64,000 nt of DNA from NCBI RefSeq assembly GCF_026626745.1, contig NZ_JAPNJW010000001.1:844311-908310 (forward strand), in the 5' to 3' direction. Position 1 is the first letter of the stretch, and each line of letters opens with the position of its first letter. Shown here one piece after another: positions 1 through 64,000 of this stretch. The position numbers were made by a program, and so were the translations under genes. The notes beneath the pieces were generated by a model. It searched no databases. It was not told where the DNA came from and saw only the letters and a program-made list of their open reading frames with translations. Origin of the DNA: Nannocystis sp. RBIL2 (lineage in GTDB: Bacteria > Myxococcota_A > Polyangia > Nannocystales > Nannocystaceae).

Positions 1-666
1 CTCGTGGTACGACCCGGCGTAGATGTGGCGCTGGACCGTGTGCAGCCACTGATTCAGGTCGCGCACCGCCTGCGGGATCATGCGGTCGCCGAGCGCCAGC
101 AGCTCCTGCATCGCCGCCTTCAGCTGGCGCAGGCGCTCGCTCATGCTGTTCGGCAGCACCCACCGCCCGCGGTGCAGGATCCGGTCGATCGTGGTGTTGA
201 CGCGCCCGACCAGCGAGCGGAAGTGGCGCTGCAGCTCGGCGGTGTAGCGCGACAGGTCGAGCTCCCGGATGAAGCGGACCGCGTTGCCGGAGCCGAGGCG
301 GTTGAGCAGCTCGATCGCCTCGCGCAGCACCGGCGCCGCGTCGGCCGCGTTGCGACCGACCCGCGCGAGCAGCCGGCCCACGCCCTTGATCGCGCCGCCC
401 GCCACCGGGATCAGCGCGAACAGGCAGATCGCCAGCTCGACCCACTGCATGGTCTCCTGGCGCCGCTCGGGGTGGTCGGCGAGGCGGATGACCACCGCCA
501 GGAGGTCGCGCACCGCGGTGACGTCGCCGACCACGGGGATCATGCCGATGATCGCGTCGACGATGATCTGGCTGATCGACTGCTGCTCGTTGAACCCGCC
601 GCGGACGAGGCCCCAGATCCATTCACCGACGTCGGTGATGGCGCGCATGTACTCGCCGCCGCTCAT
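1..666 (-). CDS. Partial ORF (N-terminal 222 codons, runs off the window start). Candidate T6SS cargo effector or membrane protein with two hydrophobic Gly-zipper helices.
   Basis: The minus-strand frame is open across 1-666 (no in-frame TTA/CTA/TCA on the plus strand). It starts at ATG 666-664, which overlaps the PAAR gene stop as ATGA. I translated it by hand: MSGGEYMRAITDVGEWIWGLVRGGFNEQQSISQIIVDAIIGMIPVVGDVTAVRDLLAVVIRLADHPERRQETMQWVELAICLFALIPVAGGAIKGVGRLLARVGRNAADAAPVLREAIELLNRLGSGNAVRFIRELDLSRYTAELQRHFRSLVGRVNTTIDRILHRGRWVLPNSMSERLRQLKAAMQELLALGDRMIPQAVRDLNQWLHTVQRHIYAGSYHE.... I recognise no catalytic domain. Confidence 0.45.
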   Translation of the reverse strand, partial: MSGGEYMRAITDVGEWIWGLVRGGFNEQQSISQIIVDAIIGMIPVVGDVTAVRDLLAVVIRLADHPERRQETMQWVELAICLFALIPVAGGAIKGVGRLLARVGRNAADAAPVLREAIELLNRLGSGNAVRFIRELDLSRYTAELQRHFRSLVGRVNTTIDRILHRGRWVLPNSMSERLRQLKAAMQELLALGDRMIPQAVRDLNQWLHTVQRHIYAGSYHE

Positions 667-1289
667 CGCTGCTGGCCCTCGCCGGTGACGGCGTCGATCA
701 GCGCGTCGGCGTCGCTGTCGGAGAACTCTTCCTTGAAGGTCGGGTTCGGCGTCTGCTCTTTGCGCTCCCAGGTGCGCACGTCGGGCCCGTAGCGGACGCG
801 GGCCCGCTCGGGCGGCACGCCCTCGATGCGGGCCTGGCCGTTGGCGTCGAGCTTGCCCTTGAGGATCGTGCCGTCGCGCAGCTCGACCTCGTACTCGGCC
901 TCCTGCACCGGCTCGTCGTCGTGGTAGCGGTGGTCGAGGATCAGCGTGGTGTTGCGCTGCTTCTCGCACTCCTCGCAGAACGGCTTGTCGGTGCGCAGCG
1001 CCTCGACCTGGGCCGACGAGCCGATGATCACGGTCGGGCAGCCGACGACGATCGTGCCGCCGTGGGTGGTCGGGTCGCCGAGGCGCGCGGCCGGCTTGTT
1101 GCCGATGATCACCGACGGCTCGCCGCGGGCGACGCTGTCGGGGCCGGTCGCGCACACCAGCTTGTCGCCCTCGCGCGCGGCCGGCATCATGCCGATCAGC
1201 ACCGAGGTCTCGCCGACGACCACCGGGCCGCCGACGTGGGTCGGCACCGGGCACACGTGCATGTCAGTGATGCGGGCTGCGGGCGGCAT
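663..1289 (-). CDS. PAAR-domain protein (T6SS spike tip) with a C-terminal extension of about 110 aa.
   Basis: Three PAAR motifs are present (PAARITD, PAAREGD, PAARLGD), interspersed with Gly-rich beta segments. The gene sits 15 bp downstream of vgrG. Confidence 0.85.
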   Translation of the reverse strand: MPPAARITDMHVCPVPTHVGGPVVVGETSVLIGMMPAAREGDKLVCATGPDSVARGEPSVIIGNKPAARLGDPTTHGGTIVVGCPTVIIGSSAQVEALRTDKPFCEECEKQRNTTLILDHRYHDDEPVQEAEYEVELRDGTILKGKLDANGQARIEGVPPERARVRYGPDVRTWERKEQTPNPTFKEEFSDSDADALIDAVTGEGQQR

Positions 1290-1304
1290 GACGTGTCCTT
1301 CGGG

Positions 1305-3461
1305 TCAGATGCCGCCGCTGTCGGCCGGGTCGGGCTTGGTGGGCTCGACGGGCTTGGCCTCGTCGGGGTTCTGCGGGCCGGCGGCCGTACCGGTGAGCGC
1401 CGAGCCGCCGCTGTTGATCTTCACCAGAGTGCCGACGATGTCGATGCCGCCGGCGTGAATGGTGATGAAGCCGCCGGGGCCGCGGACGGTCAGCCCCTGC
1501 GACGCCTCGATCACGACCTTGGACGACTTGTAGTGGACCTCCTTGAGCGCCTCGACCGACAACAGGCCCGTGACCTTGCGGTGGACGTCGCCCAAGACCT
1601 GCTCGTGGTGGCCGCCGCCGATCTTGATCTTGAGGTCGGCCTTGATCTCGAGGCTCTGGCTCTGCATCACCAGCTCGCGGCGGTTGCCCTCGATGATGGT
1701 GTCGACGTGGCCGACGCCGTCGATGCCGCCGACGCGGATCCGCAGGTCGCCGCCGACGTGCTCGTTGCGGTTGCGATCGATGCGCCAGTGGTGGTCGCGC
1801 CAGATGTTCTCGTAGTAGTCGCCGATCTTGGCCCCGCCGTCGTTGCTGCCGACGGTCAGGTGGCGGTTGTGCAGCACGCTCTCCATCCGGTCGTGCAGGA
1901 CGCGGATGTCCATGTTGCGCTGCGCGTGCATGAAGATCTGCTCGATCCCCTTCTGGTCCTCGAAGCGCAGCTCGTTGTAGCCGGCCCCCTGGTAGGTGTC
2001 CGACTTGATGGTGCTCTTGGTCTTCTGCTCCGGCAGCGGGTACGGCGGCAGGTTGAGGCCGTGGTAGATCCGGCCGACGATCACCGGGCGGTCGGGGTCG
2101 CCCTCGATGAAGTCGACCAGCACCTCGTGGCCGATCCGCGGGATGAACATCGCGCCCCACGAGTTGCCGGCCCACAGCTGGCTGACGCGGACCCAACACG
2201 ACGAATCCTCGCTGAACTTGTCGCTGCGGTCCCAGTGGAACTGCACCTTCACCCGCGCGTGCTCGTCGACGTAGATCTCCTCGTTGGGCGGGCCGACCAC
2301 GGTGGCCGTCTGCACGCCTCTCACCGCGGGCCGCGGGGTCACGCGCGGCGGCCGGTACGGCGTCTTGGCCTCGATGCACACGAAGCTGTTGTTGTAGGAG
2401 AACTCGGTGCCGGCGTCCTGCTCGAGCACCTGCGACTGCTCGCCCTTGTGCTCGACGCGCAGCAGCTTGTAATCGCCGTCGAGGTCGCCGCGCTGGTGGC
2501 CGGCCTGCGTGAACGAGTAGCCGGGCACGAGCCGCGGGCAATCACTCTCGCCGAGGCCGCGGCGGCGGTCGTGCTGCATCGCCTCGAGACGGATCTTCGC
2601 CAGGCCGGCGCCCTGGTCGGAGCTGCGCCCGCCGCTGACCTGGTACTCGCCGGGGAAGTCGTAGACCTCGAGGTCGGTGGCCAGCTGCGCCGACTCGCTG
2701 GCGTCCATCTGCTGGTCGGGCTTGTGAAGGTTGTGGTCGCGCAGCGCGGACTTGCCGGTGCGCACGCCCTCGAGCAGGCGGAAGCGGGTGATGTGCTCCT
2801 GTCCGCGCACGAACCCGTGCGGGGGGGCCCACCACACCTCCTGCGGCCCCGCGATCGCCGGCGCGCCGGGCTTGTCGCTCATCACGAGCACGTGCTTCTC
2901 GGCGCTGTGCTCGAAGTAATAGTAGATGCCGTCCTCCTCGAGCAGCCGGCTGACGAAGTCCCAGTCCGACTCGCGGTACTGCACGCAGTAGTCGCGCGGG
3001 TTGTACGAGGAGAACAGGTCGAAGCGGAACCAGTCGCGCGGGATCCCGGCCTTCTCGAGCACCTCGCCGACGATCGTCTGCGTCGTCTTGCGCTGGAAGA
3101 TCCGGCTGTCCTGGCGCCGCGTCAGCCGCCACACCCGCGGCACGAAGGTCACCTCGTAGATGTGGTGCTGGCGCAGCTCGCCGCTGTACTCGGCGCCGCA
3201 TACGAGGCCGTGGATCTGGCGCGGCGACTCGACGCCACCGATCGTCAGCAGCGCCGGCTTGTCGACCAGCGCCGCGAGGTCGATCTCGGGACCCGCGAGC
3301 TCGATGCGCAGCTCGAACAGCGACGAGACCGCCTCGAAGCCAGCGAAGCGGACCACTTCGAGATCGCCGGCGGAGGCGGTGAACGTGAACAGCGCCGCGT
3401 TGCCCGTCAGCGCCGAGACCAAGTTGGCGATCAAACCCCTTCCACCCCCCGGACGCGCCAT
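1305..3461 (-). CDS. vgrG: T6SS spike protein VgrG.
   Basis: The product has the gp27/gp5-like VgrG sequence (FRFDLFSSYNPRDYCVQYRESDWDFVSRLLEEDGIYYYFEH ... VGRIYHGLNLPPYPLPEQKTKSTIKSDTY ... C-terminal beta-helix GGI). The ORF-track start at 4166 is an upstream extension. The likely start is ATG 3461 (MARPGGGRGLIANL), giving 719 aa. Confidence 0.9.
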   Translation of the reverse strand: MARPGGGRGLIANLVSALTGNAALFTFTASAGDLEVVRFAGFEAVSSLFELRIELAGPEIDLAALVDKPALLTIGGVESPRQIHGLVCGAEYSGELRQHHIYEVTFVPRVWRLTRRQDSRIFQRKTTQTIVGEVLEKAGIPRDWFRFDLFSSYNPRDYCVQYRESDWDFVSRLLEEDGIYYYFEHSAEKHVLVMSDKPGAPAIAGPQEVWWAPPHGFVRGQEHITRFRLLEGVRTGKSALRDHNLHKPDQQMDASESAQLATDLEVYDFPGEYQVSGGRSSDQGAGLAKIRLEAMQHDRRRGLGESDCPRLVPGYSFTQAGHQRGDLDGDYKLLRVEHKGEQSQVLEQDAGTEFSYNNSFVCIEAKTPYRPPRVTPRPAVRGVQTATVVGPPNEEIYVDEHARVKVQFHWDRSDKFSEDSSCWVRVSQLWAGNSWGAMFIPRIGHEVLVDFIEGDPDRPVIVGRIYHGLNLPPYPLPEQKTKSTIKSDTYQGAGYNELRFEDQKGIEQIFMHAQRNMDIRVLHDRMESVLHNRHLTVGSNDGGAKIGDYYENIWRDHHWRIDRNRNEHVGGDLRIRVGGIDGVGHVDTIIEGNRRELVMQSQSLEIKADLKIKIGGGHHEQVLGDVHRKVTGLLSVEALKEVHYKSSKVVIEASQGLTVRGPGGFITIHAGGIDIVGTLVKINSGGSALTGTAAGPQNPDEAKPVEPTKPDPADSGGI

Positions 3462-3517
3462 CGTAACAGAGCGGTGTACTGGCTGTTGCCGGCCGATGTC
3501 GCGCACAGGCCCGCGAC

Positions 3518-3530
3518 GGCAGGTCCTGCC
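3518..3530. promoter_or_regulatory. 13-bp palindrome GGCAGGTCCTGCC in the 99-bp divergent vgrG / ATP-grasp intergenic region. Candidate operator.
   Basis: Perfect dyad symmetry. It is the only substantial symmetric element between the two divergent start codons. Confidence 0.25.
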
Positions 3531-3560
3531 GCGCGCGCCGACGCCCGCTAGGATGCCCGC

Positions 3561-4463
3561 ATGCGCGTACTGTTCTGCACCGACCCGCTGCTCGAGCGCC
3601 GCCCCGATCGCGCGTTCGCGCCCGAGGTCGCGGCCGCCGACGCGGTCGGCATCGCGTGGTCGTGCGTCGACTTCGAGGCCCTGGTCGCGGGAGACGTCGG
3701 CGCTGCGCTGCGCCGGGTGCAGGCGAGCGAGGCCCTCGAGGTCGCTGTCTACCGCGGCTGGATGTTGCCGCCGGCGGCCTACGACGCGCTGCACGCCGGG
3801 CTCGGCGCGCGCGGCCTGCAGCTCGTCAACGACCCCGCGGCCTATCGCAGCGCCCACCTGCTGCCCGCCGCGCTGCCGCACCTCGGCGACGACACGCCGG
3901 AGACAGTCGTGCTGCCACGCGAGGACGGCCTGCAAGAGACACAGATCGCGGCCGCTCTGGCGCGCTTCGGCGGGCGTGCGCTCGTCGTCAAGGACTACGT
4001 CAAGTCGCGCAAGCACGAGTGGAATGACGCGTGCTTCATCCGCGCCGCCGACGACATCGCCCAGGTCCGTCGCGTGGTCGGCAACTTCATCGAGCGCCAG
4101 GGCGACGACCTCGTCGGCGGCCTGGTCTTCCGCGCCTACGAGCCGCTGGTGCCGCTCGGGAACCACCCGAGGAGCGGGATGCCCCTGCCCCGCGAATGGC
4201 GGCGCTTCATCGCCGATGGGCGCGCGCTCGTCGAGGCGCCGGCGTGGGAGATCGCCGACTCGGCTGTGCCGCCGGAGTTCGCCGACCTCGCGCGCCGCGT
4301 GCCGAGCCGCTTCTTCAGCCTCGACCTCGCCGAGCGTGCAGCGGGAGGTTGGACCGCGATCGAGCTCGGCGACGGCCAGGTCGCCGGCCTGCCGCCGCTG
4401 CTCGATCCGGAGGTCTTCTACCGGGCCCTGGCGGCCTGGGATCCGCAGCCGATCGATGCGTGA
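3561..4463 (+). CDS. ATP-grasp domain protein (DUF4343-like), divergent from vgrG.
   Basis: 300-aa ORF with protein-like composition. The ALVVKDYVKSRKHEWNDACFI and FRAYEP motifs resemble ATP-grasp DUF4343-family proteins. This assignment rests on memory of the family and was not computed. Confidence 0.5.
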   Translation: MRVLFCTDPLLERRPDRAFAPEVAAADAVGIAWSCVDFEALVAGDVGAALRRVQASEALEVAVYRGWMLPPAAYDALHAGLGARGLQLVNDPAAYRSAHLLPAALPHLGDDTPETVVLPREDGLQETQIAAALARFGGRALVVKDYVKSRKHEWNDACFIRAADDIAQVRRVVGNFIERQGDDLVGGLVFRAYEPLVPLGNHPRSGMPLPREWRRFIADGRALVEAPAWEIADSAVPPEFADLARRVPSRFFSLDLAERAAGGWTAIELGDGQVAGLPPLLDPEVFYRALAAWDPQPIDA

Positions 4464-4531
4464 CGCCTAGCGGCCGAGCTGCGACGCGGCCGTGACGCGC
4501 GCGTGGATCGGCGCCGCCACCATCGCGCCCC

Positions 4532-5620
4532 ATGCGGAGCGCAGCTCGACTCGCCTGTCTCTTCGGACATATCATTCTTCTGACCGCCTGCGCCGGCGGC
4601 GACGACTCCGACACCGGCGGCTTCGCCAGCGGCCTGACCAGCGCCACTGCGAGCGCGACCACGACCACGAGCGGCGGCCCGAGCACTCAGCCACCGACCG
4701 ACGGCAGCGCCAGCGCCGGCGAGACCACCGGCACCGCGCCGACGACCACCAGCGGCGACGACTCGTCGGCAGCCGACGACTCGTCGACCACGACCTCGCC
4801 GGGGCCCGACCTGCCGGACATCGTCGCGGCGTGTACCAAGGTCGACGTGCTGCTGGTCGTCGACGCCTCGGCGACCATGGCGGACGCGCTCGCCTCGTTG
4901 CCGGCGACGTTCGCGGAGATCCAGGCGACTCTGGCGCTCGAGGTCGGCGAGGGCATCGACGACTTCCACGTCGCAGTCATCAACGCCTGCCCGAAGCCGC
5001 CGCACTTCCACAACTACGGCGCCGGCGACACCGACTGCCAGTTCCCCGGCGGCCGCAACTGGCTGGCCTCCGACGACCCGACGATCGCGCAGAACTTCGC
5101 CTGCGTGGTCCAGCTGCCGTTCCAGGACGAGGCGCTGGAGGGCAAGGGCGGCGACAACGGCGGCTACGCGTCGATCCCCGACACCTGCAGCGACGCCGAC
5201 GACGAGGACGAGCAGCCGGCCTGGACCGCCGCCAAGGCGCTCGATCCGGGAGTCGCGGTCAACGCCGGGTTCTCGCGCGCCGACTCGGTGCTGCTGGTGG
5301 TCGCGATCACCGACGAGGACGAGTCGCCGGTCGGCCCCGACGACGCCGCGAAGATCCACGACGCCATCGTCGGCGCCAAGGGCGACGCGGAGCGCGTGGT
5401 GTTCCTCGGCATCGGCGGCGACGAGGGCGGCTGCGACAACGCCTACGGCGGCGGCGAGGTCAAGGACTCCGAGGTGCTGCGCGAGGTCGCCGGGACGTTC
5501 GGCGCGCGCGGCATGTACCGATCGATGTGCAAGAAGCGCGGCGCCGACCCGATCGGCGACGCCTTCGCAGAGGCGCTGACGACCGTCGTCGACGCGGCCT
5601 GCGAGACCTTCACGCCCTGA
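4532..5620 (+). CDS. Lipoprotein with a Ser/Thr-rich linker and a vWA-like domain.
   Basis: Signal peptide with lipobox LLTAC. A TTTSGG low-complexity linker follows. VDVLLVVDASATMAD resembles a metal-ion-dependent adhesion site (MIDAS) motif, DxSxS-like. Confidence 0.6.
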   Translation: MRSAARLACLFGHIILLTACAGGDDSDTGGFASGLTSATASATTTTSGGPSTQPPTDGSASAGETTGTAPTTTSGDDSSAADDSSTTTSPGPDLPDIVAACTKVDVLLVVDASATMADALASLPATFAEIQATLALEVGEGIDDFHVAVINACPKPPHFHNYGAGDTDCQFPGGRNWLASDDPTIAQNFACVVQLPFQDEALEGKGGDNGGYASIPDTCSDADDEDEQPAWTAAKALDPGVAVNAGFSRADSVLLVVAITDEDESPVGPDDAAKIHDAIVGAKGDAERVVFLGIGGDEGGCDNAYGGGEVKDSEVLREVAGTFGARGMYRSMCKKRGADPIGDAFAEALTTVVDAACETFTP

Positions 5621-5683
5621 CTGTGCGGGGCCGCCTTCTGCTGCGCGAGGCACGGGCCGCGCCGGGCCGCGCCGGTCCGCGAG

Positions 5684-5760
5684 GACATGTCCGTTTGGCC
5701 AGGCGCCGGCGCGGCCCGCCGTCGCGGGCGCACAAAAACGGCCATGTCCTCATGGACATG
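5684..5760. repeat. GRCATGYC palindromic units (CATG at 5686, 5743, 5757) flanking a long imperfect hairpin (GGACATGTCCGTTT ... AAACGGCCATGTCC), between the end of the vWA gene and the 45-bp repeat tract.
   Basis: Read directly in the sequence. The 14-bp stem has one mismatch and a GC-rich loop of about 36 nt. The 5743/5757 pair is 14 bp apart. Confidence 0.6.
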
Positions 5761-5810
5761 GCCGTGTGAGCAGGTTCGGCGTGCGCCTCGAAAGCCGCGC
5801 CTGCTCGACC

Positions 5811-6308
5811 TCATTGCGGGCGCGGCGGGACCGTGCCGGCCCACGTGATCGCCGGCCGCTTGCCGGCGGGCTTGCTCGGCTGCTTCGCCCGCTTCGGCGG
5901 CACCTTCCCGGCCCACGTGATCGCCGGCTGCTTCGCCTTCTTCGGCACCTCGCCCGCCCACGTGATCGCCGGCTGCTTCGCCTTCTTCGGCACCTCGCCC
6001 GCCCACGTGATCGCCGGCTTCTTCGCCTTCTGCGGCACCTCGCCCGCCCACGTGATCGCCGGCTGCTTCGCCTTCTGCGGCACTGCGCCGGCCGGCTTCG
6101 TCGCGGGGCGCTCGCTGGCGTCGACACGACGGGCCGGCTTGCCGCGGCCGTGCAGGCCCGGGTCGCCCGCGGAGCCCCAGCCGTAACCGCGGCTGGCCAT
6201 CCGCGGCGCGGGGCCGTCCGACCCCCAACCGCCGTGCGACGAGAGCGTGAGGCTGCAACCGGTCACGCTGAAGAGGAGCGCCAACAGGGTCAGGATGATC
6301 TTGTGCAT
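5811..6308 (-). CDS. Small lipoprotein of uncertain validity, with five tandem PAITWAGEVPKKAKQ repeats. The far end of the ORF is open in all three minus frames and may not be coding.
   Basis: The N-terminus MHKIILTLLALLFSVTGCS is a classical signal peptide with lipobox VTGC. The rest of the product is the repeat block. The ORFs that overlap it in other frames are Arg-rich repeat artifacts. Confidence 0.6.
   Translation of the reverse strand: MHKIILTLLALLFSVTGCSLTLSSHGGWGSDGPAPRMASRGYGWGSAGDPGLHGRGKPARRVDASERPATKPAGAVPQKAKQPAITWAGEVPQKAKKPAITWAGEVPKKAKQPAITWAGEVPKKAKQPAITWAGKVPPKRAKQPSKPAGKRPAITWAGTVPPRPQ
5826..6105. repeat. Five tandem 45-bp direct repeats (unit cacgtgatcgccggctgcttcgccttcttcggcacctcgcccgcc) lying within the far end of the 5811..6308 ORF, where reading is open in all three minus frames.
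   Basis: The units are visible at about 5836, 5897, 5950, 6002 and 6047. In the 5811..6308 frame they would encode the PAITWAG repeats, but which frame, if any, is translated there is unresolved. Confidence 0.8.
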
Positions 6309-6575
6309 TTTTTAAAAACCTCGGTGCTCACGGACGCGCGTTGGATCCGCCTATTCAGACTGTCGACATTCACTGCAGATCGGCCTCTGCTCACGGCGGG
6401 GCGGCCGCCGGCGCGGGAGGCGGCGAATCGATGGCAATGTCATGACATGGCCCAAAGGACATTTTCGTTCCGGCAGTCGCGGCGAGAGCTCTTCGCGGGC
6501 GCGGGCGTCCTGCGGCTCCCGCTCGCGCCACGAGGGGGCTGGACCTGGCGAGCTCGACGGGGCAAGCTCGCGGCC

Positions 6576-6899
6576 ATGGGCTCGATTCGTTGCGAGAGGC
6601 ACGGCCAATGCGGGACGCTCGGCGCCTGCGCTCACGTCTTCGCCGCGCGCGAGGAGGACCGCCCGATCGACCTGATCGAGGCGGAGTTGCTCTTCCGGGT
6701 GTGGATCTGCCGCGAGTGCGAGGCCCTGTTCGAGCGGGCGCTGGCGACCGGCGCGCGCGACGAGACCGTGATGCGGCGGCACCACGAGCTCGACCGCCTG
6801 GGGTGCTGGCGGTGCATGCAAGAGTGGCGGGAACGCCATGCCCTCTCGGCACGACGCTCGGACGTGGACCTGGACCGTCTGGACCGCGATCGATCGTAG
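6576..6899 (+). CDS. Small Cys-rich protein (107 aa), possibly a zinc-ribbon protein.
   Basis: ATG at 6576. Eight Cys arranged in pairs (CERHGQC, CAHVF, CRECEA, CWRC). The composition is not Arg/Pro-rich noise. The upstream part of the track ORF 5766..6899 is repeat artifact. Confidence 0.3.
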   Translation: MGSIRCERHGQCGTLGACAHVFAAREEDRPIDLIEAELLFRVWICRECEALFERALATGARDETVMRRHHELDRLGCWRCMQEWRERHALSARRSDVDLDRLDRDRS

Positions 6900-7059
6900 C
6901 AGGCCGGGCGGTGCTCCAATGCTCCCCTCGTCGTCAGGCTGCGGCCTCGTGAGCGGCGAAGCATGGTTCTACGGCGCCGTCGACCTGGTGGTCCGCGGCC
7001 GGCCTCGACGCCTCCGCTTCGTGGAGAACTTCGCGCCACACTGATATCCTCCCCGCTCC

Positions 7060-8172
7060 GTGCCCCGCGCCCTGCTCCTCTGCGCGCTCCTGCTCGCCTG
7101 CGCGCGTCAGACGGCGCCGGACAAGGCGCCGCCGGCCCCGCCGCCGGCTGTGGTCGAGGTCGATCCGTGCGCCCCGGCGCCTGTCCCCGGGGACAGCTCC
7201 CGCGCGCTGACCCGGGCCGACGTGCTGCTCCGCTGCGGCGACGACGCGGGCGCGCTGGCGATCCGGTTCGCCCTGCTGCGCCGCGATCCGGGCTCGACCG
7301 CGCGGGCCTACGCGCTGGCGGTGCTGGCCCACGAGTCGGGGCGGGTCGCCGACATCGACGCGGCCGTGGGCGAGCTGCCGCTGACGGCCGGCGCGCGCGC
7401 CGTCTACCGCCTGACCCGCGACGTCTCGGCGTACCTCGACTTCAGGGCGCGAAGGCCCGAGGACCTCGGCAAGCGCGACGGGCCGCTCGACGCGGCCGCG
7501 CTGGCGCGCGACGTCGCGGCCGCGCTGGCCGTCACCGCCGACGACCCCTACGCGCTGAGCCTGGCGCTGCGCTTCACCGCGCTGCACGACGCCGACCCGC
7601 GCGAACGGGCCGCGCCGATCTGCCGCGACCGCGCCGACCCGCTGCTCGCCCGCCTGCGCGACCGCGAGGGCGCGGCGGTGCTGGCGGCCGCGTGCGGGCG
7701 GATCGCCTTTCGCTCGGCCGATCCGGTGGACGGTCGGCGCCGCTTCGCCCGCGCGCTCGAGCTGGCGCCCGACGACCACGCCGCGGCGCTCGCCTGGGCC
7801 GCCGCCGAGCTCGCGGCCGGCAACCTCGACGAGGCGGTGCGGCTGTACCAGCAGGCCTCCGCCGCGCCCTCGCCGCGACTGCGCTACGCGGCGTTCCTCG
7901 GCCTCGGGGTGAGCCACGCCCGCCGCCGCGAGCGCGAGCCGGCCGAGGCCGCCTACCGCAGCGCGCTCGGCGAGCTCGGGCTCGACACCACGACGCCCGC
8001 CAAGCTGCCGCCGGAGCTGACCTTCAACCTGGGCATCCTGCTGGCCGACGCCGCCGACCCGGCCGCCCGCGCCGAGGCCCGCGCGCTCCTGCGGGCCTAC
8101 GTCGACAACCTCGGCGCCGACGAGCGCCGCCGCCTGCGCGCGCGGATCTTGCTGCGCGAGCTCGGCGATTGA
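7060..8172 (+). CDS. Lipoprotein with TPR-like helical repeats.
   Basis: The N-terminus MPRALLLCALLLACARQ has lipobox LLAC. The rest is Ala/Leu-rich alpha-helical repeat sequence. Confidence 0.65.
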   Translation: MPRALLLCALLLACARQTAPDKAPPAPPPAVVEVDPCAPAPVPGDSSRALTRADVLLRCGDDAGALAIRFALLRRDPGSTARAYALAVLAHESGRVADIDAAVGELPLTAGARAVYRLTRDVSAYLDFRARRPEDLGKRDGPLDAAALARDVAAALAVTADDPYALSLALRFTALHDADPRERAAPICRDRADPLLARLRDREGAAVLAAACGRIAFRSADPVDGRRRFARALELAPDDHAAALAWAAAELAAGNLDEAVRLYQQASAAPSPRLRYAAFLGLGVSHARRREREPAEAAYRSALGELGLDTTTPAKLPPELTFNLGILLADAADPAARAEARALLRAYVDNLGADERRRLRARILLRELGD

Positions 8173-8184
8173 GACTGTCTTCTC

Positions 8185-8268
8185 GGCCATGTCCCGATGG
8201 ACATGTCTTGATCGTCATGCTCGATGCGACATGCCCGATTCGACATGGTCTTTCAGGCATGTCTCGTC
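8185..8268. repeat. Six tandem 14-bp units with a GRCATGYC dyad core.
   Basis: CATG at 8188, 8202, 8216, 8230, 8244 and 8258, exactly 14 bp apart. The units are ggccatgtcccgat, ggacatgtcttgat, cgtcatgctcgatg, cgacatgcccgatt, cgacatggtctttc and aggcatgtctcgtc. They lie between the convergent genes 7060..8172(+) and 8423..10792(-). Confidence 0.85.
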
Positions 8269-8422
8269 GACCTGGGCGAGCCCGTCGCCATGGCCCCCCT
8301 CGCCTCACCGCGAGCTCGCAACCTTGTCCGCGCGCCGGCGGAGACCGCCCGCCTTCTTTAAAAACTCGGTCCCCGCGCTTCACTGCAGCGAGCCCGCGCC
8401 CGCCCTTCGGAGGCTCCCCGCC

Positions 8423-10778
8423 TCATCGCGGTGGGCCCGACGCTCTCGCAGCCGCGCCGACGATCACCCGTCCGTCGTGGTCGGGCGCGTACTCCAGCGG
8501 CTCCTCGTAGCGACCGACCAGGCGGCCGAGGCCTGCACGGCACAGGGCGCTCTGGCCTCCGGCGTCGTGGCCCCACGCGGCCACGTGGTCGAGGCAGCGG
8601 GCGTAGGCCGTGAACACCGCCTCGCGGCGCTGGGCTGCCAGCTCGCGCATCTGCTGGGCCAGGCCGGCGTCGCCGGCGGCCTCGACGGCGGCGGCCACCT
8701 CGTCGAGCAGCGCCAGGTCGGACTCGTACACCTGCGCCTTGCGGGTCTCGACCAGCGCCGCCGACTGATCGCGGCCGCCGGCCCCGCCCGCGATCGCGGT
8801 CTCGTAGACCGCGCTCATGCGCTCGACCTCGGCCTTGCGGACCTCGAGCCACGCGCGCGAGCGGGCCGGGTCGAGGCTCTTCGGCGGCTGGCTGGTGAGC
8901 GCCGACTCGGCGTCGAGGTCGCCCTGCAGCAGCGCGACCTGGCGGCTGGCGGTCCGCGCCTCCTCGGCGTCGACGGCGATCGGCGCCTCGAGCTTGTCGA
9001 CCTCGCCGCCGCTGACCTCGGGCAACAGCTTCTGCGCGCGGTCGAGGTGCTCGCGGCCCTTGGCGTGCGGCTTGGGCAGGCGGGCGATCACCCGCGCCGG
9101 CGTGCGGTCGCGGCCGAATTCGACGCACAGGCCCTCGGCCCCGGGGACCGGGCAGGACGCCCGCAGCCACGCCTCGGCCGCGCGCGCGTGGGCGATCGCC
9201 AGCCGCCGCGGCCCGCCCTCCTTGCCGAACCGCTCGATGTACTTCTCGGCCGCCTCGGGCGTGACGCCGGGGCGGAACACCGCGCGGAACTGGATCGCCG
9301 CCGCCAGCGTGCGCTCCTCCGGGCGGCCGCGGATCAGCGCGTCGAGCTGTCCTTCGGGCAATGTCCCGGCGCGCAGGCTCAGGATCAGCGAGCGGCGGCG
9401 AGCGGTCGCTGCGGCGCGGTGCCGCGGGGCGCGGGCCACCAGATCGAGGTAGCGATCGCGGGCCTGCTCGTCGTTCAAGATCCGCTCGTGCAAGCGGGCC
9501 AGCCGCAGCACCGCGTCGGGGGCCCGCGGGTCCTCGCGGTGGACGTCGGCCATGCGCTCGAGCCAGTCGATCGCCTTCTGCGTCAGGCCGGCGCGCTCGT
9601 AGCAGCGACCGGCGCCGTCGGCCGCCTCGGCAGCCGCGTGGATGTCGGCGCCGAGGTCGGCGTAGAGCCCCTCGAAGGCCGCGCCGCAGCGGGCGTCGTC
9701 ACCGACCGCCTCCGACTCCTCGGCCTGGGCCCACAGCGCCGCGCGCCGCAGCGCCGCCACCTGGGCCACCTGCGGCCCGCCGGCGGCCTCGACCTCGACG
9801 GCCACGGTGACCAGGGCGACGCGGGCGGCCGAGCGCTCGCCGGCGCTGGCGGCCTCCATCCAGCGCGCCAGCAGCAGGCCGACCAGCAGCACCCGCGCCT
9901 GCTCGCGCGCCGGCCCGCTGACGGCGCTCAGGCTGGTCTCGGCCTCGTCCCAGCGGCGGTATCGCATCAGCAGCTCGGCCCGCTCGACCGCGACCTGCCC
10001 GGCCTCGGGCGTGCCCTGCAGCCCGGGCTCGGCGAGGAAGGCGTCGTAGGCGGCCAGCCACTCGCGGTCGCCGGCCGTCATCTCGCCGGGGGCGACGCGC
10101 GGGACGGGGTCGGTGCAGCGGCCCCGCGGATCCGGCAAACATGTCTGTTCAGACATGACCCATGGAGCAGGCTCCCCCTCGCGCACGCGCCGGACCGCGT
10201 CGAGCTGGGCGCGGGCCGAGCGGGCGGCCTGCTCGGTCGGCAGGCCGCCGGCCAGGGCGGCGCGGTGGTGGGCGTGGGCCTCGCGCAGCGCCTCGTCGGT
10301 CAAGGTGCGCTCGCCGATCTCGAGCGTCAGCCGCTCGGCGCGGGCCCACTCGAGCTTGCCCATCGCGTGGTGCAGCAGCGGCGCCTCGGCCTCGGCGGGG
10401 AAGTGCTTGCGCAGCGCCGCGTAGGCCTGGCGGGCCAGCGCGTGGCTCTGCGACCCGCCCGACTCGGCCCCCTGCTCGGCCCAGCGCAGCGTCACGGTCG
10501 TCAGCGCTGCGCGGGTCGCCTCGGCGCAGCGGGTCGCGTCGGGCCGGCCGCGGGTCGCCGCGTGGGCCTGGACCAGCAGCTCGATCTCTTCCCAGAGGTA
10601 GCGATCGGCGAGGCGCACCAGCCCGTCCTGGACCGCGCTCGCCTGCTTGTCGCAGGCCGCCACCGCCGCCGCACCGGATGTCTCCAAGGACATGTCCTTG
10701 GGGGCACCTGGCTCCGCGGTCGTCGGCCCGCGCGGGGCGCAGGCGAGCGTCAGCAGCAGCGCCAGCGCGGCCCGGCGC

Positions 10779-10792
<14 letters not shown>
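8423..10792 (-). CDS. Large (about 790 aa) alpha-helical TPR-like lipoprotein, downstream of the kinase.
   Basis: The N-terminus MARRERRAALALLLTLACAP is a signal peptide with a lipobox. The rest is Ala/Arg/Leu-rich helical repeat sequence. The start was chosen at ATG 10792 and overlaps the kinase stop by 14 nt. GRCATGYC units are embedded in the ORF at 10130/10144 and 10677/10691. Confidence 0.6.
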
Positions 10793-12662
<1,870 letters not shown>

Positions 12663-12754
12663 GGATCGGCGCCCGCTGGCCCTGGAGGCCCCCGGACGCG
12701 TGAAACCGGCCGCCGGCGCGCAAGCTCCGCGGTGGGCCCTATAGTGCCGGCACG

Positions 12755-13198
12755 ATGCACTTTCGCCCGGCCACCAGCTCCGATGTCCCCGCGATCCTCG
12801 ACATGATGGAGGACTTCAACCGCCTGGAGCACATCCCGTGGCGCCGCGGACCCGGCGAGGCGCCGCTGCGGACCCTGATCGGCTCGCCCGGTCTCGGCAC
12901 CGTGGTCCTCGGCCTCGACGGCGACGCGCCGCTCGGCTACTTCGTGCTCACCTGGGGCTTCGACCTCGAGTGGGGCGGTCGCGACGCTTTCCTCACCGAG
13001 CTGTATCTGCGGGCCGAGGTCCGCGGCGCCGGTCGCGGCCGCCTGTTCCTCGACGCCGCCCTCGCCTCGGCCCGCGCCCACGGGGCCCGCGCGGTCCACC
13101 TGATGGTCCGCACCGACAACACGCCCGCCATCGAGCTCTACCGCCGCTCCGGCTTCACCGCCCCGCCGCGGGTGCTCATGACGCGGCCGCTCGACTGA
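12755..13198 (+). CDS. GNAT family N-acetyltransferase.
   Basis: 147 aa. The product has an acetyl-CoA binding-like region ([29 protein letters not shown]). A TATAGT -10-like box sits upstream. Confidence 0.8.
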
Positions 13199-13210
13199 GT
13201 TCTGTCCTTC

Positions 13211-13266
13211 AGGGCATGTTCACCTCGACATGTCCTCTCGGACATTCTTCCGAGGACATGTCCTCG
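13211..13266. repeat. Four tandem 14-bp GRCATGYC-core units.
   Basis: CATG at 13215, 13229, (CATT 13243) and 13257, exactly 14 bp apart. They lie between the convergent genes 12755..13198(+) and 13270..14550(-). Confidence 0.8.
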
Positions 13267-13269
13267 GGT

Positions 13270-14550
13270 TCACAGCCCCGCGGCGGCTGCCTTGGCCGTG
13301 GCCGCGTCGAGCAGGTCCTGCAGCGCGTAGTTGTAGTCGAGCACGTGCAGGCCGAGGAAGCCCGGAGCGAACAGCGGCGCGGTGACATCGACAGGATCGG
13401 TGCGCACGTCGCCGTCGTCGGGCTCGGGCGCGACCGCGAGGAAGTGCTGGCCGTCGCCGTCGGTCTGGCACGACAGCCCGTAGAAGTCGCGCATCACCAC
13501 GAAGGGCGTATCGATCGCCGCGCCGAAGTCGATCTTCGGGAACACCGCCTCCTGGTGGGTGAAGTTGGGGAAGAACGCCCCGCGAGCGCGCGCCGAGCCG
13601 CCGCCGGGCGCGGCCGGGTTGGCGCAGGCGACGTCGTTGCCGGGGATGTCGGGCGCGTTCGAGCCGCCCTCCGGCGGCAGCGCGGCCGCGTAGGTGCGGT
13701 AGGCGACGACGCAGCCGAGCTGCTCGGCGCTGTCGCACAGCGGGAGGGTCGAGAGCGTACCGCCGACCGCCTCGCCGAACGGCACGCTGAACGAGCCGCC
13801 GAGCAGGAACGCCGCCAGCAGCCGCTCGCGCAGGGCCGGGTCGGGCTCGACGACCTCCTGGATCAGCCGCGTCGTCATGTACGTGCCCTGCGAGTGGCCG
13901 AGGATCAAGAGCGGCCTTCCGTCGGCGTGGTGCTCGAGGTAGCTCTCGAACGCGGCGAGCACGTCCTGGTAGGCCGCGGTCAGCAGCGCCTCGGCGTCGC
14001 CGCTGCCGTAGGTGCCGATCGTCACCTGGTGATACAGCGGCGCGAACATCCGGCACATCGAGGTGAAGCGGGCCGCCTGGTTGAGCAGCGGGTCGAGCTC
14101 CTGGTCGAGGTCGTCGAAGCTCTCGGTCTGGCCCGGCTGCAGGCGGATGTCGACGGTCGGGTAGACGTAGAAGCAGTCGAACGCCGGCGCGGCGGCGATC
14201 GTGTGCTCGACGATCGCGGTCCCGCCGTCGGGCAGCAGCTCGGTCGCGGTCAGGTCGGCCGAGAGGCACGCGTCGGCGCCTGTCGGCTTGTCCGGGTGAC
14301 ACAGCCACAGCGCCGGATCGGCGTAGCCCTCGAGCGGCGCGCCGGTGGTGCTCGGATCGCCGCTCGAGCTCGTGGTCGTCGGCGCGGCCTCGGTGGGGGT
14401 CGTCGTGGTCCCGGTGGTGGTCGAGGTCGACGGCTCCGTCGACGTCGCGGCGGTCCCCGTCTCCGTGGAGTCGCTCTCGCCGCCCTCTCCACCGCCGCAG
14501 GCGACGACCACGAAAAAGACGGCCAGCGGGACCCGGGAAGCGGCGAGCAT
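13270..14550 (-). CDS. Lipoprotein, DUF3089-like alpha/beta hydrolase (putative lipase).
   Basis: The signal peptide MLAASRVPLAVFFVVVACGGG has lipobox VVAC. A Thr-rich linker follows. The nucleophile elbow is LILGHSQGT. The family call is from memory. Confidence 0.7.
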   Translation of the reverse strand: MLAASRVPLAVFFVVVACGGGEGGESDSTETGTAATSTEPSTSTTTGTTTTPTEAAPTTTSSSGDPSTTGAPLEGYADPALWLCHPDKPTGADACLSADLTATELLPDGGTAIVEHTIAAAPAFDCFYVYPTVDIRLQPGQTESFDDLDQELDPLLNQAARFTSMCRMFAPLYHQVTIGTYGSGDAEALLTAAYQDVLAAFESYLEHHADGRPLLILGHSQGTYMTTRLIQEVVEPDPALRERLLAAFLLGGSFSVPFGEAVGGTLSTLPLCDSAEQLGCVVAYRTYAAALPPEGGSNAPDIPGNDVACANPAAPGGGSARARGAFFPNFTHQEAVFPKIDFGAAIDTPFVVMRDFYGLSCQTDGDGQHFLAVAPEPDDGDVRTDPVDVTAPLFAPGFLGLHVLDYNYALQDLLDAATAKAAAAGL

Positions 14551-14701
14551 CGCCTCACGTAAAGATCTGCGGCGACCGCCTGTCAAGCGCGGCCGTCCGG
14601 AGGTTCGGCGCCCCCGGCCGGCCTGCGCGGGTCAATCGCAGCAGCGAGCCCAGCGCTCCCATTCACGGGACCGCCGGCCGCCGCGGCGAGCGAGCGGCCC
14701 G

Positions 14702-15859
14702 TCACTCGCACTTGCCGTGGATCAGCGGCGCCGCCTTCTTCTTGGTGACGATGTGCTGCGGATCGCCGTCGGCCGAGTAATACCAGTCCGTCGTCGGCTT
14801 GCCGGTGCCGAGGTACGCCTTCAGGTCGCGCGCGACCTCCTGCGGGGTGGCCCACTGCGTGTTGTGGCCGATGTCGTCGACCTGCACCCCGTCGGGGCCG
14901 AGCGGGCGCTTGCCGTACTGCTTGAACCAGTACTCGAGCTTGCAGGCGTCGACGGCCACGTCGAGCGCGGCGCGCAGCGCCTGCTGGTCGGGGTCGTCGT
15001 AGAAGAAGCCGTCCTGGGTGGCCCACAGGATCAGCGTCGGCACGCTCAGTTCCTGCAGGCGCTGGCTGTTGTCGGTCTGCAGCAGCGCCCGGGCCACGCC
15101 GATCCACGTGCCCATCCGCGTCGCCGCGGTCTCGGGCACGATCGACGCCAGGAAGTCGGGGTCGGCCGCCGGGTCGACCACCCACGCGCCCTCGATCCAC
15201 GCCTGCGCGTCGGCGTTCGCGTCGAGCGGATCGAGCTCGTACACCTCCTCGGGGAATTGCAGGCCCTGGGCCTCGAAGCCGGCCTTCCACGAGCCCTCGA
15301 CCGGCTCGGCCAGGATGTAGTCCTGCAGCACCACGTTGCCGACCACGCTCGCCGCGGTGCCGATCAGCACCAGCTTGTCGACCCGCTGCGGGTGCGACAG
15401 GCCCAGCTCCTGGGCGACGAAGCTGCCCATCGAGTGGCCGACGATCGAGGCGCGAGCGATGCCCTTGGCGTCCATGAACGCGATCACGTCGTCGGCCAGG
15501 TCGGACGGCTCGAAGCACGGAGCCGGCGCGGCCGCGCAGTCGGCCGCAGGCGGCATCGACGAGCCGCCGTGGCCGCGCTGGTCGAGGACGTACAGGTGAT
15601 AATCGTCGTCGAGCTGGTGGAACGCCAGCGCCGTCGGCAGAAACGAGCGCGAGGTATCGGTGTAGCCGTGGAGGAAGATGACCACGTCGCCGTCGGGGTC
15701 GCCGAGCTCGCGGTAGGCCACGTCGATGCCGGTGGACAGCGCGATGGTGTCGTGCTTCACCGGGCTCGAATCGCCGTCCAGCAAGTCATCGAGGAAACAG
15801 GCCGGAGAAGCGACGGCCAGGGCTGCCAATAACGATGATTGACGAATCACACGACGCAT
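14702..15859 (-). CDS. Secreted alpha/beta hydrolase.
   Basis: Start at ATG 15859 (MRRVIRQSSLLAALAVASPA, a signal peptide). GHSMGS nucleophile motif. HGYTDTS and DQRGHGGS motifs. Confidence 0.75.
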   Translation of the reverse strand: MRRVIRQSSLLAALAVASPACFLDDLLDGDSSPVKHDTIALSTGIDVAYRELGDPDGDVVIFLHGYTDTSRSFLPTALAFHQLDDDYHLYVLDQRGHGGSSMPPAADCAAAPAPCFEPSDLADDVIAFMDAKGIARASIVGHSMGSFVAQELGLSHPQRVDKLVLIGTAASVVGNVVLQDYILAEPVEGSWKAGFEAQGLQFPEEVYELDPLDANADAQAWIEGAWVVDPAADPDFLASIVPETAATRMGTWIGVARALLQTDNSQRLQELSVPTLILWATQDGFFYDDPDQQALRAALDVAVDACKLEYWFKQYGKRPLGPDGVQVDDIGHNTQWATPQEVARDLKAYLGTGKPTTDWYYSADGDPQHIVTKKKAAPLIHGKCE

Positions 15860-15920
15860 GAGCAGTCCGGTCATAGGCCAGGCGCGGAGCGCTCGCAACG
15901 GTGATTGCCCGGAGTGCGAT

Positions 15921-18377
<2,457 letters not shown>

Positions 18378-18682
18378 GACCGCCCCGCGTGGCGGGCGCG
18401 GCGACCGCCGCCGCAGGCTCGGAGCAGGCCCGATGAACGCACCTGCGCCCGATTCACCGCACGCGGGATCCCACGCCTGAAGACGGGCCGTGCCCCAATT
18501 GCGGGCAGCGATGCGCGACGCAAATGCTGCCAATCGGGCCAGCGACGCGACGTCCGCGTCCGCATCGGCGGTCGGCGTCATTTCGCGCACCGCGGCGGCC
18601 CCGCGGCGCCCGCCCGGGTCCTGTCACCAGATGTCCCTTCGGACATCTCATCCGCCCCGCCCGCCGCGCTACTCTGGCGCCC

Positions 18683-19526
18683 GGAGGAGACCATGGGCGT
18701 CCTGGCGATCTGGCGCTACCCCGTCAAGGCGATGCTGGGCGAGTCGCTGCCCGAGACCTACGTCGATCACGCGGGCTGCGACGGCGATCGCAAGTACGTG
18801 GCGGTCGACGTCGACACCGGCGAGACGATCGCCAACAAGCGCGGGCCGACGCACCCGGCCCTGCGCGCCTGCCGGGCTGCCCTGCTCGCCGACCGCGACG
18901 CCCCGCTGCCGCTGCGCGTGACGCTGCCCGACGGCGAGGTCGTCGAGGGCGCGGACATCGAGCCCGCCCTGTCGTCGCTGCTCGGCCGCCGCGTGCGCTT
19001 GCAGGCCGCCGGCGACGCTCCCGGCCGCTTCGCCGCGCCCGGCCGCCACCAGGACTTCGCGCCGGTCCACGTGCTCACGACGCGGACCCTGGCGCACCTG
19101 CGGGCGCTGCAGCCGGAGGTCGCCTGGGACCCGCGCCGCTTCCGTCCCAACTTCCTGCTCGACGACGGCGACGCCCCGGGCGCCTTCTCCGAGGACGCGC
19201 TGCTCGGCCGCGACCTCCGCGGCCCCTCCGGCCTGGCCCTGGCGGTCGGCCTGCCGACCCCGCGCTGCGTCGTCGTCACCCGCGCCCATGAGGAGCTCGC
19301 CGCCGATCCGCGGACGCTGCGGACGATCGCCGAGCACCACGAGTTCGACCTCGGCCCGTTCGGCCGCCACGCCTGCGCCGGCGCCTACGCCGAGACGCGC
19401 TCGCCCGGGCGCGTACGCGTCGGCGAGGTCCTGATCCCGGACGGCGACCCTGACTCGCCGTCGGCCGCGATCGCGACCTCGCTGGCCCGCGTGCAGGCGC
19501 TGCTGGCGGGCGAGGCGCCAGCCTGA
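18683..19526 (+). CDS. MOSC domain protein (YcbX-like).
   Basis: Starts MGVLAIWRYPVKAMLGESL, the MOSC N-terminal beta-barrel. An RBS ggagga lies 6 nt upstream. The track ORF 16215..19526 is mostly an antisense artifact over the kinase. Confidence 0.8.
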
Positions 19527-19542
19527 AAGGTGACCTTTTGGA

Positions 19543-19700
19543 CATGCCCCATCGGGCATGACTGAAAGAGCAGCAGGCTCACCGTGACGACGGTGTGCGA
19601 CGCTGCGAGACATGGCCATTCCGGAATGTCCCGAAGGTCATCCGGACATTCCGACAAGGGCGACATTGTGATGACATGCCCTGAAGGACATATCATCACA
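19543..19700. repeat. Longest GRCATGYC array: about nine units, partly degenerate, with 12-16 bp spacing.
   Basis: CATG or CATN cores at 19543, 19557, 19611, 19625, 19639, 19647, 19663, 19675 and 19688. They lie between the convergent genes MOSC(+) and the S1/P1 nuclease(-). Confidence 0.75.
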
Positions 19701-19718
19701 ATCGCCCAACGCCACGCG

Positions 19719-20795
19719 TCAGGGCCGGCTCTCGGCCCGTCCGATGCAATCGGCGAGGCGATACCCGGCCAGGGCCGCGCGGCGCATCGCCACCGCGCGC
19801 GCCGCTTGCAGGTAGCGGCGGTCGAGCGCGATCGGGAACGGCGAGGTCGCGCCGGCGGCGAGCGGGGCCAGCAACGCGGCGCGCAGACGGGCGTCGTACA
19901 CGCTCGCGTCGGCGGCGCGGAAGCTCTCGTCGAGCCACAGGTTGACCATCGCCTCGACCCCCGCCGCGCCGTCAGAGGCCGCCAGCTCCGGCTTCAGGCT
20001 CCGCCGCGGGTTGGCGGCGACGATGCGGCTCTTGGCCGCGCGCTCGGTCTTCGGATCGTCGCCGAGCATGTCGTCCCACACCGCGTGCAGCCGGGTCGGC
20101 GTCGCGCCGGCCGGTCCGGGCAGCCGGACGATCAGGGCGTTGCCGCCGAGGTCGCCCTGCGGCAGGTGCCGCGACGAGAACAGCGCCACGGTGTGCAGCG
20201 GCTGGTGCGAGTCGCCGACCAGGTGGAGCACCCACGCCAGAGCGACCGCCCGGCGCTCGACCGGCAAGCTGCGATCGTCGAGCTCGCGCAGCGCGTTCGG
20301 CAGCGCCTGCTGGACCCCGACCGGTCGGTTCGCGGGCGGAGCGATCGCCGGCAGCGCGTACGGGTCGACGTGGACCGGCTTGTTGTCGTAGTGCCACGTC
20401 GGGTTGTCGTGGCGCTTGACGTCGGCGAGGCGGCGCTCGAGCTCGGTCTTCTCCGCGCCGGCCGGCAGCGCCGCGATCGTCTCGTTCAGCTGCTTGTTCG
20501 CGCCCTTCAGCAGGTCGGGCCAGGTCGCCGCGTGCATGAACACCCACTGCTGCCGTTGGGGGTCGTCGGCCGGGCGCGCCGCGATCTCCGGCGGCATGCG
20601 GGCCGCGAAGTCCTCGGCAAAGCGCGGGTGACGGACCAGCAGCTCCGACGCGAACACCTGCTGCGCCCGCGTCAGCTCGTCCCAGGCGATGCGGGCGACG
20701 ATCCGGTGCCCGCTCTCGTTCCACGCCCGCGCCGTCCCCGGAGCCGCGACGATCGCCGCGGCGATCGTCAGTCTCGCTGCCATCCTCACGCGCAT
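19719..20795 (-). CDS. Secreted S1/P1-family nuclease.
   Basis: A signal peptide is followed by AWNESGHRIVARIAW, the characteristic S1/P1 N-terminal W-x-x-x-GH motif. His/Asp ligand pattern (HLVGDSHQPLH). Confidence 0.8.
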   Translation of the reverse strand: MRVRMAARLTIAAAIVAAPGTARAWNESGHRIVARIAWDELTRAQQVFASELLVRHPRFAEDFAARMPPEIAARPADDPQRQQWVFMHAATWPDLLKGANKQLNETIAALPAGAEKTELERRLADVKRHDNPTWHYDNKPVHVDPYALPAIAPPANRPVGVQQALPNALRELDDRSLPVERRAVALAWVLHLVGDSHQPLHTVALFSSRHLPQGDLGGNALIVRLPGPAGATPTRLHAVWDDMLGDDPKTERAAKSRIVAANPRRSLKPELAASDGAAGVEAMVNLWLDESFRAADASVYDARLRAALLAPLAAGATSPFPIALDRRYLQAARAVAMRRAALAGYRLADCIGRAESRP

Positions 20796-20888
20796 GTGCT
20801 CCTCCGCGGACCGATCCTACCGCAGTCCGGCAGCGCCATCGACCGCGGAGCGCCCCGCGATTCGACGCAGCGACGCCGGAGTCACCGC

Positions 20889-21548
20889 TCACGACGCCAG
20901 GCGAGTGACCGGACCGGCGAGGCGCGCGGCGAGCTCGTCGACCTCGGCCTCGGCGGCGGCGACCGAGGCCCGGAAGCGGCCGTCCTGGAACTCGTCGAAG
21001 CCGACGCGGACGAACGTGACATCGGTCAGGCCGATGAAGCCGAGGCAGGTCCTCAGGTGCGGCTCGAGGAAGTTGAGGTGCGCCAGCGCGCCGCCCGGGT
21101 TCAAGGCCCCGTCGCCGAGCGAGACGATCACGACCACCGGCCGCGCGCGCAGCAGCGGCTGGTAGGGCTCGGCCGCCGCAGCGTCGAAGCCGAAGGTCCG
21201 GCTCACGCGGATCACCTGATCGAAGTACGCCTTGAGCTGCGCCGGCATCCCGAAGTTGTACATGGGCGCGCCGATCACCACCGCGTCGGCGGCCTCGAGC
21301 TCGTCGATCAGCGCGTCGCTGGTCCGCAGTGCCGCGCGCCCGGCCTCTGAGCGGGCCTCGGGGTCGCCGAACGCGGCCGCGATCCACGGCTCGTCGACCG
21401 GCGGCGGCGGCTCCAGCCCCACGTCCCGCTGAAGGACCACGCCCTGGGGCTCGCGCGCGCGCCAGACCTCGGCGAAGCGGCGGGCGAGACGACGGGTGAT
21501 CGAGCGAGTGACGCGCCCGCTGGCATCGACGACGAGGAGCTTGTGCAT
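20889..21548 (-). CDS. FMN-dependent NAD(P)H azoreductase / quinone reductase.
   Basis: MHKLLVVDASGRVTRSITRRL ... APMYNFGMPAQLKAYFDQV is diagnostic of the AzoR family. Confidence 0.8.
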   Translation of the reverse strand: MHKLLVVDASGRVTRSITRRLARRFAEVWRAREPQGVVLQRDVGLEPPPPVDEPWIAAAFGDPEARSEAGRAALRTSDALIDELEAADAVVIGAPMYNFGMPAQLKAYFDQVIRVSRTFGFDAAAAEPYQPLLRARPVVVIVSLGDGALNPGGALAHLNFLEPHLRTCLGFIGLTDVTFVRVGFDEFQDGRFRASVAAAEAEVDELAARLAGPVTRLAS

Positions 21549-21597
21549 GGCGAGGAAGGTAGCGACGCCCGCCGCTGCATGCCTCGTCGTAAATTTT

Positions 21598-21626
21598 TGA
21601 GCTGCTCACCAAAAAGTGAGCGGCTC
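21598..21626. terminator. AT-flanked hairpin (GCTGCTCACC-AAAAA-GTGAGCGGC) just downstream of the hxlR-like gene.
   Basis: The stem is 8/9 bp and is preceded by AAATTTTT. This is the only AT-rich stem-loop in the region and is adjacent to the minus-strand stop at 21625. Confidence 0.3.
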
Positions 21627-21999
21627 AGGCGACGCGTGATCGCGTCGTGCCGCGGCGCGCCATATAGGCCGCGCCCCACACCTCGAGCTGGTCCAGCACG
21701 CTCGACAGCGTCTTGCCCGACTCGCTGAGCGCGTACTCGACGCGCAGCGGGCTCTCGTCCGCGTGTACCGTGCGGACGACCACGGCGTCGGCCTCGAGCT
21801 GGCGCAGCTGCACCGTCAGCGCCTGCGCGGTGATGCCCGCGAGCGCCGCTTGCAGCTGCGAGAAGCGCCGCGGGCCGTCCTTGAGCTCGTAGAAGATCGA
21901 GGGCTTCCAGCGCCCGCGGATGACGTCGAGCGCGGCGCGGACGGGACAATCCTCGTGGAGCCGGTCGAACTTCTGCTCGTAATCGGCGAGGGACTTCAT
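21625..21999 (-). CDS. HxlR-family transcriptional regulator.
   Basis: The winged-helix signature is CPVRAALDVIRGRWKPSIFYEL ... RFSQLQAALAGITAQALTVQLRQLE. Start at MKSLADYEQ. Confidence 0.8.
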   Translation of the reverse strand: MKSLADYEQKFDRLHEDCPVRAALDVIRGRWKPSIFYELKDGPRRFSQLQAALAGITAQALTVQLRQLEADAVVVRTVHADESPLRVEYALSESGKTLSSVLDQLEVWGAAYMARRGTTRSRVA

Positions 22000-22128
22000 C
22001 GACAAGACGCTAGCCCGACCTCCACGGCCCGACAACCCCGGCGCGCGCGTCCCTGCGGCCGCGCGCGCCGGCTGGGCTCGTCGCACCGGCCCGGCCGGTG
22101 CGAGAGACGCCGTCTCGAGCGCGAGCGA

Positions 22129-23397
22129 TCACGCCGGCGGATTCACCCCGGCCTGCTTGGCGAACGCGGCCTGGACGATGGCGGCGACGCGATCTGCCTG
22201 CGGATCGTTGGGGCCCTTGGGCGCGTCGACGACGACGTCGCCGACCTGGATCTGCCGCGTCGGGCGCTGCTGCAGCGCTGCCACGAAGTCGTTCGCCGAC
22301 GAGGAGCTCTGCGCCAGCGCCGCGAGCTCCGGCGACAGGATCACCGGCTCCGGCGGCGAAGCCGGCATCCAGTTCGGGTCGTAGCCGAACGGGGCGTAGT
22401 ACCCCTCGATGTGCTGGTATGCGCCCTGGGCCAGGAACTTCTGCAGCGAGTCGAGGGTCGAGCTCTTGTAAGCGTCCGTGGTGTACGAGCCGGTGACCGG
22501 CTTGAGGTTGGGCAGCGTCGTATAGCCGCCGCCCATGGCCAGCAGCCGGAACACCTCGACCAGCACCACGATCGCGGCGTAGGAGAGGTCGACCTTGGGC
22601 AGCACGGGCGGGGCGATGTTGGGCTCGTAGATCTTCCACATCTCGAACAGGGACGGCGTGCCGAACTCCGCCCACGCGTGCGGCACGAGGTCGAGGGTGT
22701 TGTAGGCAGGCTGCAGCAACGCGCCGAGCCTGGCGCCCGAGTAGAAGGCGAACTCGCCGTTGCCCGCGGTCGGGCCGGCGAACGACTGCGCGCCGATCGT
22801 CGCGTTCTTGCCCGGATCCCAGGGCAGCACCAGCCCCTGCGCAGTGTCGGCGAGCCACAGCGCGACGGTGGGCGCGAGGGCGCCGCCGAGGCTGTGACCG
22901 GCGACGGTGATGTGCACCTTGTTGCTCACGATGGTCCGGAGGAAGTCGACCAGAGTGGTGCCCTCGCCGGGGAGCCGGGGGGCGGGCCTCAAGTTCTGGA
23001 GATTGAGCAGACCGATCGCGGTGCCGAGCGCGATCTTGGCTCCGATCGCGCCGATGTTGAACAGCCAGGGCACCTGCTTGTAGACGTGGAGGTCCTCGAT
23101 GAGCGTGTCGATCGGGGAGTTGAAGTTGGTGCCGCCGATGGAGATCACGTACTGCGAGGGATCGGCGACGCTCTGCGACACGTACATGGTGTTGACGCTG
23201 TAGCCGTCCTTCCCCACCAGCACGCCGGGGCCCCAGACGAGCTGCCACTGGCCGATGGTGGAGGCGGCGTTTTCGAGGGCCTGGCTGATCTGCTTGGACG
23301 CCCGCAGGGCGAGGTCCTGGCCGGTCACGTTCTGGACGGCGTTGGTGAACATCGACAGCGCGAAGGTCTGGACTTGAGTCGGAGGATTGGTGGACAT
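22129..23397 (-). CDS. Class 3 (fungal-type) lipase family protein.
   Basis: VAGHSLGGALA is the GHSLG nucleophile elbow. Start at ATG 23397 (MSTNPPTQ). Upstream track ORF sequence is antisense noise. Confidence 0.75.
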   Translation of the reverse strand: MSTNPPTQVQTFALSMFTNAVQNVTGQDLALRASKQISQALENAASTIGQWQLVWGPGVLVGKDGYSVNTMYVSQSVADPSQYVISIGGTNFNSPIDTLIEDLHVYKQVPWLFNIGAIGAKIALGTAIGLLNLQNLRPAPRLPGEGTTLVDFLRTIVSNKVHITVAGHSLGGALAPTVALWLADTAQGLVLPWDPGKNATIGAQSFAGPTAGNGEFAFYSGARLGALLQPAYNTLDLVPHAWAEFGTPSLFEMWKIYEPNIAPPVLPKVDLSYAAIVVLVEVFRLLAMGGGYTTLPNLKPVTGSYTTDAYKSSTLDSLQKFLAQGAYQHIEGYYAPFGYDPNWMPASPPEPVILSPELAALAQSSSSANDFVAALQQRPTRQIQVGDVVVDAPKGPNDPQADRVAAIVQAAFAKQAGVNPPA

Positions 23398-23670
23398 GAT
23401 GGTGCGTCGGATCGGTGATGAGTAAGGAAGCGGCAGCGGTGCTGCCGTGGTTGCTCGACGCTGGAGAAGAGCGCCGACCCCTCCGCTGCGATCCAAAAAA
23501 GTTCGAGCTTTCTTCGCGCCTGCGGGCGCGGTCGTCTTCGCGCCCGACGGAGGTCCGCGTCGCGAGCCGCTTCGCCAGCGTGCCTTGCGCCACGCACCGG
23601 TGTCGACGGTCGGCGAACGCCTCGCGGGGGTGCCAGGCCGCGACCGCTCGCGCACCCGACCATCGCGCCC

Positions 23671-24165
23671 ATGCTGCCCGGCATGGGCGACGACACCTGC
23701 GCCATCACCTTGAAGGTGAACGGGTCCACGCTGCGCTTGCAGGTCGCCCCCTGGACCACCCTGCTCGACCTGCTGCGCGAGCGCCTCGGCCTCACCGGCA
23801 GCAAGAAGGGCTGTGACCACGGCCAGTGCGGCGCCTGCACCGTGCTCGTCGACGGCGTCCGCATCAACAGCTGCCTCAGCCTCGCGGTGATGCGCGACGG
23901 CGCCAGCGTCACCACGATCGAGGGCCTGGCCGAGGGCGACGCACTGCACCCGCTGCAGCAGTCGTTCATCGAACACGACGCGTTCCAGTGCGGCTACTGC
24001 ACGCCGGGCCAGCTCTGCTCGGCCGTCGGTCTGATCGCCGAGGGCCACGCGCACAGCGAGGACGACATCCGCGAGCTCATGAGCGGCAACCTGTGCCGCT
24101 GCGGCGCCTACCCCAACATCGTCGCCGCGATCGGCCAGGCCATGCGGCCGCGGAGGGACGCATGA
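23671..24165 (+). CDS. Molybdo-flavoenzyme [2Fe-2S] small subunit (CoxS/PaoA-like).
   Basis: Two Fe-S cysteine clusters are present: CDHGQCGAC (plant-ferredoxin-like) and CGYCTPG ... CRCGAY. The stop overlaps the next start as ATGA. Confidence 0.9.
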   Translation: MLPGMGDDTCAITLKVNGSTLRLQVAPWTTLLDLLRERLGLTGSKKGCDHGQCGACTVLVDGVRINSCLSLAVMRDGASVTTIEGLAEGDALHPLQQSFIEHDAFQCGYCTPGQLCSAVGLIAEGHAHSEDDIRELMSGNLCRCGAYPNIVAAIGQAMRPRRDA

Positions 24166-25157
24166 ACCGGTTCGGCTACACCCGCGCGGGCGACGTCGCC
24201 GAGGCGGTGCACGCGGCCGCCGGTGATGACGCGGCCCAGTTCATCGCCGGCGGGACCAACCTCGTCGACCTGATGAAGGAGCGGATCGCCGCGCCGAGCC
24301 GGCTCATCGACATCACTCGCCTGCCGCTGCGCGCAGTGAAGTCGCTGCCGGACGGCGGCCTCGAGATCGGCGCGCTCGTCAGCAACAGCGACGTCGCTTA
24401 TCACCCCGAGGTCGCGTCCCGCTATCCGCTGCTGTCGCAGGCGATCCTCGCCGGCGCCTCGCCGCAGCTGCGCAACATGGCCAGCACCGGCGGCAACCTG
24501 CTGCAGCGCACCCGCTGCTATTACTTCTACGACGCCGCCCTGCCCTGCAACAAGCGCGCGCCCGGCAGCGGCTGTCCGGCGCGTGACGGCGTCAACCGGA
24601 TCCACGCGATCCTCGGCGCCAGCGAGCATTGCATCGCAGTCCATCCTTCGGACATGTGCGTCGCCCTGGCCGCGCTCGCGGCCACAGTGCACGTCACCGG
24701 CCCCGCCGGCGCGCGCGCGATCGAATTCGCCGAGTTCCACCGCCTGCCCGGCGACGCCCCCGAGCGCGACACCACCTTGCAACCGGGCGAGCTCGTCACC
24801 GCCGTCGCGCTGCCGCGCGAGGGTTTCGCCGCTCACTCGACCTACCTCAAGGTCCGCGACCGTCACTCCTACGCGTTCGCGCTGGTGTCGGTGGCAGTCG
24901 GCCTGAGGATGGTCGACGGCACGATCGCCGAGGCCCGCCTCGCGCTCGGCGGCGTGGCCCACAAGCCGTGGCGCGACCCCACTGCCGAGGCGCTGCTGCG
25001 CGGCCAAAGGCCCGACGACGCCCTGTTCGCCGCTGTCGGCGAGCACCTCGTGCGCGACGCTCGCGGCTGCGGCCACAACGACTTCAAGATCGCCCTCGTC
25101 CGCCGCGCGGTGGTCCGCGCGCTGCAGCAGGCGGTCGCCGGAGGGCCACGCGCATGA
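24162..25157 (+). CDS. Molybdo-flavoenzyme FAD-binding medium subunit (CoxM/PaoB-like).
   Basis: MNRFGYTRAGDVAEAV ... FIAGGTNLVDLMK is the FAD-binding PCMH-type fold signature. ATGA overlaps at both ends. Confidence 0.9.
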   Translation: MNRFGYTRAGDVAEAVHAAAGDDAAQFIAGGTNLVDLMKERIAAPSRLIDITRLPLRAVKSLPDGGLEIGALVSNSDVAYHPEVASRYPLLSQAILAGASPQLRNMASTGGNLLQRTRCYYFYDAALPCNKRAPGSGCPARDGVNRIHAILGASEHCIAVHPSDMCVALAALAATVHVTGPAGARAIEFAEFHRLPGDAPERDTTLQPGELVTAVALPREGFAAHSTYLKVRDRHSYAFALVSVAVGLRMVDGTIAEARLALGGVAHKPWRDPTAEALLRGQRPDDALFAAVGEHLVRDARGCGHNDFKIALVRRAVVRALQQAVAGGPRA

Positions 25158-27382
25158 CCACGGGAAAGACCGGCGCACCCCACGATCGCGTCGACGGCCG
25201 GGCCAAGGTCACTGGTCAGGCCCGTTACGCCGGCGAGTTCACGGCCCCCGACCTCGTCCACGGTTTTGTCGTCACCAGCGCGATCGCCCGCGGCAAGATC
25301 GTCCGCATCGACGCCGCCGAGGCGCTCGCGCTGCCCGGCGTGCTGCAGGTATACACCCACGAGAACGCCCCGCGGCTGGCCTGGCGCGACCGCAGCTGGC
25401 GCGACATGGTCGCCCCCGGCGGCTCGCCGCTGCGCCCGCTCCACGACGCCGAGGTCCAGTTCAGCGGCCAGCCGATCGCGCTCGTGGTCGCCGAGAGCTT
25501 CGAGCTCGCGCGCGAGGCCGCGGGCCTGGTCAAGGTCGACTACGAGGCCGCGCCGCACGAGACCCGCCTCGCCGAGGTCGAGGCCGAGGCGCACGAGCCG
25601 GCCCGCGGCAAGAAGGGCTACACCCCGCCGCCGAAGCCGCGCGGGCGCGCCGACGAGGCCCTCGCGGCCGCGCCCGTGCGCGTCGAGGCGACCTACGAGC
25701 ACCCGCCGCTGCACCACAACCCGATGGAGCCGCACGCCACCACCGTGATCGTCGAGGCCGACGGCAGCCTGACGATCCACGACAAGACCCAGGGCGTGAC
25801 CAACAGCCGCGACTACGTGTGCAAGGTGTTCGGCCTGGCGAGCGACCAGGTCCGCGTCGTCACCCCGTTCGTCGGCGGCGGCTTCGGCTCGGGCCTGCGC
25901 CCGCAATATCAATTGTTTCTCGCGGTGCTGGCCGCCCGCGAGCTGCGGCGCTCGGTCCGGGTGGTGCTGAGCCGCCAGCAGATGTTCACCATCGGCTACC
26001 GCCCGTGGACGCGCCAGCGCGTGGCCCTCGGCGCCGAGCGAGACGGCAGGCTGCGCGCGCTGATCCACGAGGCAGTCGGCAACACCTCGCGCTTCGAGGA
26101 TTACTGCGAGAACGTGGTCCCCTGGTCCGGCGTGCTCTACGAGTGCCCGAACACGCGGCTCGAGTACGGCGTGGCCGCGCTCGATCTCTACACCCCGATC
26201 GACGCTCGCGCGCCGGGGGCCGTCACCGGCTTGTGGGCGCTCGAGTCGGCGATCGACGAGCTGGCCGACGCGCTGGACATCGACCCGCTGGCGCTGCGGC
26301 TCAAGAACTACGCCGAGGAGGATCAGGACCACCGGCGCCCGTTCTCGAGCAAGGCCCTGCGCGACTGCTACCGCGAGGGCGCGGCGCGGTTCGGCTGGCA
26401 CCGGCGCTCCCTGGCCGCGCGATCGATGCGGGAGGGCGCGCTGCAGATCGGCTGGGCCATGGCCACCGGCATCTGGGAGGCGCAGCAGGCCCCCTCGCAG
26501 GCCAAGGCGCTGCTGACCGCCGACTGCCGGCTGCACGTCGCCAGCGCCAGCGGCGAGATCGGCCCCGGCACCTACACGATCATGTCCCAGATCGCCGCCG
26601 AGCAGCTCGGCTTGCCGCTCGCCGCGGTCCGCTTCGAGCTCGGCGACACCGCGTTGCCGCCGGCGATGATCCAGGGCGGCTCGGCCACCGCCTCCTCGGT
26701 CGGCTCCGCCGTGCTGGCGGTGTGTCGGGCGCTGCAGCACAGCCTCTTGAAGCTGGCGCAGACCATGCCCGACTCGCCCTTCGGCGGACGCGCGCTCGAA
26801 GACGTCGAGTTCGTCGATCGCAGCCTGCGCCTGTGCAGCGGTGTCGCTCCGGCCGTGCCGATCGCCGCGATCATGCGCCACGCCGGCCTCGGCAGCATCG
26901 CCGAGCAGACCACCGCGATCCCCGACCTCGCCCGTCAATCACGCTACACCAGCAACGCCCACTCGGCGGTGTTCGTCGAGGTCGCGGTCGACGAGGCGCT
27001 CGGCACCGTGACCGTGAGGCGAGTGGTCAGCGCGGTCGCGGGCGGACGAATCTTGAACCCCAAGACCGCGCGCAGCCAGATCCTCGGCGGCGTGGTGTGG
27101 GGCATCGGCATGGCGCTCGAGGAGCACAGCATGCTCGACCACGGGCTCGGCCGCTTCGTCAATCACAACCTCGGCGAGTACCACGTACCGGTCCACGCCG
27201 ACGTGCCCGCGATCGACGTAGTGTTCGTCGAGGAGCGCGACGACGTCGTCAACCCGCTCGGCGTCAAGGGCCTCGGCGAGATCGGGATCGTCGGCGTCGC
27301 GGCCGCGATCGCCAACGCAGTGTTCCACGCGACCGGCAGGCGGATCCGCGAGCTGCCGATCACCCTCGACAAGCTGCTGTGA
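25154..27382 (+). CDS. Molybdopterin-binding large subunit of a xanthine dehydrogenase / aldehyde oxidoreductase family enzyme.
   Basis: 742 aa. GQARYAGEF (aldehyde oxidoreductase/xanthine dehydrogenase a/b hammerhead) and the VFGLASDQVRV...GGGFG and GxGExG motifs. Third gene of the S-M-L operon. Confidence 0.9.
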   Translation: MTTGKTGAPHDRVDGRAKVTGQARYAGEFTAPDLVHGFVVTSAIARGKIVRIDAAEALALPGVLQVYTHENAPRLAWRDRSWRDMVAPGGSPLRPLHDAEVQFSGQPIALVVAESFELAREAAGLVKVDYEAAPHETRLAEVEAEAHEPARGKKGYTPPPKPRGRADEALAAAPVRVEATYEHPPLHHNPMEPHATTVIVEADGSLTIHDKTQGVTNSRDYVCKVFGLASDQVRVVTPFVGGGFGSGLRPQYQLFLAVLAARELRRSVRVVLSRQQMFTIGYRPWTRQRVALGAERDGRLRALIHEAVGNTSRFEDYCENVVPWSGVLYECPNTRLEYGVAALDLYTPIDARAPGAVTGLWALESAIDELADALDIDPLALRLKNYAEEDQDHRRPFSSKALRDCYREGAARFGWHRRSLAARSMREGALQIGWAMATGIWEAQQAPSQAKALLTADCRLHVASASGEIGPGTYTIMSQIAAEQLGLPLAAVRFELGDTALPPAMIQGGSATASSVGSAVLAVCRALQHSLLKLAQTMPDSPFGGRALEDVEFVDRSLRLCSGVAPAVPIAAIMRHAGLGSIAEQTTAIPDLARQSRYTSNAHSAVFVEVAVDEALGTVTVRRVVSAVAGGRILNPKTARSQILGGVVWGIGMALEEHSMLDHGLGRFVNHNLGEYHVPVHADVPAIDVVFVEERDDVVNPLGVKGLGEIGIVGVAAAIANAVFHATGRRIRELPITLDKLL

Positions 27383-27428
27383 TTCCCGGCGCTCGCCCGA
27401 CGCACGCGCGACACCACCAGCGGGGGCC

Positions 27429-27959
27429 TCACGCCGGCCGCTCGCGCGCGAGCTCGGACGTCTCGCGCCCCGCTCCGCGGCTCTCTGCCTGCCGGAGCTC
27501 GCGCTCGAGGAAGTAGTTCAGCAGCGTGCGCAGGACCACGATCGCGGCCAGCTGACCGATCACCGCCAGCGACGGCGCCACCGCGGTCTTGAGGATGTCG
27601 GCCGCCAGTTCGAACTCGAGCGCCAGCGCCAGCGACTTGCCGAGCTGCAGCCGGATCTCGTCCTGGTAGGTGTCGTGCGGCGAGGCGCGGCGCGGCAGGT
27701 GCGGCACGAAGCGGGCCAGCGCTCGCAGCACCGCGACTGCGATCACCAGGGCCCCGCACAGCTCGGCGAAGAACGTCATGTACTGGACGACGGACGCCAG
27801 CACCATCTCCGTGGCGCACGCGCCCGGAATCGCGTTCTCGCAGGTCTCGCGGGCGGGCGCGACGGCTGCCGGTTCGGCCGCCGTGTGCTCCTCGATGCGC
27901 ACGGTGAGAGGGCACGCGCACAGCAGCAGCAGCGGAGCGAGGCGGAGGAGACGCACCAC
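27429..27959 (-). CDS. DUF1622-like small membrane protein (start uncertain).
   Basis: The C-terminal half (DTYQDEIRLQLGKSLALALEFELAADILKTAV ... LRTLLNYFLERE) matches DUF1622 from memory. The N-terminal extension may be spurious. Confidence 0.45.
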   Translation of the reverse strand: MVRLLRLAPLLLLCACPLTVRIEEHTAAEPAAVAPARETCENAIPGACATEMVLASVVQYMTFFAELCGALVIAVAVLRALARFVPHLPRRASPHDTYQDEIRLQLGKSLALALEFELAADILKTAVAPSLAVIGQLAAIVVLRTLLNYFLERELRQAESRGAGRETSELARERPA

Positions 27960-28437
27960 CCAAGAACCATGATCGACGCCCCCGACCTGGCGCGGCCGCA
28001 GCGTCCTCCCGCCCGCGCGCCCGACCGCTGCGCGACGGACCCCCCCGACGAGCCCGCCGGCGCAGTTTGCGGCCGCTTTCTCGCCTTGCCGAGCGTGCTC
28101 GGCCGCAGCGGCAGCTCGACCTCGGGCTCGCTAAGCTCGTGATCTCCGCGCCGCCGCGAGGCAACGTGACAGCATCACGTCGCGGAGCGACAGCCGACTC
28201 TCCGCAACTGCTGGCGATCGCCGCCTCCACCATCGCCGAAGAACGGGCGAGCCGATCGCTGTCGACGAGGAGACCCCTGCATCTCGCCCCCTGAACGCTC
28301 CGCTCGGGAGCGCGGCGAAGTAGCCACTCGAAACAGCGACACGTATTCCTCTGGCAGCGCCCCCCTCTCTCGCGTCATGAGCATCCGGGGATCTCCGCTT
28401 CTCTTCGCGCCCCGATCCGTGGTGTCTTCGCGCCGGC

Positions 28438-30126
28438 ATGGAACGCCGCCTCAAGTCCCCCCCGAGCAAGCTGGCGAAGCTCAAGCCGGCGATCGCCGCC
28501 GTCCTCCCGGGCGGTCTGCCGCGCGACGTCGCCCGCTTCTACGCCAAGAGCGACGGCCTGAAGCTGTCCTGGAACGGCGAAGAGGCCGTCCTCGTCGGTC
28601 TCGCCGAGATGTTCGGCGGGCTCAAGAGGGGGGCGTTCCGCGAGCACCGCGTCGTCAAGAAGGCCGACGTGGACGAGCTCGAGTGGACGGACCTCCCCTT
28701 CTACGAGCAGTTCTTCAACGAGCACGGGGACTACTTCGACAAGAAGTCGATCGACCCGCTCAACCTCCGCATGCGGCTCAAGCTGCTCGCCAGCGTCGCG
28801 GGCGAGTCGAACGAGCTCGCCATCGACTACTTCGCCGAGGAACCGACGATCTACCTCGTACACCGCGCCGACGCGGCGTACCCGCTGAAGGGCCTCAGCT
28901 TCGCCGAATTCGTCACGTGGTTCTCGAAGTTCGGCACGTGGCGCTGGTACTTCGCCTTCCTCGACAAGAAGGCCGAGGCGAGCCTCAACATCGATCTCCG
29001 CGCAGAGCTCGAGCGCGCCTTCGAGGATGTTCCGGCGGAGGAGTGGGCTCCCCTCCTCGCGCGCCTGCCGAAGAAGAAAGCGCCCGGCCCCGTGCGCCCG
29101 CAGGTGCTCGCCGCCACGAGCGATCCGCCGGCCGTCCGCCCGTCCTTCCCGCCGCTGAAGCAGCCGCCCGCGGTCCTCGACGAGGAATACCCGCGCCGCG
29201 TGGCGTTCAGCCCCGACGGCCAGCGCCTCGCGGTCTGGGGCGCCAACTACGAGCTCTTCGTCCACGACGTGGGCCGACGCGAGCGCCTGTGGAAGCAGAA
29301 GCACGCGGCGGCGATGGACCTGTCCGTGGACGGCCAGACAGTCGCGGTGCTCGAGCAATCGCGGGCGAACGAGCCCGCCGATCGGCTCGTGCTGCGCGCG
29401 TGCGCCACGGGCAAGCCGCTCCAGCGCGAGCCGTGGCGGCCCGGCCACGCGCTCACGACTCTGGCCTGTGTGGGCGGCGGCCGGGTCGTCGTCGCCGACA
29501 CCGCCGACACCCTGCACGTCCTCGACCTCGCCACGCAGCGGACGCTGAAGACCGTGCCCCGCGTGAAGCAAGTGCGCCGGCTCGGCGCCGCCGGCGACCG
29601 GTTGCTCGCCCACGTCCAGGCCTACGACGCGGGCACCATGATGCTCACCGGCCCGTCCGCGGTGAAGCTCTTCGACCTCGAGACCGGCGCGCTCGTGACG
29701 ACCTGGGCCGGCGCCTCGGTGTTCGCCGCCTCGGCCGACGGCGCGCTCGTGGCTCTCGGCTCGATCGGCAAGCGATCGGTGGGGGTGCGGATCGTCGAGC
29801 TCGAGTCCGGCCGCGTCCTCCACGAGCTCCAGGGCGGCGCCATCCATCCGGACGAGACCCCCGACGCCGGCTTCCACCTCGCGTTCTCGCCTGACGGCGC
29901 GCGCCTCGTCGTCAGCGAGCGGGTGTACGACGCGGCCAGCAAGACAGTGACGAGCACCGTGAGCCTCTACGACGCGAAGCAGGGCACGCTCCTCGAGCGC
30001 GTCGACCTCGGACGGAACCCCGAGCGCCCGCGCATCACGATCGACGCCGAGGGGCTCGCCCTCTCGGTCGACGGCGTGCTCTGCGTCGCCGCCGACGCGT
30101 ACGGCCTCCGCCTCTGGCAAGTCTGA
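28438..30126 (+). CDS. Beta-propeller (WD40/PQQ-like) repeat protein with an N-terminal SMI1/KNR4-like domain.
   Basis: The N-terminal 180 aa (LPRDVARFYAKSDGLKLSWNGEE ...) resembles SUKH-type domains. The C-terminal half has repeated FSPDG / DG..LA blade motifs. Confidence 0.55.
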   Translation: MERRLKSPPSKLAKLKPAIAAVLPGGLPRDVARFYAKSDGLKLSWNGEEAVLVGLAEMFGGLKRGAFREHRVVKKADVDELEWTDLPFYEQFFNEHGDYFDKKSIDPLNLRMRLKLLASVAGESNELAIDYFAEEPTIYLVHRADAAYPLKGLSFAEFVTWFSKFGTWRWYFAFLDKKAEASLNIDLRAELERAFEDVPAEEWAPLLARLPKKKAPGPVRPQVLAATSDPPAVRPSFPPLKQPPAVLDEEYPRRVAFSPDGQRLAVWGANYELFVHDVGRRERLWKQKHAAAMDLSVDGQTVAVLEQSRANEPADRLVLRACATGKPLQREPWRPGHALTTLACVGGGRVVVADTADTLHVLDLATQRTLKTVPRVKQVRRLGAAGDRLLAHVQAYDAGTMMLTGPSAVKLFDLETGALVTTWAGASVFAASADGALVALGSIGKRSVGVRIVELESGRVLHELQGGAIHPDETPDAGFHLAFSPDGARLVVSERVYDAASKTVTSTVSLYDAKQGTLLERVDLGRNPERPRITIDAEGLALSVDGVLCVAADAYGLRLWQV

Positions 30127-30141
30127 CGGCCGCGTCGGCGC

Positions 30142-31017
30142 TCAGTCGCGGAGCCCGACCTCCGCCTCACCGGAGTCGACGCGACGCTTGAGGAAGGTGC
30201 CCGGCGTCAGCCCGACGAGCTCGCGAAAGTCGGTGATGAGGTGCGCCTGGTCGTAATAGCCCGCGTCTGCGGCGATGCGCGCCCAGTCCTTCGACGTCGC
30301 CGCCATCCGCACCGCGCGTCGCAGGCGGACCGTGCGCGCGAAGTCCTTCGGGCCGATGCCGACGCACTCCGTGAAGGTGCGGCGAAGATGCCGCGCAGTG
30401 ACGCCGAGCTGCTCCGCCACGCGCTCCACCCGGGCCTCGCCTGCTTCGAACAGGTGAACCGCGCGGCGCGCCAGCCGTGCCGATGACGTCTCGAAGCTGT
30501 CGCTCGTCCGCAGCGCGATCGCGCTGGACACCCGCTCGAGCACCTCCGGCAGGCTCCGCGTCGCCAGCAGCGCGTCGCAGAGCTCGCTGCCCGGGCGGCC
30601 CCAGATGTCTTCCAGCGGCACGACCCGATCCGTCAGCGCGTTCGCTGCCACGCCGAGCAGCGCCGTCGACCAGCCGGGCTTGAGCTGCAGGACGATCGCC
30701 CGCGCGACGCCGCCGCCGTCCTTGAACAGCGCGCGCATGCGCGGGCCGACGACGCACACATCGCCGCTGCGGCCCTCCTCGAGCACGCGAAACACGACCG
30801 TCGTCCTTCCGTCGGGCAGTCGCTCGTAACGCGCGCGTCCGGCGGCCGGCACGAGCACGAGCACGTCCTCGATGAAGCGCGAGAGCGGAGAGGTCGCGGC
30901 GGTGGCGCTCAGCGTGTGCAGCACCCACGTACTGTCGCGCGCCGACGGCGATCGTTCAAGCCGGCGCGTCAGTGTCGCTCCGGAAATGTCCGGTCCTTCC
31001 AATCGGACATCGGTCAC
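30142..31017 (-). CDS. AraC-family transcriptional regulator.
   Basis: A C-terminal double HTH (VAEQLGVTARHLRRTFTECVGIGPKDFARTVRLRRAVRM). Divergent from the hydrolase gene. Confidence 0.8.
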   Translation of the reverse strand: MTDVRLEGPDISGATLTRRLERSPSARDSTWVLHTLSATAATSPLSRFIEDVLVLVPAAGRARYERLPDGRTTVVFRVLEEGRSGDVCVVGPRMRALFKDGGGVARAIVLQLKPGWSTALLGVAANALTDRVVPLEDIWGRPGSELCDALLATRSLPEVLERVSSAIALRTSDSFETSSARLARRAVHLFEAGEARVERVAEQLGVTARHLRRTFTECVGIGPKDFARTVRLRRAVRMAATSKDWARIAADAGYYDQAHLITDFRELVGLTPGTFLKRRVDSGEAEVGLRD

Positions 31018-31052
31018 CCGAGCTACCCACGGAGGCGAAGGGAATCCACACC

Positions 31053-32000
31053 ATGACCGAACCCACTCCCGCAGCGCGCCCCACCCAGGTCCTCTCGATC
31101 AGCCCCATCGTGCTGCCGGTCCCCGGCCGCGCGGTGGATCTTCAGCTGCGCGTCACGGCGCCCGTGACCGGCGGCGAGCTGCCCATCCTCCTGCTCTCGC
31201 ACGGCCACGGCCCCTCCAACCATCTCTCCTCCCTGAACGGCTACGCCCCCCTCGCCCACTCCTTCGCGGCTCACGGCTTCGTCGTGATCCAGCCCACCCA
31301 CCTCGACTCGAAGACGCTGCCCTTCCGCAGCTCCGATCACCCCGATGCGCCGCTCTTCTGGCGCTCGCGCGCCGAGGACATGAAGCAGATCCTCGACCAG
31401 CTCGACGCGATCGAACGCGCCGCGCCTGCGCTCGCCGGACGCGTCGATCGCAGCAAGGTCGCCGTCCTCGGCCACTCGATGGGCGGGCACACCGCGAGCG
31501 TGCTGCTCGGCGCGCGGCTCCGGGATCCACGCGACGGCAGCGAGGTGAGCCTCGCGGAGCCGCGGATCCGCGCGGGCGTGCTGCTCGCCGCGCCGGGCCG
31601 AGGCGACGCCCTCAGCAAGTACGCAGCCGAGCACTACCCATTCTTCTCGACCATCGACTTCTCGACGATGACGACGCCCGCGCTCGTCGTCGCCGGCGAC
31701 AAGGACGGGTCTCCCCACCTCACCACCGCAGGCGCCGCCTGGCACGCCGATCCCTACGTCCTCGCGCCTGGCCCCAAATCCCTGCTCACCCTGTTCGACG
31801 CGGGGCACGGCCTCGGCGGCGTCTCGGGCTACGACGCCGCCGAGACCACCGACGAGAACCCCGCCCGCGTCGCCGCGGTCCAGCGCCTCTCGGCGGCCTA
31901 CCTCCGCACGCAGCTCTATCCCGGAGACCCCGCGTGGCAAGCGGCCCAACATGCGTTCACCCGCGCCGCCGACCCGCTCGGGCGGATCGAGTCCAAATGA
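31053..32000 (+). CDS. Alpha/beta hydrolase (dienelactone / PET-hydrolase-like).
   Basis: ATG at 31053 (MTEPTPAARP) with an upstream ggaggcgaagggaat RBS. LLLSHGHG oxyanion-hole and GHSMGG nucleophile motifs. Confidence 0.75.
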   Translation: MTEPTPAARPTQVLSISPIVLPVPGRAVDLQLRVTAPVTGGELPILLLSHGHGPSNHLSSLNGYAPLAHSFAAHGFVVIQPTHLDSKTLPFRSSDHPDAPLFWRSRAEDMKQILDQLDAIERAAPALAGRVDRSKVAVLGHSMGGHTASVLLGARLRDPRDGSEVSLAEPRIRAGVLLAAPGRGDALSKYAAEHYPFFSTIDFSTMTTPALVVAGDKDGSPHLTTAGAAWHADPYVLAPGPKSLLTLFDAGHGLGGVSGYDAAETTDENPARVAAVQRLSAAYLRTQLYPGDPAWQAAQHAFTRAADPLGRIESK

Positions 32001-32016
32001 GCGCAGGAGCGACGCC

Positions 32017-32232
32017 TCAGTATTCTTCGCAGACGCCGTTGGCGCAGACGCGGATCAACTGCCAGCCCGAGCTGCAGAGGTAAGTCTCCGAGCGCGTGTG
32101 CGCCTTGTTCCAGGTGGTCACGGTCTCGCCCTCGTTGCTGGCGGTGCAGGCCTTGGTGGGCTGGGCGGCCAGCGCGGTGTTGGCGATGATGATGCCGACT
32201 GCGAAGGACAGAATGAAAGCAAGCTTCTTCAT
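32017..32232 (-). CDS. Small secreted Cys-rich peptide (71 aa precursor, 4 Cys).
   Basis: The N-terminus MKKLAFILSFAVGIIIANTALAAQP is a clean Sec signal peptide. The mature part of about 48 aa has four Cys. Codon usage is lower in GC than the surroundings (aag/aaa/att-rich). Confidence 0.45.
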   Translation of the reverse strand: MKKLAFILSFAVGIIIANTALAAQPTKACTASNEGETVTTWNKAHTRSETYLCSSGWQLIRVCANGVCEEY

Positions 32233-32482
32233 GGTTGGTTCCTCGTGCTGATGGATGAATCAGCGGTGACTCGTGCGTGCCGTGAACAATGCTCACAGTC
32301 GCGCCCGTAAGCGTATGCGGCCAGTGTACGCGTCACGGGCCGCTGCGTCGTCGCAACGGTGCGAGCCCCGTTCGCACCGCTGCAACTCTCCAAGCGCGCC
32401 GCGCACTGCCCTCGCGCGCGCCCGCCTCGTCACCGTGGATATTCGCCGGGCGGCATGCACGGGCTTGTTGCGCCGCGGCGAT

Positions 32483-33109
32483 CTACCAGCGACTCGGGAC
32501 CGCCGGGCCGATCATCGCATGGAGCTCGTGGCGCGCGCAGGACCGCAGCCCGCCGGCGACGAGCGCGGCCGCCTCGACGCCCATCGGCGGCACGACGAGC
32601 ACGTCCGAGAGCCGCTCGCGCAGCTTCAGCACCGTCTCGGCGCCGCCCTCGACCGTGCAACCGCGGCCGAGGTCGAGCAGCTTCAGGCGGGTCGTCACCG
32701 GCGAGGCGAGCAGCGTAGCGAAGTCGTCGCGCGCGAACGCCACGCCCGAGAGCGTGAGATGCTCGAGCTTGATGTCGTCGCGCTCGAACAGCGCGGCGAT
32801 CCGGCCAAACGTCGCCAGGTCCGGATCTCTGCCGTCCATGTTGTTCAGCCGGATCCGCGCCGCCACCAGCGACGGCAACACGCTGGTCGCCAGCACCTCC
32901 CGCGCGACCGCGGCCGGGAAGGCGCCGTGCTCGAGCCACAGCTCGCGCAATCGCGGCGCGCGGATCGGCGCGAGCTGCGAGCCATCGCCGACGAGCACCA
33001 AGCGATCGAGCGTCTCCAGCGTCGCGGCGAGCCCGGCCGCCGTCCCCAGATGCGCGTCGATCGAACGGTCCGAGTAGCCGCCGAAAGTCAGGCTGCGCAG
33101 CGCCGGCAA
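32483..33109 (-). CDS. Hypothetical leucine-rich-repeat-like protein.
   Basis: Repeated L..L.L motifs (LRELWLEH, LEHLTLSGV, LKLLDLGRG). Protein-like composition, unlike the overlapping Arg-rich frames. Confidence 0.4.
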   Translation of the reverse strand: MPALRSLTFGGYSDRSIDAHLGTAAGLAATLETLDRLVLVGDGSQLAPIRAPRLRELWLEHGAFPAAVAREVLATSVLPSLVAARIRLNNMDGRDPDLATFGRIAALFERDDIKLEHLTLSGVAFARDDFATLLASPVTTRLKLLDLGRGCTVEGGAETVLKLRERLSDVLVVPPMGVEAAALVAGGLRSCARHELHAMIGPAVPSRW

Positions 33110-33133
33110 GGGTCGCCCGGCCAGGGCGTCGAA

Positions 33134-33334
33134 TCACGGGCGATAGTCGTCCCGCAGCGTATCGGCGGTCATCCAGTGCTCGATCCACAGCTCGCCGGTC
33201 GCATCGAGCTCGGGCCGCGCCAGCAGCGACGGCAAGTCGACCTCGTCGGCGAAGATGCAATTGACGTGGATCTCCCGCCAGCCGTCCTGCTCGTCGATGA
33301 TCTCGGACCACGAATGGTCGGTGTCGATCGTCAT
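33134..33334 (-). CDS. Small hypothetical acidic protein (66 aa), immediately upstream of the LRR-like ORF.
   Basis: ATG at 33334. Product MTIDTDHSWSEIIDEQDGWREIHVNCIFADEVDLPSLLARPELDATGELWIEHWMTADTLRDDYRP. It could alternatively be the frameshifted N-terminus of the LRR protein. Confidence 0.3.
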   Translation of the reverse strand: MTIDTDHSWSEIIDEQDGWREIHVNCIFADEVDLPSLLARPELDATGELWIEHWMTADTLRDDYRP

Positions 33335-33465
33335 GGCGTCCCCGGTGCGGAGGATACCCTGCGAGCCGCAGCCGCGACACCATCGATCGCGCGGCGCGGC
33401 CGCACGGCAGCCGCGACGCCGAGAGCTCGCCGAGGTCAGCTCGGCGCTCTCGCTCTCTGCCGGAC

Positions 33466-34053
33466 TCACTCCTCGAGCTTGAAGAGCTGCAGGACGGGCA
33501 CCCCGACGTGGCCCATGTCGCCGACCGTGATCCGCGACGCCCGCACGTAGCCCGACTTCAGGCCGTCGCAGAACTCGCCGCCCGGGAAGACCTCGTAGAC
33601 GTTGTCCGCGACGTAGCCGTAGCCGAAGCCCATCCCGCTGCCGCTCGCGAACTTCTCGATCGTGCACACCAGGTCTTGCAGGGCCTGGTCCGAATACACC
33701 TCGAGCTTGGCGAACGCGACGTACTCCCACGTCAGCGCCGCGCCGTCGGCGAGGCACGGCGCCTCGATCGGCGCGGTGGCCACGTCGAGCTCGAGGTCGA
33801 ACGCCCCGTCCTTGTGCTGGTACACGATCGCCGGCGAGTCCGGCAGACCGGTGAGCAGGTAGCGCTGCCCCTCCTCGACGCTGAGCGCGACGCCGCCGCT
33901 CAGGTTGAGGAACTCGTGGCTGCCCGTGAAGGTGGCGATGCAGTAGCCCTCGAGCTCGTCGCTGACCTGACCGTTGTTGCTGTCGGCTCCACCATCGCCG
34001 CCTTCGCAGGCAGCGAGCGCGAGGGCACATACGAGCGTTTTGAGTCCACGCAT
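33466..34053 (-). CDS. Lipoprotein of unknown function.
   Basis: The N-terminus MRGLKTLVCALALAACEGG has lipobox LAAC. The mature protein has beta-rich composition. Confidence 0.55.
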   Translation of the reverse strand: MRGLKTLVCALALAACEGGDGGADSNNGQVSDELEGYCIATFTGSHEFLNLSGGVALSVEEGQRYLLTGLPDSPAIVYQHKDGAFDLELDVATAPIEAPCLADGAALTWEYVAFAKLEVYSDQALQDLVCTIEKFASGSGMGFGYGYVADNVYEVFPGGEFCDGLKSGYVRASRITVGDMGHVGVPVLQLFKLEE

Positions 34054-34179
34054 GGGTCTCTCCTCGGAGGGACCCTCAGAGTGCACCGCCCGCGCGACAC
34101 GGCTGAAGGTCCACGGGTGCGGGTCCTTGCGCCACCGGCCTCGACCGTTGCCGGAAGGGGACGAGGGCGCCCGATCGCT

Positions 34180-35637
34180 TCAGAGCTTGATCGCCCACAG
34201 CTTGGCGTTGGCCTTCGGCAGGAACAGCACGACGCCCCAGTCGTCGATGTAGGTCAGGTCGTACGTCAGCGCCGGCGCGGGCATCGTCGAGACCGGGCGC
34301 TGGTCTCTCTCGGCCGTCAGCACGTACGGATCCTCCTGCGTGCCGGAGCCGCTCGCGGGCTCGAGATCGAGGCGGAAGAACGCGTCGCTATCGGCGTCCA
34401 CGCTGTAGTTCCAGAAGTTCAGCCGGGTCCCGTCGAAGAAGACCACCACGCTCTCCTGGGTCGGCGCGCCGTCGGGCCAGCTCGGCAGATCACCGGTGAG
34501 CGTCAGGTGCTCGACCGCGAGCGTCGCCTTGTCGATGCGCCAGCCGCGAGTCGAGGTCGCCATGTCGTCGGCGACCGTCGGCGTGAACAGGTAGACGTGT
34601 GACCCGCCGACCACGATCGACGAGCTGCCGTTCACGTCCCACGGGGCGTTCACGACCTCCTCGATCGTGTGCGTCGCGGGTTCGATCACGAGCACGCGGG
34701 TGCGCCAGTTCAGGCCGGCATCGCCGGAGACCAGGGTCGTCCACGCCTTGCCGGTCTCCGGATCGTTGGCGGTGTGCGTACCCGACTGGAGCACCGCTTC
34801 GCCGTAGTTGGGATCGAACTGCACGAGCTGCGGTCCGTACGTGTCCTTGTCGAGGTAGGTCCACGTCCCGCTCACCACGTCGGCGTCGCGCACGGGGCCG
34901 TAATGCAGGACCAGCTTGCCGTCGACGAAGCTCATCGCCGAATAGGTGTGGCTCGACTGGGGCGCGGCGAACGGCGCCGCGAAGGGCGTATCGGCGGGGT
35001 CCATCAGCGTCTCCGCGCTCTGGAAGAACCCGTTCGACGCCCCGGACGGATAGACGATGGCAGAGTTCGGCGCGGTATAGGCCGGCGGATACGCGGAGGG
35101 CGGCGTCGGCGGCACCGCGATGCTGTACTGCAACGTCTTTGCATCGAGCTTGAAGACGGCGTTGATGCTGCCATCGAAGTGGCCGCCGCCGAACATGTAG
35201 AACGCCTTGCCCGCGTGATCGAAGATCGGGTTGCAGTACGCGTCGCGCACTGCTCCGATGGGCGCCGAGCCGAAGTAGCCGGTCGCGGGCTCGAGGTTCG
35301 CCGCCGCCCACTGCTCGAACGGCTCGGAGGCCGTGAGCTCGAACCAGCCGCCGCCCGCAGGCACCTCCGAGACCCAGTCCGGCGCGGATTCGTCGCCCGT
35401 CGTGGTGGGCGAGGAAGTGCTCGAGTCGCTCGTGCTAGTGCTCGTGCTCGTTTCATCGCTCGTCGTCGCGGGCGAGGACGTGCCCTGGCTGCTCGAGCTC
35501 GTGTCGCCTCCTCCCGTCGTCGACGACGACGACGTCGTGCTGCCTCCGCCTGTTTCGGTGCTCGTGCCTCCGTCGCTGCCGCACGCGGTGAACAGCGCAG
35601 CGGCCCATACCATCCCCAACCCAAGTAAATGTCTCAT
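34180..35637 (-). CDS. Lipoprotein with a Ser/Thr-rich linker and a C-terminal beta-propeller-like domain.
   Basis: ATG at 35637 (MRHLLGLGMVWAAALFTACGS, lipobox FTAC). A run of about 60 aa of S/T low complexity follows. Confidence 0.6.
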   Translation of the reverse strand: MRHLLGLGMVWAAALFTACGSDGGTSTETGGGSTTSSSSTTGGGDTSSSSQGTSSPATTSDETSTSTSTSDSSTSSPTTTGDESAPDWVSEVPAGGGWFELTASEPFEQWAAANLEPATGYFGSAPIGAVRDAYCNPIFDHAGKAFYMFGGGHFDGSINAVFKLDAKTLQYSIAVPPTPPSAYPPAYTAPNSAIVYPSGASNGFFQSAETLMDPADTPFAAPFAAPQSSHTYSAMSFVDGKLVLHYGPVRDADVVSGTWTYLDKDTYGPQLVQFDPNYGEAVLQSGTHTANDPETGKAWTTLVSGDAGLNWRTRVLVIEPATHTIEEVVNAPWDVNGSSSIVVGGSHVYLFTPTVADDMATSTRGWRIDKATLAVEHLTLTGDLPSWPDGAPTQESVVVFFDGTRLNFWNYSVDADSDAFFRLDLEPASGSGTQEDPYVLTAERDQRPVSTMPAPALTYDLTYIDDWGVVLFLPKANAKLWAIKL

Positions 35638-35906
35638 CCGTCTTCGCTCTCCAGGAGCGGCGGGACTTATACCCGATCCCGCCGACGCCTCGATCCACGT
35701 CGAAATGGAAGGAAGCGCTCCGCGCGATGTAGCGAGGGGCTGCAACGCTCCCCGCACGGGTCACGCGCAGCGTGCGCATGACACTCCCGGCGCCTGCGGT
35801 GCATGCAATGCTCTACCGCCATTGCCTCGGGCGACTATCACCACCGGCGGTATACCTGCCGATACTTCGCGCCGCCGCGCCCCGGGTCTGTGATAGCCTC
35901 CCGCGC

Positions 35907-37451
35907 ATGCGCAGCCTACTTATGCTCCTCGCCAACGCCAGCGCCCTGTCCCTCGCGTGTGGCCCTTCGACCTCGACCAGCGACGCCACCACCGACGGCG
36001 GCACCCAGACCACCACCGACGGCACCACCGATCCCGGCGAGACCACGACCACCACCACCACCACCCTCACCCCGACCTCCACGACCACGCTCGACGAGCC
36101 GACCACCACGTCCACCACGACCGTCGATCCGCCGCCGCCCGCGTGCGACGTCGAGGTCTTCCCGGGCGACCACGCCGCTGCCGTCTGTCCCTCCGGGATG
36201 TGCCCGATCTCCGCCGACGTCGAGCTTCGATGCGGCGACCTCGAATTCGGCAGCCCTGGCGTCCGCGTCGCTCCCACGCCCGACGTCACATGGGTCGCCA
36301 CCGCGAGCGGCTCCGACAGCATGCTCTTCCGCGTCACGACCGACTCGGCCCAGCGAGTCACGCTGCCGGCCCGCTTCGCGCGCAGCACGATTCACCTCGC
36401 CGCCGGCCCCGGCGGCGATCTGCACGTCGCCGCCGAGGTCCAGGGCACGCTCGATCCCGGCGACTCGGACATCGCCTACGTCGCCGAGGCTCATGATTGG
36501 GCCGAGGAGACCGCCCACGTGGGCATCGCCGGCGAGCCGCTGGCCGGGTTCCAGGTCCTACCCGACGGCCGGCCGCACATCTGGCACTTCGGCGAGGGGC
36601 CCGAGGATTTCCGCGAGCTCGTCCGCGACGACCAGGGCACATGGACCAGCACGCCCGTCGCCTTCCCGACCGGCGGCTATGGCACGCCCAAGTTCGGACG
36701 CGACGCGAAGGGGCGCCTCCTCGCCGCCGACATGCGTCAGGACGACACTTTGTACTGGCTCGACGTCGAGGTCGACGGCGCCGTGCAGCGCCTCGGCAAG
36801 AACTTCAACTCGTCCGACAGCCAGCACTACTTCCTGGCCCCGAGCGCGCAGCCGACCCCGCCGGTCGGGGCTCCGTTCGCCGCGCTCATCCAGGACGACG
36901 CTCTCCTCGAGGTCGCCTGGCCGATCGACGACGAGACCAGCGCCGCCGCCCAGATCCCCGGCTTCGGCCTGCTCGAGGGCCAGTGCGAGGGTTCCGTGTT
37001 CCCCGAGGACGACGACACGTGCCCGGCGTCGTGCAGCGCCACGGCCACCGGCTTCGAGGACCAAACCGCCACCCTCGCCCGCACGCCGGACGGCCTCGCC
37101 TGGGCCGTCGTGATCACCACCCAGCTCGACACCACCTACGAGTACACCCTCGATTGCCAGGACCGCATCGGCTGCTTCTGCCAGCCCTCGGTGGTCAGCG
37201 ACGCCACCACCTCGACGCTGCACCTGTTCCGCGTGGCCATGGACGGCACCGACCCGCTCGAGGTCCTCACCCTGCCCATCCCCCGGCTGGCGACGTTCGA
37301 CGCCTGGGGGGAGTTCGGCGACACCCTCGTCGCCACGCACGCGCAGGCGTACGGCAGCTCGCTGGCGGTTGGCCTGCGCCTGCACGGCGCCCTCCCGGGC
37401 GAGATCGTCGTCCGCGCGCTCCGCATCGAGCTCGACGGCCTCGCGCCCTGA
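35907..37451 (+). CDS. Lipoprotein with a Thr-rich linker. Unknown function.
   Basis: ATG at 35907 (MRSLLMLLANASALSLACGP, lipobox LSLAC). The TTTTTT linker is followed by a Cys-containing globular domain. Confidence 0.6.
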   Translation: MRSLLMLLANASALSLACGPSTSTSDATTDGGTQTTTDGTTDPGETTTTTTTTLTPTSTTTLDEPTTTSTTTVDPPPPACDVEVFPGDHAAAVCPSGMCPISADVELRCGDLEFGSPGVRVAPTPDVTWVATASGSDSMLFRVTTDSAQRVTLPARFARSTIHLAAGPGGDLHVAAEVQGTLDPGDSDIAYVAEAHDWAEETAHVGIAGEPLAGFQVLPDGRPHIWHFGEGPEDFRELVRDDQGTWTSTPVAFPTGGYGTPKFGRDAKGRLLAADMRQDDTLYWLDVEVDGAVQRLGKNFNSSDSQHYFLAPSAQPTPPVGAPFAALIQDDALLEVAWPIDDETSAAAQIPGFGLLEGQCEGSVFPEDDDTCPASCSATATGFEDQTATLARTPDGLAWAVVITTQLDTTYEYTLDCQDRIGCFCQPSVVSDATTSTLHLFRVAMDGTDPLEVLTLPIPRLATFDAWGEFGDTLVATHAQAYGSSLAVGLRLHGALPGEIVVRALRIELDGLAP

Positions 37452-37491
37452 GGCGCGCGGCGAACAGCCCCGGGCCTTGCGAGAAGGCGCC

Positions 37492-37860
37492 TCAGCAGGT
37501 CACCTCCCACAGGTGACCGTCGGCGTCGTGAAAATAGACGCGGCCCGCACCACCGAGGAAGTCCTCGGTCCGGTGATTGCGGGTGTCGTCATGATCGTTG
37601 CCGAACGCGACCCCCCGCGCGCGCAGGCGGTCGACGATGCTTTCGAAGCGAGCAGCGTCGACGCGGAAAGCGACGTGTGAGAAGCGCGGCTCGCTCGCCG
37701 GCGAGAACAGGACGAACACGCCGTGGTCGAGGTCGATGCGGAACATGTCGTCGTCCTCGCCCTCGGGCACGGGCCCCGCGAGGCCGAGGATGTCGGCCAG
37801 GAATCGCGCCGAGGCGGCGACGTCGCGCGCCTCGACGGCCAGGTGGTCGAGCTGAATCAT
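37492..37860 (-). CDS. VOC-family (glyoxalase/bleomycin-resistance fold) protein.
   Basis: MIQLDHLAVEARDVAASARFLADILGL ... HVAFRVD matches the VOC family. The start overlaps the MarR gene stop as ATGA. Confidence 0.75.
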   Translation of the reverse strand: MIQLDHLAVEARDVAASARFLADILGLAGPVPEGEDDDMFRIDLDHGVFVLFSPASEPRFSHVAFRVDAARFESIVDRLRARGVAFGNDHDDTRNHRTEDFLGGAGRVYFHDADGHLWEVTC

Positions 37861-38354
37861 CGCGGTTCTCCTCCGGACGGGTCGGCGTCGAGCTCGGTCA
37901 GCGCTCGCTCGAGCGCCGCGACGAGCCGCTGCTGCGTGGCCGGCGACAGGGCAGCCGCGCCGGCCGAGAACTCCTGCGAGCGGACCGCCTGCAGCTCGCG
38001 GAGGAACCGTCGCGCCTTCGGCGTGACCTCGATCGTCTTGCGTCGGCGATCGGCCGGGTCTTCGGTGCGCCGGAGCATGCCGAGCCGCGCCAGCCGCTCG
38101 AGCATCTGGCTGATCGAGGGCAGCGACAGGTTCATCGTCGCCGCCAGGCTGGTCGGGGTGCTGCCGGGCCGGGCCAGCGCGTGGTTCACGAGGATCGCCT
38201 GGTCGACGGTGACCGACGACCGGGTCAAGAACGCCAGCGCGCGCCCGCGAGGATGGGCGACCCGGTTCATGAACGCCTCGATCAGGCCGCCCAGGCGGGC
38301 ATTGACAGGGTCGTCGGGGCTGCGGACCATAGTTTGCGTGAGCAAATGGTTCAT
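37857..38354 (-). CDS. MarR-family transcriptional regulator.
   Basis: The winged-helix signature is TSLAATMNLSLPSISQMLERLARLGMLRRTEDPADRRRKTIEVTPKARRF. Confidence 0.8.
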   Translation of the reverse strand: MNHLLTQTMVRSPDDPVNARLGGLIEAFMNRVAHPRGRALAFLTRSSVTVDQAILVNHALARPGSTPTSLAATMNLSLPSISQMLERLARLGMLRRTEDPADRRRKTIEVTPKARRFLRELQAVRSQEFSAGAAALSPATQQRLVAALERALTELDADPSGGEPR

Positions 38355-38432
38355 CCGCGTGAACCATTTGTCAAGCCGAAGGACCCCACGGCGGCCGCGA
38401 CCGGGGCGGACCCGCGCGACCGCCGGTCAGCC

Positions 38433-39209
38433 TCAGCGCGTCTCCACCGCGACGCCGCGGACGAACAGGGCGGCGAGGACCAGCGCGTTGTCCCCGAACG
38501 TCAGCACGGACGGGTTCGTCCCCTCGACGAACGCAGTGCGCAGCAGGGCGAACGAGCCGAGCGCGGGCATGTCGAGCAGGGGCCGCAGATCGAGCGCCTG
38601 CGGATCGCCGTGCAGCCGGAGCGTGGCCAGCTCCGGCAGCGCGCGCAGCCAGGCGAGGTCGGCGACGTTCTCGGCGTGCCGCAGATCCAGCGTCTGCAGC
38701 CCGCGCGCCGCGGCCAGCGGGGAGAGGTCGACAGGCACGCGGCAGTCCAGCGACGCCGCGGTCAGGTGGGCGCAACGCGCCACGACCGCGAGGTCGGCCT
38801 GGCGGTGGACCTCGACGAACAGCTCCGCGAGCGCGGGCAAGCGATCGAGGCCGGACAGATCGGTGACGTCGAACTCGTCGCTCTCGCCGTCGAATTGCGG
38901 CCAGATCACGAACACGAGGTCCGCAGTCGGGTCCGTGGGCAACCGCGTCACCTTCGCCAGCATCGCCTCGTCGACCGGCGTGTCGTCGATGTACGCCGCG
39001 ATGTCCTCGTTGAAGCGATGGCCGTCTTCCGCCCACGCGTCGTACGGCTCGCCGCGGACCGCCGGGTAGGCCGCCTCGGCGGTGATCGGCTCGACCTCAC
39101 CGACGTCGATCAATTGCTGCAACACCATGAGGCGAAGGATCCGGTCGGGCATCCATTCGCGGAGCACGTTCGTCCCGGCGCGCCGGCCCGACTCGGATGG
39201 GGTCGTCAT
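38433..39209 (-). CDS. Hypothetical LRR-like protein (258 aa).
   Basis: ATG at 39209 (MTTPSESGRRAG). C-terminal repeats LQTLDLRHAENVADLAWLRALPELATLRLHGD. Its 5' end lies within the conserved element described below. Confidence 0.5.
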   Translation of the reverse strand: MTTPSESGRRAGTNVLREWMPDRILRLMVLQQLIDVGEVEPITAEAAYPAVRGEPYDAWAEDGHRFNEDIAAYIDDTPVDEAMLAKVTRLPTDPTADLVFVIWPQFDGESDEFDVTDLSGLDRLPALAELFVEVHRQADLAVVARCAHLTAASLDCRVPVDLSPLAAARGLQTLDLRHAENVADLAWLRALPELATLRLHGDPQALDLRPLLDMPALGSFALLRTAFVEGTNPSVLTFGDNALVLAALFVRGVAVETR

Positions 39210-39250
39210 CGCCGCGATATACCACGACGACCGGACCGAGCCGCGGCGCG
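39192..39250 (-). promoter_or_regulatory. Conserved 5' element, copy A: GGTCGTCGTGGTATATCGCGGCGATGACGACCCCATCCGAGTCGG. It has a TATAT box and an ATG encoding MTTPSES.
   Basis: About 45/50 nt are identical to copy B at 59682..59730, in the same orientation relative to the downstream gene. Confidence 0.5.
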
Positions 39251-39253
39251 GGC

Positions 39254-40237
39254 CTAGATCGCGCGCGAATACGACTTGCCGAGCTGCCGCAGGGCGTATT
39301 CGACGCTGGCCTGGAGCGTCCCGCAGGTCACGATGCCGGTCAGCGCATCGCCGAAAGACATCAGGTCCCGGGCGACCTCCGCACGCACGCCGCTCAGGAT
39401 CGGGAGCACGCCGAGCAGCCGCAGCGCCTGGGCGGTGCTGGTGAGGAGCGCGGCGCCGTGGACGTCGAGCGACGGGACGCCGGTGATGTCGATGATCGTG
39501 ACCCGCGCGGCGGACGACCCCTGCAGCGCCACCTCGAGGATCCGCGCGCGGCGGCTCTCGTCGAGCGTGCCGATCAGCGGCATGACCAGGATGTCGTCGG
39601 TGATCGGGATCAGCGGCGCGCTGCGCTCGGCCAGCGCGGCCTGCAGGCGATCGACGATCACCATGTTCTCGAGCAACAGCGCCGCGTTGCGCGAGAGGAT
39701 CTGGTAGATCCGCTGCTCCCGCGGGCCGAGCGGCACCTCGCAGCTCCACTGTATCGAGAACACGCCGACGACGCGGCCGCGCAGGGTCAACGCGATCATC
39801 AGCGCCGCCTTGATGCCGGCGGCCGCCCACATGTCGCGCAGGACCGGATCGATCCGCGGATCGGTCGCGGCAGATCCGACGAGCACCGGCACGCCCGGCT
39901 GCTCGAGCCAGACCCGTGAGAACGGCATGTCGGGGAGGTGGTAGCGGCCGCCGACGTGGGCCCGCGCCGGCCGCACCGCTGCTGGCCGGACCACCGCGAC
40001 CGAGAGCCACTCCGGCTTGTCGGCGGCGTCGTGCTCGACGGTGCAGAGCACCACCTCGGCCTCGTCGCGCCGCGGCGCCGCCAGGAGGAATGCCTGCAGC
40101 GTGGCTTCGCGGACCGTCGCCTCGTTCAGCTGCTCGGTCACTGCCAGGAGGACGGACCAATCATCCGCCAGCGCCGTCGCCGACGCGTCCTCGGGGCCAC
40201 TCGAACGCTCGTCCATGCTGGGGCCAGAATAACCCAT
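39254..40237 (-). CDS. GAF-domain / STAS-domain protein (RsbR-like anti-sigma-factor antagonist).
   Basis: The C-terminal STAS is ILVMPLIGTLDESRRARILEVALQGSSAARVTIIDITGVPSLD. A GAF-like region precedes it. Start at ATG 40237 or 40216. Confidence 0.65.
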   Translation of the reverse strand: MGYSGPSMDERSSGPEDASATALADDWSVLLAVTEQLNEATVREATLQAFLLAAPRRDEAEVVLCTVEHDAADKPEWLSVAVVRPAAVRPARAHVGGRYHLPDMPFSRVWLEQPGVPVLVGSAATDPRIDPVLRDMWAAAGIKAALMIALTLRGRVVGVFSIQWSCEVPLGPREQRIYQILSRNAALLLENMVIVDRLQAALAERSAPLIPITDDILVMPLIGTLDESRRARILEVALQGSSAARVTIIDITGVPSLDVHGAALLTSTAQALRLLGVLPILSGVRAEVARDLMSFGDALTGIVTCGTLQASVEYALRQLGKSYSRAI

Positions 40238-40466
40238 CGCCAGAAAATGTTTTCCTGAATGCGCCACAACGCGCAACGCGCTCGTCGGCCCCTGCAGGCG
40301 CCCTGCGAGCGGGATTGGTCGACATCGTTCCCTCGGCGCCGGGAGACGTCGGGCTCTGCGTCGGCCCGAAGACCACATTGCGCGCACGGCGCTTCCGAAG
40401 TAGGGAGAGCGTCGACTGCGCATACCCGACAGCCAGTGCGGGACTTCGGCGTGTGATCGCAGGCGC

Positions 40467-40820
40467 ATGGCGCTGCGCTCGCAGGAACACTCCACGCCCA
40501 TGCTCGGCGTGATGCTCGCCAGCTCGCTGCTGGTGATGCTCGTGCTCGGCGGATTGGCAGCCGCGGAGCGAAATTGGGTGTTCGGGACTCTCGCGGCCGT
40601 CGCGGCGATCGGCGCGGCCTCTCTGGCGAGGCTCAGGCTGCGACTCGCAGCGCGACGAACACGGGAGCCGCTCGAGTCGAGCGCCGGCACGGCCGCGCCC
40701 GCGAGCGCGCCGCGGGCCTTCGTGACCGAGGCCAGCCAATCGATCGGCGCGCGCGCCCGCGACGGAATCGTCGTCACGAGGTGCCGCCGGGCTGTGACCG
40801 ACATGTCACCGCATTCATGA
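40467..40820 (+). CDS. Possible small two-TM membrane protein.
   Basis: Hydrophobic helices MLGVMLASSLLVMLVLGGLAAA and VFGTLAAVAAIGAASLA. It lies in a 640-bp divergent intergenic region. Weak call. Confidence 0.2.
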   Translation: MALRSQEHSTPMLGVMLASSLLVMLVLGGLAAAERNWVFGTLAAVAAIGAASLARLRLRLAARRTREPLESSAGTAAPASAPRAFVTEASQSIGARARDGIVVTRCRRAVTDMSPHS

Positions 40821-40878
40821 TCGAGAATACCTAGGATGCCCGGCGCGGGCCTGTCCGGCCCGATGGTCGCGTCATCCC

Positions 40879-42591
40879 ATGCATCACACTCGCTGCATTC
40901 ATGTCCTGTCCCTCGTTGCGAGCGGCGCGCTCGCGTTCATGTCACACGGTTGCGAAGACGGCGACGACGATGCCGTGTTCGCGCGCGCCGGCGGGCCGGT
41001 GACCGTCAGCTTCCAGGACGGCCAGGCGCCGACCAGCAGCTACGCCGGCACTCGCGACACCATGCTCGACGGCGACTCGCCCACCGCCAAGAACGGCGCC
41101 GATACCAGCCTGTCGGTCGAGGCGGACACCGAGGTCCTGGCGCTGCTGTCGTGGGACCTGAGCGCCGCGATCCCGACCACCGCGGTCGTCGAGTCGGTCA
41201 GCATCACCCTCGAGATCTCCGACAAGAGCCCGGAGACGTTCTCGCTGTACGAGGCCAAGCGCGCGTGGAACGAGGCGAACGCGACCTGGAAGGTGTGGAA
41301 CACCGGCAGCAGCTGGCAGACGGCCGGCGGCTACGGCGTGAGTGACCGCGGGACCGCCGCGCTCGGCTCGTTCTCCGCGGCCGACACCGGCGCCGTCACC
41401 TTCTCCCTCAACGCCGCCGGCGTCGCGCTGGTGCAGCAGTGGGTGGCGAACCCGGGCAAGAACCGCGGCTTCTTCCTCGACGGTGCGGGTACCAGCAATC
41501 GGCTCGAGTTCCGCGCCAGCGAGTACGGCACCAAGGCCAAGCGGCCCAAGCTGAGCGTGACCTGGCACGAGGCCGAGGAGGGCGGCACCACCGGTGACGA
41601 CGGCGGCGAGGTCGTGCTCGACCCGACGCCCGGCAAATACAAGCAGAGCTGCGACGGTTCGTTCGGCGTCGCCCTCGACGGCGCCTACTTCCTCGACGGC
41701 AACGACGAAAACCAGGGCCTGCGAGTCTACCAGCGCGGCGCCGACGCCAACGCCGCCAAGACCTTCGACGTGTCCTCCAGCATCGGCCTGTCGAGCTCCG
41801 ACGAAGCGGACCTCGAGGACGCGGCGCGGATCGGCGACCGGATCTACGTCGTCAGCTCGCACGGGCGCGACAAGAGCGGCAAGCTCGAGCGGATGCGCTA
41901 CCGCTTCTTCGCCGTCGACGTCGCCGGGACCGCACCGAACGTGTCGCTGACGACCGTCGGCTATACCTCGAAGCTTCTCGACGACATGATCAAGAGCGCC
42001 AACTGGCTGACGCCGAACGCGAGCGTGATAGCGACGCTCAGCACCGCGGCCAACCTGAGCAAGTCCACCGACGCCAACCTCGCGCCCAAGGTGAACGGCG
42101 CCAACATCGAGGGCCTCGCCTGGCTGCCCACGGCACAGCGCCCCAAGCAGTTGGTGATCGGCTTCCGCAACCCGCTACAAGGCACCGACGCGATCCTGGT
42201 CACGCTGCTCAACGCCGACGCAGCGCTGAACGGCGCCGTCGCGCAGTTCGGCGAGGCGATCCTGCTCGACCTCGGCGGCCTGCGCGTGCGCGGGATGGCG
42301 TGGTCACCGGTTCACGCGGCGATGCTGATCCTCGGCGGGCCGAAGGACGGCACCGCGGGGCCGTACCGCCTCTACAAGTGGAGCGGCGTCGCCGACCAGG
42401 CGCCGGTGCTGGTCCAGAACATCACCTCGTTCCCGAGCGACTCGGGGCCGGAGAGCATCGTCGTCTACCCCGACACCCACGACGTGCAGATCGTCTTCGA
42501 CCAGGGCGAACACCTGATCAGCGGCACGATCTGCAAGGACAATTCGCTCTCCAGTCAGTACTTCAGCGACGTCGTCGTCCACGTCCCGTGA
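40879..42591 (+). CDS. Secreted DNRLRE-domain / DUF3616-domain protein.
   Basis: Signal peptide present. The N-terminal domain has GTSNRLEFRASEYG ... PKLSVTW, the DNRLRE-type motif. The C-terminal beta-rich domain resembles DUF3616. Both family calls are from memory. Confidence 0.6.
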   Translation: MHHTRCIHVLSLVASGALAFMSHGCEDGDDDAVFARAGGPVTVSFQDGQAPTSSYAGTRDTMLDGDSPTAKNGADTSLSVEADTEVLALLSWDLSAAIPTTAVVESVSITLEISDKSPETFSLYEAKRAWNEANATWKVWNTGSSWQTAGGYGVSDRGTAALGSFSAADTGAVTFSLNAAGVALVQQWVANPGKNRGFFLDGAGTSNRLEFRASEYGTKAKRPKLSVTWHEAEEGGTTGDDGGEVVLDPTPGKYKQSCDGSFGVALDGAYFLDGNDENQGLRVYQRGADANAAKTFDVSSSIGLSSSDEADLEDAARIGDRIYVVSSHGRDKSGKLERMRYRFFAVDVAGTAPNVSLTTVGYTSKLLDDMIKSANWLTPNASVIATLSTAANLSKSTDANLAPKVNGANIEGLAWLPTAQRPKQLVIGFRNPLQGTDAILVTLLNADAALNGAVAQFGEAILLDLGGLRVRGMAWSPVHAAMLILGGPKDGTAGPYRLYKWSGVADQAPVLVQNITSFPSDSGPESIVVYPDTHDVQIVFDQGEHLISGTICKDNSLSSQYFSDVVVHVP

Positions 42592-42617
42592 GTCGCCGAC
42601 GGTGCGAGGCTCTCGCC

Positions 42618-42639
42618 GGACGTCTATTCGTTGACGTCC
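42618..42639. terminator. Hairpin GGACGTC-N8-GACGTCC at the convergent junction of 40879..42591(+) and the cytochrome c gene(-).
   Basis: A 7-bp perfect inverted repeat that overlaps the cytochrome c stop. There is no U-tract, which is typical of high-GC genomes. Confidence 0.3.
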
Positions 42640-43130
42640 GACGAGACCCGGTCGCCGGTGTGATCGCCCTTGGCCGCGTCCTGCTTGTCGTCGGCCTTGT
42701 CGCCTTCCGAGTGGAGCAGGAAGGTGGACGCGTTCTGCGGGCCGACTGTCTCGTCGGCGTCGACCCCGTTGGCCTTGAGGTCGAAGGCGACGATTGCCCA
42801 GTACTCGCCCTCATTGAGGCTGCCGGGGTTGTCCTTGGGCATCTCTTTGCTGATGAAGTCGAACACGTCCTGCGCGTTGTTGAAGCGGGCCAGCGCCGCC
42901 TCGCCGACCACCGCGGGCACATCGTCCTTGCCCTTGCCGAGCGCGCCGTGGCACTTCGCGCAGTGTTTTTCGAACAGCGTGCCGCCGGCGATCTTCTGCT
43001 CGGCGGGGCCGGGCGCGACCTCGGGGTCGGCGGGGTCCTGGGAACCACGCTTGGCGCAGCCCGAGAACTGCACCGCCACGAGCGCGCCAGCCAGAGTGAG
43101 GAACATGTTTCGAGGGAGGAGCGAGCGCAT
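42624..43130 (-). CDS. c-type cytochrome lipoprotein (mono-haem).
   Basis: The N-terminus MRSLLPRNMFLTLAGALVAVQFSGC has lipobox FSGC. CAKCH is the haem-binding CxxCH motif. A Met ligand region is downstream. Confidence 0.7.
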   Translation of the reverse strand: MRSLLPRNMFLTLAGALVAVQFSGCAKRGSQDPADPEVAPGPAEQKIAGGTLFEKHCAKCHGALGKGKDDVPAVVGEAALARFNNAQDVFDFISKEMPKDNPGSLNEGEYWAIVAFDLKANGVDADETVGPQNASTFLLHSEGDKADDKQDAAKGDHTGDRVSSDVNE

Positions 43131-43425
43131 GATGACCTCGGAGGCCTCTTGGGACGGGCCCGCGGGCGCGGCAAGCGAGCGCGCGACGACTGAACTCTTT
43201 CGTCGACGCAAGACGCACGCGCATCTGCAGCACGGTGCCAAAAACGCTTGCGCGCAAGCTCCGCAGAGAAGCTGCCTGGGCGCTTGGTAAAATCCCTCGT
43301 TACCAGGAATGTCTCGAGCGTCCTTCGAGACAGGCACCGAGCTCAGGCTCGCGGACGCCCGGCCGAGCGACGGCCGACTCCAGTCCTACTGACAATGACA
43401 TCTCCGATGAACGGGACACGTTGCC

Positions 43426-43785
43426 ATGAATCGATGGCGCACACGCCCTGCCCTGCGCCGATTCGCGGGTCGATCGAGCGTCGACCTCGGCGCGGGCGAC
43501 ATGTTCGCCATCGACGCGGCGAAGGTCGTCGGCGACGACCTCGTGCTCGACGTCGGCTACTGCGGCGGGTGCACCATGCACGACTTCACCCTGTGCTTCG
43601 CCGGGATCGTGCTCGACACCGACATCCTGCTGGTGCGGGTCCACCACGACGCCATGGGCGACGCATGCGAGGCGTTCATCACGGAGCAGCGCGTCGTCGA
43701 CTTGACGCCCCTGCAGCAGCTCATGCCCTCGCCGGTCAAGCTCGAGCTCGACGGCTGGCCAGATCTGCTGCAGTACGTCTATTGA
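43426..43785 (+). CDS. Hypothetical protein (the start may instead be ATG 43501).
   Basis: From MFAIDAAKVVGDDLVLDVGYCGGCTMHDFTLCF onward the composition is protein-like. I recognise no domain. Confidence 0.3.
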   Translation: MNRWRTRPALRRFAGRSSVDLGAGDMFAIDAAKVVGDDLVLDVGYCGGCTMHDFTLCFAGIVLDTDILLVRVHHDAMGDACEAFITEQRVVDLTPLQQLMPSPVKLELDGWPDLLQYVY

Positions 43786-44038
43786 AGGCCGCCCCGGGTC
43801 GATATTCACAGTGCGAATCGCGACCCGGAGCGTACGAGGCCCCTGCTGAAGCGCCTCCGACCCTATCCGCGTCGGCGGGCCGATGATCCGCCCCGGCAGC
43901 AGGGCCCCTCCGGTCCGAGCGCCCCGCCCCAATTGAACAGAACGTCGTTCGCACGGAGTTCCGCCCGTTGATGCCATGCCGGCGCCCTGGTCCAGTCTGG
44001 TACAGTTCGAGGCGCTGTCCGAGAGACAGGAGGATGAC

Positions 44039-44698
44039 ATGGCCCACCGCTGCCCCACGTGCCAGGAACGCGAGCTCGACACCCTAGCCACCCTACCCTA
44101 TGTCCGCGGGTTTCTCATCGCATATCAGATCGGCACCAAGAAGTTCATCGGCTGCCGTTCGTGCGTGCGCAAGTCGATCTTCAAGGAGGTCGGCCTGTCC
44201 GCCGTGGTCGGTTGGTTCAGCATCACAGCGCTTGTGATAAACCCGTTCCTGCTGGTCTACGGGGTCTTCCGCGGCGCCGTCCTGAGCCCCGATCCGGCGG
44301 CCGTCCGCAAGGCGCTCGCGGAGGCCGGCATCCCGCCCGACGACGCCGGCTTGAGCATCGTGCACATCGCGTACGGCCTCGCCGCGGCGATGATCGCCGC
44401 CGACGGCAAGATCGAGCGCGACGAGGTGAGCACGGCGATCCGGATCGGCGCCAACCTGTTCGAAGACTTCGAGGCCGACGCGCTGCTGCGCCTGCTGCAG
44501 CGGCCGAAGGACCTCCCGGACCCGGTCGACCTGGCCGGCGTACTCGCGCAGGTCCTCGACGAGCCGCAGAAGCTGGCCGTCTACCGCTACCTCGAGGCCA
44601 TCGCCGGCGCCGACGGCGAGGTCTCCGCCGACGAAGCCGCGCTGCTGCAGCGCGTTCACTCCCGCCTCGCCCTCGACCCCCAGCTCGCCGCCGCCTGA
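44039..44698 (+). CDS. TerB-like (tellurite-resistance TerB / DjlA N-terminal fold) protein with an N-terminal zinc ribbon and a TM helix.
   Basis: RBS gacaggagga lies 8 nt upstream. CPTCQ ... CRSC form a zinc ribbon. The TM helix is AVVGWFSITALVINPFLLVYGV. The C-terminal helical pair has the TerB-type spacing (ADGKIERDEV ... ADGEVSADEAALL). Confidence 0.55.
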   Translation: MAHRCPTCQERELDTLATLPYVRGFLIAYQIGTKKFIGCRSCVRKSIFKEVGLSAVVGWFSITALVINPFLLVYGVFRGAVLSPDPAAVRKALAEAGIPPDDAGLSIVHIAYGLAAAMIAADGKIERDEVSTAIRIGANLFEDFEADALLRLLQRPKDLPDPVDLAGVLAQVLDEPQKLAVYRYLEAIAGADGEVSADEAALLQRVHSRLALDPQLAAA

Positions 44699-44707
44699 AT
44701 GCCCGCG

Positions 44708-44735
44708 GGACCTGGCGTCGAATCGACGCCAGGTC
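44708..44735. terminator. GC-rich perfect hairpin GACCTGGCGTCG-AAT-CGACGCCAGGTC, 10 bp after the TerB-like stop.
   Basis: A 12-bp perfect stem with a 3-nt loop, in a convergent junction. Confidence 0.45.
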
Positions 44736-44806
44736 GTCGTCGGCGACCGCTCCACCGCTCGAACGCACGCTCGTTGTCGTGCTTTCGGTGGGGACAGGCC
44801 GGCGAT

Positions 44807-46669
44807 CTAGAGGGCACGCAGCGCGCGCAGCAACCCGGGGCCCATGACCAGTTCGCCGCGGGCGAGCCCTTGCTCGGTCTCGCCGCAGGACATCAGAAAG
44901 TCGTCGAGCGCCTCGCCGATGTCGGCTTCGACGAGCTTCTGCATGTCGAGCGCCCGGACCAGGTTGGGCTGGGCGGCGAGCGCTCCGCGGAGCCGGGCGA
45001 GGTCGAAGCCGAACAGCATGAACGCCTCGGGGTCGCGGGCTCGCAGCGACTTGAACCGCGGCTCGTCGCCGAGCCGGTGCTCGCCGCCTCGCGCCGCGAA
45101 CACCCGCCGCAGCACCGCCTCCTCGGCGCCGGGGGCGACGACGAAGTAGGCGTAGCCGTCGCGCTCGACGCGGTCGATGGCGACCCCCTCACGCGCGATC
45201 GAGGCGAGCGCCGGATCGATCGCTGCGATCTCGGCGAGCGCCCGGGCATGGACCGCGCGAATGGTCCAGCGATCGACCTCGGCGCCGTCGAGGCTCCATG
45301 CACCCGGGACGAACGACCACGCGAAGCTCTTCGCCAGGTCGCTGCGGAGCACCCCTGACTGCATGTTCTCGGTCCAGGCGAGCCACGACGCGCGGCCCGA
45401 CTGCCCGGGCGCGAGGCGCCGGATGCCGACCACGGTCAAGGGTGTGCCCGGATGATCGAGCATCGCCCACGCGGCCGAGCCGCTGTACAGCGCGCGATCC
45501 TCGAGGAAGTGACGGTTCAGCGCGACCTCGGCCGCGCTGGCCGAGCTGTCGTTGACGGCCGCCCACAGCGCGGCGAGGCTGGCGATCGCGTTGCGCACGT
45601 CGTCCTCGGTGATCGGCCCCGAGGTGTAGCGATTGATGCCGACGGTCGCCCACGGGTCGATGTCGTAGGCCACCAGCGCCACCACCTCACGCGGCAGACC
45701 GGCGAGGAGCTCCGGATCGAGGCTGCGCCCGCGCGTCAGGCTGTCCGCCGGGAAGCGACCGCCGACCCGCGGGATCAGCTGCGCGCCGAGAGAGAGCCGG
45801 CCGCGGTCGAGATCGACGAACCCGGTCACCTGCACGTATTCGCCGAACTTCTGCATCGCCGCGCGGTCGTTGCGACGCTCGGCCTCGATCCGCATCTCCC
45901 ACAGGCGGCGCTCGGACTCGCTGGTGGCGTTCAGCAGGCCGGTGGCCAGCTTGTCTTCGGGGACGTCGGCGAGCGCCAGGAGCGTGTCGCCATGGCGCGC
46001 GTACAGGTGCTCGGAGAACACCACGAACTCGAGGTCGCTGCGGACCGCGTCGGCGCGCCCGACCAGCGCCGACTCGATGTATTCGTCGACCTCCGCGAAG
46101 AAGCCGGTCTCGACGCTCAAGACGACGTCGCCGCCGATCGCGTCGATGAACACGGGGTAGCCACCGACCTCGAACTCGGCGACGTGACCGCTCGCGCCGG
46201 CCTGGCGGGCCCCGACGTCGGTCGTGAACTGGAGGGCCCCGCCGCGGTAACCCAGCGAGCAGGCCACCCGCGGCGCGGGCGAAAGCTCGCCGACGACGCA
46301 GCCGAACGGTCGCTCGAGATCGGCATGTTCGGCCAGAGCCGGCGGCAGCCCGGTCGACAGCACGACGAACCCGAGCAGCCCGGCCGGCGTCGCCAGGCCG
46401 CTCATGCGCGGCGGCAGCACCTGCTCGCCGAGCTCCGCGAGCCACGCCGCGGGTCGCGGGAGGAGCAGGTGGCCGAAGACCGGCGCTTCGCGGCGATCGA
46501 TCGCGGTCGCCGGGAATGTGCGCGCGGGGCTCTCGATCCACGGCGCTTCGACGGGCCCGGCCGTAGCGGCCGGATTCGGCGCGTCGGCGACGTCCGCGGG
46601 ACGCTCGGGATCGGCGCCGCCGCAGGCGCACACGAGGAGACCGCAGAGCGAGGAGCGAAGCTTGCGCAT
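44807..46669 (-). CDS. Large lipoprotein of unknown function.
   Basis: ATG at 46669 (MRKLRSSLCGLLVCACGG, lipobox LVCAC). About 620 aa of protein-like sequence. Confidence 0.55.
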   Translation of the reverse strand: MRKLRSSLCGLLVCACGGADPERPADVADAPNPAATAGPVEAPWIESPARTFPATAIDRREAPVFGHLLLPRPAAWLAELGEQVLPPRMSGLATPAGLLGFVVLSTGLPPALAEHADLERPFGCVVGELSPAPRVACSLGYRGGALQFTTDVGARQAGASGHVAEFEVGGYPVFIDAIGGDVVLSVETGFFAEVDEYIESALVGRADAVRSDLEFVVFSEHLYARHGDTLLALADVPEDKLATGLLNATSESERRLWEMRIEAERRNDRAAMQKFGEYVQVTGFVDLDRGRLSLGAQLIPRVGGRFPADSLTRGRSLDPELLAGLPREVVALVAYDIDPWATVGINRYTSGPITEDDVRNAIASLAALWAAVNDSSASAAEVALNRHFLEDRALYSGSAAWAMLDHPGTPLTVVGIRRLAPGQSGRASWLAWTENMQSGVLRSDLAKSFAWSFVPGAWSLDGAEVDRWTIRAVHARALAEIAAIDPALASIAREGVAIDRVERDGYAYFVVAPGAEEAVLRRVFAARGGEHRLGDEPRFKSLRARDPEAFMLFGFDLARLRGALAAQPNLVRALDMQKLVEADIGEALDDFLMSCGETEQGLARGELVMGPGLLRALRAL

Positions 46670-46774
46670 CACCCCTCGAAGGTACCCGTTCGCGCGGCCG
46701 ATGGCGGCCGCCAAAACATCGTGCTCCGGTTCGACGCGGCCCGGCCGGAGCTGGCGCGGGCCAGCGGCGGTTGC

Positions 46775-48274
46775 CTACGGGCGCGGCAGGTCGATGTTGA
46801 AGGTCGTCCCTTCGCCCGCGGCCGAGTGTACGGCCACGTAACCGCCGTGCGCGTCGACGATCTCGCGGACGATGAACAGGCCGAGGCCGATGCTTCGCTC
46901 GCGATCGAGGCGCTGCTCGCCGCGGCGGAACGGTTGGAACAGCGACGAGATCGACTCCGGCGGGATGGGCGGGCCGTCGTTGTGGACGAGCACCTGCGCG
47001 CGCGTTCCATGGCCGACGCTGCGGACGGTGACCGGCGTGCCGGGGAGCCCGTAGCTGAGCGCGTTGCGGACGAGGTTGCCGACCGCCTGGGCGAGCCGAT
47101 CGGGGTCCCAGCGGCCTTGGCCGTCGCCCTCGGCCTGGTGGACGATGATTCGGTCGGGATGGTTGAGCGCCATCTCGTCGACGACGTGCCGGCACACCTC
47201 GTGGATCTCGACCGGCTGGGGATCGATCGGGAGCCGTCCGCTCGCGCGCACCTGCGTGAAGTCGAGCAGGTCGCGGATCAACCGGCTCGCACGCTCGCCG
47301 CTGCGGACGATCCGCTGCACGACGTCGGCATGCGGCGAGTCGGGCGACAGGGTCTCGGCCATCAACGTGGCGCCGTACAGCATCGCCGACAGCGGGTTGC
47401 GCAGGTCGTGGCTGACGATCCCGATCAGCTGCTGCTCGAACTCCGCCTGGCGTCGCTGCTCGGTGACGTCACGCGCAGTGGCGACCAGCCGCTCCGGCTT
47501 GCCGCTCGCGTCGAGCACCGGCGAGACGATGACGTCCCACCACACCGGCGCGCCGTCGAGCGTCGGCCCGCGCCCGACGAGCCGACCGACCTTGCCGGCG
47601 CGCGCCGTGGCGAGCGCCTCGGCGACCTCCTGGCGGTGCGCGCTGCTCCACAGCTCGACCCACGGGCGGCCGCGGAGCTGGCCGGGCTCGGCGGCGCCGA
47701 GCATGCGCAGTCCGCCGGGGCTGATCGACAGCATGCGCCCCTCGAGGTCGAGCACGACGATGCCGTCGTGGCTCGACTCGAGGATCCGCCGGCTGAACTC
47801 CTCGCTCGCGCGCAGGGCCTCCTGCGCCGCGCGGGTCGCCAGCTCCGACGCGCGCAGGCGCAGCGCGTGGCGGACGCTCTGCCCGAGCCGCTGAGGCGTC
47901 AGCGCGCCCTTGGCGATGTAGTCGACGGCCCCGTTCTTCATCAGCTCGACCGCCAGCGCGGTGTCCTCGTGCCCGGTGAGCACGATCGCCGGCATGAACA
48001 CGTCGAGCTCTCGCAGCCCGCGGAGCACGACCAGGCCGTCGTGACGCGGGAATTGATAGTCGAGCACCACGACCTCGACCGGCGACCGGCGCAGGCGCGC
48101 GAGCGCGGCGATCGGGTCGTCCTCCTCGACCAGCGTGACCTCGAGGCCGGACCTGGCAAAGGCTCGACGGACCAGCTCGCGGTCGAGCTCGTCGTCGTCG
48201 ATCACCAGCACGCGCACCGGCTCGCCGGGGCGCGGGCTCGAAACATTCTCCTGCTCGGGGGGAGGCGGGGTCAC
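46775..48274 (-). CDS. Hybrid REC-PAS-histidine kinase.
   Basis: An N-terminal receiver (VLVIDDDELDREL ... VVLDYQFP), a PAS domain, the H-box SHDLRNPLS, and HATPase N and G boxes. Confidence 0.85.
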   Translation of the reverse strand: MTPPPPEQENVSSPRPGEPVRVLVIDDDELDRELVRRAFARSGLEVTLVEEDDPIAALARLRRSPVEVVVLDYQFPRHDGLVVLRGLRELDVFMPAIVLTGHEDTALAVELMKNGAVDYIAKGALTPQRLGQSVRHALRLRASELATRAAQEALRASEEFSRRILESSHDGIVVLDLEGRMLSISPGGLRMLGAAEPGQLRGRPWVELWSSAHRQEVAEALATARAGKVGRLVGRGPTLDGAPVWWDVIVSPVLDASGKPERLVATARDVTEQRRQAEFEQQLIGIVSHDLRNPLSAMLYGATLMAETLSPDSPHADVVQRIVRSGERASRLIRDLLDFTQVRASGRLPIDPQPVEIHEVCRHVVDEMALNHPDRIIVHQAEGDGQGRWDPDRLAQAVGNLVRNALSYGLPGTPVTVRSVGHGTRAQVLVHNDGPPIPPESISSLFQPFRRGEQRLDRERSIGLGLFIVREIVDAHGGYVAVHSAAGEGTTFNIDLPRP

Positions 48275-48684
48275 GGCATCTCGACCAGGGTCCAGTACTT
48301 GTTGAGCGTCGCCATCAGGTCGATGAAGTTGCCGAACGTGACCGGCTTGAGCAGGTAGCCGGCGACGTTGAGCTTGAACGCGTCGATCTTGTCGCGCTCC
48401 TCGTTCGAGGTCGTCAGCACCACGACCGCCGTGGTCTGCAGCGCCGAGTCGGCGCGGAGGGCCCTCAGGAACTCGATGCCGTTCATCTTCGGCATGTTGA
48501 TGTCGAGCAGCACCAGCCGGCGCGGTCCGAGCGAGCCGTCGCGCAGCTTCTCCAGCGCCTCGAGCCCGTTGTTGGCGACGTGGATCGGGTTGGTCAGCCG
48601 GTTGCGCTGGAAGGCGCGCTTGACGGTCAGGACGTCGACCTCGTCGTCATCGACCAGAAGGATGTGCAGCTCGCGGTTGTCCAT
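48271..48684 (-). CDS. Single-domain CheY-like response regulator.
   Basis: HILLVDDDEVDVLTVKRAF ... LVLLDINMPKMNG ... VVLTTS. The start overlaps the downstream kinase by 4 nt. Confidence 0.85.
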   Translation of the reverse strand: MDNRELHILLVDDDEVDVLTVKRAFQRNRLTNPIHVANNGLEALEKLRDGSLGPRRLVLLDINMPKMNGIEFLRALRADSALQTTAVVVLTTSNEERDKIDAFKLNVAGYLLKPVTFGNFIDLMATLNKYWTLVEMP

Positions 48685-48772
48685 CAGGGCTCGTGTCAGG
48701 GCCGTCTCTGGCGGGATGAAGAGTCAGCTTCGACGCGACTGGCGAAGAAAGCAAGGCGCGCCGGGCCCGCTC

Positions 48773-51700
48773 TCAGCCCGAGCGCTTGGGCCAGCGCACG
48801 AGGAACGTCGCTCCTGCGCCGGGTTGCGACTCGAGGGCGACGCTGCCTCCGCGGCTCTCGACGATCTTCTTGACGACCGACAGCCCGATCCCCGCGCCCT
48901 CGAACTTGTCACGCGACTCGAGCGTCTGGAACAGGCCCCAAATCCTTTCGTGGAATTCAGGCGCGATCCCCGGCCCGTCGTCGCGGAACGAGAATTCGTA
49001 CAGTTGGCCGGCGTCGCGCCACGAGACAGCGATGTGGACATCGTCGCGGCGCGCGTGCTTCAGGGCGTTGCTGATCAGGTTCTGGAACACCTGCTGGAGC
49101 GGGACGCGCTCGGTGGTCAGCGTCGGCATGCCCGGGGCGATCGTGATCCGTGCGGAGGGCGGCGGGCTCAGCAGTTCGACCACCTCGGCCAACAACTGAC
49201 CGGTGTCGACGGTGATCGCATCGACGCGGACGCGGCCAGCGCGCGAGTAGTGGAGGATCCCGTCGATCAGCGTCTCGAGCCGGAGCACGCGCCCGCGCAG
49301 CAGGTGCATGTGCCGCTGCGACTCCTCGTCGAGCTTGTCGGCGAGCGCCTCCTCGATCCACTGCGACAGGCTGGCGATCCCACGCAGCGGCGCCTTCAGG
49401 TCGTGCGAGGCGACGTAGGCGAACTGGTCGAGCTCCTTGTTCGAGAGCGCCAGCTCCTCGGAGAGCCGCTCGACGCGTTGACGCGCGAGCACCTGCTCGG
49501 TGACCTCGAAGGCGACGACCATGGCGCCGGTGACCACGTCGCTCGCGTCGCGGATCGGCTGCGCGACAGAATTGAAGTACGCCTCCCGCACGACGCCCTG
49601 GCGCAGGACCGGGATGTTGAGCTCGAACACGTGGACGGGCTGGCCGGTCGCCAGCACTGCGTCGAGAGACGTGATGAGGGCGTGCTCGCCGATCTCCGGG
49701 AACACCTCGCGCACGGTCTTGCCCACCAGCTCCGGACGCCCGAGCATCTCGCAGTACGGCGGGTTGGCGACCTCGTAGCGGTGCTCCGGACCGACGAACA
49801 CGGCGATCGGCACGGGCGCCTGCATGAACAGGTCGTACAGCTTCTCGCGCTCGCGCTCCGCGGCGGCGCGCAGGCGGGCGATCTGCAGGTGAGTGGCGAC
49901 GCGGGCGACCAGCTCGCGCGCGGAGAACGGCTTGACGAGGTAGTCGTCGGCGCCGGCCTCGAGGCCCTCGACGCGCGACTCCTCGCCTGCGCGCGCCGAC
50001 AGCATCAGCACCGGGAGCCGCCGCGTGCGCGGGTCCTCGCGCAGCGCGCGGAGCAGACCGAAGCCGTCGAGGTTCGGCATCATGACGTCGGTCAAGACGA
50101 GGTCGGGCGGGTTCTCCAGCGCCGCCGCGAGCGCGACAGCGCCGTCCGGGACGGCATCGACGATCCACCGCTGCTGCAGCACGCGGCCGACGTAGTCGCG
50201 CATGTCGGCGTTGTCGTCGGCGAGCAAGATCCGCGCCGACGGTCCGGCGTCGAGCGCCGGGTCGGAGGCCGCCACCAGCGCGTCCGCGGCGAGGTCGTCG
50301 TCGCCTTGCTGCGGGCCCGCGAGCCAGCGCAGCGCCTCCTGCACGTACGGCGCCGCGCCAGCCGCGGACGATAGCTGCGTGCGGCGGACGTTGATCTTTT
50401 CGGCGGGCAGGTGCGCGTGGCCGCGAGGGATCGTGACCGTGAACGTCGTGCCGACGCCGACCTCGCTGGTGGCGTGGATCGTCCCCTCGTGCAGGCGCAC
50501 GAGCTCGTGGACCAGCGCGAGCCCGATCCCCGAGCCCTCGTGGGTCCGCGAGCGCGCGCCCTGGACCCGGTGAAAGCGGCGGAACAGGTGCGACAGCTCG
50601 TGCTCCGGGATGCCGGTGCCGGTGTCCCGGACGGTCAGCTCGACGCGGTCGCCGTGCAGGCGCAACGCGACCGCGATCGTGCCCTCGAACGTGAACTTGA
50701 GCGCGTTCGACAGCAGGTTGAGCACGATCTTCTCCCACATGTCGTGGTCGACGTGGATCGGCTCGGACAGCGGCGGGCAGTCGACGTCGAACACGAGCCC
50801 CGCGCGCTCGACAGCCGAGCGGAATGCGCTCGCCAGGTCGGTCGTCAGCGCCGCCAAGTCGGTCGGCTCGTACGACGCCTGGATCCGGCCGGCCTCGATG
50901 CGCGAGAAGTCGAGCAGGACGTTGACGAGCTTGAGCAGGCGGACTGCGTTGCGGTACGCGGTGTCAAGGTCGGCGCCCTCGAGCCGGCGCTTGGCCGCCG
51001 AGAGCGCGTCCTCGAGCGGGCCGAGCATCAGCGTCAGCGGGGTGCGGAACTCGTGGCTGACGTTGCTGAAGAAGATCGTCTTGGCGCGATCGAGCTCGGC
51101 GAGCGCCTCGGCCCGCCGCCGCTCCTCCTCGTAGGCCTGCGCGTTGGCGATGCTGGCCGCGAGCTGCCCGGCGACCAGCTGCAAGAACCCGCGGTAGTTG
51201 TCGTCGAGCTTGCGGAACGGGCTCAGGCCGACGAGCAGGACCCCGGCGCGACCGGTCTCCCCCGACGGGGCGATCGGCAGGGCGACCGCGTGCGTCGGCG
51301 GCCGCGGCCAGGCGCCGGCGGGGATGTCCCCGAGGACAGGCGGTATCTCGACGACGCGCTCGTGCCCGTGGAGCGCCTCGGCGAACGGCCACACGGAGTC
51401 CTCGAGCGTCGACGCGACCTCCGGCGCGCCGGCGTGGCCGCGCGGGAGCCCGGCCGCTCCCGCGAGCTGTACGCGGCGCCGGTCGGCGTCGGCGATGTAG
51501 ATCAGCGCGAACGGCAGGTCCTTCGGGTTGGTCTGCAGCGACGCCGCGCCGCGGACGCACACCTCTTCCCACGTGCGCGCCTCGGTCGTGCGCGCCGCCA
51601 GCTCGCGCAGCAGCGAGAGCTGGCGCTCGCCGATGATCCGCTGCGTATCGTCGGTGTTGGCGCAGATGATCCCGCCGGTCCCGCCCTGGTCGTTCGGCAC

Positions 51701-52135
51701 CGGACTGTAGGAGAACGTGTAGTACGTCTCCTCCGGGTAGCCATAGCGCTCCATGATCAGCAGCAGCGCCTCATCGTAGGTGCCCTCGTTGAGGCGCATC
51801 GCCGACGCGGCGCGCGGCCCGACCTGATCCCAGATCTCGCGCCATACGACGGAGGCGGGCTGGCCGAGCGCCTCCGGGTGCTTGCCGCCGACGATCGACT
51901 TGTAGGCGTCGTTGTACAGGTTGATGAGCTCGTCGCCCCACCAGACGAACATCGGCTGGAGCGAGGTCAGGATGATTCGCACGCAGGTCTTGAGGCTCTG
52001 CGGCCAGGTGTCGACGGGACCGAGCGGCGTCTTCGCCCAGTCGATCTCCCGCATGCGCGCGCCCATCTCGCCGCCACCGGCGAGCACGTGCATCCTGCCC
52101 GAGCGGCCGGCGGAGGCATCCGAGTCAAGCACCAT
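48773..52135 (-). CDS. 1120-aa hybrid sensor kinase with two complete HisKA/HATPase cores separated by a receiver (GAF/PAS - HK - REC - PAS - HK).
   Basis: H-boxes SHEFRTPLT and SHDLKAPLR. Two G-box regions (GSGIGLALV, GAGIGLSVV). The internal receiver is ILLADDNADMRDY ... LVLTDVMMPNLDG. Confidence 0.85.
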   Translation of the reverse strand: MVLDSDASAGRSGRMHVLAGGGEMGARMREIDWAKTPLGPVDTWPQSLKTCVRIILTSLQPMFVWWGDELINLYNDAYKSIVGGKHPEALGQPASVVWREIWDQVGPRAASAMRLNEGTYDEALLLIMERYGYPEETYYTFSYSPVPNDQGGTGGIICANTDDTQRIIGERQLSLLRELAARTTEARTWEEVCVRGAASLQTNPKDLPFALIYIADADRRRVQLAGAAGLPRGHAGAPEVASTLEDSVWPFAEALHGHERVVEIPPVLGDIPAGAWPRPPTHAVALPIAPSGETGRAGVLLVGLSPFRKLDDNYRGFLQLVAGQLAASIANAQAYEEERRRAEALAELDRAKTIFFSNVSHEFRTPLTLMLGPLEDALSAAKRRLEGADLDTAYRNAVRLLKLVNVLLDFSRIEAGRIQASYEPTDLAALTTDLASAFRSAVERAGLVFDVDCPPLSEPIHVDHDMWEKIVLNLLSNALKFTFEGTIAVALRLHGDRVELTVRDTGTGIPEHELSHLFRRFHRVQGARSRTHEGSGIGLALVHELVRLHEGTIHATSEVGVGTTFTVTIPRGHAHLPAEKINVRRTQLSSAAGAAPYVQEALRWLAGPQQGDDDLAADALVAASDPALDAGPSARILLADDNADMRDYVGRVLQQRWIVDAVPDGAVALAAALENPPDLVLTDVMMPNLDGFGLLRALREDPRTRRLPVLMLSARAGEESRVEGLEAGADDYLVKPFSARELVARVATHLQIARLRAAAEREREKLYDLFMQAPVPIAVFVGPEHRYEVANPPYCEMLGRPELVGKTVREVFPEIGEHALITSLDAVLATGQPVHVFELNIPVLRQGVVREAYFNSVAQPIRDASDVVTGAMVVAFEVTEQVLARQRVERLSEELALSNKELDQFAYVASHDLKAPLRGIASLSQWIEEALADKLDEESQRHMHLLRGRVLRLETLIDGILHYSRAGRVRVDAITVDTGQLLAEVVELLSPPPSARITIAPGMPTLTTERVPLQQVFQNLISNALKHARRDDVHIAVSWRDAGQLYEFSFRDDGPGIAPEFHERIWGLFQTLESRDKFEGAGIGLSVVKKIVESRGGSVALESQPGAGATFLVRWPKRSG

Positions 52136-52848
52136 GGTTCTCCCATTACCTCACCGAAGTCCGACTGAGAAGGACCGCGCCGATCACGAAGCCGAGGTAC
52201 GCCCGGGATGACAATCCTTGCGCAGACTCACCGGCCAATGGGCCCTTCAGGTCGCGTGAATCGAATCGCCGCCTCGAGGCGAGCGGCCCACGACTTTGGC
52301 GCGCAATTTCCGCCCTCCCGCAGGGCTTGTGAAGGCATTACGGGCTCCGAACGGAGCGATAGACGGACACCGGAGATGTCAACCCGGGAGGCATGGCGAC
52401 GAGGCCGCCACGCGCAACCGCGGGCACCGGGCGAGGCTACCGCCGGCCTCTGCAATAGCACGACGGCAGATCGTGGTGGGCCCGAGGTCCCGCGGCAGCG
52501 GCCAGCGGATCGCGTCGACGCTGCGCACCCGCGATCCCTTCCGTCCCGTGCGGCCTGACGGTCGGGTCGTGGATGTGCTCGGACCCGATTTTTTCGAACT
52601 CGAGCGACGGGCGCGGCGAGCAGGCACAGCAGGCACAGCAAGCCCACGCTGCGGGTCGCGCAACGGTTCTCCGTCGAACTCACCGCGGATCGCAAGGCAA
52701 CGACGACATCGATTTCGCTGGACATCCTGGGGCCAGAAAGGCACCTCTCACCGGCGAGCCAGTGGAAGCAGCACGCACGCCCGGCTCGGTCCATACATTT
52801 GCACGGTCCCTACAATCGTTTCGTTCTGTCGCTGACGGAGACGGCGTC

Positions 52849-54186
52849 ATGAGCGCGCCTGGAAGAGTCAACATTCTCCTCGTGGACGACCAGCCGGCCC
52901 GGCTGCTCAGCTACGAGACCATCCTCGCACCGCTCGCGCAGAACCTGGTGCGCGCCACCTCGGGCGCCGAAGCGCTGCAGAGGGTCCTGCGCGAGGAATT
53001 CGCCGTCATCCTCCTGGACGTCAGCATGCCGGAGATGGACGGCTTCGAGACCGCGGCGCTGATCCACCAGCACCCGCGCTTCGAGCGGACGCCGATCATC
53101 TTCGTCACCGGCCACGACATGACCGAGCTCGACGCCCTCCGCGGCTACGAGCTCGGCGCGGTCGACTACGTCTACGTCCCGATCGTCCCCGAGATCCTGC
53201 GCGGCAAGGTCTCGGTGCTGGTCGAGCTGTGCCTCAATCGCCAGGAGCTGGTGCGGGCCAACCGCGAGCTCGAGCAGGCCAACGCCCTGCTCGCGCTCAC
53301 CAACACGACCCTGCAGGCCGAGAAGGCCCGCGAGCTCGAGCAGCTCAACGCGGTGCTCGAGCAGGCCAACGCCGGCCTGGCCGAGGCCAACCGCACCCTC
53401 GCCGGAGAGGTCACCGAGCGCCAGCGGGCCGAGGAGGCGCTGCGACGCACGCACGCGCAGCTGCGGCAGGCCGACCGCCAGAAGGACGAGTTCCTGGCCA
53501 TGCTGGCGCATGAGCTGCGCAACCCGCTGGCGCCGATCCACAGCGCAGTCGAGCTGATGGGCCTCAAGGAGCTCGCCGATCCCCAGGTGGGCTGGTGTCG
53601 CGACATGATCGATCGCCAGGCCAGGCAGCTGCACCGCGTCGTCGACGACCTGCTCGACGTCTCGCGGCTCGTCCAGGACAAGCTCACGCTGCAGAGCGCT
53701 CCGCTCGACGTCGCCGTGGTCGTCGGCCTGGCGCTCGAGACGACCCGGTCGCGGATCGAGGCGCGGCGCCATCAACTCCGCCTCACGCTGCCGGAGGAGC
53801 CGATCTGGATCGAAGGCGACCGCACGCGCCTGAGCCAGGTCGTCGGGAACCTGCTCGACAACGCCGCCAAGTACACGCCCGAGGGCGGGCAGATCCGCCT
53901 CACCGTCGAGCTCGCCGCAAGCGAGGCGCGGGTGCTGATCCGCGTCGCCGACTCGGGCACCGGGATCCCTGGTGAGGTGTTGCCGAAGGTCTTCGAGCTG
54001 TTCACGCAGGCCGATCGCACCTTCCACCAGGCCCAAGGCGGTCTCGGCATCGGCCTGGCGCTGGTCCGTCGCCTGGTCGAGCTGCACGGCGGCTCCGTCA
54101 CCGCGCACAGCGACGGTCCGGGCAGGGGCAGCGAGTTCATCGTCAGGCTCCCGCGGCTCCTCCGGGAAGCGGCGCCGCGTCGCTGA
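52849..54186 (+). CDS. Hybrid REC - coiled-coil - histidine kinase, divergent from the 1120-aa kinase.
   Basis: ATG at 52849 (MSAPGRVNILLVDDQPARL). A long Q/A/L coiled coil. The H-box AHELRNPLA. HATPase motifs. Confidence 0.85.
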   Translation: MSAPGRVNILLVDDQPARLLSYETILAPLAQNLVRATSGAEALQRVLREEFAVILLDVSMPEMDGFETAALIHQHPRFERTPIIFVTGHDMTELDALRGYELGAVDYVYVPIVPEILRGKVSVLVELCLNRQELVRANRELEQANALLALTNTTLQAEKARELEQLNAVLEQANAGLAEANRTLAGEVTERQRAEEALRRTHAQLRQADRQKDEFLAMLAHELRNPLAPIHSAVELMGLKELADPQVGWCRDMIDRQARQLHRVVDDLLDVSRLVQDKLTLQSAPLDVAVVVGLALETTRSRIEARRHQLRLTLPEEPIWIEGDRTRLSQVVGNLLDNAAKYTPEGGQIRLTVELAASEARVLIRVADSGTGIPGEVLPKVFELFTQADRTFHQAQGGLGIGLALVRRLVELHGGSVTAHSDGPGRGSEFIVRLPRLLREAAPRR

Positions 54187-54189
54187 CTC

Positions 54190-55287
54190 CTACGGCTCGA
54201 CGTACGCGAGCTGAAGGATCCACCCGTTCACTGTGTTCATGAGCTGATGCGGATCGTAGGAGCAAGTCGGCGAGGTCCAGCCGCAATTTCCATCGCCCAC
54301 GACGTCCGCGACCTGGTCGTCCTGACTGAACGTCACACTGCCGAATGCGTTGAAGCCCAGGGTGCAGAACGGTGAGGCGATCTTGAACGGCGTGCCCGTC
54401 AGGTCGACGTTGGCGACGCCCGGCTCCGCCACATGCCCGCAGCCCTCCGCGACCCCGTACGGCATCGACGTCACCAGTTCTTGGCCGTGGTAGAGCCCGC
54501 CGCTCGAGCTGGCGAAGGTGAGGTCGTCGATGTCGACGGCCAGCGTGGTCGGCTCGATACGCACCCGCGTGAAGGCGGTCCGCACCGAGGCGTCGCCGGC
54601 GTATTGCGCGAAGTTACGCCCCTCCCCGACCGCCACCAGCGACAGGTATGTCCGCGGCTCGCCGGCCATGTCATGGCAGTACGCGGTCCACGGCCGGTCC
54701 GGGTCGAGGTCGACGTGCAGCGTGTAATCGCCGTCGAGCGCCGACGGATCCTCGAGCGCGATGTCGGCGCAGCTCGTCGCCTCGCAGTGGCTCGCCGCGT
54801 CGCAATCGTTGTCGACGCCGTCGCACGCCTCGGGGCTGCCCGGGGACACGGCGTCGTCCGCGTCGTCGCAGTCGTCGCCGTTGTCGCTCGCCCCCTCGGG
54901 GAGGGTGCACGCATTCGTCGGAGGCGCGCTCGCGTCGCCGAACCCGTCGCCGTCGTCGTCGGGCCAGTAGGTGACCGCGGGGACGGCCCCGCCGCCCTCG
55001 CACGCGGCGAAGCAGGCGTTCGCGTAGCTCTCGCCGTCCGCGCCGCAGGCCGGCTCAGCGCCGCCGAGGATGCAGAGGATACACAGCAGCCCCGCCTGGG
55101 GATCGGGGGCCGTGTCCTGCAACCATTCCGGGTCGCCCAGCTCGCCCGGTTCCAGGGCCTCCGCGGCCTCCTCGTCCACGTCGTCGTCCGCGGCCGCGGC
55201 CGCCGGCGACGCGGGGTCCTCCAAAACATCGCATGCGAGACCTATCCAGGGGGTGACAATCAGCAGGGTGCGAGACAGGGCATTCAT
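54190..55287 (-). CDS. Secreted lipoprotein with a Kazal-like domain, a myxobacterial Cys-rich Asp/Gly metal-binding-type repeat and a C-terminal GON-like domain.
   Basis: Lipobox IGLAC. EPACGADGESYANACFAAC follows the Kazal consensus (C-G-x-D-G-x-x-Y-x-N-x-C). DDDGDGFGD ... CDGVDNDCD are Cys-rich metal-binding-type repeats. The GON assignment is tentative. Confidence 0.6.
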   Translation of the reverse strand: MNALSRTLLIVTPWIGLACDVLEDPASPAAAAADDDVDEEAAEALEPGELGDPEWLQDTAPDPQAGLLCILCILGGAEPACGADGESYANACFAACEGGGAVPAVTYWPDDDGDGFGDASAPPTNACTLPEGASDNGDDCDDADDAVSPGSPEACDGVDNDCDAASHCEATSCADIALEDPSALDGDYTLHVDLDPDRPWTAYCHDMAGEPRTYLSLVAVGEGRNFAQYAGDASVRTAFTRVRIEPTTLAVDIDDLTFASSSGGLYHGQELVTSMPYGVAEGCGHVAEPGVANVDLTGTPFKIASPFCTLGFNAFGSVTFSQDDQVADVVGDGNCGWTSPTCSYDPHQLMNTVNGWILQLAYVEP

Positions 55288-55529
55288 GACGTGATGAATC
55301 CATTGCGTGAATCACCGGACCGACATCGTCGGCGGCCCGGCGGGGCGACGCTGCATTCGGCGTCCAGACCGAATCACCCTACCCGCTCCCCGCGGTCCGC
55401 GAATTTCTCGGGAATTTCACGCCGACGTGCGACCCGGACGGTCACGCCCGCATCGCGTCGTCCGGGGCGTCGCGAATGCGCGGCCTCGTCCGCGAGGGAC
55501 GAGCACGAGGTCGCGCTCGGCGGGCGCCG

Positions 55530-55997
55530 CTACCCGGTCGTGGCGTCGGTGGTCGACTCCGAGCCCGTGCCCGTCGTCGGTGCCGTCGTGCCCGTGGCGT
55601 CCGTCGTCGTCGTCGCGTCCGTCGTCGTCGCGTCCGTCGTCGTCGCGTCCGTCGTCGTCGCGGCCGTCTGGGTCACCTCCGTGCCCTCCGAATCGGTGTC
55701 GGGCCCGCCGTATGCGGGCTGGCCGGTGGTGCAGGCGGCGACCACGAGAGCGGCAGCCAGCGCGGCCAACGAGCCGGTGCGCTCCGCGCGGGACCGCGAC
55801 ACCCCGCAATGGGGACAGACCGGATCGGCGGCACGTACCAGTTCGTCGCATCCGGGGCAGGAGAACAGTTGAGTCTCGGGGACCAAAGCCACACGCGATC
55901 TTTCGCCCACTCCGTGGACCGTGTCAACGCGCGCGATTGCGAGCCATCTCAACTCGGCGGCCGCGTGGGATAGCGCGACCGCGCGACATGACATCAC
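55530..55997 (-). CDS. Hypothetical zinc-ribbon / TM / Thr-rich repeat protein.
   Basis: CPGCDELVRAADPVCPHCG is a zinc ribbon. The TM helix is LAALAAALVVAAC. Four DATTT repeats are encoded by 15-bp tandem repeats at about 55590-55670. Confidence 0.35.
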   Translation of the reverse strand: MMSCRAVALSHAAAELRWLAIARVDTVHGVGERSRVALVPETQLFSCPGCDELVRAADPVCPHCGVSRSRAERTGSLAALAAALVVAACTTGQPAYGGPDTDSEGTEVTQTAATTTDATTTDATTTDATTTTDATGTTAPTTGTGSESTTDATTG

Positions 55998-56006
55998 ACT
56001 GCGGCC

Positions 56007-56708
56007 TTACCAGCCGACCTTCGCGCGCACGAATTCGGCGAGTTCTGCCGCCATCGCCTCGTGCTGCGCGGCGCTCGGGTGCGTGCCGCAGCCATCGCCG
56101 ATGAGCTTCGTCGTGTAGAAGGCGTGCACCTTCGTGTCGCCGCCGGTCGCGAACTCGGCCTCGACCTCGGCGAGCGCGGTCTTCTGGTCGGTGAGGAACT
56201 GGTCGGCCGGGGTCGGCCAGCCGTCGCCGAGCATCAGACTCGACGCGAGGATGATGTGCGCCTCGGGGTAATCGCCGCGCAGCTCGGCGACGAACTCGAC
56301 GTAGGCGGCGGCGAACTCGGCCTCGGTCATCCGCGGGCGTTCGGAGTCGCCGAGCGAGAAGTCGTTGGTGCCGAGCGCGACGACGACGACGTCCGGGACG
56401 AACCCCTGCGGCTCCCACGACGGCGAGCCCTGCTGCAGCTCGAGAAACATCAGGTCGTAGACCGCGGGCATCGGCCTCGCGTCGTACAGGAACGAGTAGT
56501 TGCGGACGAGGCCGATACCGGACACCGCAGTGACATGGTATTCCGCGTCGAGGCTGCGCGCCGCGACCGCGCCGTAGGACCGCCAATTGTTATGATAAGG
56601 CTGGCCCCACCCGCCCGGGTTGCCGTAGGAGTCCGCCGAGCACTCCGGCGAGTTATTCGCGGCCTCGTTGCCGGAGCCGACGGTGATCGAGTCGCCGATG
56701 AATGCCAT
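56007..56708 (-). CDS. SGNH/GDSL hydrolase, apparently 5'-truncated (no signal peptide; it begins at the GDS block).
   Basis: MAFIGDSITVGSG is GDSL block I at residue 3. GTNDF is block III. A DxxH region near the C-terminus. Upstream it abuts the methyltransferase-like fragment. Confidence 0.55.
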   Translation of the reverse strand: MAFIGDSITVGSGNEAANNSPECSADSYGNPGGWGQPYHNNWRSYGAVAARSLDAEYHVTAVSGIGLVRNYSFLYDARPMPAVYDLMFLELQQGSPSWEPQGFVPDVVVVALGTNDFSLGDSERPRMTEAEFAAAYVEFVAELRGDYPEAHIILASSLMLGDGWPTPADQFLTDQKTALAEVEAEFATGGDTKVHAFYTTKLIGDGCGTHPSAAQHEAMAAELAEFVRAKVGW

Positions 56709-56956
56709 GCGCCGCGGCGCGGCGCGGCACCTACGTCGACGCGGTGGCGCGCTGGCTCGTGTCGGGCGGACTGCTGCTGCTCAAGACCTTCAGCAAGCTG
56801 CAGCCCGGCGACAGCGGACCGCACCGGTTCTCGCCCGACGAGATCCGCACGACCTTCGCGTCGCGCTTCGAGCTGCTGTCGGCGACCGAGACCGAGTACC
56901 AGGGCACGCTCGACCCGCTGCCGAAAGCGCTGTTCAGCGTGTTGCGGCGCCGCTGA
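56702..56956 (+). pseudogene. C-terminal remnant of a class I SAM-dependent methyltransferase-like gene.
   Basis: The product GTYVDAVARWLVSGGLLLLKTFSKLQPGDSGPHRFSPDEIRTTFASRFELLSATETEYQGTLDPL resembles a methyltransferase C-terminal segment. There is no N-terminal half and no plausible start context. Family call from memory. Confidence 0.3.
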
Positions 56957-57022
56957 GCGCGCCGACGGCCCGGGGCGACGCGGGCCGTGTCCGCCATCCC
57001 CGGCCGATGTCAGGCGACGCGA

Positions 57023-58291
57023 TCAGGCGAGGTGGGACTTGCCTGCATTGAAGTCGTTCTGCAGCGCCGACGCGATCGCGCTCTGGAGGGTCCCCTTGGT
57101 GATGATGCTGCCCAGGTCGAGCCCGAGACCGACGAGCGTCTGCGCCAGGGACGGCCGGATTCCGGTCAGGATCGTCTTCGCACCGAGCAGCTGCAGCCCC
57201 TTGGCCGTGTCGAGCAGCGCGCGCGCGACGCGGGTGTCGAGGTCGCGCAGCCCCGTCACATCGAGGATGACCACCTGCACGTGGGTCGACTGGACGCCTT
57301 CGAGCGCGACAGTCATCACCTGATGGATCCGGTCCGTGTCCATCTGGCCCACGAGCGGCATGACCACGATCCGCTCGGTGATCGGGATGAACGGCGTCGA
57401 CATCGCCTCCATCGTGTCGCGCAGCCGCTCGAGCGTCCGCTCGTACTCGCCGAGCAGATCCTTGTATGGCGTGACGTCATGGGCCGTGCCGTACACGAGC
57501 CGGGTCGACTCGTCCTCGTTCGGGTCCATGTACGCGGTCCAGGCGAGCCACTTGTAGGTGCCGTCCTTGCACTGATAGCGGTTGTCGAAGCGGATGGTCA
57601 TCTTGCCTTCGAACAGGGCCGCGGCCTCGGCGGTCGTCGCCGCTCGGTCGTCGGGGTGGACGAACTCGATGAACGGCCTCGCCGTCATCTCCTCGGGGCT
57701 CCAGCCGAGGAGATGCCGCCACGCCGGGTTGGCGTGGCGGAAGTAGCCGTTCGAGTCCAGGGTGACGAGGAGGCCCACCGAGACCCGGAACAACTTCTCG
57801 TAGACCTTGGCGTCCTGCAGCGTGGGCTCGAGCTGCGACTGCCGCTCCCGGTCGCCCGTCACGTCGATTCCCGTCGCATAGATGAGCTGCTCCGACGGCT
57901 CGTCCCCTGCGTCCACCCGCGCGGCCCAGCCGAGCCACTTGTACGAGCCGTCTTTACACAGATAGCGGTTGTCGAACCGGTCGACGGTGTTGCCCTGGAG
58001 AAGGCCGGCCACCTCGGCGAGCGTCACCTCGCGGTCGCTCGGATGGACGAACTCGATGAACGGCTTGCTCCTCAGCTCGTCGAGGGACCAGCCGAGGATC
58101 CGCTCCCATGTCGGATTGAGGGCGCGGAAGTGGCCGTTCGCGTCCACAGTGGCCAGAAGCCCTGCATAGGCCTGGAACATCTTCTCGTAACTCAGCACCG
58201 AATCCTCCCTTGCGCGGCCGTGACTGCGAGCGCTCGCTGCGGGGCCGCCCGTCGACGAATCCCCGTACGCATATGCGGAAGAGCCTCCCAC
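57023..58291 (-). CDS. Tandem-PAS / STAS-domain sensor (RsbR-like).
   Basis: Two PAS repeats (each ...FIEFVHP.DR...RFDNRY.CKDG.YKWL.W.A...). The C-terminal STAS is FIPITERIVVMPLVGQMDTDRIHQVMTVALEGVQSTHVQVVILDVTG. Confidence 0.7.
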   Translation of the reverse strand: MGGSSAYAYGDSSTGGPAASARSHGRAREDSVLSYEKMFQAYAGLLATVDANGHFRALNPTWERILGWSLDELRSKPFIEFVHPSDREVTLAEVAGLLQGNTVDRFDNRYLCKDGSYKWLGWAARVDAGDEPSEQLIYATGIDVTGDRERQSQLEPTLQDAKVYEKLFRVSVGLLVTLDSNGYFRHANPAWRHLLGWSPEEMTARPFIEFVHPDDRAATTAEAAALFEGKMTIRFDNRYQCKDGTYKWLAWTAYMDPNEDESTRLVYGTAHDVTPYKDLLGEYERTLERLRDTMEAMSTPFIPITERIVVMPLVGQMDTDRIHQVMTVALEGVQSTHVQVVILDVTGLRDLDTRVARALLDTAKGLQLLGAKTILTGIRPSLAQTLVGLGLDLGSIITKGTLQSAIASALQNDFNAGKSHLA

Positions 58292-59045
58292 GCCAATGAC
58301 GCAGGAGCGAACAGCGCCCGCCTCATAGCAAGCTCGGCCCTCCGATCATCGCAGACACTTGTCCACGAGACGCGGCTATATGTCAAGAGCACCGGACGGC
58401 GGCGGCGGCGCCGCCGCCGTGCGGTGTACGTGTTCGCCGCCGATCGGAACCACCGCCCTCCCACTGTTGCCAACGGCGATAACGCGAGCACGTTCGCGCC
58501 CGAGCGCGGACGGCGATAGGGTCTGCGATTGTTCACTGGGCGCAAAACCGGGCCCTCGTCGCCGATCCACGAGTGACGACTGGCACGATTTCTACGGACC
58601 ATCCTAGTGAATCGAAAGGGTCGGTCCGACGCCAGGGCGAATCGTGATTCGAGCTTCAGGTCGCCGATTCGCCGTGGACGAACCGCCGCCGCAGCACGGC
58701 GGCCATCTCTCGCGAGCGACGATCACTGCGGCGCCGTCGGAGCGCAGGTGGAAACACAGGCGCCGACGATGCTGATCGACGCATCGGCGACGACGATTTG
58801 ATATCCTGCTGGCCGTTCCCGTCGCTGTCGTCGTATCTGGGGGGTCGAGCCCGGCCACGCGGAGGTTGCATGACGAAGCTCACTGTCCGCCCGCCGTCCG
58901 CGCGCGACTCGGCAGACTCGCGGCGCCACGGCGTCCCGTCCCCGATCAGCCGCGAGGCCCGCCCCTGCGCAAGTGCATGGCATGCGATGCTACCCTGAAG
59001 CGGCGCGACCAGATTCTCGCCAAGGGTCGATGTCGAGGAGTGACG

Positions 59046-59462
59046 ATGAGCCAGGCATTGAACGAGTTCCTGATCAGGCTCTACGGCTTCGCCGACAAGC
59101 GAGACAAGACGGTCCAGTTCGACCGCGCGATCGCCCTCGATTGCCTCCGGAGCGACTTCGACGCGTCGATCCATTGCAGCTTCTTCGTGAACGTATTCGA
59201 TGAGAACATGCTCGTGCTGTCCTACGCGGGCAATCATCCGCGGAACGCCAGGGTGGATAGCTTGGGGGCGCCCTTCCTGCAGCGGTTTCGCCTCGCCAGA
59301 GAAACGCCAAACGCATTGCGGGAGCTGGCAGCGGCATACAAGCAGATTCGCCCTCCGGCGGGCGAGAAGAGCTGGCTCGTCTCGCGCAAGGAAGTGGCCG
59401 CACAGCTCGAGCAGCTGGCGCAGAGTCTCGAAGAGTTCCTGAGGTCCGGACCTGTGAATTGA
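59046..59462 (+). CDS. Hypothetical protein (138 aa).
   Basis: ATG at 59046 (MSQALNEFLIRLYGFADKRDK...). Protein-like composition. The upstream part of the track ORF is noise. Confidence 0.35.
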   Translation: MSQALNEFLIRLYGFADKRDKTVQFDRAIALDCLRSDFDASIHCSFFVNVFDENMLVLSYAGNHPRNARVDSLGAPFLQRFRLARETPNALRELAAAYKQIRPPAGEKSWLVSRKEVAAQLEQLAQSLEEFLRSGPVN

Positions 59463-59681
59463 GCGCGCGAGCAGCCCGACACCGAACGTCGCCGCGGTGC
59501 TGTTCTCGCCGAAGTCCTCGCGGCCGGCGGCGTGGTCATCGTCTCGAACGAGTGGAGCTGCTACGCGGAGCGCGAGAACCTCCAGCGCGGCGCTCACCGG
59601 CCTCGACAGCGAGCTGTCGTGCATGGACGCCCTCGCCGCCGACGCCCCAGGTCTCGTACCCTCGCGGCCTCACCGGGTCTT

Positions 59682-59730
59682 CGTGGTATATCCCGGCAAT
59701 GACGACCCCATCCGATTCGGCCGGCGCGTC
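59682..59730 (+). promoter_or_regulatory. Conserved 5' element, copy B: GGTCTTCGTGGTATATCCCGGCAATGACGACCCCATCCGATTCGG. Its ATG at 59707 opens a 21-codon leader (MTTPSDSAGASRRTCSAREFP) whose TGA overlaps the yceI-like ATG as ATGA.
   Basis: Aligns with copy A (39192..39250, minus strand) at about 45/50 identity. A single-base difference after TCGG shifts the frame relative to copy A. Confidence 0.5.
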
Positions 59731-59760
59731 GCGACGAACTTGCTCCGCGAGGGAATTCCC

Positions 59761-60315
59761 ATGAACACGCAGGACAAAGGCACGATCCACGTCTTCACGT
59801 TCAAGGACGGCCTGCTCGCGCGGCTCGCCCACGATCTCCGGCTGTCGCTGGGACGCTTCGAGATCCGCCGCGAAGGCACCGCGCTCAGCGGCCGCTTCTG
59901 GCCGGCCACGCTGAAGGTCGACGGCGTCGTCGGCAAGGACGGGCGCGTCGACGTCGATGGCCTCGGCGCCGGCGACAAGGCCAAGATCCAGCGCAACATC
60001 ACCGACGAGATCCTGCTGACCGCGCAGCACCCGGAGGTCAGCTTCACCGGCGCGCTCACCCCCGGCGGGGTCCTGGATGGCCGATTGGTCATGCTCGGAA
60101 GGACAGCCCCGGTGCGCGCCCCGGTCCGCGTCGAGGGCGACCGCCTGCGCGCCGAATTCACGCTCGTGCCCTCCCAGTGGGGCATCGCCCCGTACAAGGC
60201 GCTGGCCGGGGCGATCAAGCTGCAGGACCGCATCGTCGTCTCCCTCGACCTGCCCGCCGATCCCGACGCCGGCGGCGAGGCCACGCCCGACCCCTGCACC
60301 TGGGCAGCCCCCTGA
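59761..60315 (+). CDS. YceI-family protein.
   Basis: MNTQDKGTIHVFTFKDGLLARLAHDLRLS ... FWPATLKVDG ... LTAQHPEVSFTG is the YceI-like fold signature. Confidence 0.8.
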   Translation: MNTQDKGTIHVFTFKDGLLARLAHDLRLSLGRFEIRREGTALSGRFWPATLKVDGVVGKDGRVDVDGLGAGDKAKIQRNITDEILLTAQHPEVSFTGALTPGGVLDGRLVMLGRTAPVRAPVRVEGDRLRAEFTLVPSQWGIAPYKALAGAIKLQDRIVVSLDLPADPDAGGEATPDPCTWAAP

Positions 60316-60384
60316 CCGCGCACCCGCCGTAGCTCGCCGGCCGCACGGCCGCGGGCGCGCCTGGCCTGCGGGTGGCTGTCTTTA

Positions 60385-60454
60385 TGGGCATGCCCGAAAG
60401 GCCATGCTCCTCGGACCATGAAAAAGGGGACATGCTCGGACGAGCATGTCCCCC
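60385..60454. repeat. Five tandem 14-bp GRCATGYC-core units.
   Basis: CATG at 60389, 60403, 60417, 60431 and 60445, exactly 14 bp apart. They lie between the convergent genes yceI-like(+) and the BlaR1-like gene(-). Confidence 0.85.
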
Positions 60455-60477
60455 CGGACTCCTGCGAAGCTACAGTC

Positions 60478-62679
60478 TCACTTCACGCGGACCTGGCGGG
60501 CCGCCTCGCTGATCTTGCGCTGCTCCTCGGCGTCGATCACCCCGTCGCGCAGCGCCTCGTCGACCGCGCTGCGGACGGCGGCCGCGGCCCGCGAGGCCTC
60601 GGCCTTGTTGCGGCCCTTCTCGGCCTGCCGCGAGGCCCGCTCGCGCGCCCGCTCGGCCCGCTCGCGCGCCCGGTCGCCCTGTTCGCGCGCCCGGTCGCCC
60701 CGCTCGCGCGCCCGGTCCGCCCGCTCGCGCGCCCTCTCGGCGTCCTCCCGGGCCCGGTCGGCCTGCTCGCGCGCCCTCTCGACGCCGCGGAGCGACGCCT
60801 TGACCCCGCGCTGCACGTCGGCGGCGATCTTGTCGAAGTCGATGCCCTCCAGCTCGCGCTCGATCTGCTCGTCGAGGCCCTCGAGCTGGGCTTCGACCTG
60901 GGCCGCGATCGCCTCGGCCTGGGCCGCGATCGCCTCCTCGTCGATGTCCGGCACGTAGAACACGGGCGGGGGGACGGCCACGTGCGGCACGGCGATCGGC
61001 CGGACCATCACGTCGTGATCGTCGTCGTCGCAGTCGTCGTGGTCGTGCGCGACCACGACCTTGAAGCTGGGCGGCGTCGGCGGAGTCGGCGGCGTCGGCG
61101 GTGTGGGCGGCGTCGGCGGCGTCACGTGCGACACCGGCACGTACACCGCGTGCGTCGCCGGCACCGCGTACAGCCCGCTCTTGGCGCGCAGCTTGGCCGC
61201 CTTGCGGGCGTGCCGCTCGGCGCGGCGCAGCAGTCGCTTCTGCTTGCGGGTCAGCTCCTGCGCATGCTCGACGACGATGATCTCGTGCCCGTGGACCGCG
61301 TGGTCGTGCGGCGTCCGCACGGCCACGATCGGCGTCTCGGGCACGTGGACGAACGACAGCGTCGGCTGCGGCGCCGGCCCGTTGTCGGGCGCCGTCGGCC
61401 ACTCCTCCGGGGCACCTTGCGCCTCGGCCGCGATCGACAGCCCGGGCGCGCCGAACGTCACCATCGCCAGCAGCGCCGCGCCGAGGGCCACCCGCCAGCG
61501 CCGGGCCCACAGGCCGCGGTCGCGCAGGTGCACGTCGAGCAGGCGCTGCACCCGGCGCACCAGCTGCGAGGCGTGCCCCGCCATCGGGCTGGCGAACGCC
61601 GACATGTCCCGATGACCAGGCCACGCCGCGACCTCGGTCAGGCAGCGCGCCAGGTGCACCTCCGAACCGGTGTGGCGGACCGCCCAGTCGTCGCACAGCT
61701 CCTCCGCCGCCTCCTGCATGCCGCGGCGGGCCACTCGATTGAGCGGCTGGAAGAACAGCAGCGACTCGACGAACCCCGCCAGCACCTGCCACGCCGGATC
61801 GCGGCGCAGCACGTGGGCCAGCTCGTGGGCCAGCATCGCCTCCTGCTGCCGCGGCGCCAGCTCGCGCACCTGCTCCGGCACCACGATCTCGCGGCCGGTG
61901 AGGGCGATCGGCGAGCTGATGTCCGCGGACTCGCTCAGCGTGACGCTGTGGCCGGGCAGCCGCGCGTGGGCCAGCAGCCGCGTCAGGCGCTCGCGCAGCG
62001 AGCCCGAGCCGAGCAGGCGACGACCGCGGAGCCCGCGGCGCATACGGGAGAACGTCATCCCGAGCCGGCCGAGCGAGGCCGCGGCGCCGAACACGAACAG
62101 CCCCGCGAACGCCCACACCGCCGCGCTCACGCCCCCCATCGGGCCCGCAGTCGCTATCTGCATCGGCGCGGCCGCCAGCGGCGGTGCGGTCGTCGGCGCG
62201 GGCAACGGCGTCGGCGCGACCGCCCAGCCCGGCGCGTCCACGAACAGCGGCGGCGAGGCGAACACCGCCGTGATGTCGTCGTCGCTGACGACCACCAGGT
62301 GCGACTCGCAGCCGACGCACGCGCGGGTGAACGGCACCAGCAGCGTCGCCGGCTCCTCCTCGATCACCGGCGGCGGCGGGGCTGCCGTCGTCGGCGCGGT
62401 CACGGCCGGGCTGCTCGCCGCCACGGTGACGCGGCCGAACATCGGCTCGACCCCGAGCCCCGTCTGCAGCGTCGCCGTGAACAGCCCGCCGACCAGCGAT
62501 GTCTTCCACAGCAAGCTGCGGGTCAGCGCGTCGAGCGGCAGGAAGCGGCTGAACATCCACACGCCGCCGATGAGCACCGTCGAGTGGACGAAGTAGGTGC
62601 CGAGCCAGCTCACCGTCGTGTGAGCGGCCGGCGCCGCGAGACCGGCGAGGCCGGCAGGATCGATCGCAAGATCAAACAT
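60478..62679 (-). CDS. BlaR1/MecR1-family M56 peptidase-type signal transducer. The C-terminal region is TPP repeats plus an RARE-repeat coiled coil, with no penicillin-binding sensor domain.
   Basis: Four N-terminal TM helices. MLAHELAHVLRRD is the HEXXH zinc site. TPPTPPTPPTPPTPP and RAREQADRAREDAERARERADRARERGDRAREQGDRARERAERARERA are encoded by 9- and 36-bp tandem repeats. Confidence 0.8.
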   Translation of the reverse strand: MFDLAIDPAGLAGLAAPAAHTTVSWLGTYFVHSTVLIGGVWMFSRFLPLDALTRSLLWKTSLVGGLFTATLQTGLGVEPMFGRVTVAASSPAVTAPTTAAPPPPVIEEEPATLLVPFTRACVGCESHLVVVSDDDITAVFASPPLFVDAPGWAVAPTPLPAPTTAPPLAAAPMQIATAGPMGGVSAAVWAFAGLFVFGAAASLGRLGMTFSRMRRGLRGRRLLGSGSLRERLTRLLAHARLPGHSVTLSESADISSPIALTGREIVVPEQVRELAPRQQEAMLAHELAHVLRRDPAWQVLAGFVESLLFFQPLNRVARRGMQEAAEELCDDWAVRHTGSEVHLARCLTEVAAWPGHRDMSAFASPMAGHASQLVRRVQRLLDVHLRDRGLWARRWRVALGAALLAMVTFGAPGLSIAAEAQGAPEEWPTAPDNGPAPQPTLSFVHVPETPIVAVRTPHDHAVHGHEIIVVEHAQELTRKQKRLLRRAERHARKAAKLRAKSGLYAVPATHAVYVPVSHVTPPTPPTPPTPPTPPTPPSFKVVVAHDHDDCDDDDHDVMVRPIAVPHVAVPPPVFYVPDIDEEAIAAQAEAIAAQVEAQLEGLDEQIERELEGIDFDKIAADVQRGVKASLRGVERAREQADRAREDAERARERADRARERGDRAREQGDRARERAERARERASRQAEKGRNKAEASRAAAAVRSAVDEALRDGVIDAEEQRKISEAARQVRVK

Positions 62680-63082
62680 CGTCGTGTTCCTCAGCTCCGC
62701 CGGATCGTTCGGCCAATAGTCGTTGCAGGCGCGCGACGTCGTCCGGTTCGACGCTGCGGCCTTCGACGAGGTGGCTGACCAGCGCCGCCACGTCCCCGCC
62801 GAAGAAGTAATCGGTGAGCCTGCCCAGCATCGAGCGCCTCACGTCCACCTCGCACACGAGCGCCCGGTAGATGAACTGCCGGCCCTCCGTGCGGTGCGCG
62901 ATGGTCCCCTTCTTCTCCAGCCGCGACAGCATCGTCGACACCGTCGTCGGCGCGAGCCCCCGATCTTGCTCGACCAGAGCCGCATGCACCTCGAGCGCCG
63001 TCGCCTCCCCGCGGTCCCACAAGATCCGCAGCAGGCCGAGCTGCAGATCGCTGAGCTGGAGTACCTCACCCATGAACGACAA
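62672..63082 (-). CDS. BlaI/MecI/CopY-family transcriptional repressor.
   Basis: LSDLQLGLLRILWDRGEATALEVHAALVEQ ... TVSTMLSRLEKKGTI is the winged-helix penicillinase-repressor fold. It overlaps the BlaR1-like start by 8 nt. Confidence 0.85.
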   Translation of the reverse strand: MSFMGEVLQLSDLQLGLLRILWDRGEATALEVHAALVEQDRGLAPTTVSTMLSRLEKKGTIAHRTEGRQFIYRALVCEVDVRRSMLGRLTDYFFGGDVAALVSHLVEGRSVEPDDVARLQRLLAERSGGAEEHDDV

Positions 63083-63270
63083 GCGTAGTACTACAGGTGT
63101 AGTAAGCCGTCAAGCGAGATTTTTCAGCCCCTGGCGGCCTTCCAGAGCGAGTGCGCGAAAACGCTCCGACCTGCACTTTCGTACATGTCAACCGTCCGAC
63201 GCGCAGTCAGCGCAGGCCATTGTTCGCGCTCCTTTAATGGGCTCGACCGTGGCCGACGTGCTCCATTCGA

Positions 63271-63340
63271 CATGTGCACATAGACATGTCTAATAGGACA
63301 CTAATATTAAAACATTACCTGAAGAACATGTCCATTCGTG
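63271..63340. repeat. AT-rich variant of the 14-bp array (5 units) in the blaI-like upstream / divergent region. It includes the perfect palindromes ATGTGCACAT and TAGACATGTCTA.
   Basis: CATG or CAYT cores at 63271, 63285, 63299, 63313 and 63327, exactly 14 bp apart. At about 45% GC, this is the most AT-rich 70 bp in the window. Confidence 0.75.
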
Positions 63341-63743
63341 CATCCACGCGCCGAACGTTCGCGTGGCTGCGGCACCTCCTCCTCCGCACGTCCACAGCGC
63401 GGCCCGGTCATTCCGTGCATACGCGTCCTCGCAAGAGCGGAGAGCCCGACCTCGTCGAGCGAGGACAACCGGTCCCCGCCCCCGCTCACGAACGCGCCGA
63501 TCCCCGCAGTGCGCCCAGGGTGGGTGTCCACCGGCCGAGCGTTCGTGAAACATGTGGCGTTTCGCATCACCGAGGCGCCGCCCCGATTGGTTTCACCGCC
63601 GTCCGCGCCTCCGCGTGCGGACGCGACAGCCTCTCCGATCCGGAGCCGTGACCCGCCGCCGTGCCTGTCGCAGCTACTCCGGCGTGGCGCGGCGACGCGG
63701 CCGGCTTCGGCCCCCGCGAATCGCAGCACCGCGTAGGATTATC

Positions 63744-64000
63744 ATGTCAGCACGAATCTTCGTACCCGCGTTTGCGATGCTCCTCTTCACCGGCGCCTGC
63801 GGCGACGACGGCGACGGCCCCGAGGACACCACCGGCGCGACTGCGGGCGCACCGACGACGGACGACACCGCCGCCACCACCGACGAGTCGCCCACCAGCA
63901 CCACCGAGGCGACGCCCACCACCAGCGCCAGCGACGGCGAGACCACCACCGACGCCACCACCGACGTCACCACCGGCGATCCGTCCACCGACACCGGCGC
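63744..64000 (+). CDS. Lipoprotein with a Thr-rich linker (5' part; runs off the window end).
   Basis: The N-terminus MSARIFVPAFAMLLFTGACGDDG has lipobox FTGAC. It is followed by TTDDTAATTDESPTSTTEATPTT low complexity. Confidence 0.55.
   Translation, partial: MSARIFVPAFAMLLFTGACGDDGDGPEDTTGATAGAPTTDDTAATTDESPTSTTEATPTTSASDGETTTDATTDVTTGDPSTDTG

Follow-up and report, generated by a model that had tools for sequence, protein, structure and literature searches.

The locus raises the question of what short runs of a palindromic core, centred on CATG and repeated every 14 bp, are doing between the genes of Nannocystis sp. RBIL2. The original prediction had recognized them in a stretch of 64,000 nucleotides (the window, to which all positions refer) and had offered a REP/BIME-like family, a cooperative array for a dimeric DNA-binding protein or a boundary element as possible roles, with no choice among them. 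Counting confirmed that the 14-bp-phased arrays are a real feature, far above chance. Among the 213 CATG sites of the window, 15 pairs were spaced at 14 bp, 8 at 28, 7 at 42 and 4 at 56, versus 0–3 pairs (about 0.7 on average) at any other distance between 4 and 70 bp. The corresponding numbers in 288 kb of Nannocystis DNA were 189, 124, 82 and 43, with only two off-phase pairs at 13 bp and four at 15 bp. The exact core GACATGTC, for which about one copy (0.98) was expected, occurred eight times, a count reached in none of 100 shuffles, and GRCATGYC was found 16 times versus 5.9 expected. The phased CATG units alone number 25, and the predicted total of more than 30 holds once about eight degenerate in-phase units are included. 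We also agree that the arrays are not CRISPRs and that their palindromic units create spurious open reading frames.

The elementary unit is a 14-bp dyad, TGYCC-N4-GGRCA. At the array ends the inward half-site was kept in 19 of 76 flanking units and the outward half in two (p = 4e-7); since only the inward half-site is retained, the working unit is this dyad, abutted head to tail, and the abutment generates GGRCA/TGYCC cores and hence a CATG every 14 bp. Units of one array have the core in common but not the spacers. The spacers are saturated with substitutions, yet the 14-bp register is held exactly, 13- and 15-bp spacings being essentially absent. The spacers are AT-rich, and tracts of at least four A or T are most frequent in arrays (5.0 per kb), less so in the remaining intergenic DNA (1.6) and rare in coding DNA (0.25). 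Neighboring GCATGT and ACATGC units tend to alternate in orientation (24 pairs versus 14 in the same orientation).

The arrays of the window were read in a 14-nt register from their CATG positions. At 5682–5709, a full unit, AGGACATGTCCG, is followed by an in-phase inward half-unit GGCCA (position-weight-matrix score 16.8), 62 nt past the stop of a plus-strand gene ending at 5620. The next element, at 5738–5765 on the minus strand (CATG 5743/5757), is a two-unit hairpin, ACGGCCATGTCC-ATGA-GGACATGGCCGT, with a 12-pair stem and then TTTTT on the minus strand; as 5765–5738(−) it is a predicted canonical intrinsic terminator, 45 nt past the stop codon of a lipoprotein gene (5811–6308) on that strand. 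The 45-bp repeat tract, earlier described as of unresolved coding status, is coding and encodes this lipoprotein, which has 15-aa repeats. A second predicted canonical terminator is the blaR1 hairpin at 60453–60426(−), which belongs to an array at 60370–60453 composed of an inward half-unit GCTGTCT and five CATG units (60389–60445), located where a YceI-like gene (+) converges on a BlaR1-like gene (−); units 4 and 5, read on the minus strand, form a perfect 12-bp hairpin with UUUUU after it.

Further arrays were localized to gene ends. The array at 8169–8266, an inward half-unit ACTGTCT plus six units (CATG 8188–8258; fold z-scores −2.8 and −4.4), lies between convergent genes and starts 10 nt past the stop of a TPR gene (7060–8172, +). 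At 10673–10712 (score 18.2), downstream of a kinase gene stop (10779, minus strand), degenerate units flank the perfect palindrome CCAAGGACATGTCCTTGG in a three-unit element. At 13196–13265, an inward half-unit TCTGTCC, three CATG units (13215/13229/13257) and a CATT unit at 13243 occupy the entire 71-bp gap between convergent GNAT (+) and DUF3089 (−) genes (fold z −5.7 and −4.7), and an orthologous array is present in N. punicea. The two-unit hairpin GGACATGCCC-CATC-GGGCATGAC at 19538–19565 (CATG 19543/19557), 11 nt past a MOSC gene stop, is retained in a relative at 94% identity, in which the changes compensate one another. It is followed at 19600–19705 by the degenerate units GACATGG, GAATGTCC, GGACATTC, GACATGCC and GGACATAT, which form two long hairpins (fold z −7.8) directly downstream of an S1/P1 nuclease stop (19719, minus strand). 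Fold z-scores across the tested arrays thus ranged from −2.8 to −7.8.

The remaining elements are weaker or lie elsewhere. An intergenic degenerate pair at 6437–6470, ATGTCATGACATGGCCC AAAGGACATTTTCG, is a weak member. The phased units AAACATGTCT and AGACATGACC at 10135–10162 (CATG 10140/10154) fall within the coding TPR gene 8423–10663 (−), where the surrounding GC3 is 0.91–0.97; this is an atypical site, away from any protein-gene 3′ end, and the pair could have arisen by chance. A two-unit match in a divergent promoter region at 40797–40824 (CATG 40802/40816), CGACATGTCAC and ATTCATGATCG, is weak, with matrix scores of 9.5 for the first unit and below 6 for the second (ATTCATGATC); it is a doubtful member that may be a chance match. 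The five AT-rich units at 63266–63335, three with CATG (63271/63285/63327) plus a CACT and a CATT unit, have an atypical context, the 660 bp of non-coding DNA that separate the divergent blaI (−) and lipoprotein (+) genes. This array is distinct from BlaI's own operator, a separate palindrome, TACTACAGGTGTAGTA, at 63089–63104. In the original prediction, the pairs placed at 10130/10144 and 40793/40807 are displaced by about 10 nt from the positions given here, and the members at 5682–5709, 6437–6470 and 10673–10712 had been missed.

Gene 3′ ends, chiefly convergent junctions, proved to be the typical location. Forty-two arrays of at least three units could be classified: 27 were convergent, 12 co-directional and directly past the stop of the upstream gene, two in coding DNA and only one divergent, so that promoters are avoided. 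The junction baseline comprises 120 co-directional junctions and 46 each of the convergent and divergent kinds; against it, the convergent enrichment is significant (binomial p = 4e-9), and most arrays begin 0–40 nt past a stop codon. Within the window, five of the 13 convergent junctions bear arrays, all five in gaps of 71 bp or more, a size that six junctions reach; the arrays beginning at 5738, 8183, 13210, 19538 and 60384 all lie between convergent genes, which bears out the predicted location.

Isolated two-unit copies covary compensatorily as hairpins. In 26 such copies, pairing was 77.9% versus 70.4 ± 1.5 in shuffles, double-sided changes numbered 36 versus 20 ± 3.9, and the covariation score was 0.263 versus 0.146; none of 500 shuffles reached any of these values. 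In long arrays, the best adjacent pair was more complementary than chance (4.58 versus 4.17, p = 0.001), most adjacent units were no more so than their common consensus predicts (mean 2.07 versus null 1.96), and half-sites varied independently (+1/−1 position pairs: T-A 37, T-G 35, C-A 25, C-G 23). Apart from the two canonical hairpins with T-tracts, most array hairpins are without a U-tract, and structure upstream of T-runs was weakly more stable than downstream (p = 0.086). On the sense strand of co-directional contexts, G·U mismatches (18) were not in excess over C·A (15), and no RNA-specific signature was therefore seen there.

At a probability of roughly one half, we favor the explanation that the arrays are Nannocystis extragenic palindromes, REP/TRIT-like bidirectional terminator hairpin modules that would punctuate gene 3′ ends under an additional sequence constraint. 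Whichever strand is transcribed, the left half of a core would pair with the right half of the core before it, giving a CAUGYCC/GGRCAUG stem of 7–12 bp with a 4-nt loop; by this pairing a two-unit copy would be one hairpin, and an array of four to six units would make several alternative hairpins available to both converging transcripts. Such modules would serve as bidirectional transcription terminators and as 3′-end-protecting hairpins that insulate convergent and neighboring genes, a job for which enterobacteria use REP/BIME elements and mycobacteria the TRIT motif. The arrays look like lineage-specific, sequence-coded two-way transcription stop signals, and we infer a function in termination or insulation. 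Of the three roles first proposed, a transcription boundary has the best support, which comes from the position past stop codons, the enrichment at convergent junctions, the hairpins and the canonical terminators present in a subset. Generic termination leaves the invariant CATG unexplained, as it does the strict 4-nt spacer and the inward half-sites that end the arrays. Plain terminators can do without a fixed sequence, and the conservation of the core, the fixed spacer and the lack of indels therefore imply a further sequence-specific reader, which we infer to exist and which might be a stem- or duplex-binding protein or a copying enzyme. Counting against the 3′-end terminator reading are the largely consensus-level complementarity in long arrays, the lack of a U-tract in most hairpins and the missing RNA-specific signature, together with the array at 63266–63335 and the pair at 10135–10162, which lie away from protein-gene 3′ ends.

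A scan of 185,579 species was used to evaluate the taxonomic range. Of the 110 stretches among the matches listed, 28 came from five Nannocystis species, and the degenerate-spacer family was restricted to those 28 (which include L075, itself a near-perfect tandem repeat), the other 82 being near-identical tandem repeats. The array-rich group comprises exedens, pusilla, punicea, bainbridge and radixulma, and SCPEA4 has few arrays. No 14-bp CATG pairs were present in 20 kb of a relative whose S1/P1 nuclease is 80% identical, or in 55 kb of relatives at 59–62% identity; the convergent gaps seen in these array-free relatives are mostly very short, some 0–5 bp. The comparison of orthologous junctions that had been proposed showed that most CATG cores stay in register, and where both species have the core, spacers are 35% and core flanks 51% identical. 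Cores held in phase while adjacent neutral DNA is unalignable point to purifying selection in place. No description of the phased Nannocystis arrays was found in the literature searched.

An alternative reading, possible although rather unlikely, places the function in duplex DNA. A dimeric protein, possibly of the PadR-type winged-helix kind, would bind each TGYCC-N4-GGRCA dyad (equivalent to ATGY-N8-RCAT) and tile cooperatively every 14 bp, with four helical turns accommodating three dimers. At gene ends, the nucleoprotein block so formed would be a roadblock to transcription, an insulator or, by analogy with the gyrase binding reported for BIMEs, a topology- or nucleoid-managing site. The exact phase despite saturated spacers, the inward half-sites at array ends, the independent half-site variation in long arrays and the AT-rich spacers all fit the dimer-binding array of the original prediction, and ATGT-N8-ACAT, contained in the dyad TGTCC-N4-GGACA, fits the PadR box of ATGT and ACAT 8–10 nt apart (PMC3506622). 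Tiling at 14 bp does occur at a PadR-family promoter, as metagenome contig L247 carries five phased GACATGTC units in a divergent promoter directly upstream of such a gene (PF03551 + PF10400). However, PadR boxes occupy promoters of padR and target genes, usually in one or two copies, whereas the Nannocystis arrays avoid promoters (1/42) and follow stop codons; about one third to two fifths of their core-flanking positions read C or G (ATGC/GCAT) and not the T/A of the PadR box. Moreover, the covariation of two-unit copies and of the best pair per array is unpredicted by independent half-site recognition, and no PadR-family gene lies within the 64-kb window.

It is less likely still that the arrays are in essence REP/REPIN- or MITE-type repeats, selfish or neutral and devoid of host function, which would have been spread or amplified by a lineage-specific enzyme (e.g., a RAYT-type HUH transposase) or by local slippage and would survive at gene 3′ ends only because insertions are harmless there. 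The patchy distribution within one lineage is consistent with this, as is the local tandem amplification of 14-bp units and 50–76-bp modules at L075, L064, L011, L040 and L111. The very short convergent gaps of array-free relatives suggest that arrays were added, and 3′-end location and hairpin doublets are typical of REPINs (PMC3116915). On the other hand, no near-identical 16–21-nt master sequence was found in 288 kb, where the commonest CATG-containing 16-mers reach at most three copies and recurrence of 21-mers is confined to local tandem copies; the family is thus not a REPIN population. Dispersed arrays share at most about 20–35 nt, close to the consensus, and no GTAG-type or other conserved tetranucleotide was seen beside the units. 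The in-phase cores at orthologous junctions amid unalignable DNA, and the absence of any plasmid or phage match to the arrays, also argue against selfish spread. The predicted REP/BIME-like family therefore stands for behavior (extragenic, 3′ ends, hairpins, arrays, one lineage) and fails for membership. Ordinary slippage minisatellites or chance CATG clustering are highly improbable, for although L075 is a near-perfect 14-bp tandem repeat and CATG-containing 14-bp tandem repeats are common in many taxa, this reading is contradicted already by counts never reached in shuffles, by units agreeing in core and not in spacers, and by one core recurring at hundreds of unlinked junctions and conserved in phase between species.

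As putative bidirectional terminator modules, the arrays can be compared with TRIT, a genus-restricted, sequence-conserved palindromic terminator motif, mostly bidirectional and near gene termini, for which an extra factor binding the conserved stem was inferred (Gardner et al., 2011, RNIE paper, PMC3152330). Both have a high-GC host, conserved sequence besides structure, a mostly bidirectional palindrome tied to gene termini, and confinement to one genus, with about 10^2–10^3 TRIT copies and, extrapolated from local density, probably hundreds to thousands of Nannocystis arrays per genome. TRIT has its own consensus and forms one longer hairpin, centered around −8 relative to the stop codon, whereas in Nannocystis the module measures 14 nt, has a 10-bp core, occurs singly, as doublets or in phased arrays of up to six units, usually starts 0–40 nt past the stop, shares no sequence similarity with TRIT and belongs to a different phylum. 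An array of 11 units was seen in one metagenome contig.

The REP/BIME/REPIN-RAYT elements of enterobacteria and pseudomonads are likewise lineage-specific, hairpin-forming extragenic palindromes at 3′ ends and convergent junctions, in doublets and arrays of often alternating units inherited vertically at fixed positions. REPs are 20–40 nt long, near-identical genome-wide and marked by a conserved tetranucleotide recognized by RAYT; in Nannocystis only about 10 nt are constrained, and degenerately, and the 14-bp period is far shorter and stricter than BIME spacing. Intrinsic and bidirectional terminators resemble the arrays in the GC-rich hairpin past the stop codon, a T-tract in a subset and symmetry for both converging genes, but are defined by structure, with no common sequence, conserved core or fixed phase.

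Arrays of (T/A)GACATGTC(A/T) were also found in the roseobacter-type contigs L174, L252 and L162 and in genome CP121340.1, and no description of these was found in the literature searched. They share with the Nannocystis arrays the 14-bp phase, the core, a leading CTGTCT half-unit (L252), perfect two-unit hairpins and an intergenic location at 3′ ends and convergent junctions, and differ in having A/T in place of GG/CC flanks, a lower density (two arrays in 21 kb) and an alphaproteobacterial host.

In the window, which has a G+C content of 71%, exact GACATGTC was found eight times against 0.98 expected, a count that 0 of 100 shuffles reached, and the degenerate GRCATGYC occurred 16 times against 5.9 expected. 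The over-representation claimed in the original prediction was thereby borne out. However, the decisive statistic for the reality of the arrays was the spacing. Among the 213 CATG sites of the window, 15 pairs were separated by 14 bp, eight by 28 bp, seven by 42 bp and four by 56 bp, with 0–3 pairs at each of the other distances between 4 and 70 bp, so that the 14-bp phase also held. A 288-kb pool, consisting of 28 Nannocystis loci and the window, yielded 189, 124, 82 and 43 pairs at the same four distances, compared to two at 13 bp and four at 15 bp. The phased arrays are therefore real and far from chance. When read in the 14-nt register, the window contains a two-unit array at 5743/5757, a six-unit array at 8188–8258, a unit pair at 10140/10154, an array at 13215–13257, a unit pair at 19543/19557, a weak pair at 40802/40816, a five-unit array at 60389–60445 and an array at 63271–63327. 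Most of the coordinates predicted for these arrays were correct; two pairs had been placed about 10 nt off, the 40802 pair proved weak, and additional members at 5682–5709, 6437–6470 and 10673–10712 had been missed.

The consensus of the unit across the 288-kb pool is nnGGRCATGYCCnn, and the four spacer bases are almost uninformative apart from their A/T-richness. Examination of the array edges revealed that the inward half-site was kept in 19 of 76 flanking in-phase units and the outer half in two of 76 (background 1.4%; Wilcoxon p = 4e-7); within the window, leading half-units were observed at 8174 (ACTGTCT), 13201 (TCTGTCC) and 60375 (GCTGTCT). These inward half-sites demonstrate that the working unit is a spacer-centered dyad, TGYCC-N4-GGRCA, abutted head to tail, and that CATG is the joint (...ACA-TGT...) between abutted dyads. 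The arrays form A/T-rich islands, with an A+T content of 40% versus 28% elsewhere, and runs of at least four A or T number 5.0 per kb in arrays, compared to 1.6 in intergenic DNA elsewhere and 0.25 in genes. Local tandem amplification is one way in which arrays can grow, as evidenced by 14-bp units in the Nannocystis locus L075 and by modules of 50–76 bp in the loci L064, L011, L040 and L111. A hard limit of 5–6 units was considered and dropped, since array lengths fit a simple decay and one metagenome contig contains 11 units. A Rho-hexamer footprint (5–6 × 14 nt) was dropped together with this limit; moreover, YC-dimer binding would not explain the CATG core. Higher-order repeats were also noted, with modules of ~60–71 bp that each hold 2–3 phased units in L064 (7715–7968) and L011 (3780–4140), and with 42-bp modules, again of 2–3 phased units each, in the metagenome contig L169 (2780–2990).

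To describe the placement of the arrays, genes were called with a purpose-made GC3-based caller and checked against Pfam; the palindromic units themselves seed spurious ORFs in gene calls. Among arrays of at least three units, 27 were localized between convergent genes, 12 between co-directional genes, one in a divergent region and two in coding DNA, and nine were at locus edges. The junction baseline was 46 convergent, 120 co-directional and 46 divergent, which gives a binomial p = 4e-9 for the convergent excess. The 42 classified arrays hence agree with the intergenic, mostly convergent placement of the original prediction. All 12 co-directional arrays directly follow the upstream stop, the first unit is mostly 0–40 nt from the stop codon, and several arrays span the entire gap from stop to stop. 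In the window, arrays occupy five of the 13 convergent junctions, corresponding to five of the six gaps of at least 71 bp; the convergent gaps lacking arrays measure 3–66 bp, apart from one 108-bp gap with an unrelated hairpin.

Orthologous junctions, with flanking genes of ~80–91% DNA identity, were compared between N. radixulma and N. exedens, N. punicea and N. radixulma, and the window and N. punicea. The CATG cores of orthologous arrays were in the same register, and the intergenic DNA outside the arrays of these junctions was unalignable. Where a core was present in both species, spacer identity was 35% and identity over the three bases on each side was 51%, values that correspond to independent draws from the motif. 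Single units decayed in one lineage and persisted in the other, and the phase never slipped. That most cores were retained without indels indicates purifying selection on the core and its spacing.

Evidence for base pairing was clearest in the short members of the family. In 26 isolated two-unit copies from unlinked loci, 77.9% of positions were paired (70.4 ± 1.5 in shuffles), 36 double-sided changes were counted (20.0 ± 3.9 in shuffles) and the covariation score was 0.263 (0.146); these values were reached by 0 of 500 shuffles, and slid registers all scored far lower. At the MOSC/nuclease junction of the closest relative (94%), two hairpins were kept, with mismatches repaired in one part of the stem while another part decays. 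The fold z-scores of the arrays ranged from -2.8 to -7.8. Two textbook terminators are present on the minus strand of the window, ACGGCCATGTCC-ATGA-GGACATGGCCGT followed by TTTTT at 5765–5738 behind a lipoprotein gene, and GGGGACATGCTCG-UCC-GAGCAUGUCCCC followed by UUUUU at 60453–60426 behind blaR1. A hairpin with a U-tract was also seen in several other loci, but most hairpins are without one. In long arrays, the best adjacent pair of units was more complementary than chance (p = 0.001), whereas the complementarity of all adjacent pairs was barely above the shared-consensus expectation (p ~0.03–0.08); the +1/-1 pairs were T-A in 37 cases, T-G in 35, C-A in 25 and C-G in 23. The difference in stability between upstream and downstream sides according to T-tract orientation was a trend (p = 0.086), and sense-strand G·U showed no preference over C·A in co-directional contexts (18 versus 15).

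Our reading of these data is that pairing matters, at least once per array and throughout the doublets, and that a sequence-specific reader constrains every unit in addition. Termination by a hairpin requires neither the fixed CATG, nor the fixed 4-nt spacer, nor the half-sites at the edges, which argues for a sequence-specific partner. We consider it about an even bet (probability ~0.5) that the arrays are lineage-specific bidirectional terminators or 3'-end hairpin modules, similar to REP or TRIT elements, whose constraints imply such a specific partner. A boundary or terminator function was thus the best supported of the roles proposed in the original prediction; the likeness to REP/BIME elements stood with respect to behavior and failed with respect to sequence population, and the proposed protein-binding array fared less well, as follows.

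That the arrays act at the level of DNA, as binding sites for a protein, appears rather unlikely to us, although a duplex-DNA reader stays a candidate owing to one unrelated metagenome contig. In this contig (L247, 4185–4262), five units of the GACATGTC type in 14-bp phase occupy a divergent promoter shared by a DUF3159 membrane-protein gene and a PadR-family gene (PF03551 and PF10400), with the array directly upstream of the latter. Judged by sequence, these units look like tiled PadR boxes. The canonical PadR box consists of ATGT and ACAT separated by 8–10 nt (PMC3506622), and TGTCC-N4-GGACA corresponds to ATGT-N8-ACAT; however, the +1 position is C in 35% of the units and the -1 position is G in 39%. 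PadR operators are located in the promoters of padR or its targets, whereas only one of the 42 classified Nannocystis arrays is in a divergent region, the family as a whole being at the wrong gene end for a classical operator. No PadR gene was present among the genes scanned in the window, and inspection of the genes beside promoter-located arrays (L102 and L075) for a reader gave nothing informative. A broader proposal, which we regard as doubtful, is that of a genome-wide duplex-DNA code. Here a dimeric protein, either a PadR-like winged-helix or a lineage-specific one, would tile the DNA every 14 bp to form a plug at gene ends; as a roadblock, this plug would terminate or insulate converging transcription units in both directions, or else it would give topoisomerase or nucleoid proteins a docking site. 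GACATGTC arrays found in the roseobacter group would be its second instance.

It is improbable, in our estimation, that the family is largely a selfish repeat. It resembles REP/BIME elements in being extragenic, at gene 3' ends or in convergent gaps, and in forming a stem-loop palindrome with compensatory variation, a property of the two-unit copies that is weak in long arrays. Nevertheless, the high-copy, near-identical master sequence of 16–35 nt that characterizes REP/BIME elements is missing. The highest count of any CATG-containing 16-mer in 288 kb is three, 21-mers recur solely as local tandem copies, and dispersed arrays share at most 20–35 nt, with two consensus-like units at the most. 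A REPIN-type population was hence rejected, given the lack of recurrent 16–21-mers. A GTAG-type flanking tetranucleotide is also lacking, the information being confined to GGRCATGYCC with flanks and spacers near background, and the annotated genes of the window include no RAYT (IS200/IS605 Y1 transposase).

The nearest published analogue that we found is TRIT, a well-conserved palindromic motif with 147 copies, mostly bidirectional and tight to gene termini, which occurs in Mycobacterium only and whose describers suspected that its conserved stem is bound by some factor (PMC3152330). The Nannocystis motif is likewise sequence-conserved, palindromic, at gene termini and mostly bidirectional, but it differs in its GGRCATGYCC core, its 14-nt module and its genus; it is therefore an analogue of TRIT and not a member. 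No Rfam family reached its gathering score anywhere in the window, so that the element is not a known RNA family. Searches of the literature for palindromes in Nannocystis, convergent or intergenic repeats, TGACATGTCA, and RAYT or REPIN in Myxococc found no description of such repeats.

Other explanations were rejected. A CRISPR array, already discounted in the original prediction, was ruled out by the 14-bp unit, the 4-bp spacer, the degenerate core and the absence of cas domains in the genes scanned; MITE or IS ends by the fact that no two dispersed arrays are alike beyond ~2 units (no empty site was found at which target-site duplications would show); and a plasmid or phage origin by the lack of a sequence match. 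Genes show no avoidance of CATG (observed/expected 1.15 in coding DNA), which leaves a restriction-modification explanation without support. A minisatellite generated by slippage does not fit either, since Nannocystis units share the core only, L075 being the exception; most matches from the viral and metagenome scans were, in contrast, near-identical repeats with a unit identity of mostly 0.8–1.0.

We were able to delimit the family by scanning one genome per species, from 185,579 species, with a query of five CATG at 14-bp phase. At least 110 stretches matched, of which 28 came from N. bainbridge, N. radixulma, N. exedens, N. pusilla and N. punicea. Among the matches listed, a conserved core with unrelated spacers was seen only in these 28 stretches, excepting L075, which is a near-perfect tandem repeat; the other 82 matches listed were near-identical tandem repeats of 7 or 14 bp. 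The S1/P1 nuclease of the window is 94% identical to that of a Logan contig, 87% to that of N. punicea and 78% to that of Nannocystis sp. SCPEA4, which places the window in a species of Nannocystis. Synteny with the window was seen in N. punicea, whose arrays occupy the corresponding junctions, and SCPEA4 showed one clear array in 21 kb. No array was found in 20 kb of a relative with an 80%-identical nuclease (L160), nor in 55 kb of relatives with nucleases of 59–62% identity. Taken together, the scan and the array-free relatives show that the array family, among the matches listed, is confined to part of one genus, and the arrays provide a clean taxonomic marker.

In the metagenome scan, about a dozen high-GC arrays similar to those of Nannocystis were found directly behind stop codons (for example in L238, L266, L256, L200 and, with 11 units, L169). 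The scan also yielded contigs from alphaproteobacteria of the roseobacter group, in which enolase is 92–95% identical to that of Sulfitobacter, Ascidiaceihabitans and Roseobacter. These contigs, and likewise the sequence L281, contain (T/A)GACATGTC(A/T) units in 14-bp phase, as perfect two-unit hairpins and as arrays of 3–4 units in 3'-end or convergent intergenic regions (L174, 4186–4250; L252, 4772–4815 and 5040–5080; L162, 3540–3720; L281, 2452–2480 and 9680–9735), and one of the arrays begins with a Nannocystis-type CTGTCT half-unit. L281 belongs to a complete genome, CP121340.1, in which, within 21 kb, a four-unit array lies 68 nt past the stop of an EamA gene and a two-unit hairpin lies elsewhere. 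The roseobacter arrays suggest that the phenomenon may be wider than one genus.

The viral scan returned no Nannocystis-type array. Phage contigs of ~46% GC displayed degenerate 14-bp-phased arrays in non-coding DNA (L125, 6668–6751; also L154, L156, L145 and L123), with a consensus of ~nGATWCATGnnnnn and ending in the palindrome GAATACATGTATTC; the 458-aa ORF adjoining the array of L125 has no Pfam match. In the array-free relative L113, three copies of another repeat, ~GTGGCGTGGTTTCAGCGGCACGG, occupy a convergent gap (16440–16640); this repeat was not scored by Tandem Repeats Finder, and its presence suggests that related lineages carry intergenic repeat families of their own. The enlarged nuclease/MOSC gap of N. 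punicea (L111, ~11075–11300) contains 3–4 copies of a ~50-bp tandem repeat (...GGCCGCGAGCGGCTCTCCGCGCGGCCGATGCAGTCCGCCAGGCGATTCA...) that is absent from the window. A separate repeat, the 21-mer CCGGCGGCGAGCTCACGGGCG with its reverse complement, occurs five times in the 288-kb pool.

Canonical U-tract terminators are scarce in very GC-rich bacteria, and little is understood of how transcription is ended and converging polymerases are separated in these organisms. With its place in the gaps between many convergent genes, a genus-specific element offers a handle on both problems. At about one array per 4–8 kb in unselected stretches (the window and L111), extrapolation gives probably hundreds to thousands of copies per 11–13-Mb genome. 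The core, being fixed, and the register, being exactly 14 bp, point to a sequence-specific partner that should be discoverable, and the arrays could be of use as compact two-way terminators in the engineering of myxobacteria.

Several other features of the window were recorded. An unusually A/T-rich array (63266–63335) lies inside a 660-bp stretch without a coding-GC3 ORF (63083–63744), which may hold a small RNA missed by annotation or a promoter region of complex structure. Genes for a BlaR1-like M56 peptidase and a BlaI-type repressor are on the minus strand at 60478–63104, and TACTACAGGTGTAGTA at 63089–63104, just upstream of blaI, is likely the operator of the repressor itself; this candidate is separate from the 14-bp arrays. 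The 45-bp repeat tract (5877–6083), the coding status of which had been left unresolved, is coding and lies in a minus-strand ORF (5811–6308) with a lipoprotein signal, MHKIILTLLALLFSVTGC, followed by about five copies of a 15-aa unit, PAITWAGEVPQKAKQ. The 96-nt tRNA-Arg(ACG) reported by ARAGORN at 22322–22417 on the minus strand is within a lipase-family coding region (22129–23352) and is probably a false positive. A VgrG-type gene with Phage_GPD, Phage_base_V and gp5 C-terminal domains (1305–3434, minus strand) suggests that the left end of the window carries a type VI secretion or contractile-injection locus.

What the first reader, a model, noticed from the sequence alone, without database searches (positions are those of the whole stretch)
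8185..8268. Cleanest array: six units at exactly 14.0-bp spacing
The units are ggccatgtcccgat, ggacatgtcttgat, cgtcatgctcgatg, cgacatgcccgatt, cgacatggtctttc and aggcatgtctcgtc. This array gives the best unit definition: an 8-bp dyad core plus a GAT-containing spacer. It lies in a 250-bp convergent gap, and there is no conventional hairpin terminator there.
Basis: seen in the sequence. Interest (0 to 1): 0.6.

Follow-up and report, generated by a model that had tools for sequence, protein, structure and literature searches.

The report
Phased CATG palindrome arrays after genes
The six-unit repeat is real and is one copy of a previously undescribed, Nannocystis-wide family of short palindromes (GGRCATGYCC) held in an exact 14-bp register just after stop codons, mostly between convergent genes. 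It looks like a new kind of gene-end punctuation that is read by a factor not yet identified.

Summary
Six CATG cores lie exactly 14 bp apart at 8188-8258; triplets of such cores occur 7 times in the window against 0.01 expected. The window comes from Nannocystis (71% G+C). The array belongs to a family with unit nnGGRCATGYCCnn. Register is strict: 222 CATG pairs at 14 bp against 2 at 13 and 4 at 15. Spacers are unrelated and AT-enriched. The motif is 27-fold denser in intergenic than in coding DNA. Arrays start a median of 9 nt after a stop codon. By context, 33 lie in convergent gaps, 11 in tandem gaps and 2 in divergent gaps. Arrays occupy the same two gene ends in four other Nannocystis-type genomes, with CATG and register kept while spacers are randomised. 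In a partial scan of 185,579 species, every array of this type came from Nannocystis. Neighbouring units pair no better than random units, unit order is not tuned for folding, and no T-run follows the arrays. A minority of perfect inverted pairs with T-runs are ordinary terminators. My best reading (0.4) is a bidirectional gene-end boundary element read in 14-bp register by a symmetric sequence-specific DNA-binding factor. The main rival is REP/BIME-like RNA hairpins. It is a new variant of a known kind. No factor was identified.

The parts
7060..8172 (+). Upstream gene (TPR-like, 370 aa). Its TGA stop is at 8170-8172, 11 nt before the first full unit.
   Evidence: ORF and GC3 frame analysis; weak TPR Pfam hits; 96% identical to a N. 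pusilla protein.
8169..8182 (.). Left terminal degenerate unit TTGAGACTGTCTTC. It overlaps the stop codon, and only the array-proximal half (TGTCTT) is in register.
   Evidence: In-register print. Family-wide, terminal units keep the proximal half-site (T 35-50%, G 67-73%).
8183..8266 (.). Six full 14-bp units. Cores: 8185-8194 GGCCATGTCC, 8199-8208 GGACATGTCT, 8213-8222 CGTCATGCTC, 8227-8236 CGACATGCCC, 8241-8250 CGACATGGTC, 8255-8264 AGGCATGTCT.
   Evidence: Exact 14-bp spacing. Triplets of in-phase CATG: 7 in the window (4 of them in this array) vs 0.01 expected. Units fit the family matrix nnGGRCATGYCCnn.
8267..8280 (.). Right terminal degenerate unit TCGACCTGGGCGAG (CATG lost).
   Evidence: In-register print.
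8269..8422 (.). Rest of the gap. It has no aligned counterpart in N. pusilla Na p29, where the gap is 133 bp rather than 250 bp. It contains a weak terminator-like hairpin with a T-rich tail at 8337-8360 (+).
   Evidence: Pairwise alignment; terminator scan; true gene end in L001 is 11247.
8423..10792 (-). Convergent downstream gene (about 800 aa, no clear domain). Its stop codon is at 8423-8425.
   Evidence: ORF and GC3 analysis. The C-terminal 199 aa are 97% identical to the N. pusilla ORF L001 11247-11852.
13196..13266 (.). Sister array: 4 units plus a terminal half unit. It fills the 71-bp gap between the stop of a + GNAT gene (13198) and the stop of a - DUF3089 gene (13270).
   Evidence: It aligns in register with arrays after the GNAT gene in four other genomes.
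60370..60455 (.). Sister array: 5 units plus a terminal unit, between a + YceI-like gene (stop 60315) and a - BlaR1-like gene (stop 60478). Its last two units form a perfect hairpin followed by T5 on the - strand.
5738..5765 (-). Two-unit member of the family: CGGCCATGTCC-TCAT-GGACATGGCCG followed by T5 on the - strand. It is a canonical intrinsic terminator for the - gene 5811-6308.
   Evidence: Terminator scan. The hairpin sequence is identical in L001 and L002, and expanded to 4 units in L003.
19539..19700 (.). Degenerate sister array in a tandem (- -) gap, next to the stop of the S1/P1 nuclease gene (19719).
63267..63337 (.). Atypical, AT-rich in-phase units (3 CATG plus 2 degenerate). They lie 185-255 bp upstream of a blaI-like gene and 337 bp from the nearest stop codon.

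Best explanation
The array is one copy of a Nannocystis-specific family of intergenic 'CATG-14' arrays. These are near-palindromic decamers GGRCATGYCC kept in an exact 14-bp register immediately after stop codons, and preferentially where two genes converge. They are most likely cis-acting gene-end boundary elements. A symmetric (dimeric), sequence-specific factor would bind successive units side by side on duplex DNA. Fourteen bp turns each site about 120 degrees round the helix, and three units make 42 bp, or four turns. The resulting protein-DNA block would stop or insulate transcription arriving from either side. Hairpins formed by neighbouring units in the transcript are a secondary property. 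That property is exploited in a minority of copies: perfect inverted pairs followed by a T-run, which are ordinary intrinsic terminators. SHOWN: the family, its matrix, its strict register, its 3'-end and convergent location, its conservation of place with rapid internal turnover, and the lack of pairing-specific selection. INFERRED: that the reader of the motif is a DNA-binding protein, and that the outcome is termination or insulation.
For: Register: in 351 kb of Nannocystis DNA there are 222 CATG-CATG pairs at 14 bp, 147 at 28, 97 at 42 and 53 at 56, against 2 at 13 and 4 at 15. Meanwhile the spacers are at random-level identity (0.27-0.31). Base identity, not only complementarity, is conserved. 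A unit whose two neighbours have CATG has CATG itself in 133 of 147 cases. The matrix is strand-symmetric. Units behave as independent draws. There is no lag-specific similarity. The R/Y positions that would pair in a hairpin sit exactly at independence (T-A 44, T-G 39, C-A 33, C-G 25 of 192). Native unit order folds no better than permuted order (-0.39 +/- 0.45 kcal/mol, n=40). For this array the native order is worse (-31.5 vs -35.8). Only 1 of 112 array flanks has a T-run. Location: the motif occurs at 1.48 per kb in intergenic DNA vs 0.054 per kb in coding DNA. By context there are 33 convergent, 11 tandem and 2 divergent arrays, against 48, 99 and 50 gaps available. The median distance to the nearest stop is 9 nt. 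In tandem gaps, 9 of 11 arrays lie closer to the upstream stop. Conservation: arrays are present and in register after the same two genes in five genomes, including an exact 14-nt unit indel and a compensated change that preserves 28-bp spacing.
Against: No binding protein was identified or could be searched for. Sites for DNA-binding proteins are usually in promoters, not at 3' ends. The arrays do fold well as RNA on both strands (z -3.4 and -4.2). Perfect inverted pairs are over-represented (6.8% vs 1.4%), and 6 of 17 carry a T/A-run, so they are real terminators built from the motif. Other convergent gaps in the window carry ordinary hairpins, so an RNA-level role is the economical default. 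There are weak, non-significant trends toward sense-strand G-U tolerance (142 vs 112) and an A-to-T gradient across convergent arrays. The gene calls behind the context counts come from my own GC3-based caller. Most loci were also ascertained for having at least 5 units.
Confidence: 0.4

Rival explanations
1. REP/BIME-like RNA hairpin array. Neighbouring self-complementary units pair in the transcript from either strand. They give a stack of hairpins that act, without a DNA-binding factor, as bidirectional terminators and/or 3'-end stabilisers. The shared core reflects common descent or a REP-type transposase.
For: The arrays lie at 3' ends and in convergent gaps. Folding is strong on both strands. 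Canonical terminators are built from two units (5738-5765, 60427-60454). Perfect pairs are in excess. The 4-nt spacers are AT-rich and loop-like, including GAAA. Arrays grow in situ by 14-nt unit duplication (L078, the metagenome arrays, and the L001 unit indel). E. coli REP325, a REP cluster, acts as a 3'UTR terminator and stabiliser and gives a ladder of truncated transcripts (bioRxiv 10.64898/2026.03.23.713779).
Against: Hairpins do not need invariant CATG, loops of exactly 4 nt, or linkers of exactly 4 nt, yet off-register spacings are nearly absent. There is no covariation at stem positions, and A-C mismatches occur at the chance rate. Unit order is not tuned. No U-tract follows 111 of 112 flanks. 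Only the decamer is conserved, not a 20-40 nt REP. No transposase was found among 60 flanking genes.
Confidence: 0.27
2. A selfish, mobile short repeat (REPIN/MITE-like) that accumulates where insertions are harmless, namely convergent gaps, and has no function for the host.
For: The distribution by gap type (convergent > tandem > divergent) is what tolerance alone predicts. Unit number differs between close genomes. Some arrays are recently expanded, with near-identical units.
Against: Arrays persist at the same gene ends out to 66% flanking-protein identity. Over that distance CATG and register are retained while the spacers randomise, which indicates purifying selection at each locus. No multi-unit module is shared between loci. 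No transposase gene lies nearby. There are no hits in viral contigs.
Confidence: 0.08
3. The phased motifs are read in the nascent RNA by a multimeric RNA-binding terminator. For example, a Rho hexamer whose six primary sites each take a YC dinucleotide about every 12-14 nt, or a TRAP-like ring. The palindrome would let one DNA array serve both transcripts.
For: A strict pitch suits a ring of identical subunits. Each unit offers YCC on both strands. Five to eight units span 70-112 nt, which is similar to a Rho footprint (own knowledge). The arrays lie at 3' ends.
Against: Rho sites are C-rich, G-poor and unstructured. These units have G equal to C by symmetry and fold strongly. Invariant CATG is not explained by YC recognition.
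Confidence: 0.07
4. A local operator array for a regulator of the neighbouring genes. One candidate is a PadR-type site, since ATGY-CCnnnnGG-RCAT across each spacer matches the canonical ATGT-N8-ACAT. Another is a BlaI-type site.
For: The canonical PadR operator is ATGT/ACAT separated by 8-10 nt (PMC3506622). A blaI-like/blaR1-like operon in the window is flanked by arrays.
Against: There is roughly one array per 10 kb, next to unrelated housekeeping genes. The arrays sit after stop codons, not in promoters, and only 2 of 50 divergent gaps carry one.
Confidence: 0.04
5. A chance arrangement or an ordinary 14-bp tandem repeat (minisatellite).
For: Tandem Repeats Finder reports a weak period-14 repeat here.
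Against: Seven in-phase triplets were found against 0.01 expected. Spacer identity is 0.39 here, against 0.7-1.0 in true period-7 or period-14 tandem repeats from other phyla. The same architecture recurs at dozens of loci.
Confidence: 0.01

Closest known systems
REP/BIME elements (repetitive extragenic palindromes) of enterobacteria and pseudomonads, e.g. E. coli REP325
   Same: Both are abundant and strictly extragenic. Both are palindromic and clustered in arrays. Both are concentrated at 3' ends and between convergent genes. Copy number varies between strains, and both can form hairpins on either strand. REP325 acts as a 3'UTR terminator and stabiliser.
   Different: Here the unit is 14 bp, not about 35 bp, and only a decamer is conserved. 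Each arm is itself a palindrome, so units have no orientation. Every spacer is exactly 4 nt and unrelated in sequence. No conserved GTAG-type tetranucleotide and no RAYT gene were seen. Units behave as independent draws from a matrix, not as copies of a master sequence.
Bidirectional intrinsic terminators between convergent genes
   Same: Both lie in convergent gaps close to both stop codons and are symmetric on the two strands. Two-unit members with A/T tracts (5738-5765, 60427-60454) fit the definition fully.
   Different: Most arrays have 4-8 units and no flanking A/U tracts (1 of 112 flanks). They share an invariant sequence core, which a hairpin does not need.
Tandem operator or iteron arrays bound cooperatively by dimeric repressors (MetJ met-boxes: 8-bp palindromes repeated 2-5 times; ribbon-helix-helix ParR/omega arrays; own knowledge)
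   Same: Both are short palindromic sites repeated head to tail at a fixed pitch. Each site is independently degenerate, and the spacers are free.
   Different: Those arrays lie in promoters or centromeres at one or a few loci, and their protein is known. These lie after stop codons at an estimated thousand loci, with a 14-bp pitch and no known protein.
PadR-family operator ATGT-N8-ACAT (PMC3506622)
   Same: Read across a spacer, each pair of half units is ATGY-CCnnnnGG-RCAT. That is the same half-sites at the same spacing, with centres 10-12 bp apart, a geometry typical of winged-helix dimers.
   Different: Successive sites here overlap by sharing CATG. They are not in promoters, and no PadR gene is linked. 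This is a resemblance only.
p53 response-element half-site RRRC(A/T)(A/T)GYYY (consensus quoted in PMC2665222)
   Same: GGRCATGYCC is a perfect match to the decamer, including the dominant CATG core. This shows that two protein subunits can read such a 10-bp palindrome.
   Different: That is a eukaryotic factor whose half-sites are usually adjacent, not 4 bp apart. No p53-like protein is known or was sought in Nannocystis. The match is most likely coincidence.

Membership tests
REP/BIME | Many copies, confined to extragenic DNA | tested here: met
   The motif occurs at 1.48 per kb in intergenic DNA vs 0.054 per kb in coding DNA. There are 12 arrays in 127 kb of loci not selected for arrays.
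REP/BIME | Each repeat is a 20-40 nt imperfect palindrome conserved over its whole length (with a conserved 5' tetranucleotide) | tested here: not met
   Only a 10-bp core is conserved. Spacers are at random identity, and no module is shared between loci.
REP/BIME | Associated RAYT (Y1 transposase) gene flanked by the repeats | not testable with these tools
   There was no transposase among the listed families for 60 genes flanking arrays (only 25 of 57 families were shown).
Intrinsic (Rho-independent) terminator | G+C-rich hairpin directly followed by a U-tract, downstream of a stop codon | tested here: not met
   For the focal array there is hairpin potential but no T-run. Family-wide, 1 of 112 flanks has T4+. 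The feature is met only by the two-unit members 5738-5765 and 60427-60454.
Structured RNA element maintained by base pairing | Covariation or complementarity between pairing partners beyond what composition gives | tested here: not met
   Partner R/Y positions are at independence. Native unit order folds the same as permuted order. There is only a 5% excess of perfect pairs.
Tandem operator/iteron array for a DNA-binding protein | Short symmetric sites at a fixed pitch, each independently degenerate | tested here: met
Tandem operator/iteron array for a DNA-binding protein | A cognate protein that binds the sites | not testable with these tools
   This needs EMSA, pull-down or DAP-seq. The published M. 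xanthus CdbA motif is a direct repeat, not this one.
PadR operator | ATGT-N8-10-ACAT in the promoter of a padR-linked gene | tested here: inconclusive
   The sequence architecture is met across each spacer. The promoter location is not met. Linkage to a padR gene was not examined.
Plain tandem repeat (minisatellite) | Units are near-identical copies of each other | tested here: not met
   Identity at non-CATG positions is 0.39 here, against 0.7-1.0 in tandem repeats from other phyla found with the same pattern.
Rho utilisation (rut) site | C-rich, G-poor, weakly structured RNA | tested here: not met
   The matrix is symmetric, so G equals C, and the region folds strongly.
Uptake-sequence or HIP1-type over-represented word | Enrichment throughout the genome, including coding DNA | tested here: not met
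   Coding density is 0.054 per kb, near the compositional expectation of 0.02. CATG is neither avoided nor strongly enriched in coding DNA (O/E 1.16).
Any Rfam family | Match to a curated covariance model | tested here: not met
   There were no gathering-score hits in the whole window. At E<=1 the gap region gave only a chance hit, located inside coding DNA.

The most novel reading that the evidence does not exclude
Nannocystis has a lineage-specific, chromatin-like boundary system. An abundant symmetric DNA-binding protein polymerises in a 14-bp, three-start helical register on about a thousand arrays of p53-half-site-like decamers. These arrays are placed at gene ends, above all where transcription units collide. 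The complex works as a bidirectional roadblock terminator or insulator, which is a mode of genome punctuation not described in bacteria.
Probability: 0.3. Interest if true: 0.85.

Novelty: new variant of a known kind. Interest (0 to 1): 0.65.

Why it matters
If the arrays are gene-end signals, they are a sequence-defined 3' boundary that can be read straight off the genome of a poorly studied, natural-product-rich group of myxobacteria. That would help with annotating operon ends, and one deposited gene call already runs through an array in the wrong frame. It would also supply compact bidirectional terminators for engineering in high-G+C hosts. The combination of an invariant core, a rigid 14-bp pitch and free spacers implies a dedicated reader, either a protein or a transposase. 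If it is a DNA-bound roadblock, it would be a new bacterial solution to convergent transcription. The family is also a clean natural case for separating selection on sequence from selection on pairing in palindromic repeats, a question still argued for REP elements.

Tried and rejected
**Known families and literature**
- Known RNA families: no Rfam hits at gathering score or at E<=1. The only tRNA is elsewhere in the window.
- Literature: searches for the core sequence, for Nannocystis intergenic repeats and for myxobacterial REPs found nothing relevant.
- The CdbA nucleoid protein of M. xanthus binds a direct repeat, not this motif.

**Simple explanations**
- Plain tandem repeat or chance: rejected.
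- Restriction-site avoidance or a methylation clue: CATG is not depleted in coding DNA (O/E 1.16; ACATGT 1.5, GCATGC 0.93).

**Tests for hairpin tuning and RNA-level signals**
- Unit-order permutation, lag analysis and partner covariation were all null, apart from a small excess of perfect pairs.
- U-tract after arrays: absent.
- A/T gradient of spacers across convergent arrays: suggestive when pooled (p about 0.01) but not per array (16 vs 14; Wilcoxon p=0.09).
- Sense-strand G-U bias: 142 vs 112, not significant, and confounded by a slight asymmetry in the matrix.

**Comparison with N. pusilla**
- Shifted alignment of the window array against the N. pusilla array, to explain its divergence by unit gain or loss: no shift does better than the in-phase alignment.

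**Linked genes and wider distribution**
- Recurrent flanking gene or transposase: none among 60 neighbours.
- Phage origin: no hits in viral contigs.
- Arrays with another pitch in more distant relatives (L115-L117): the apparent 12, 15 and 36 bp spacings are coding sequence or plain repeats.

**Terminal half units**
- I tested whether they show that the functional site is centred on the spacer. The asymmetry is only weak once ends near coding DNA are excluded (G 67% vs C 45%, n=53).

Full report
**1. The observation**

The window is 71% G+C. CATG occurs at 8188, 8202, 8216, 8230, 8244 and 8258, so six cores are separated by exactly 14 bp. Three in-phase CATGs occur seven times in the window, against 0.01 expected from dinucleotide-preserving shuffles.

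The array starts 11 nt after the TGA (8170-8172) of a + strand TPR-like gene. It lies in a 250-bp gap that ends at the stop (8423) of a - strand gene.

- The conserved core is the 10-mer GGRCATGYCC, not an 8-bp dyad.
- GAT in the spacer is a local accident.
- The array is flanked on each side by one degenerate in-phase unit.

**2. It is one of a family**

Other in-register arrays in the window:

| Window coordinates | Context |
|---|---|
| 13196-13266 | Fills the 71-bp gap between two stop codons |
| 60370-60455 | Between two stop codons |
| 5738-5765 | Two-unit member |
| 19539-19700 | Degenerate copy in a tandem gap |
| 63267-63337 | AT-rich and atypical |

The upstream protein is 96% identical to a N. 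pusilla protein, so the window is from Nannocystis.

Of these, 28 were from five Nannocystis species. All arrays with unrelated spacers (identity 0.3-0.5) came from these 28 Nannocystis loci; one of the 28, L078, is instead a recent near-identical expansion. The other 82 loci, from many phyla, were plain period-7 or period-14 tandem repeats (identity 0.53-1.0, nearly all 0.7-1.0).

A metagenome scan with three consensus units gave 35 contigs, 33 of them with 71-77% G+C. Viral contigs gave none.

No paper in the searchable library describes these arrays, and Rfam has nothing matching.

**3. Anatomy**

I analysed 351 kb of Nannocystis DNA (window, three orthologous loci, 28 scan loci).

- *Spacing.* CATG-CATG distances peak at 14 (222 pairs), 28 (147), 42 (97) and 56 (53). 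There are 2 pairs at 13 and 4 at 15.
- *Matrix.* From 258 units the matrix is nnGG[A/G]CATG[T/C]CCnn. It is strand-symmetric. G/C at the outer core positions is about 70%, and R/Y next to CATG is about 87%. The two central spacer positions are 53-62% A+T, in a genome that is 29% A+T.
- *CATG conservation.* Without ascertainment, a unit flanked by two CATG units has CATG itself in 133 of 147 cases.
- *Independence of units.* Units in one array are no more alike, directly or as reverse complements, than random units at any lag.
- *Half-sites.* Hetero half-sites (GGACATGCCC, GGGCATGTCC) are somewhat favoured over perfect palindromes.
- *Recent expansions.* Some arrays are recent expansions of one unit (L078 and several metagenome contigs). 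One locus carries a 71-bp higher-order repeat of three units.

**4. Where the arrays sit**

The motif occurs at 1.48 per kb in intergenic DNA and 0.054 per kb in coding DNA.

Gene context was assigned with a GC3-based gene caller of my own:

| Gap type | Arrays | Gaps of that type in the same loci |
|---|---|---|
| Convergent | 33 | 48 |
| Tandem | 11 | 99 |
| Divergent | 2 | 50 |

- In convergent gaps the median distance to the nearer stop codon is 9 nt. In 16 of 33, both stops are within 40 nt.
- In tandem gaps, 9 of 11 arrays lie closer to the upstream gene's stop (median 22 nt) than to the downstream start (median 122 nt).
- Three arrays were scored 'inside genes'. On inspection one is clearly, and a second probably, a gene-calling error; the third (L074) remains ambiguous.
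- In the window itself, 4 of 10 convergent gaps carry units, as do 2 of about 20 tandem gaps and 0 of 11 divergent gaps. The other convergent gaps hold ordinary G+C-rich hairpins.
- Flanking genes are unrelated housekeeping and miscellaneous genes. No transposase was found.

**5. Evolution**

An in-register array follows the same TPR gene in N. pusilla, N. punicea, Nannocystis sp. SCPEA4 and a metagenomic relative whose TPR protein is 66% identical. It is absent at 45% identity, although those more distant contigs have 3-4-unit arrays elsewhere.

The array after the GNAT gene is likewise present in all five genomes. It aligns with the CATG columns conserved and with one exact 14-nt unit indel.

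I compared the window with N. pusilla Na p29:

| Positions compared | Identity |
|---|---|
| Third codon positions of the flanking gene | 93.5% |
| Focal array, CATG | 22/24 |
| Focal array, core flanks | 23/36 |
| Focal array, spacers | 9/24 |
| GNAT array | 77% |

No shifted alignment of the focal array does better than the in-phase one. A CATG-to-CAGT change there is compensated so that the 28-bp spacing is kept. The GNAT array also has 16 gap columns. In contrast, the two-unit terminator at 5738-5765 is identical in three genomes.

So place, core and register are under constraint, while the remainder turns over faster than synonymous sites. That last point rests on two loci only.

**6. Hairpins or binding sites?**

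*For hairpins:*
- The focal region folds at -52.6 kcal/mol on the + strand and -51.0 on the - strand (z -3.4 and -4.2). As DNA it forms the 7-bp stem CATGTCC-CGAT-GGACATG.
- Perfect inverted neighbours are over-represented (6.8% vs 1.4%). Six of 17 perfect pairs are followed by a T-run, against 5 of 205 imperfect pairs, so true intrinsic terminators are built from the motif.
- E. coli REP clusters work as 3'UTR terminators and stabilisers.

*Against hairpins as the selected property:*
- The R and Y positions that would pair between neighbours sit exactly at independence. This includes 17% A-C mismatches in mid-stem.
- Native unit order folds no better than permuted order (-0.39 +/- 0.45 kcal/mol). 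The focal array is worse than its permutations.
- No T-run follows 111 of 112 flanks.
- Hairpins need complementarity, not an invariant CATG, and they tolerate 3-8-nt loops and any linker. Here every spacer is exactly 4 nt although its sequence is free.

Weak trends toward sense-strand G-U tolerance and an A-to-T gradient are not significant.

A rigid pitch, base-identity conservation, strand symmetry and independent degeneracy of sites are the signature of a lattice of binding sites for a symmetric factor.

On geometry, 14 bp rotates successive sites by about 120 degrees, and three sites span four helical turns. Read across a spacer, each pair of half units is ATGY-N8-RCAT, which is the canonical PadR-type operator architecture (PMC3506622). 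Read unit by unit, the decamer equals the p53 half-site consensus (PMC2665222). Both are resemblances, not tests.

**7. Verdict**

That the array is a member of a genus-specific family of gene-end elements is well supported (about 0.85).

How it works is open. I favour a bidirectional boundary or termination element read on duplex DNA by a symmetric sequence-specific factor (0.4). The rivals are:
- REP/BIME-like RNA hairpins (0.27)
- A merely selfish repeat (0.08)
- A phased RNA-binding multimer such as Rho (0.07)
- A local operator (0.04)

The array fails defining features of REP elements, of intrinsic terminators, of covariation-maintained RNAs, of rut sites and of plain tandem repeats. It therefore works like several of these but is a member of none. 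I rate it a new variant of a known kind.

**8. Limits**

- Most loci were ascertained for having at least 5 exact CATG units.
- Gene context depends on my own gene caller.
- There are no expression, methylation or binding data.
- The putative factor could not be searched for with the tools available.

Noticed in passing
window 5738-5765 (- strand): A canonical intrinsic terminator is built from two family units: CGGCCATGTCC-TCAT-GGACATGGCCG followed by T5. The hairpin sequence is identical in N. pusilla and N. punicea. In Nannocystis sp. SCPEA4 the same site has four units.
   Followed up: yes
window 8269-8422: About 150 bp between the array and the - gene stop has no counterpart in N. pusilla Na p29. 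It contains a weak hairpin with a T-rich tail (8337-8360). Its origin is unknown.
   Followed up: partly
window 60478-63082 and 63267-63337: A blaI-like repressor gene (62672-63082, Penicillinase_R) and a blaR1-like M56 peptidase gene (60478-62679) form an operon flanked by arrays. The upstream one is AT-rich, far from any stop codon and atypical. It could be an operator rather than a gene-end array.
   Followed up: partly
L001 11152-13635 (N. pusilla Na p29, deposited gene call): The deposited 827-aa gene call runs through the array in a frame unrelated to the window protein. The ORF ending at 11247 is 97% identical to the window C-terminus. The annotated 3' end therefore looks wrong.
   Followed up: yes
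window 10136-10163; L114 12873-12890: Two in-phase CATG units lie inside the coding region of the roughly 800-aa gene and are conserved in a distant relative. They are probably a coding coincidence.
   Followed up: no
L067 7715-7968; L078 3544-3627: L067 has a 71-bp higher-order tandem repeat in which each copy holds three units. L078 has an array of six near-identical units (TCGGACATGCACGT). These suggest that arrays grow by slippage.
   Followed up: partly
family-wide (258 units): Within a unit the two halves differ more often than chance predicts. GGACATGCCC and GGGCATGTCC are favoured over GGACATGTCC and GGGCATGCCC (121 hetero vs 75 homo; chi-square about 13). This is unexplained.
   Followed up: partly
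window 663-4166: Type VI secretion spike genes: VgrG (1305-4166, Phage_GPD/Gp5) and a PAAR protein (663-1289), both on the - strand.
   Followed up: no
window 5877-6083: A 45-bp tandem repeat of 4.5 copies with 93% matches, in a stretch with overlapping long ORFs on both strands (5766-6899 +, 5811-6308 -).
   Followed up: no
window 60635-60781 and 61070-61123: Tandem repeats of 21, 42 and 63 bp and of 9 bp lie inside the blaR1-like gene. They encode RARE/DRARE-type and PTPP repeats.
   Followed up: no
L116 about 12830-12900: A run of about 75 consecutive C residues lies in an intergenic region of a Nannocystis sp. MAG. It may be an assembly artefact.
   Followed up: no
coding DNA of all Nannocystis loci (295 kb): CTAG is strongly avoided (observed/expected 0.07), whereas CATG is not (1.16).
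   Followed up: no

Follow-up and report, generated by a model that had tools for sequence, protein, structure and literature searches.

The window analysed here, a 64-kb stretch of DNA from a Nannocystis strain of the N. pusilla group, contains two genes with related sequence at their 5' ends. The first, on the minus strand at 38433..39209 with its start ATG at 39209, encodes a protein of 258 aa that matches Pfam DUF6892 (E 5e-18); a sequence-only reading of this DNA had called the product 'LRR-like', a description that survives only as a sub-threshold match to Pfam LRR_4. A GAF-STAS gene lies upstream of it, and a MarR-family regulator gene (37857..38354, minus strand; Pfam MarR_2, E 6.7e-9) lies directly downstream. 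The second gene, on the plus strand at 59761..60315, is intact and encodes a protein of 184 aa whose assignment to the YceI family, as proposed in that reading, is upheld by Pfam (34 bits against a cut-off of 23.7). The two proteins are unrelated (BLASTP E 2.4; Pfam DUF6892 versus YceI), and blastn and tblastx comparisons of 58541-59762 with the window returned nothing near the DUF6892 gene except the shared element itself.

This element occupies the 5' end of each gene, the two copies being inversely oriented to each other. BLASTN aligns 59676-59750 (plus strand; copy B) with 39232-39157 (minus strand; copy A) over 76 columns at 89.5% identity, with an E value of 4e-22 and one 1-bp gap. The earlier claim that a promoter-like region and a start codon are duplicated before two unrelated genes thus withstands base-by-base alignment, with its coordinates ~9-13 nt off (the strings quoted lie at 39237-39179 on the minus strand and 59673-59728 on the plus strand) and with the confirmed core repeat continuing ~25 nt further 3' than had been noticed. 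Among the inverted repeats of the window the pair ranks first (39188-39245 / 59663-59720, 58 nt, 83% ungapped), and a 35-nt core pattern finds exactly two sites in the window, versus 0 in 100 shuffles. With the A of the ATG (39209-39207, minus strand, in copy A; 59699-59701 in copy B) taken as position 0, the copies agree at 20/23 positions in -23..-1, at 21/22 in 0..21 and, past the 1-bp gap, at 27/30 (A 23-52 versus B 22-51), while the longest perfect match is only 17 nt. Downstream of A 52 / B 51 the identity is 9/28, which is the background level; the 3' limit of the homology is ...CTCCGCGA, corresponding to codon 18 of the DUF6892 gene and to 59750 in copy B. At the other end, the segment -45..-24 agrees at 8/22 positions ungapped, and a weaker homology may extend to 39245 in copy A and to 59663 in copy B. 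The source, copy A (39157..39232, minus strand), spans -23..+53 relative to ATG 39209, its promoter-like core occupying -23..-1 and the remainder being codons 1-18 of the DUF6892/LRR gene; the copy derived from it, B (59676..59750, plus strand), spans -85..-11 relative to the YceI ATG 59761 and comprises the same promoter-like core and a decaying 5' coding stub.

To judge from its orthologues, copy A belongs natively to the 5' end of the DUF6892/LRR gene, whose translation begins at ATG 39209. The ATG is kept in N. pusilla Na p29 (L001), GCA_049337375 (L012), N. punicea (L009) and the metagenome contig L011, and the DUF6892 orthologues begin MTT... Furthermore, codons 10-22 (RAGTNVLREWMPD) show solely synonymous changes in the four orthologues compared as DNA, which marks this ATG as the real start; codon 11 carries an A-to-P change in the homologue P0125, compared as protein only. 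The order STAS-A-DUF6892 is kept in Na p29 and GCA_049337375, and the DNA further upstream is unrelated in N. punicea and in L011 despite the conserved codons. Reading of the sequence upstream of and around ATG 39209 revealed no Shine-Dalgarno sequence and no in-frame alternative start. In L011, whose upstream gene is divergent, a promoter must therefore sit in the 130-nt spacer, where TACATT, 7 nt before the ATG, is the sole TAnnnT. On the downstream side, DUF6892 is followed by MarR and glyoxalase genes in GCA_049337375, and by MarR and an unannotated 122-aa gene in N. punicea; the MarR-family protein is a candidate regulator of a promoter common to copies A and B.

In high-GC bacteria, genes with leaderless mRNAs have a -10 box that ends ~6-7 nt before an AUG that is itself the 5' end of the transcript. 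Copy A resembles such genes: an AUG without a Shine-Dalgarno sequence is preceded by TG-G-TATATC, an extended -10-like box (39216..39224, minus strand) with TATATC at -12..-7 and TG at -15/-14 from the A of ATG 39209, and this arrangement is kept across orthologues. It differs from them in having C at -7 in the N. pusilla group, in lacking a recognisable -35, and in that the transcript start here is predicted from sequence. Copy B carries the same box (59684..59692, plus strand), with TATATC at 59687-59692 followed by 6 nt and ATG 59699, and both copies hence present the leaderless-type combination of an AUG, no Shine-Dalgarno sequence and a -10 element ending ~6-7 nt upstream. At the equivalent site the orthologues of copy A have TATATC, TATAAC, TAGATC or TACATT, and the spacing to the ATG is N6 for TATATC in both copies, N6 for TATAAC or TAGATC, and N7 for TACATT. 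The sequence-only reading had noted a -10-like box before the ATG, with a gap that is 7 nt after TGGTATAT (TATATC-6 nt-ATG) and not 9, and its suggestion of a leaderless or near-leaderless start agrees with this geometry. From the placement of TG-n-TATATC before the ATG, which fits a leaderless or near-leaderless mRNA, we infer promoter activity and leaderless transcription. A strict sigma-70 consensus scan (TTGACA-N16-18-TATAAT, at least 9/12 matches, the second and sixth bases of the -10 hexamer fixed as A and T) gave 0 sites at copy A or copy B, and of the sigma-70 readings only the extended -10 type (TGnTATATC) fits the core, where -7 is C and not T. Elsewhere in the window, ~5 TAnnnT-N5-8-start arrangements occur against an estimated 3 or so expected, so leaderless usage in the genome is not established.

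Copy B is found in only three lineages, namely the window, N. pusilla GCA_049060185.1 (L007) and one soil metagenome contig (L013), joined 10 nt before the YceI ATG. It is absent upstream of YceI in four relatives (L002, L004, L006 and L008). Na p29, N. bainbridge, SCPEA4 and SRR33471270 have a different YceI upstream region, mutually alignable, and the homology of the window to L002, L003 and L004 begins at 59750/59751. Since four relatives keep another, mutually related upstream region that is homologous only from this point onwards, the comparison shows that copy B was derived from copy A, and places the junction with the A-derived DNA at 59750|59751, immediately before the native YceI ribosome-binding region (GGGAATTCCC; 59751..59760, plus strand). 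GCA_049060185.1 and the soil contig share B-specific substitutions with copy B of the window. The three lineages differ by ~6% at four-fold sites and copy B is ~10% diverged from copy A; being common to all three, copy B predates their split, which does not agree with the recent duplication that had been suggested. Together with copy B, lineage-specific DNA at 58541..59675 (plus strand) replaces 7.2 kb of N. pusilla Na p29. Within this DNA lies an orphan ORF (about 59046-59462) that has just two homologues among 5.8 billion proteins, and the order orphan ORF-B-YceI is kept in GCA_049060185.1 and the soil contig. A PAS-STAS paralogue lies 1.4 kb from copy B on the opposite strand.

The ATG of copy B opens a 21-codon uORF (MTTPSDSAGASRRTCSAREFP; 59699..59764, plus strand), the TGA of which overlaps the YceI ATG as ATGA. 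As had been surmised, a 1-bp difference turned the former N-terminus into this uORF: where copy A has GGG, copy B has GG (59719-59720). The independent soil metagenome contig shares this deletion, which is therefore real, as well as the 62-nt offset. This bears on the reading that a sequencing error masks an in-frame fusion, in which GGG at 59719-59720 would give an extended YceI (MTTPSDSGRRVATNLLREGIP-MNTQ...). The A-derived frame past the gap does run directly into the YceI ATG, and the gap does sit in a G run; the fusion is nevertheless largely refuted and scarcely credible, given the deletion in the soil contig, the different lesion that puts GCA_049060185.1 out of frame, and the fact that YceI homologues, the closest included, start at the equivalent of ATG 59761. 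Indeed, 292 YceI homologues were found, and among the matches listed they measure 158-193 aa and start at this position.

By the shared 1-bp deletion, a 34-nt deletion in GCA_049060185.1 and its substitution pattern, the stub is decaying without constraint. Between the window and the soil contig, +26..+61 is identical at 25/36 positions (11 substitutions, 31%, no indel), compared with 67/71 in -45..+25 and 531/552 in the YceI CDS (Fisher p = 9e-4), and 5/6 of the post-gap changes of copy B from copy A are non-synonymous. YceI mismatches between the same two sequences are distributed 5/3/13 over the codon positions, a pattern by which the YceI gene is under purifying selection. A functional leader peptide, with the leaderless 21-codon uORF translated and YceI coupled to it through ATGA by termination-reinitiation, would account for the retention of the ATGA and the 62-nt offset in the window and the soil contig despite 11 substitutions and with no indel in +26..+61. 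We consider it quite unlikely, as the uORF peptides have only 12/21 residues in common and the C-terminal half is not conserved, as a 34-nt deletion in GCA_049060185.1 abolishes the ATGA arrangement and sends the uORF out of frame for >76 codons into YceI, and as the native 'ATG A..' of YceI dictates the TGA. Furthermore, a Shine-Dalgarno-like GAGGGA lies at 59748-59753, and YceI keeps its own such motif in every lineage. Any effect of the uORF is putative. More doubtful still is an elaboration in which the leaderless AUG 59699 would recruit ribosomes that the uORF delivers to the overlapping YceI AUGA, the fast, indel-free turnover of +26..+61 would reflect leader tuning, and the MarR protein of the donor operon would possibly co-regulate YceI through the shared core; if true, the transplanted leaderless 5' end would be a new translational coupling device.

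The high identity of the two copies had also prompted the proposal of a mobile promoter cassette, and the copies do sit before unrelated genes. Within the 64-kb window there are two copies, and nhmmer detected no further ones in 190 kb (the window and related loci). Across 185,579 GTDB representative genomes, a strict 21-base core pattern, to which diverged copies would be invisible, gave a single match, the copy A orthologue, and it gave no metagenome match. Around copy B there is a perfect 9-bp inverted repeat (59659-59667 / 59745-59753), as a MITE-like element spreading through the genome might require, but this repeat is at chance level (an estimated ~0.7 expected), is not conserved in the soil contig or GCA_049060185.1, and is unlike the 8-bp repeat around copy A. 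With two copies only in the window, no conserved terminal inverted repeats that would mark a MITE or IS, and a unit that is partly coding sequence of a conserved protein, a spreading cassette is very improbable. Even less can be said for a cis-regulatory RNA common to both copies, such as a riboswitch or attenuator, or for a site at which recombination inverts the intervening 20.4 kb, although the copies are mutually inverted and both lie at gene 5' ends. No Rfam family matches the element at the gathering threshold, it folds no better than shuffled sequence (z = -0.08, +1.60, -1.21) and differently in the two copies, the gene orders on either side of copies A and B are kept in the relatives named above, and the perfect match between the copies is short.

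Finally, copy B might be a neutral relic, a dead DUF6892 5' fragment left by rearrangement at a plastic locus, with YceI transcription beginning at a more distant upstream site, for instance on one transcript with the orphan ORF. The YceI upstream locus is indeed different in every lineage examined, no consensus promoter is called at copy B, and read-through from the orphan ORF could occur, no terminator being found in 59300-59900, between that ORF and YceI. Moreover, the window and the soil contig agree at 94% of positions in the B core (-45..+25), which is not above the YceI four-fold sites (~6% divergence) and hence gives no demonstration of purifying selection there; a 39-nt run identical between copy B and GCA_049060185.1 is likewise compatible with chance (estimated P ~0.3). 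Against this, the TG-n-TATATC-N6-ATG core is identical in 3/3 B-bearing lineages amid flanking DNA that is rearranged, deleted or 31% substituted, copy B points toward YceI and abuts its ribosome-binding site, and the fragment covers the whole region bearing the DUF6892 promoter, if the mRNA is leaderless. We regard the relic as unlikely, albeit a reading to be taken seriously.

The explanation that we favour, and hold to be probable, is that a single partial duplication of the DUF6892 5' end gave rise to copy B, captured as a probable promoter for YceI, with the uORF as a by-product. In this explanation the duplication, its A-to-B direction, its age relative to the three lineages, the junction and the decay of the stub are established by the comparisons, whereas promoter activity, leaderless transcription and any uORF effect are predictions. 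YceI needs a promoter, since the gene is intact and constrained and its native upstream region has been displaced. The duplicated unit extends from about -23 (possibly -45) to +52, i.e., ~76-98 bp that take in the promoter-like core, the ATG and the first 18 codons. It became attached 10 nt ahead of the YceI ATG in an ancestor of a subset of the N. pusilla group, displacing the native upstream region. At the home locus, an extended -10 promoter most likely starts transcription at the A of the ATG or beside it, yielding a leaderless DUF6892 mRNA. At the YceI locus, the same core most likely supplies transcription, the ex-coding stub would form a 62-nt 5' leader free to decay, and translation would proceed from YceI's own GAGGGA and ATG 59761, the 21-codon uORF with its ATGA overlap being a by-product of the inherited 1-bp deletion.

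Chimeric 5' ends are known to arise from partial gene duplication or from promoter capture after rearrangement, and PMC3488235 cites examples. The present case is similar in that the DUF6892 donor keeps its own copy while YceI loses its native upstream region and gains a foreign promoter-like region and a 5' gene fragment; it differs in that there is no fusion protein, the stub being frameshifted in 3/3 B-bearing lineages. The overlap of the uORF TGA with the YceI ATG in two of these lineages likewise recalls AUGA translational coupling, but the arrangement is lost in the third, the peptide is not conserved and YceI has its own Shine-Dalgarno-like motif.

The closest parallel is provided by putative mobile promoters (PMPs), sequences of 50-100 nt and at least 80% identity that recur within a genome beside the translation starts of genes with no homology to each other (Matus-Garcia et al. 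2012, PMC3488235). Families of two or three copies probably result from random duplication or recombination, not transposition, and doublets average ~92% identity (PMC3488235). The A/B pair is like a PMP doublet in all four respects: 76 nt, 89.5% identity, a position around translation starts, and non-homologous downstream CDSs and upstream neighbours. It differs in that about two thirds of the unit is former donor coding sequence (codons 1-18) and not purely non-coding, and in that the donor, direction, junction and later decay can be reconstructed from relatives. The pair is thus probably an old, single event of promoter capture with two copies, and neither a mobile element nor any new mechanism is implied. 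As such, it would be a clean natural example of a bacterial gene gaining a new promoter, in which the donor, the direction, the exact junction and three independent later states of the stub are readable from relatives. If the donor mRNA is truly leaderless, a transplanted leaderless start codon would have become a short uORF heading a new 5' leader.

The repeat is present in the window as two copies, copy A on the minus strand at the start of a DUF6892/LRR gene and copy B on the plus strand before a YceI gene, and it withstands both a reading of the two sites and alignment. BLASTN pairs copy B at 59676-59750 (plus) with copy A at 39232-39157 (minus) over 76 columns at 89.5% identity (E 4e-22), the sole gap being 1 bp, where copy B has GG (59719-59720) and copy A has GGG. 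No inverted repeat in the window is longer than the one that the copies form (39188-39245 / 59663-59720), and the 35-nt core TCGTGGTATATCnCGGCnATGACGACCCCATCCGA occurs at exactly two sites versus none in 100 shuffles. With the A of the ATG counted as position 0, identity is 20/23 at -23..-1, 21/22 at 0..21 and 27/30 past the gap, and drops to background farther 3'. The strings quoted in the sequence-only reading were right, but its coordinates were 9-13 nt off and the extent it gave was too short, as the homology reaches approximately 25 nt farther 3'. Its view that the genes behind the two copies are unrelated is borne out by protein-versus-protein comparison and by their different Pfam families: copy A starts a 258-aa protein matching DUF6892 (Pfam, E 5e-18; an LRR match is sub-threshold), while copy B precedes a 184-aa YceI-family protein (Pfam).

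The DUF6892 gene has copy A as its native 5' end. Orthologues starting MTT... are found in two N. pusilla assemblies, N. punicea and one metagenome contig (L011). In a DNA comparison of these four orthologues, codons 1-9 differ in the amino acids they encode and codons 10-22 (RAGTNVLREWMPD) carry synonymous changes only, four of them in L011; the latter region is therefore translated, and ATG 39209 is the only in-frame start upstream of it. Codon 11 reads A->P in P0125, a homologue known as protein only. The GAF-STAS gene upstream of copy A ends 44 nt before the DUF6892 ATG, and a MarR gene and a glyoxalase-type gene lie downstream. In N. exedens (L010 2760-3060) the orthologue is missing its first ~50 codons together with the copy-A element; unrelated DNA makes up its 5' region, and the protein as annotated begins at the counterpart of residue 51.

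No Shine-Dalgarno sequence precedes ATG 39209. In copy A, TATATC lies exactly at -12..-7 and TG at -15/-14, counted from the A of the ATG, a placement expected of a leaderless mRNA, from which we infer a leaderless start. At the TATATC position orthologues read TATAAC, TAGATC or TACATT, although in N. punicea and L011 the DNA farther upstream than about -30 is unrelated. Since the gene upstream in L011 points the other way, its promoter has to be within the 130-nt spacer, whose only TAnnnT is TACATT. A strict sigma-70 scan called no promoter at copy A or copy B, as a -35 is lacking and position -7 is occupied by C. The defining feature of leaderless genes is a transcription start that coincides with the start codon. 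The home-locus layout of copy A resembles that of leaderless genes of high-GC bacteria. Across the window, the count of TAnnnT at leaderless distance is not above chance. Other TAnnnT-N7-ATG arrangements at plausible gene starts (35894-35909, plus; 21561 and 22012, minus), one of which, TAGCCT-N7-ATG, opens the lipoprotein-like signal peptide MRSLLMLLANASALSLACGP, hint that starts of the leaderless type may not be uncommon here.

Other readings of the core were rejected. For a sigma-54 promoter at TGGTAT-N-GGC, judged by eye, the GG/GC spacing lacks 1 nt and transcription would begin within the conserved coding region. The operator palindrome GGTCGTC-N18-GACGACC is not a conserved dyad: its left arm varies in orthologues, uncompensated, and the Met-Thr-Thr codons dictate its right arm. 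The palindrome CCGGCGCGCCGG of copy A is broken in copy B.

Copy B, for its part, is derived from copy A. The window is ~90% identical to N. pusilla Na p29 over long stretches. In four relatives (Na p29, N. bainbridge, Nannocystis sp. SCPEA4 and a Logan contig), the region upstream of YceI is alignable among the four and differs from the window, homology to which begins only at 59750/59751, with 10 nt left to the YceI ATG. Window positions 58541-59750, comprising an orphan ORF and copy B, stand in place of 7.2 kb in Na p29. Copy B is also present in N. pusilla GCA_049060185.1 (L007) and in a JGI soil metagenome contig (L013). The B-specific substitutions GTCtTCG, TCcCGG and GGCaATG are common to all three, which are therefore orthologous copies of one event; hence the event predates the split of these lineages. 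As they are ~6% apart at four-fold sites, the duplication is not very recent, contrary to what had been proposed. A segmental duplication including STAS genes was also considered. The GAF-STAS gene by copy A is a paralogue of a PAS-PAS-STAS gene that lies 1.4 kb away from copy B (39560-39618 versus 57338-57396, 59 nt at 76%), but they are oriented differently relative to the element and therefore lie outside the duplication.

The orphan ORF (59046-59462, plus; 138 aa from MSQALNEF...; ~60-65% GC versus 71% for the window) matches no Pfam family, and a search of 5.8 billion proteins yields just two homologues, both in the same position adjoining copy B (GCA_049060185.1 and L013). Each Nannocystis lineage examined has different DNA upstream of YceI. 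The 7.2 kb of Na p29 (L002 2785-9990) carry M4 peptidase, OmdA, nitroreductase and other genes where the window has 1.2 kb, and in N. bainbridge (L004 5779-9531) YceI adjoins a histidine-kinase gene whose window counterpart (14701-18473) is 41 kb away. The YceI-BlaR1-BlaI block seems to mark the stable border of a rearrangement hot spot. Within the BlaR1/M56-like gene (60478-62679, minus), seven tandem 21-nt units (60592-60801) encode a heptad-like RARERAE-type repeat, and a (TPP)n linker is also present in this protein. Further tandem repeats within coding sequence lie at 5823-6112 (45-nt period) and 55605-55682 (15-nt period).

The YceI gene of the window is intact and constrained, with mismatches to L013 of 5/3/13 by codon position; its homologues begin at this ATG and measure 158-193 aa among those listed. 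The stub is the former DUF6892 coding part within copy B. Past the gap, 5/6 differences from copy A are non-synonymous. The 1-bp difference that makes a 21-codon uORF with an ATGA overlap is real, as claimed: the same deletion is found in L013, and is therefore inherited. This refutes a sequencing error at the gap and with it a hidden in-frame fusion, the reading in which stub and YceI form one protein, which has next to no probability. In GCA_049060185.1 the stub has lost 34 nt, a strong AAGGAGG precedes the YceI ATG, and the residual uORF is out of frame for >76 codons. In that same genome, YceI (L007 10001-10570) is frameshifted after about residue 103 (P0035, 189 aa), through either pseudogene formation or an assembly indel.

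Between the window and L013, identity is 67/71 in the core (-45..+25), 25/36 in the stub (+26..+61) and 531/552 in the YceI CDS. The core is thus conserved above the stub (Fisher p 9e-4), but no better than four-fold sites; purifying selection on it is therefore not claimed, and a phylogenetic footprint was set aside. A neutral relic, with YceI transcribed by read-through, is accordingly weighed here, and we consider it unlikely. What stands out in copy B is accelerated change of the stub. Its 3' half plus the YceI ribosome-binding region (59725-59760 versus L013 1159-1194) differ at 11/36 positions without an indel, roughly five times the divergence seen at four-fold sites of the neighbouring gene, in multi-nucleotide patches such as ACGAACT versus CCCCTCG.

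We propose that the promoter core, start codon and 18 codons of the DUF6892 gene came to lie immediately before the YceI ribosome-binding site through a single, partial duplication. The transplanted core is most likely what now drives YceI, with transcription from about 59699, the former coding stub would serve as a 62-nt leader, and YceI would be translated from its own Shine-Dalgarno-like GAGGGA. The uORF with its ATGA overlap would then be an outcome of the frameshift and the native 'ATG A' of YceI. The overlap is kept in two of the three B-bearing lineages, but the peptide is not conserved, and a regulatory role for the uORF is improbable. A functional coupled uORF, likewise improbable, is compatible with the main explanation.

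The suggestion of a mobile promoter cassette did not hold, and is very improbable: only two copies were found in the window, nhmmer finds none further in 190 kb of window and related loci, 185,579 representative genomes scanned with a strict pattern yield a single match (Na p29), and terminal repeats are not conserved, a TIR-like 9-bp inverted repeat bracketing copy B being at chance level. The metagenome pattern scan returned no match, which is weak evidence of absence because L013 (JGI contig Ga0645954_0096627) matches the pattern exactly and was missed; the collection scanned evidently differs from the source of L013. An RNA element or invertible segment is scarcely credible. Rfam at gathering threshold found no family in the whole window, and the folds of the three leaders are neither significant nor shared, so that the former was rejected; as to inversion of the 20.4-kb segment between the copies, sampled relatives keep the local arrangement on both sides of both.

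The pair fits the 'putative mobile promoter' doublet definition (a length of 50-100 nt, identity of 80% or more, and flanking CDSs that are not homologous; PMC3488235), where two- or three-copy families are put down to random duplication or recombination. The case is well documented evolutionarily, and its function is putative. The pair is a further example of an already known kind of system, and its significance is modest.
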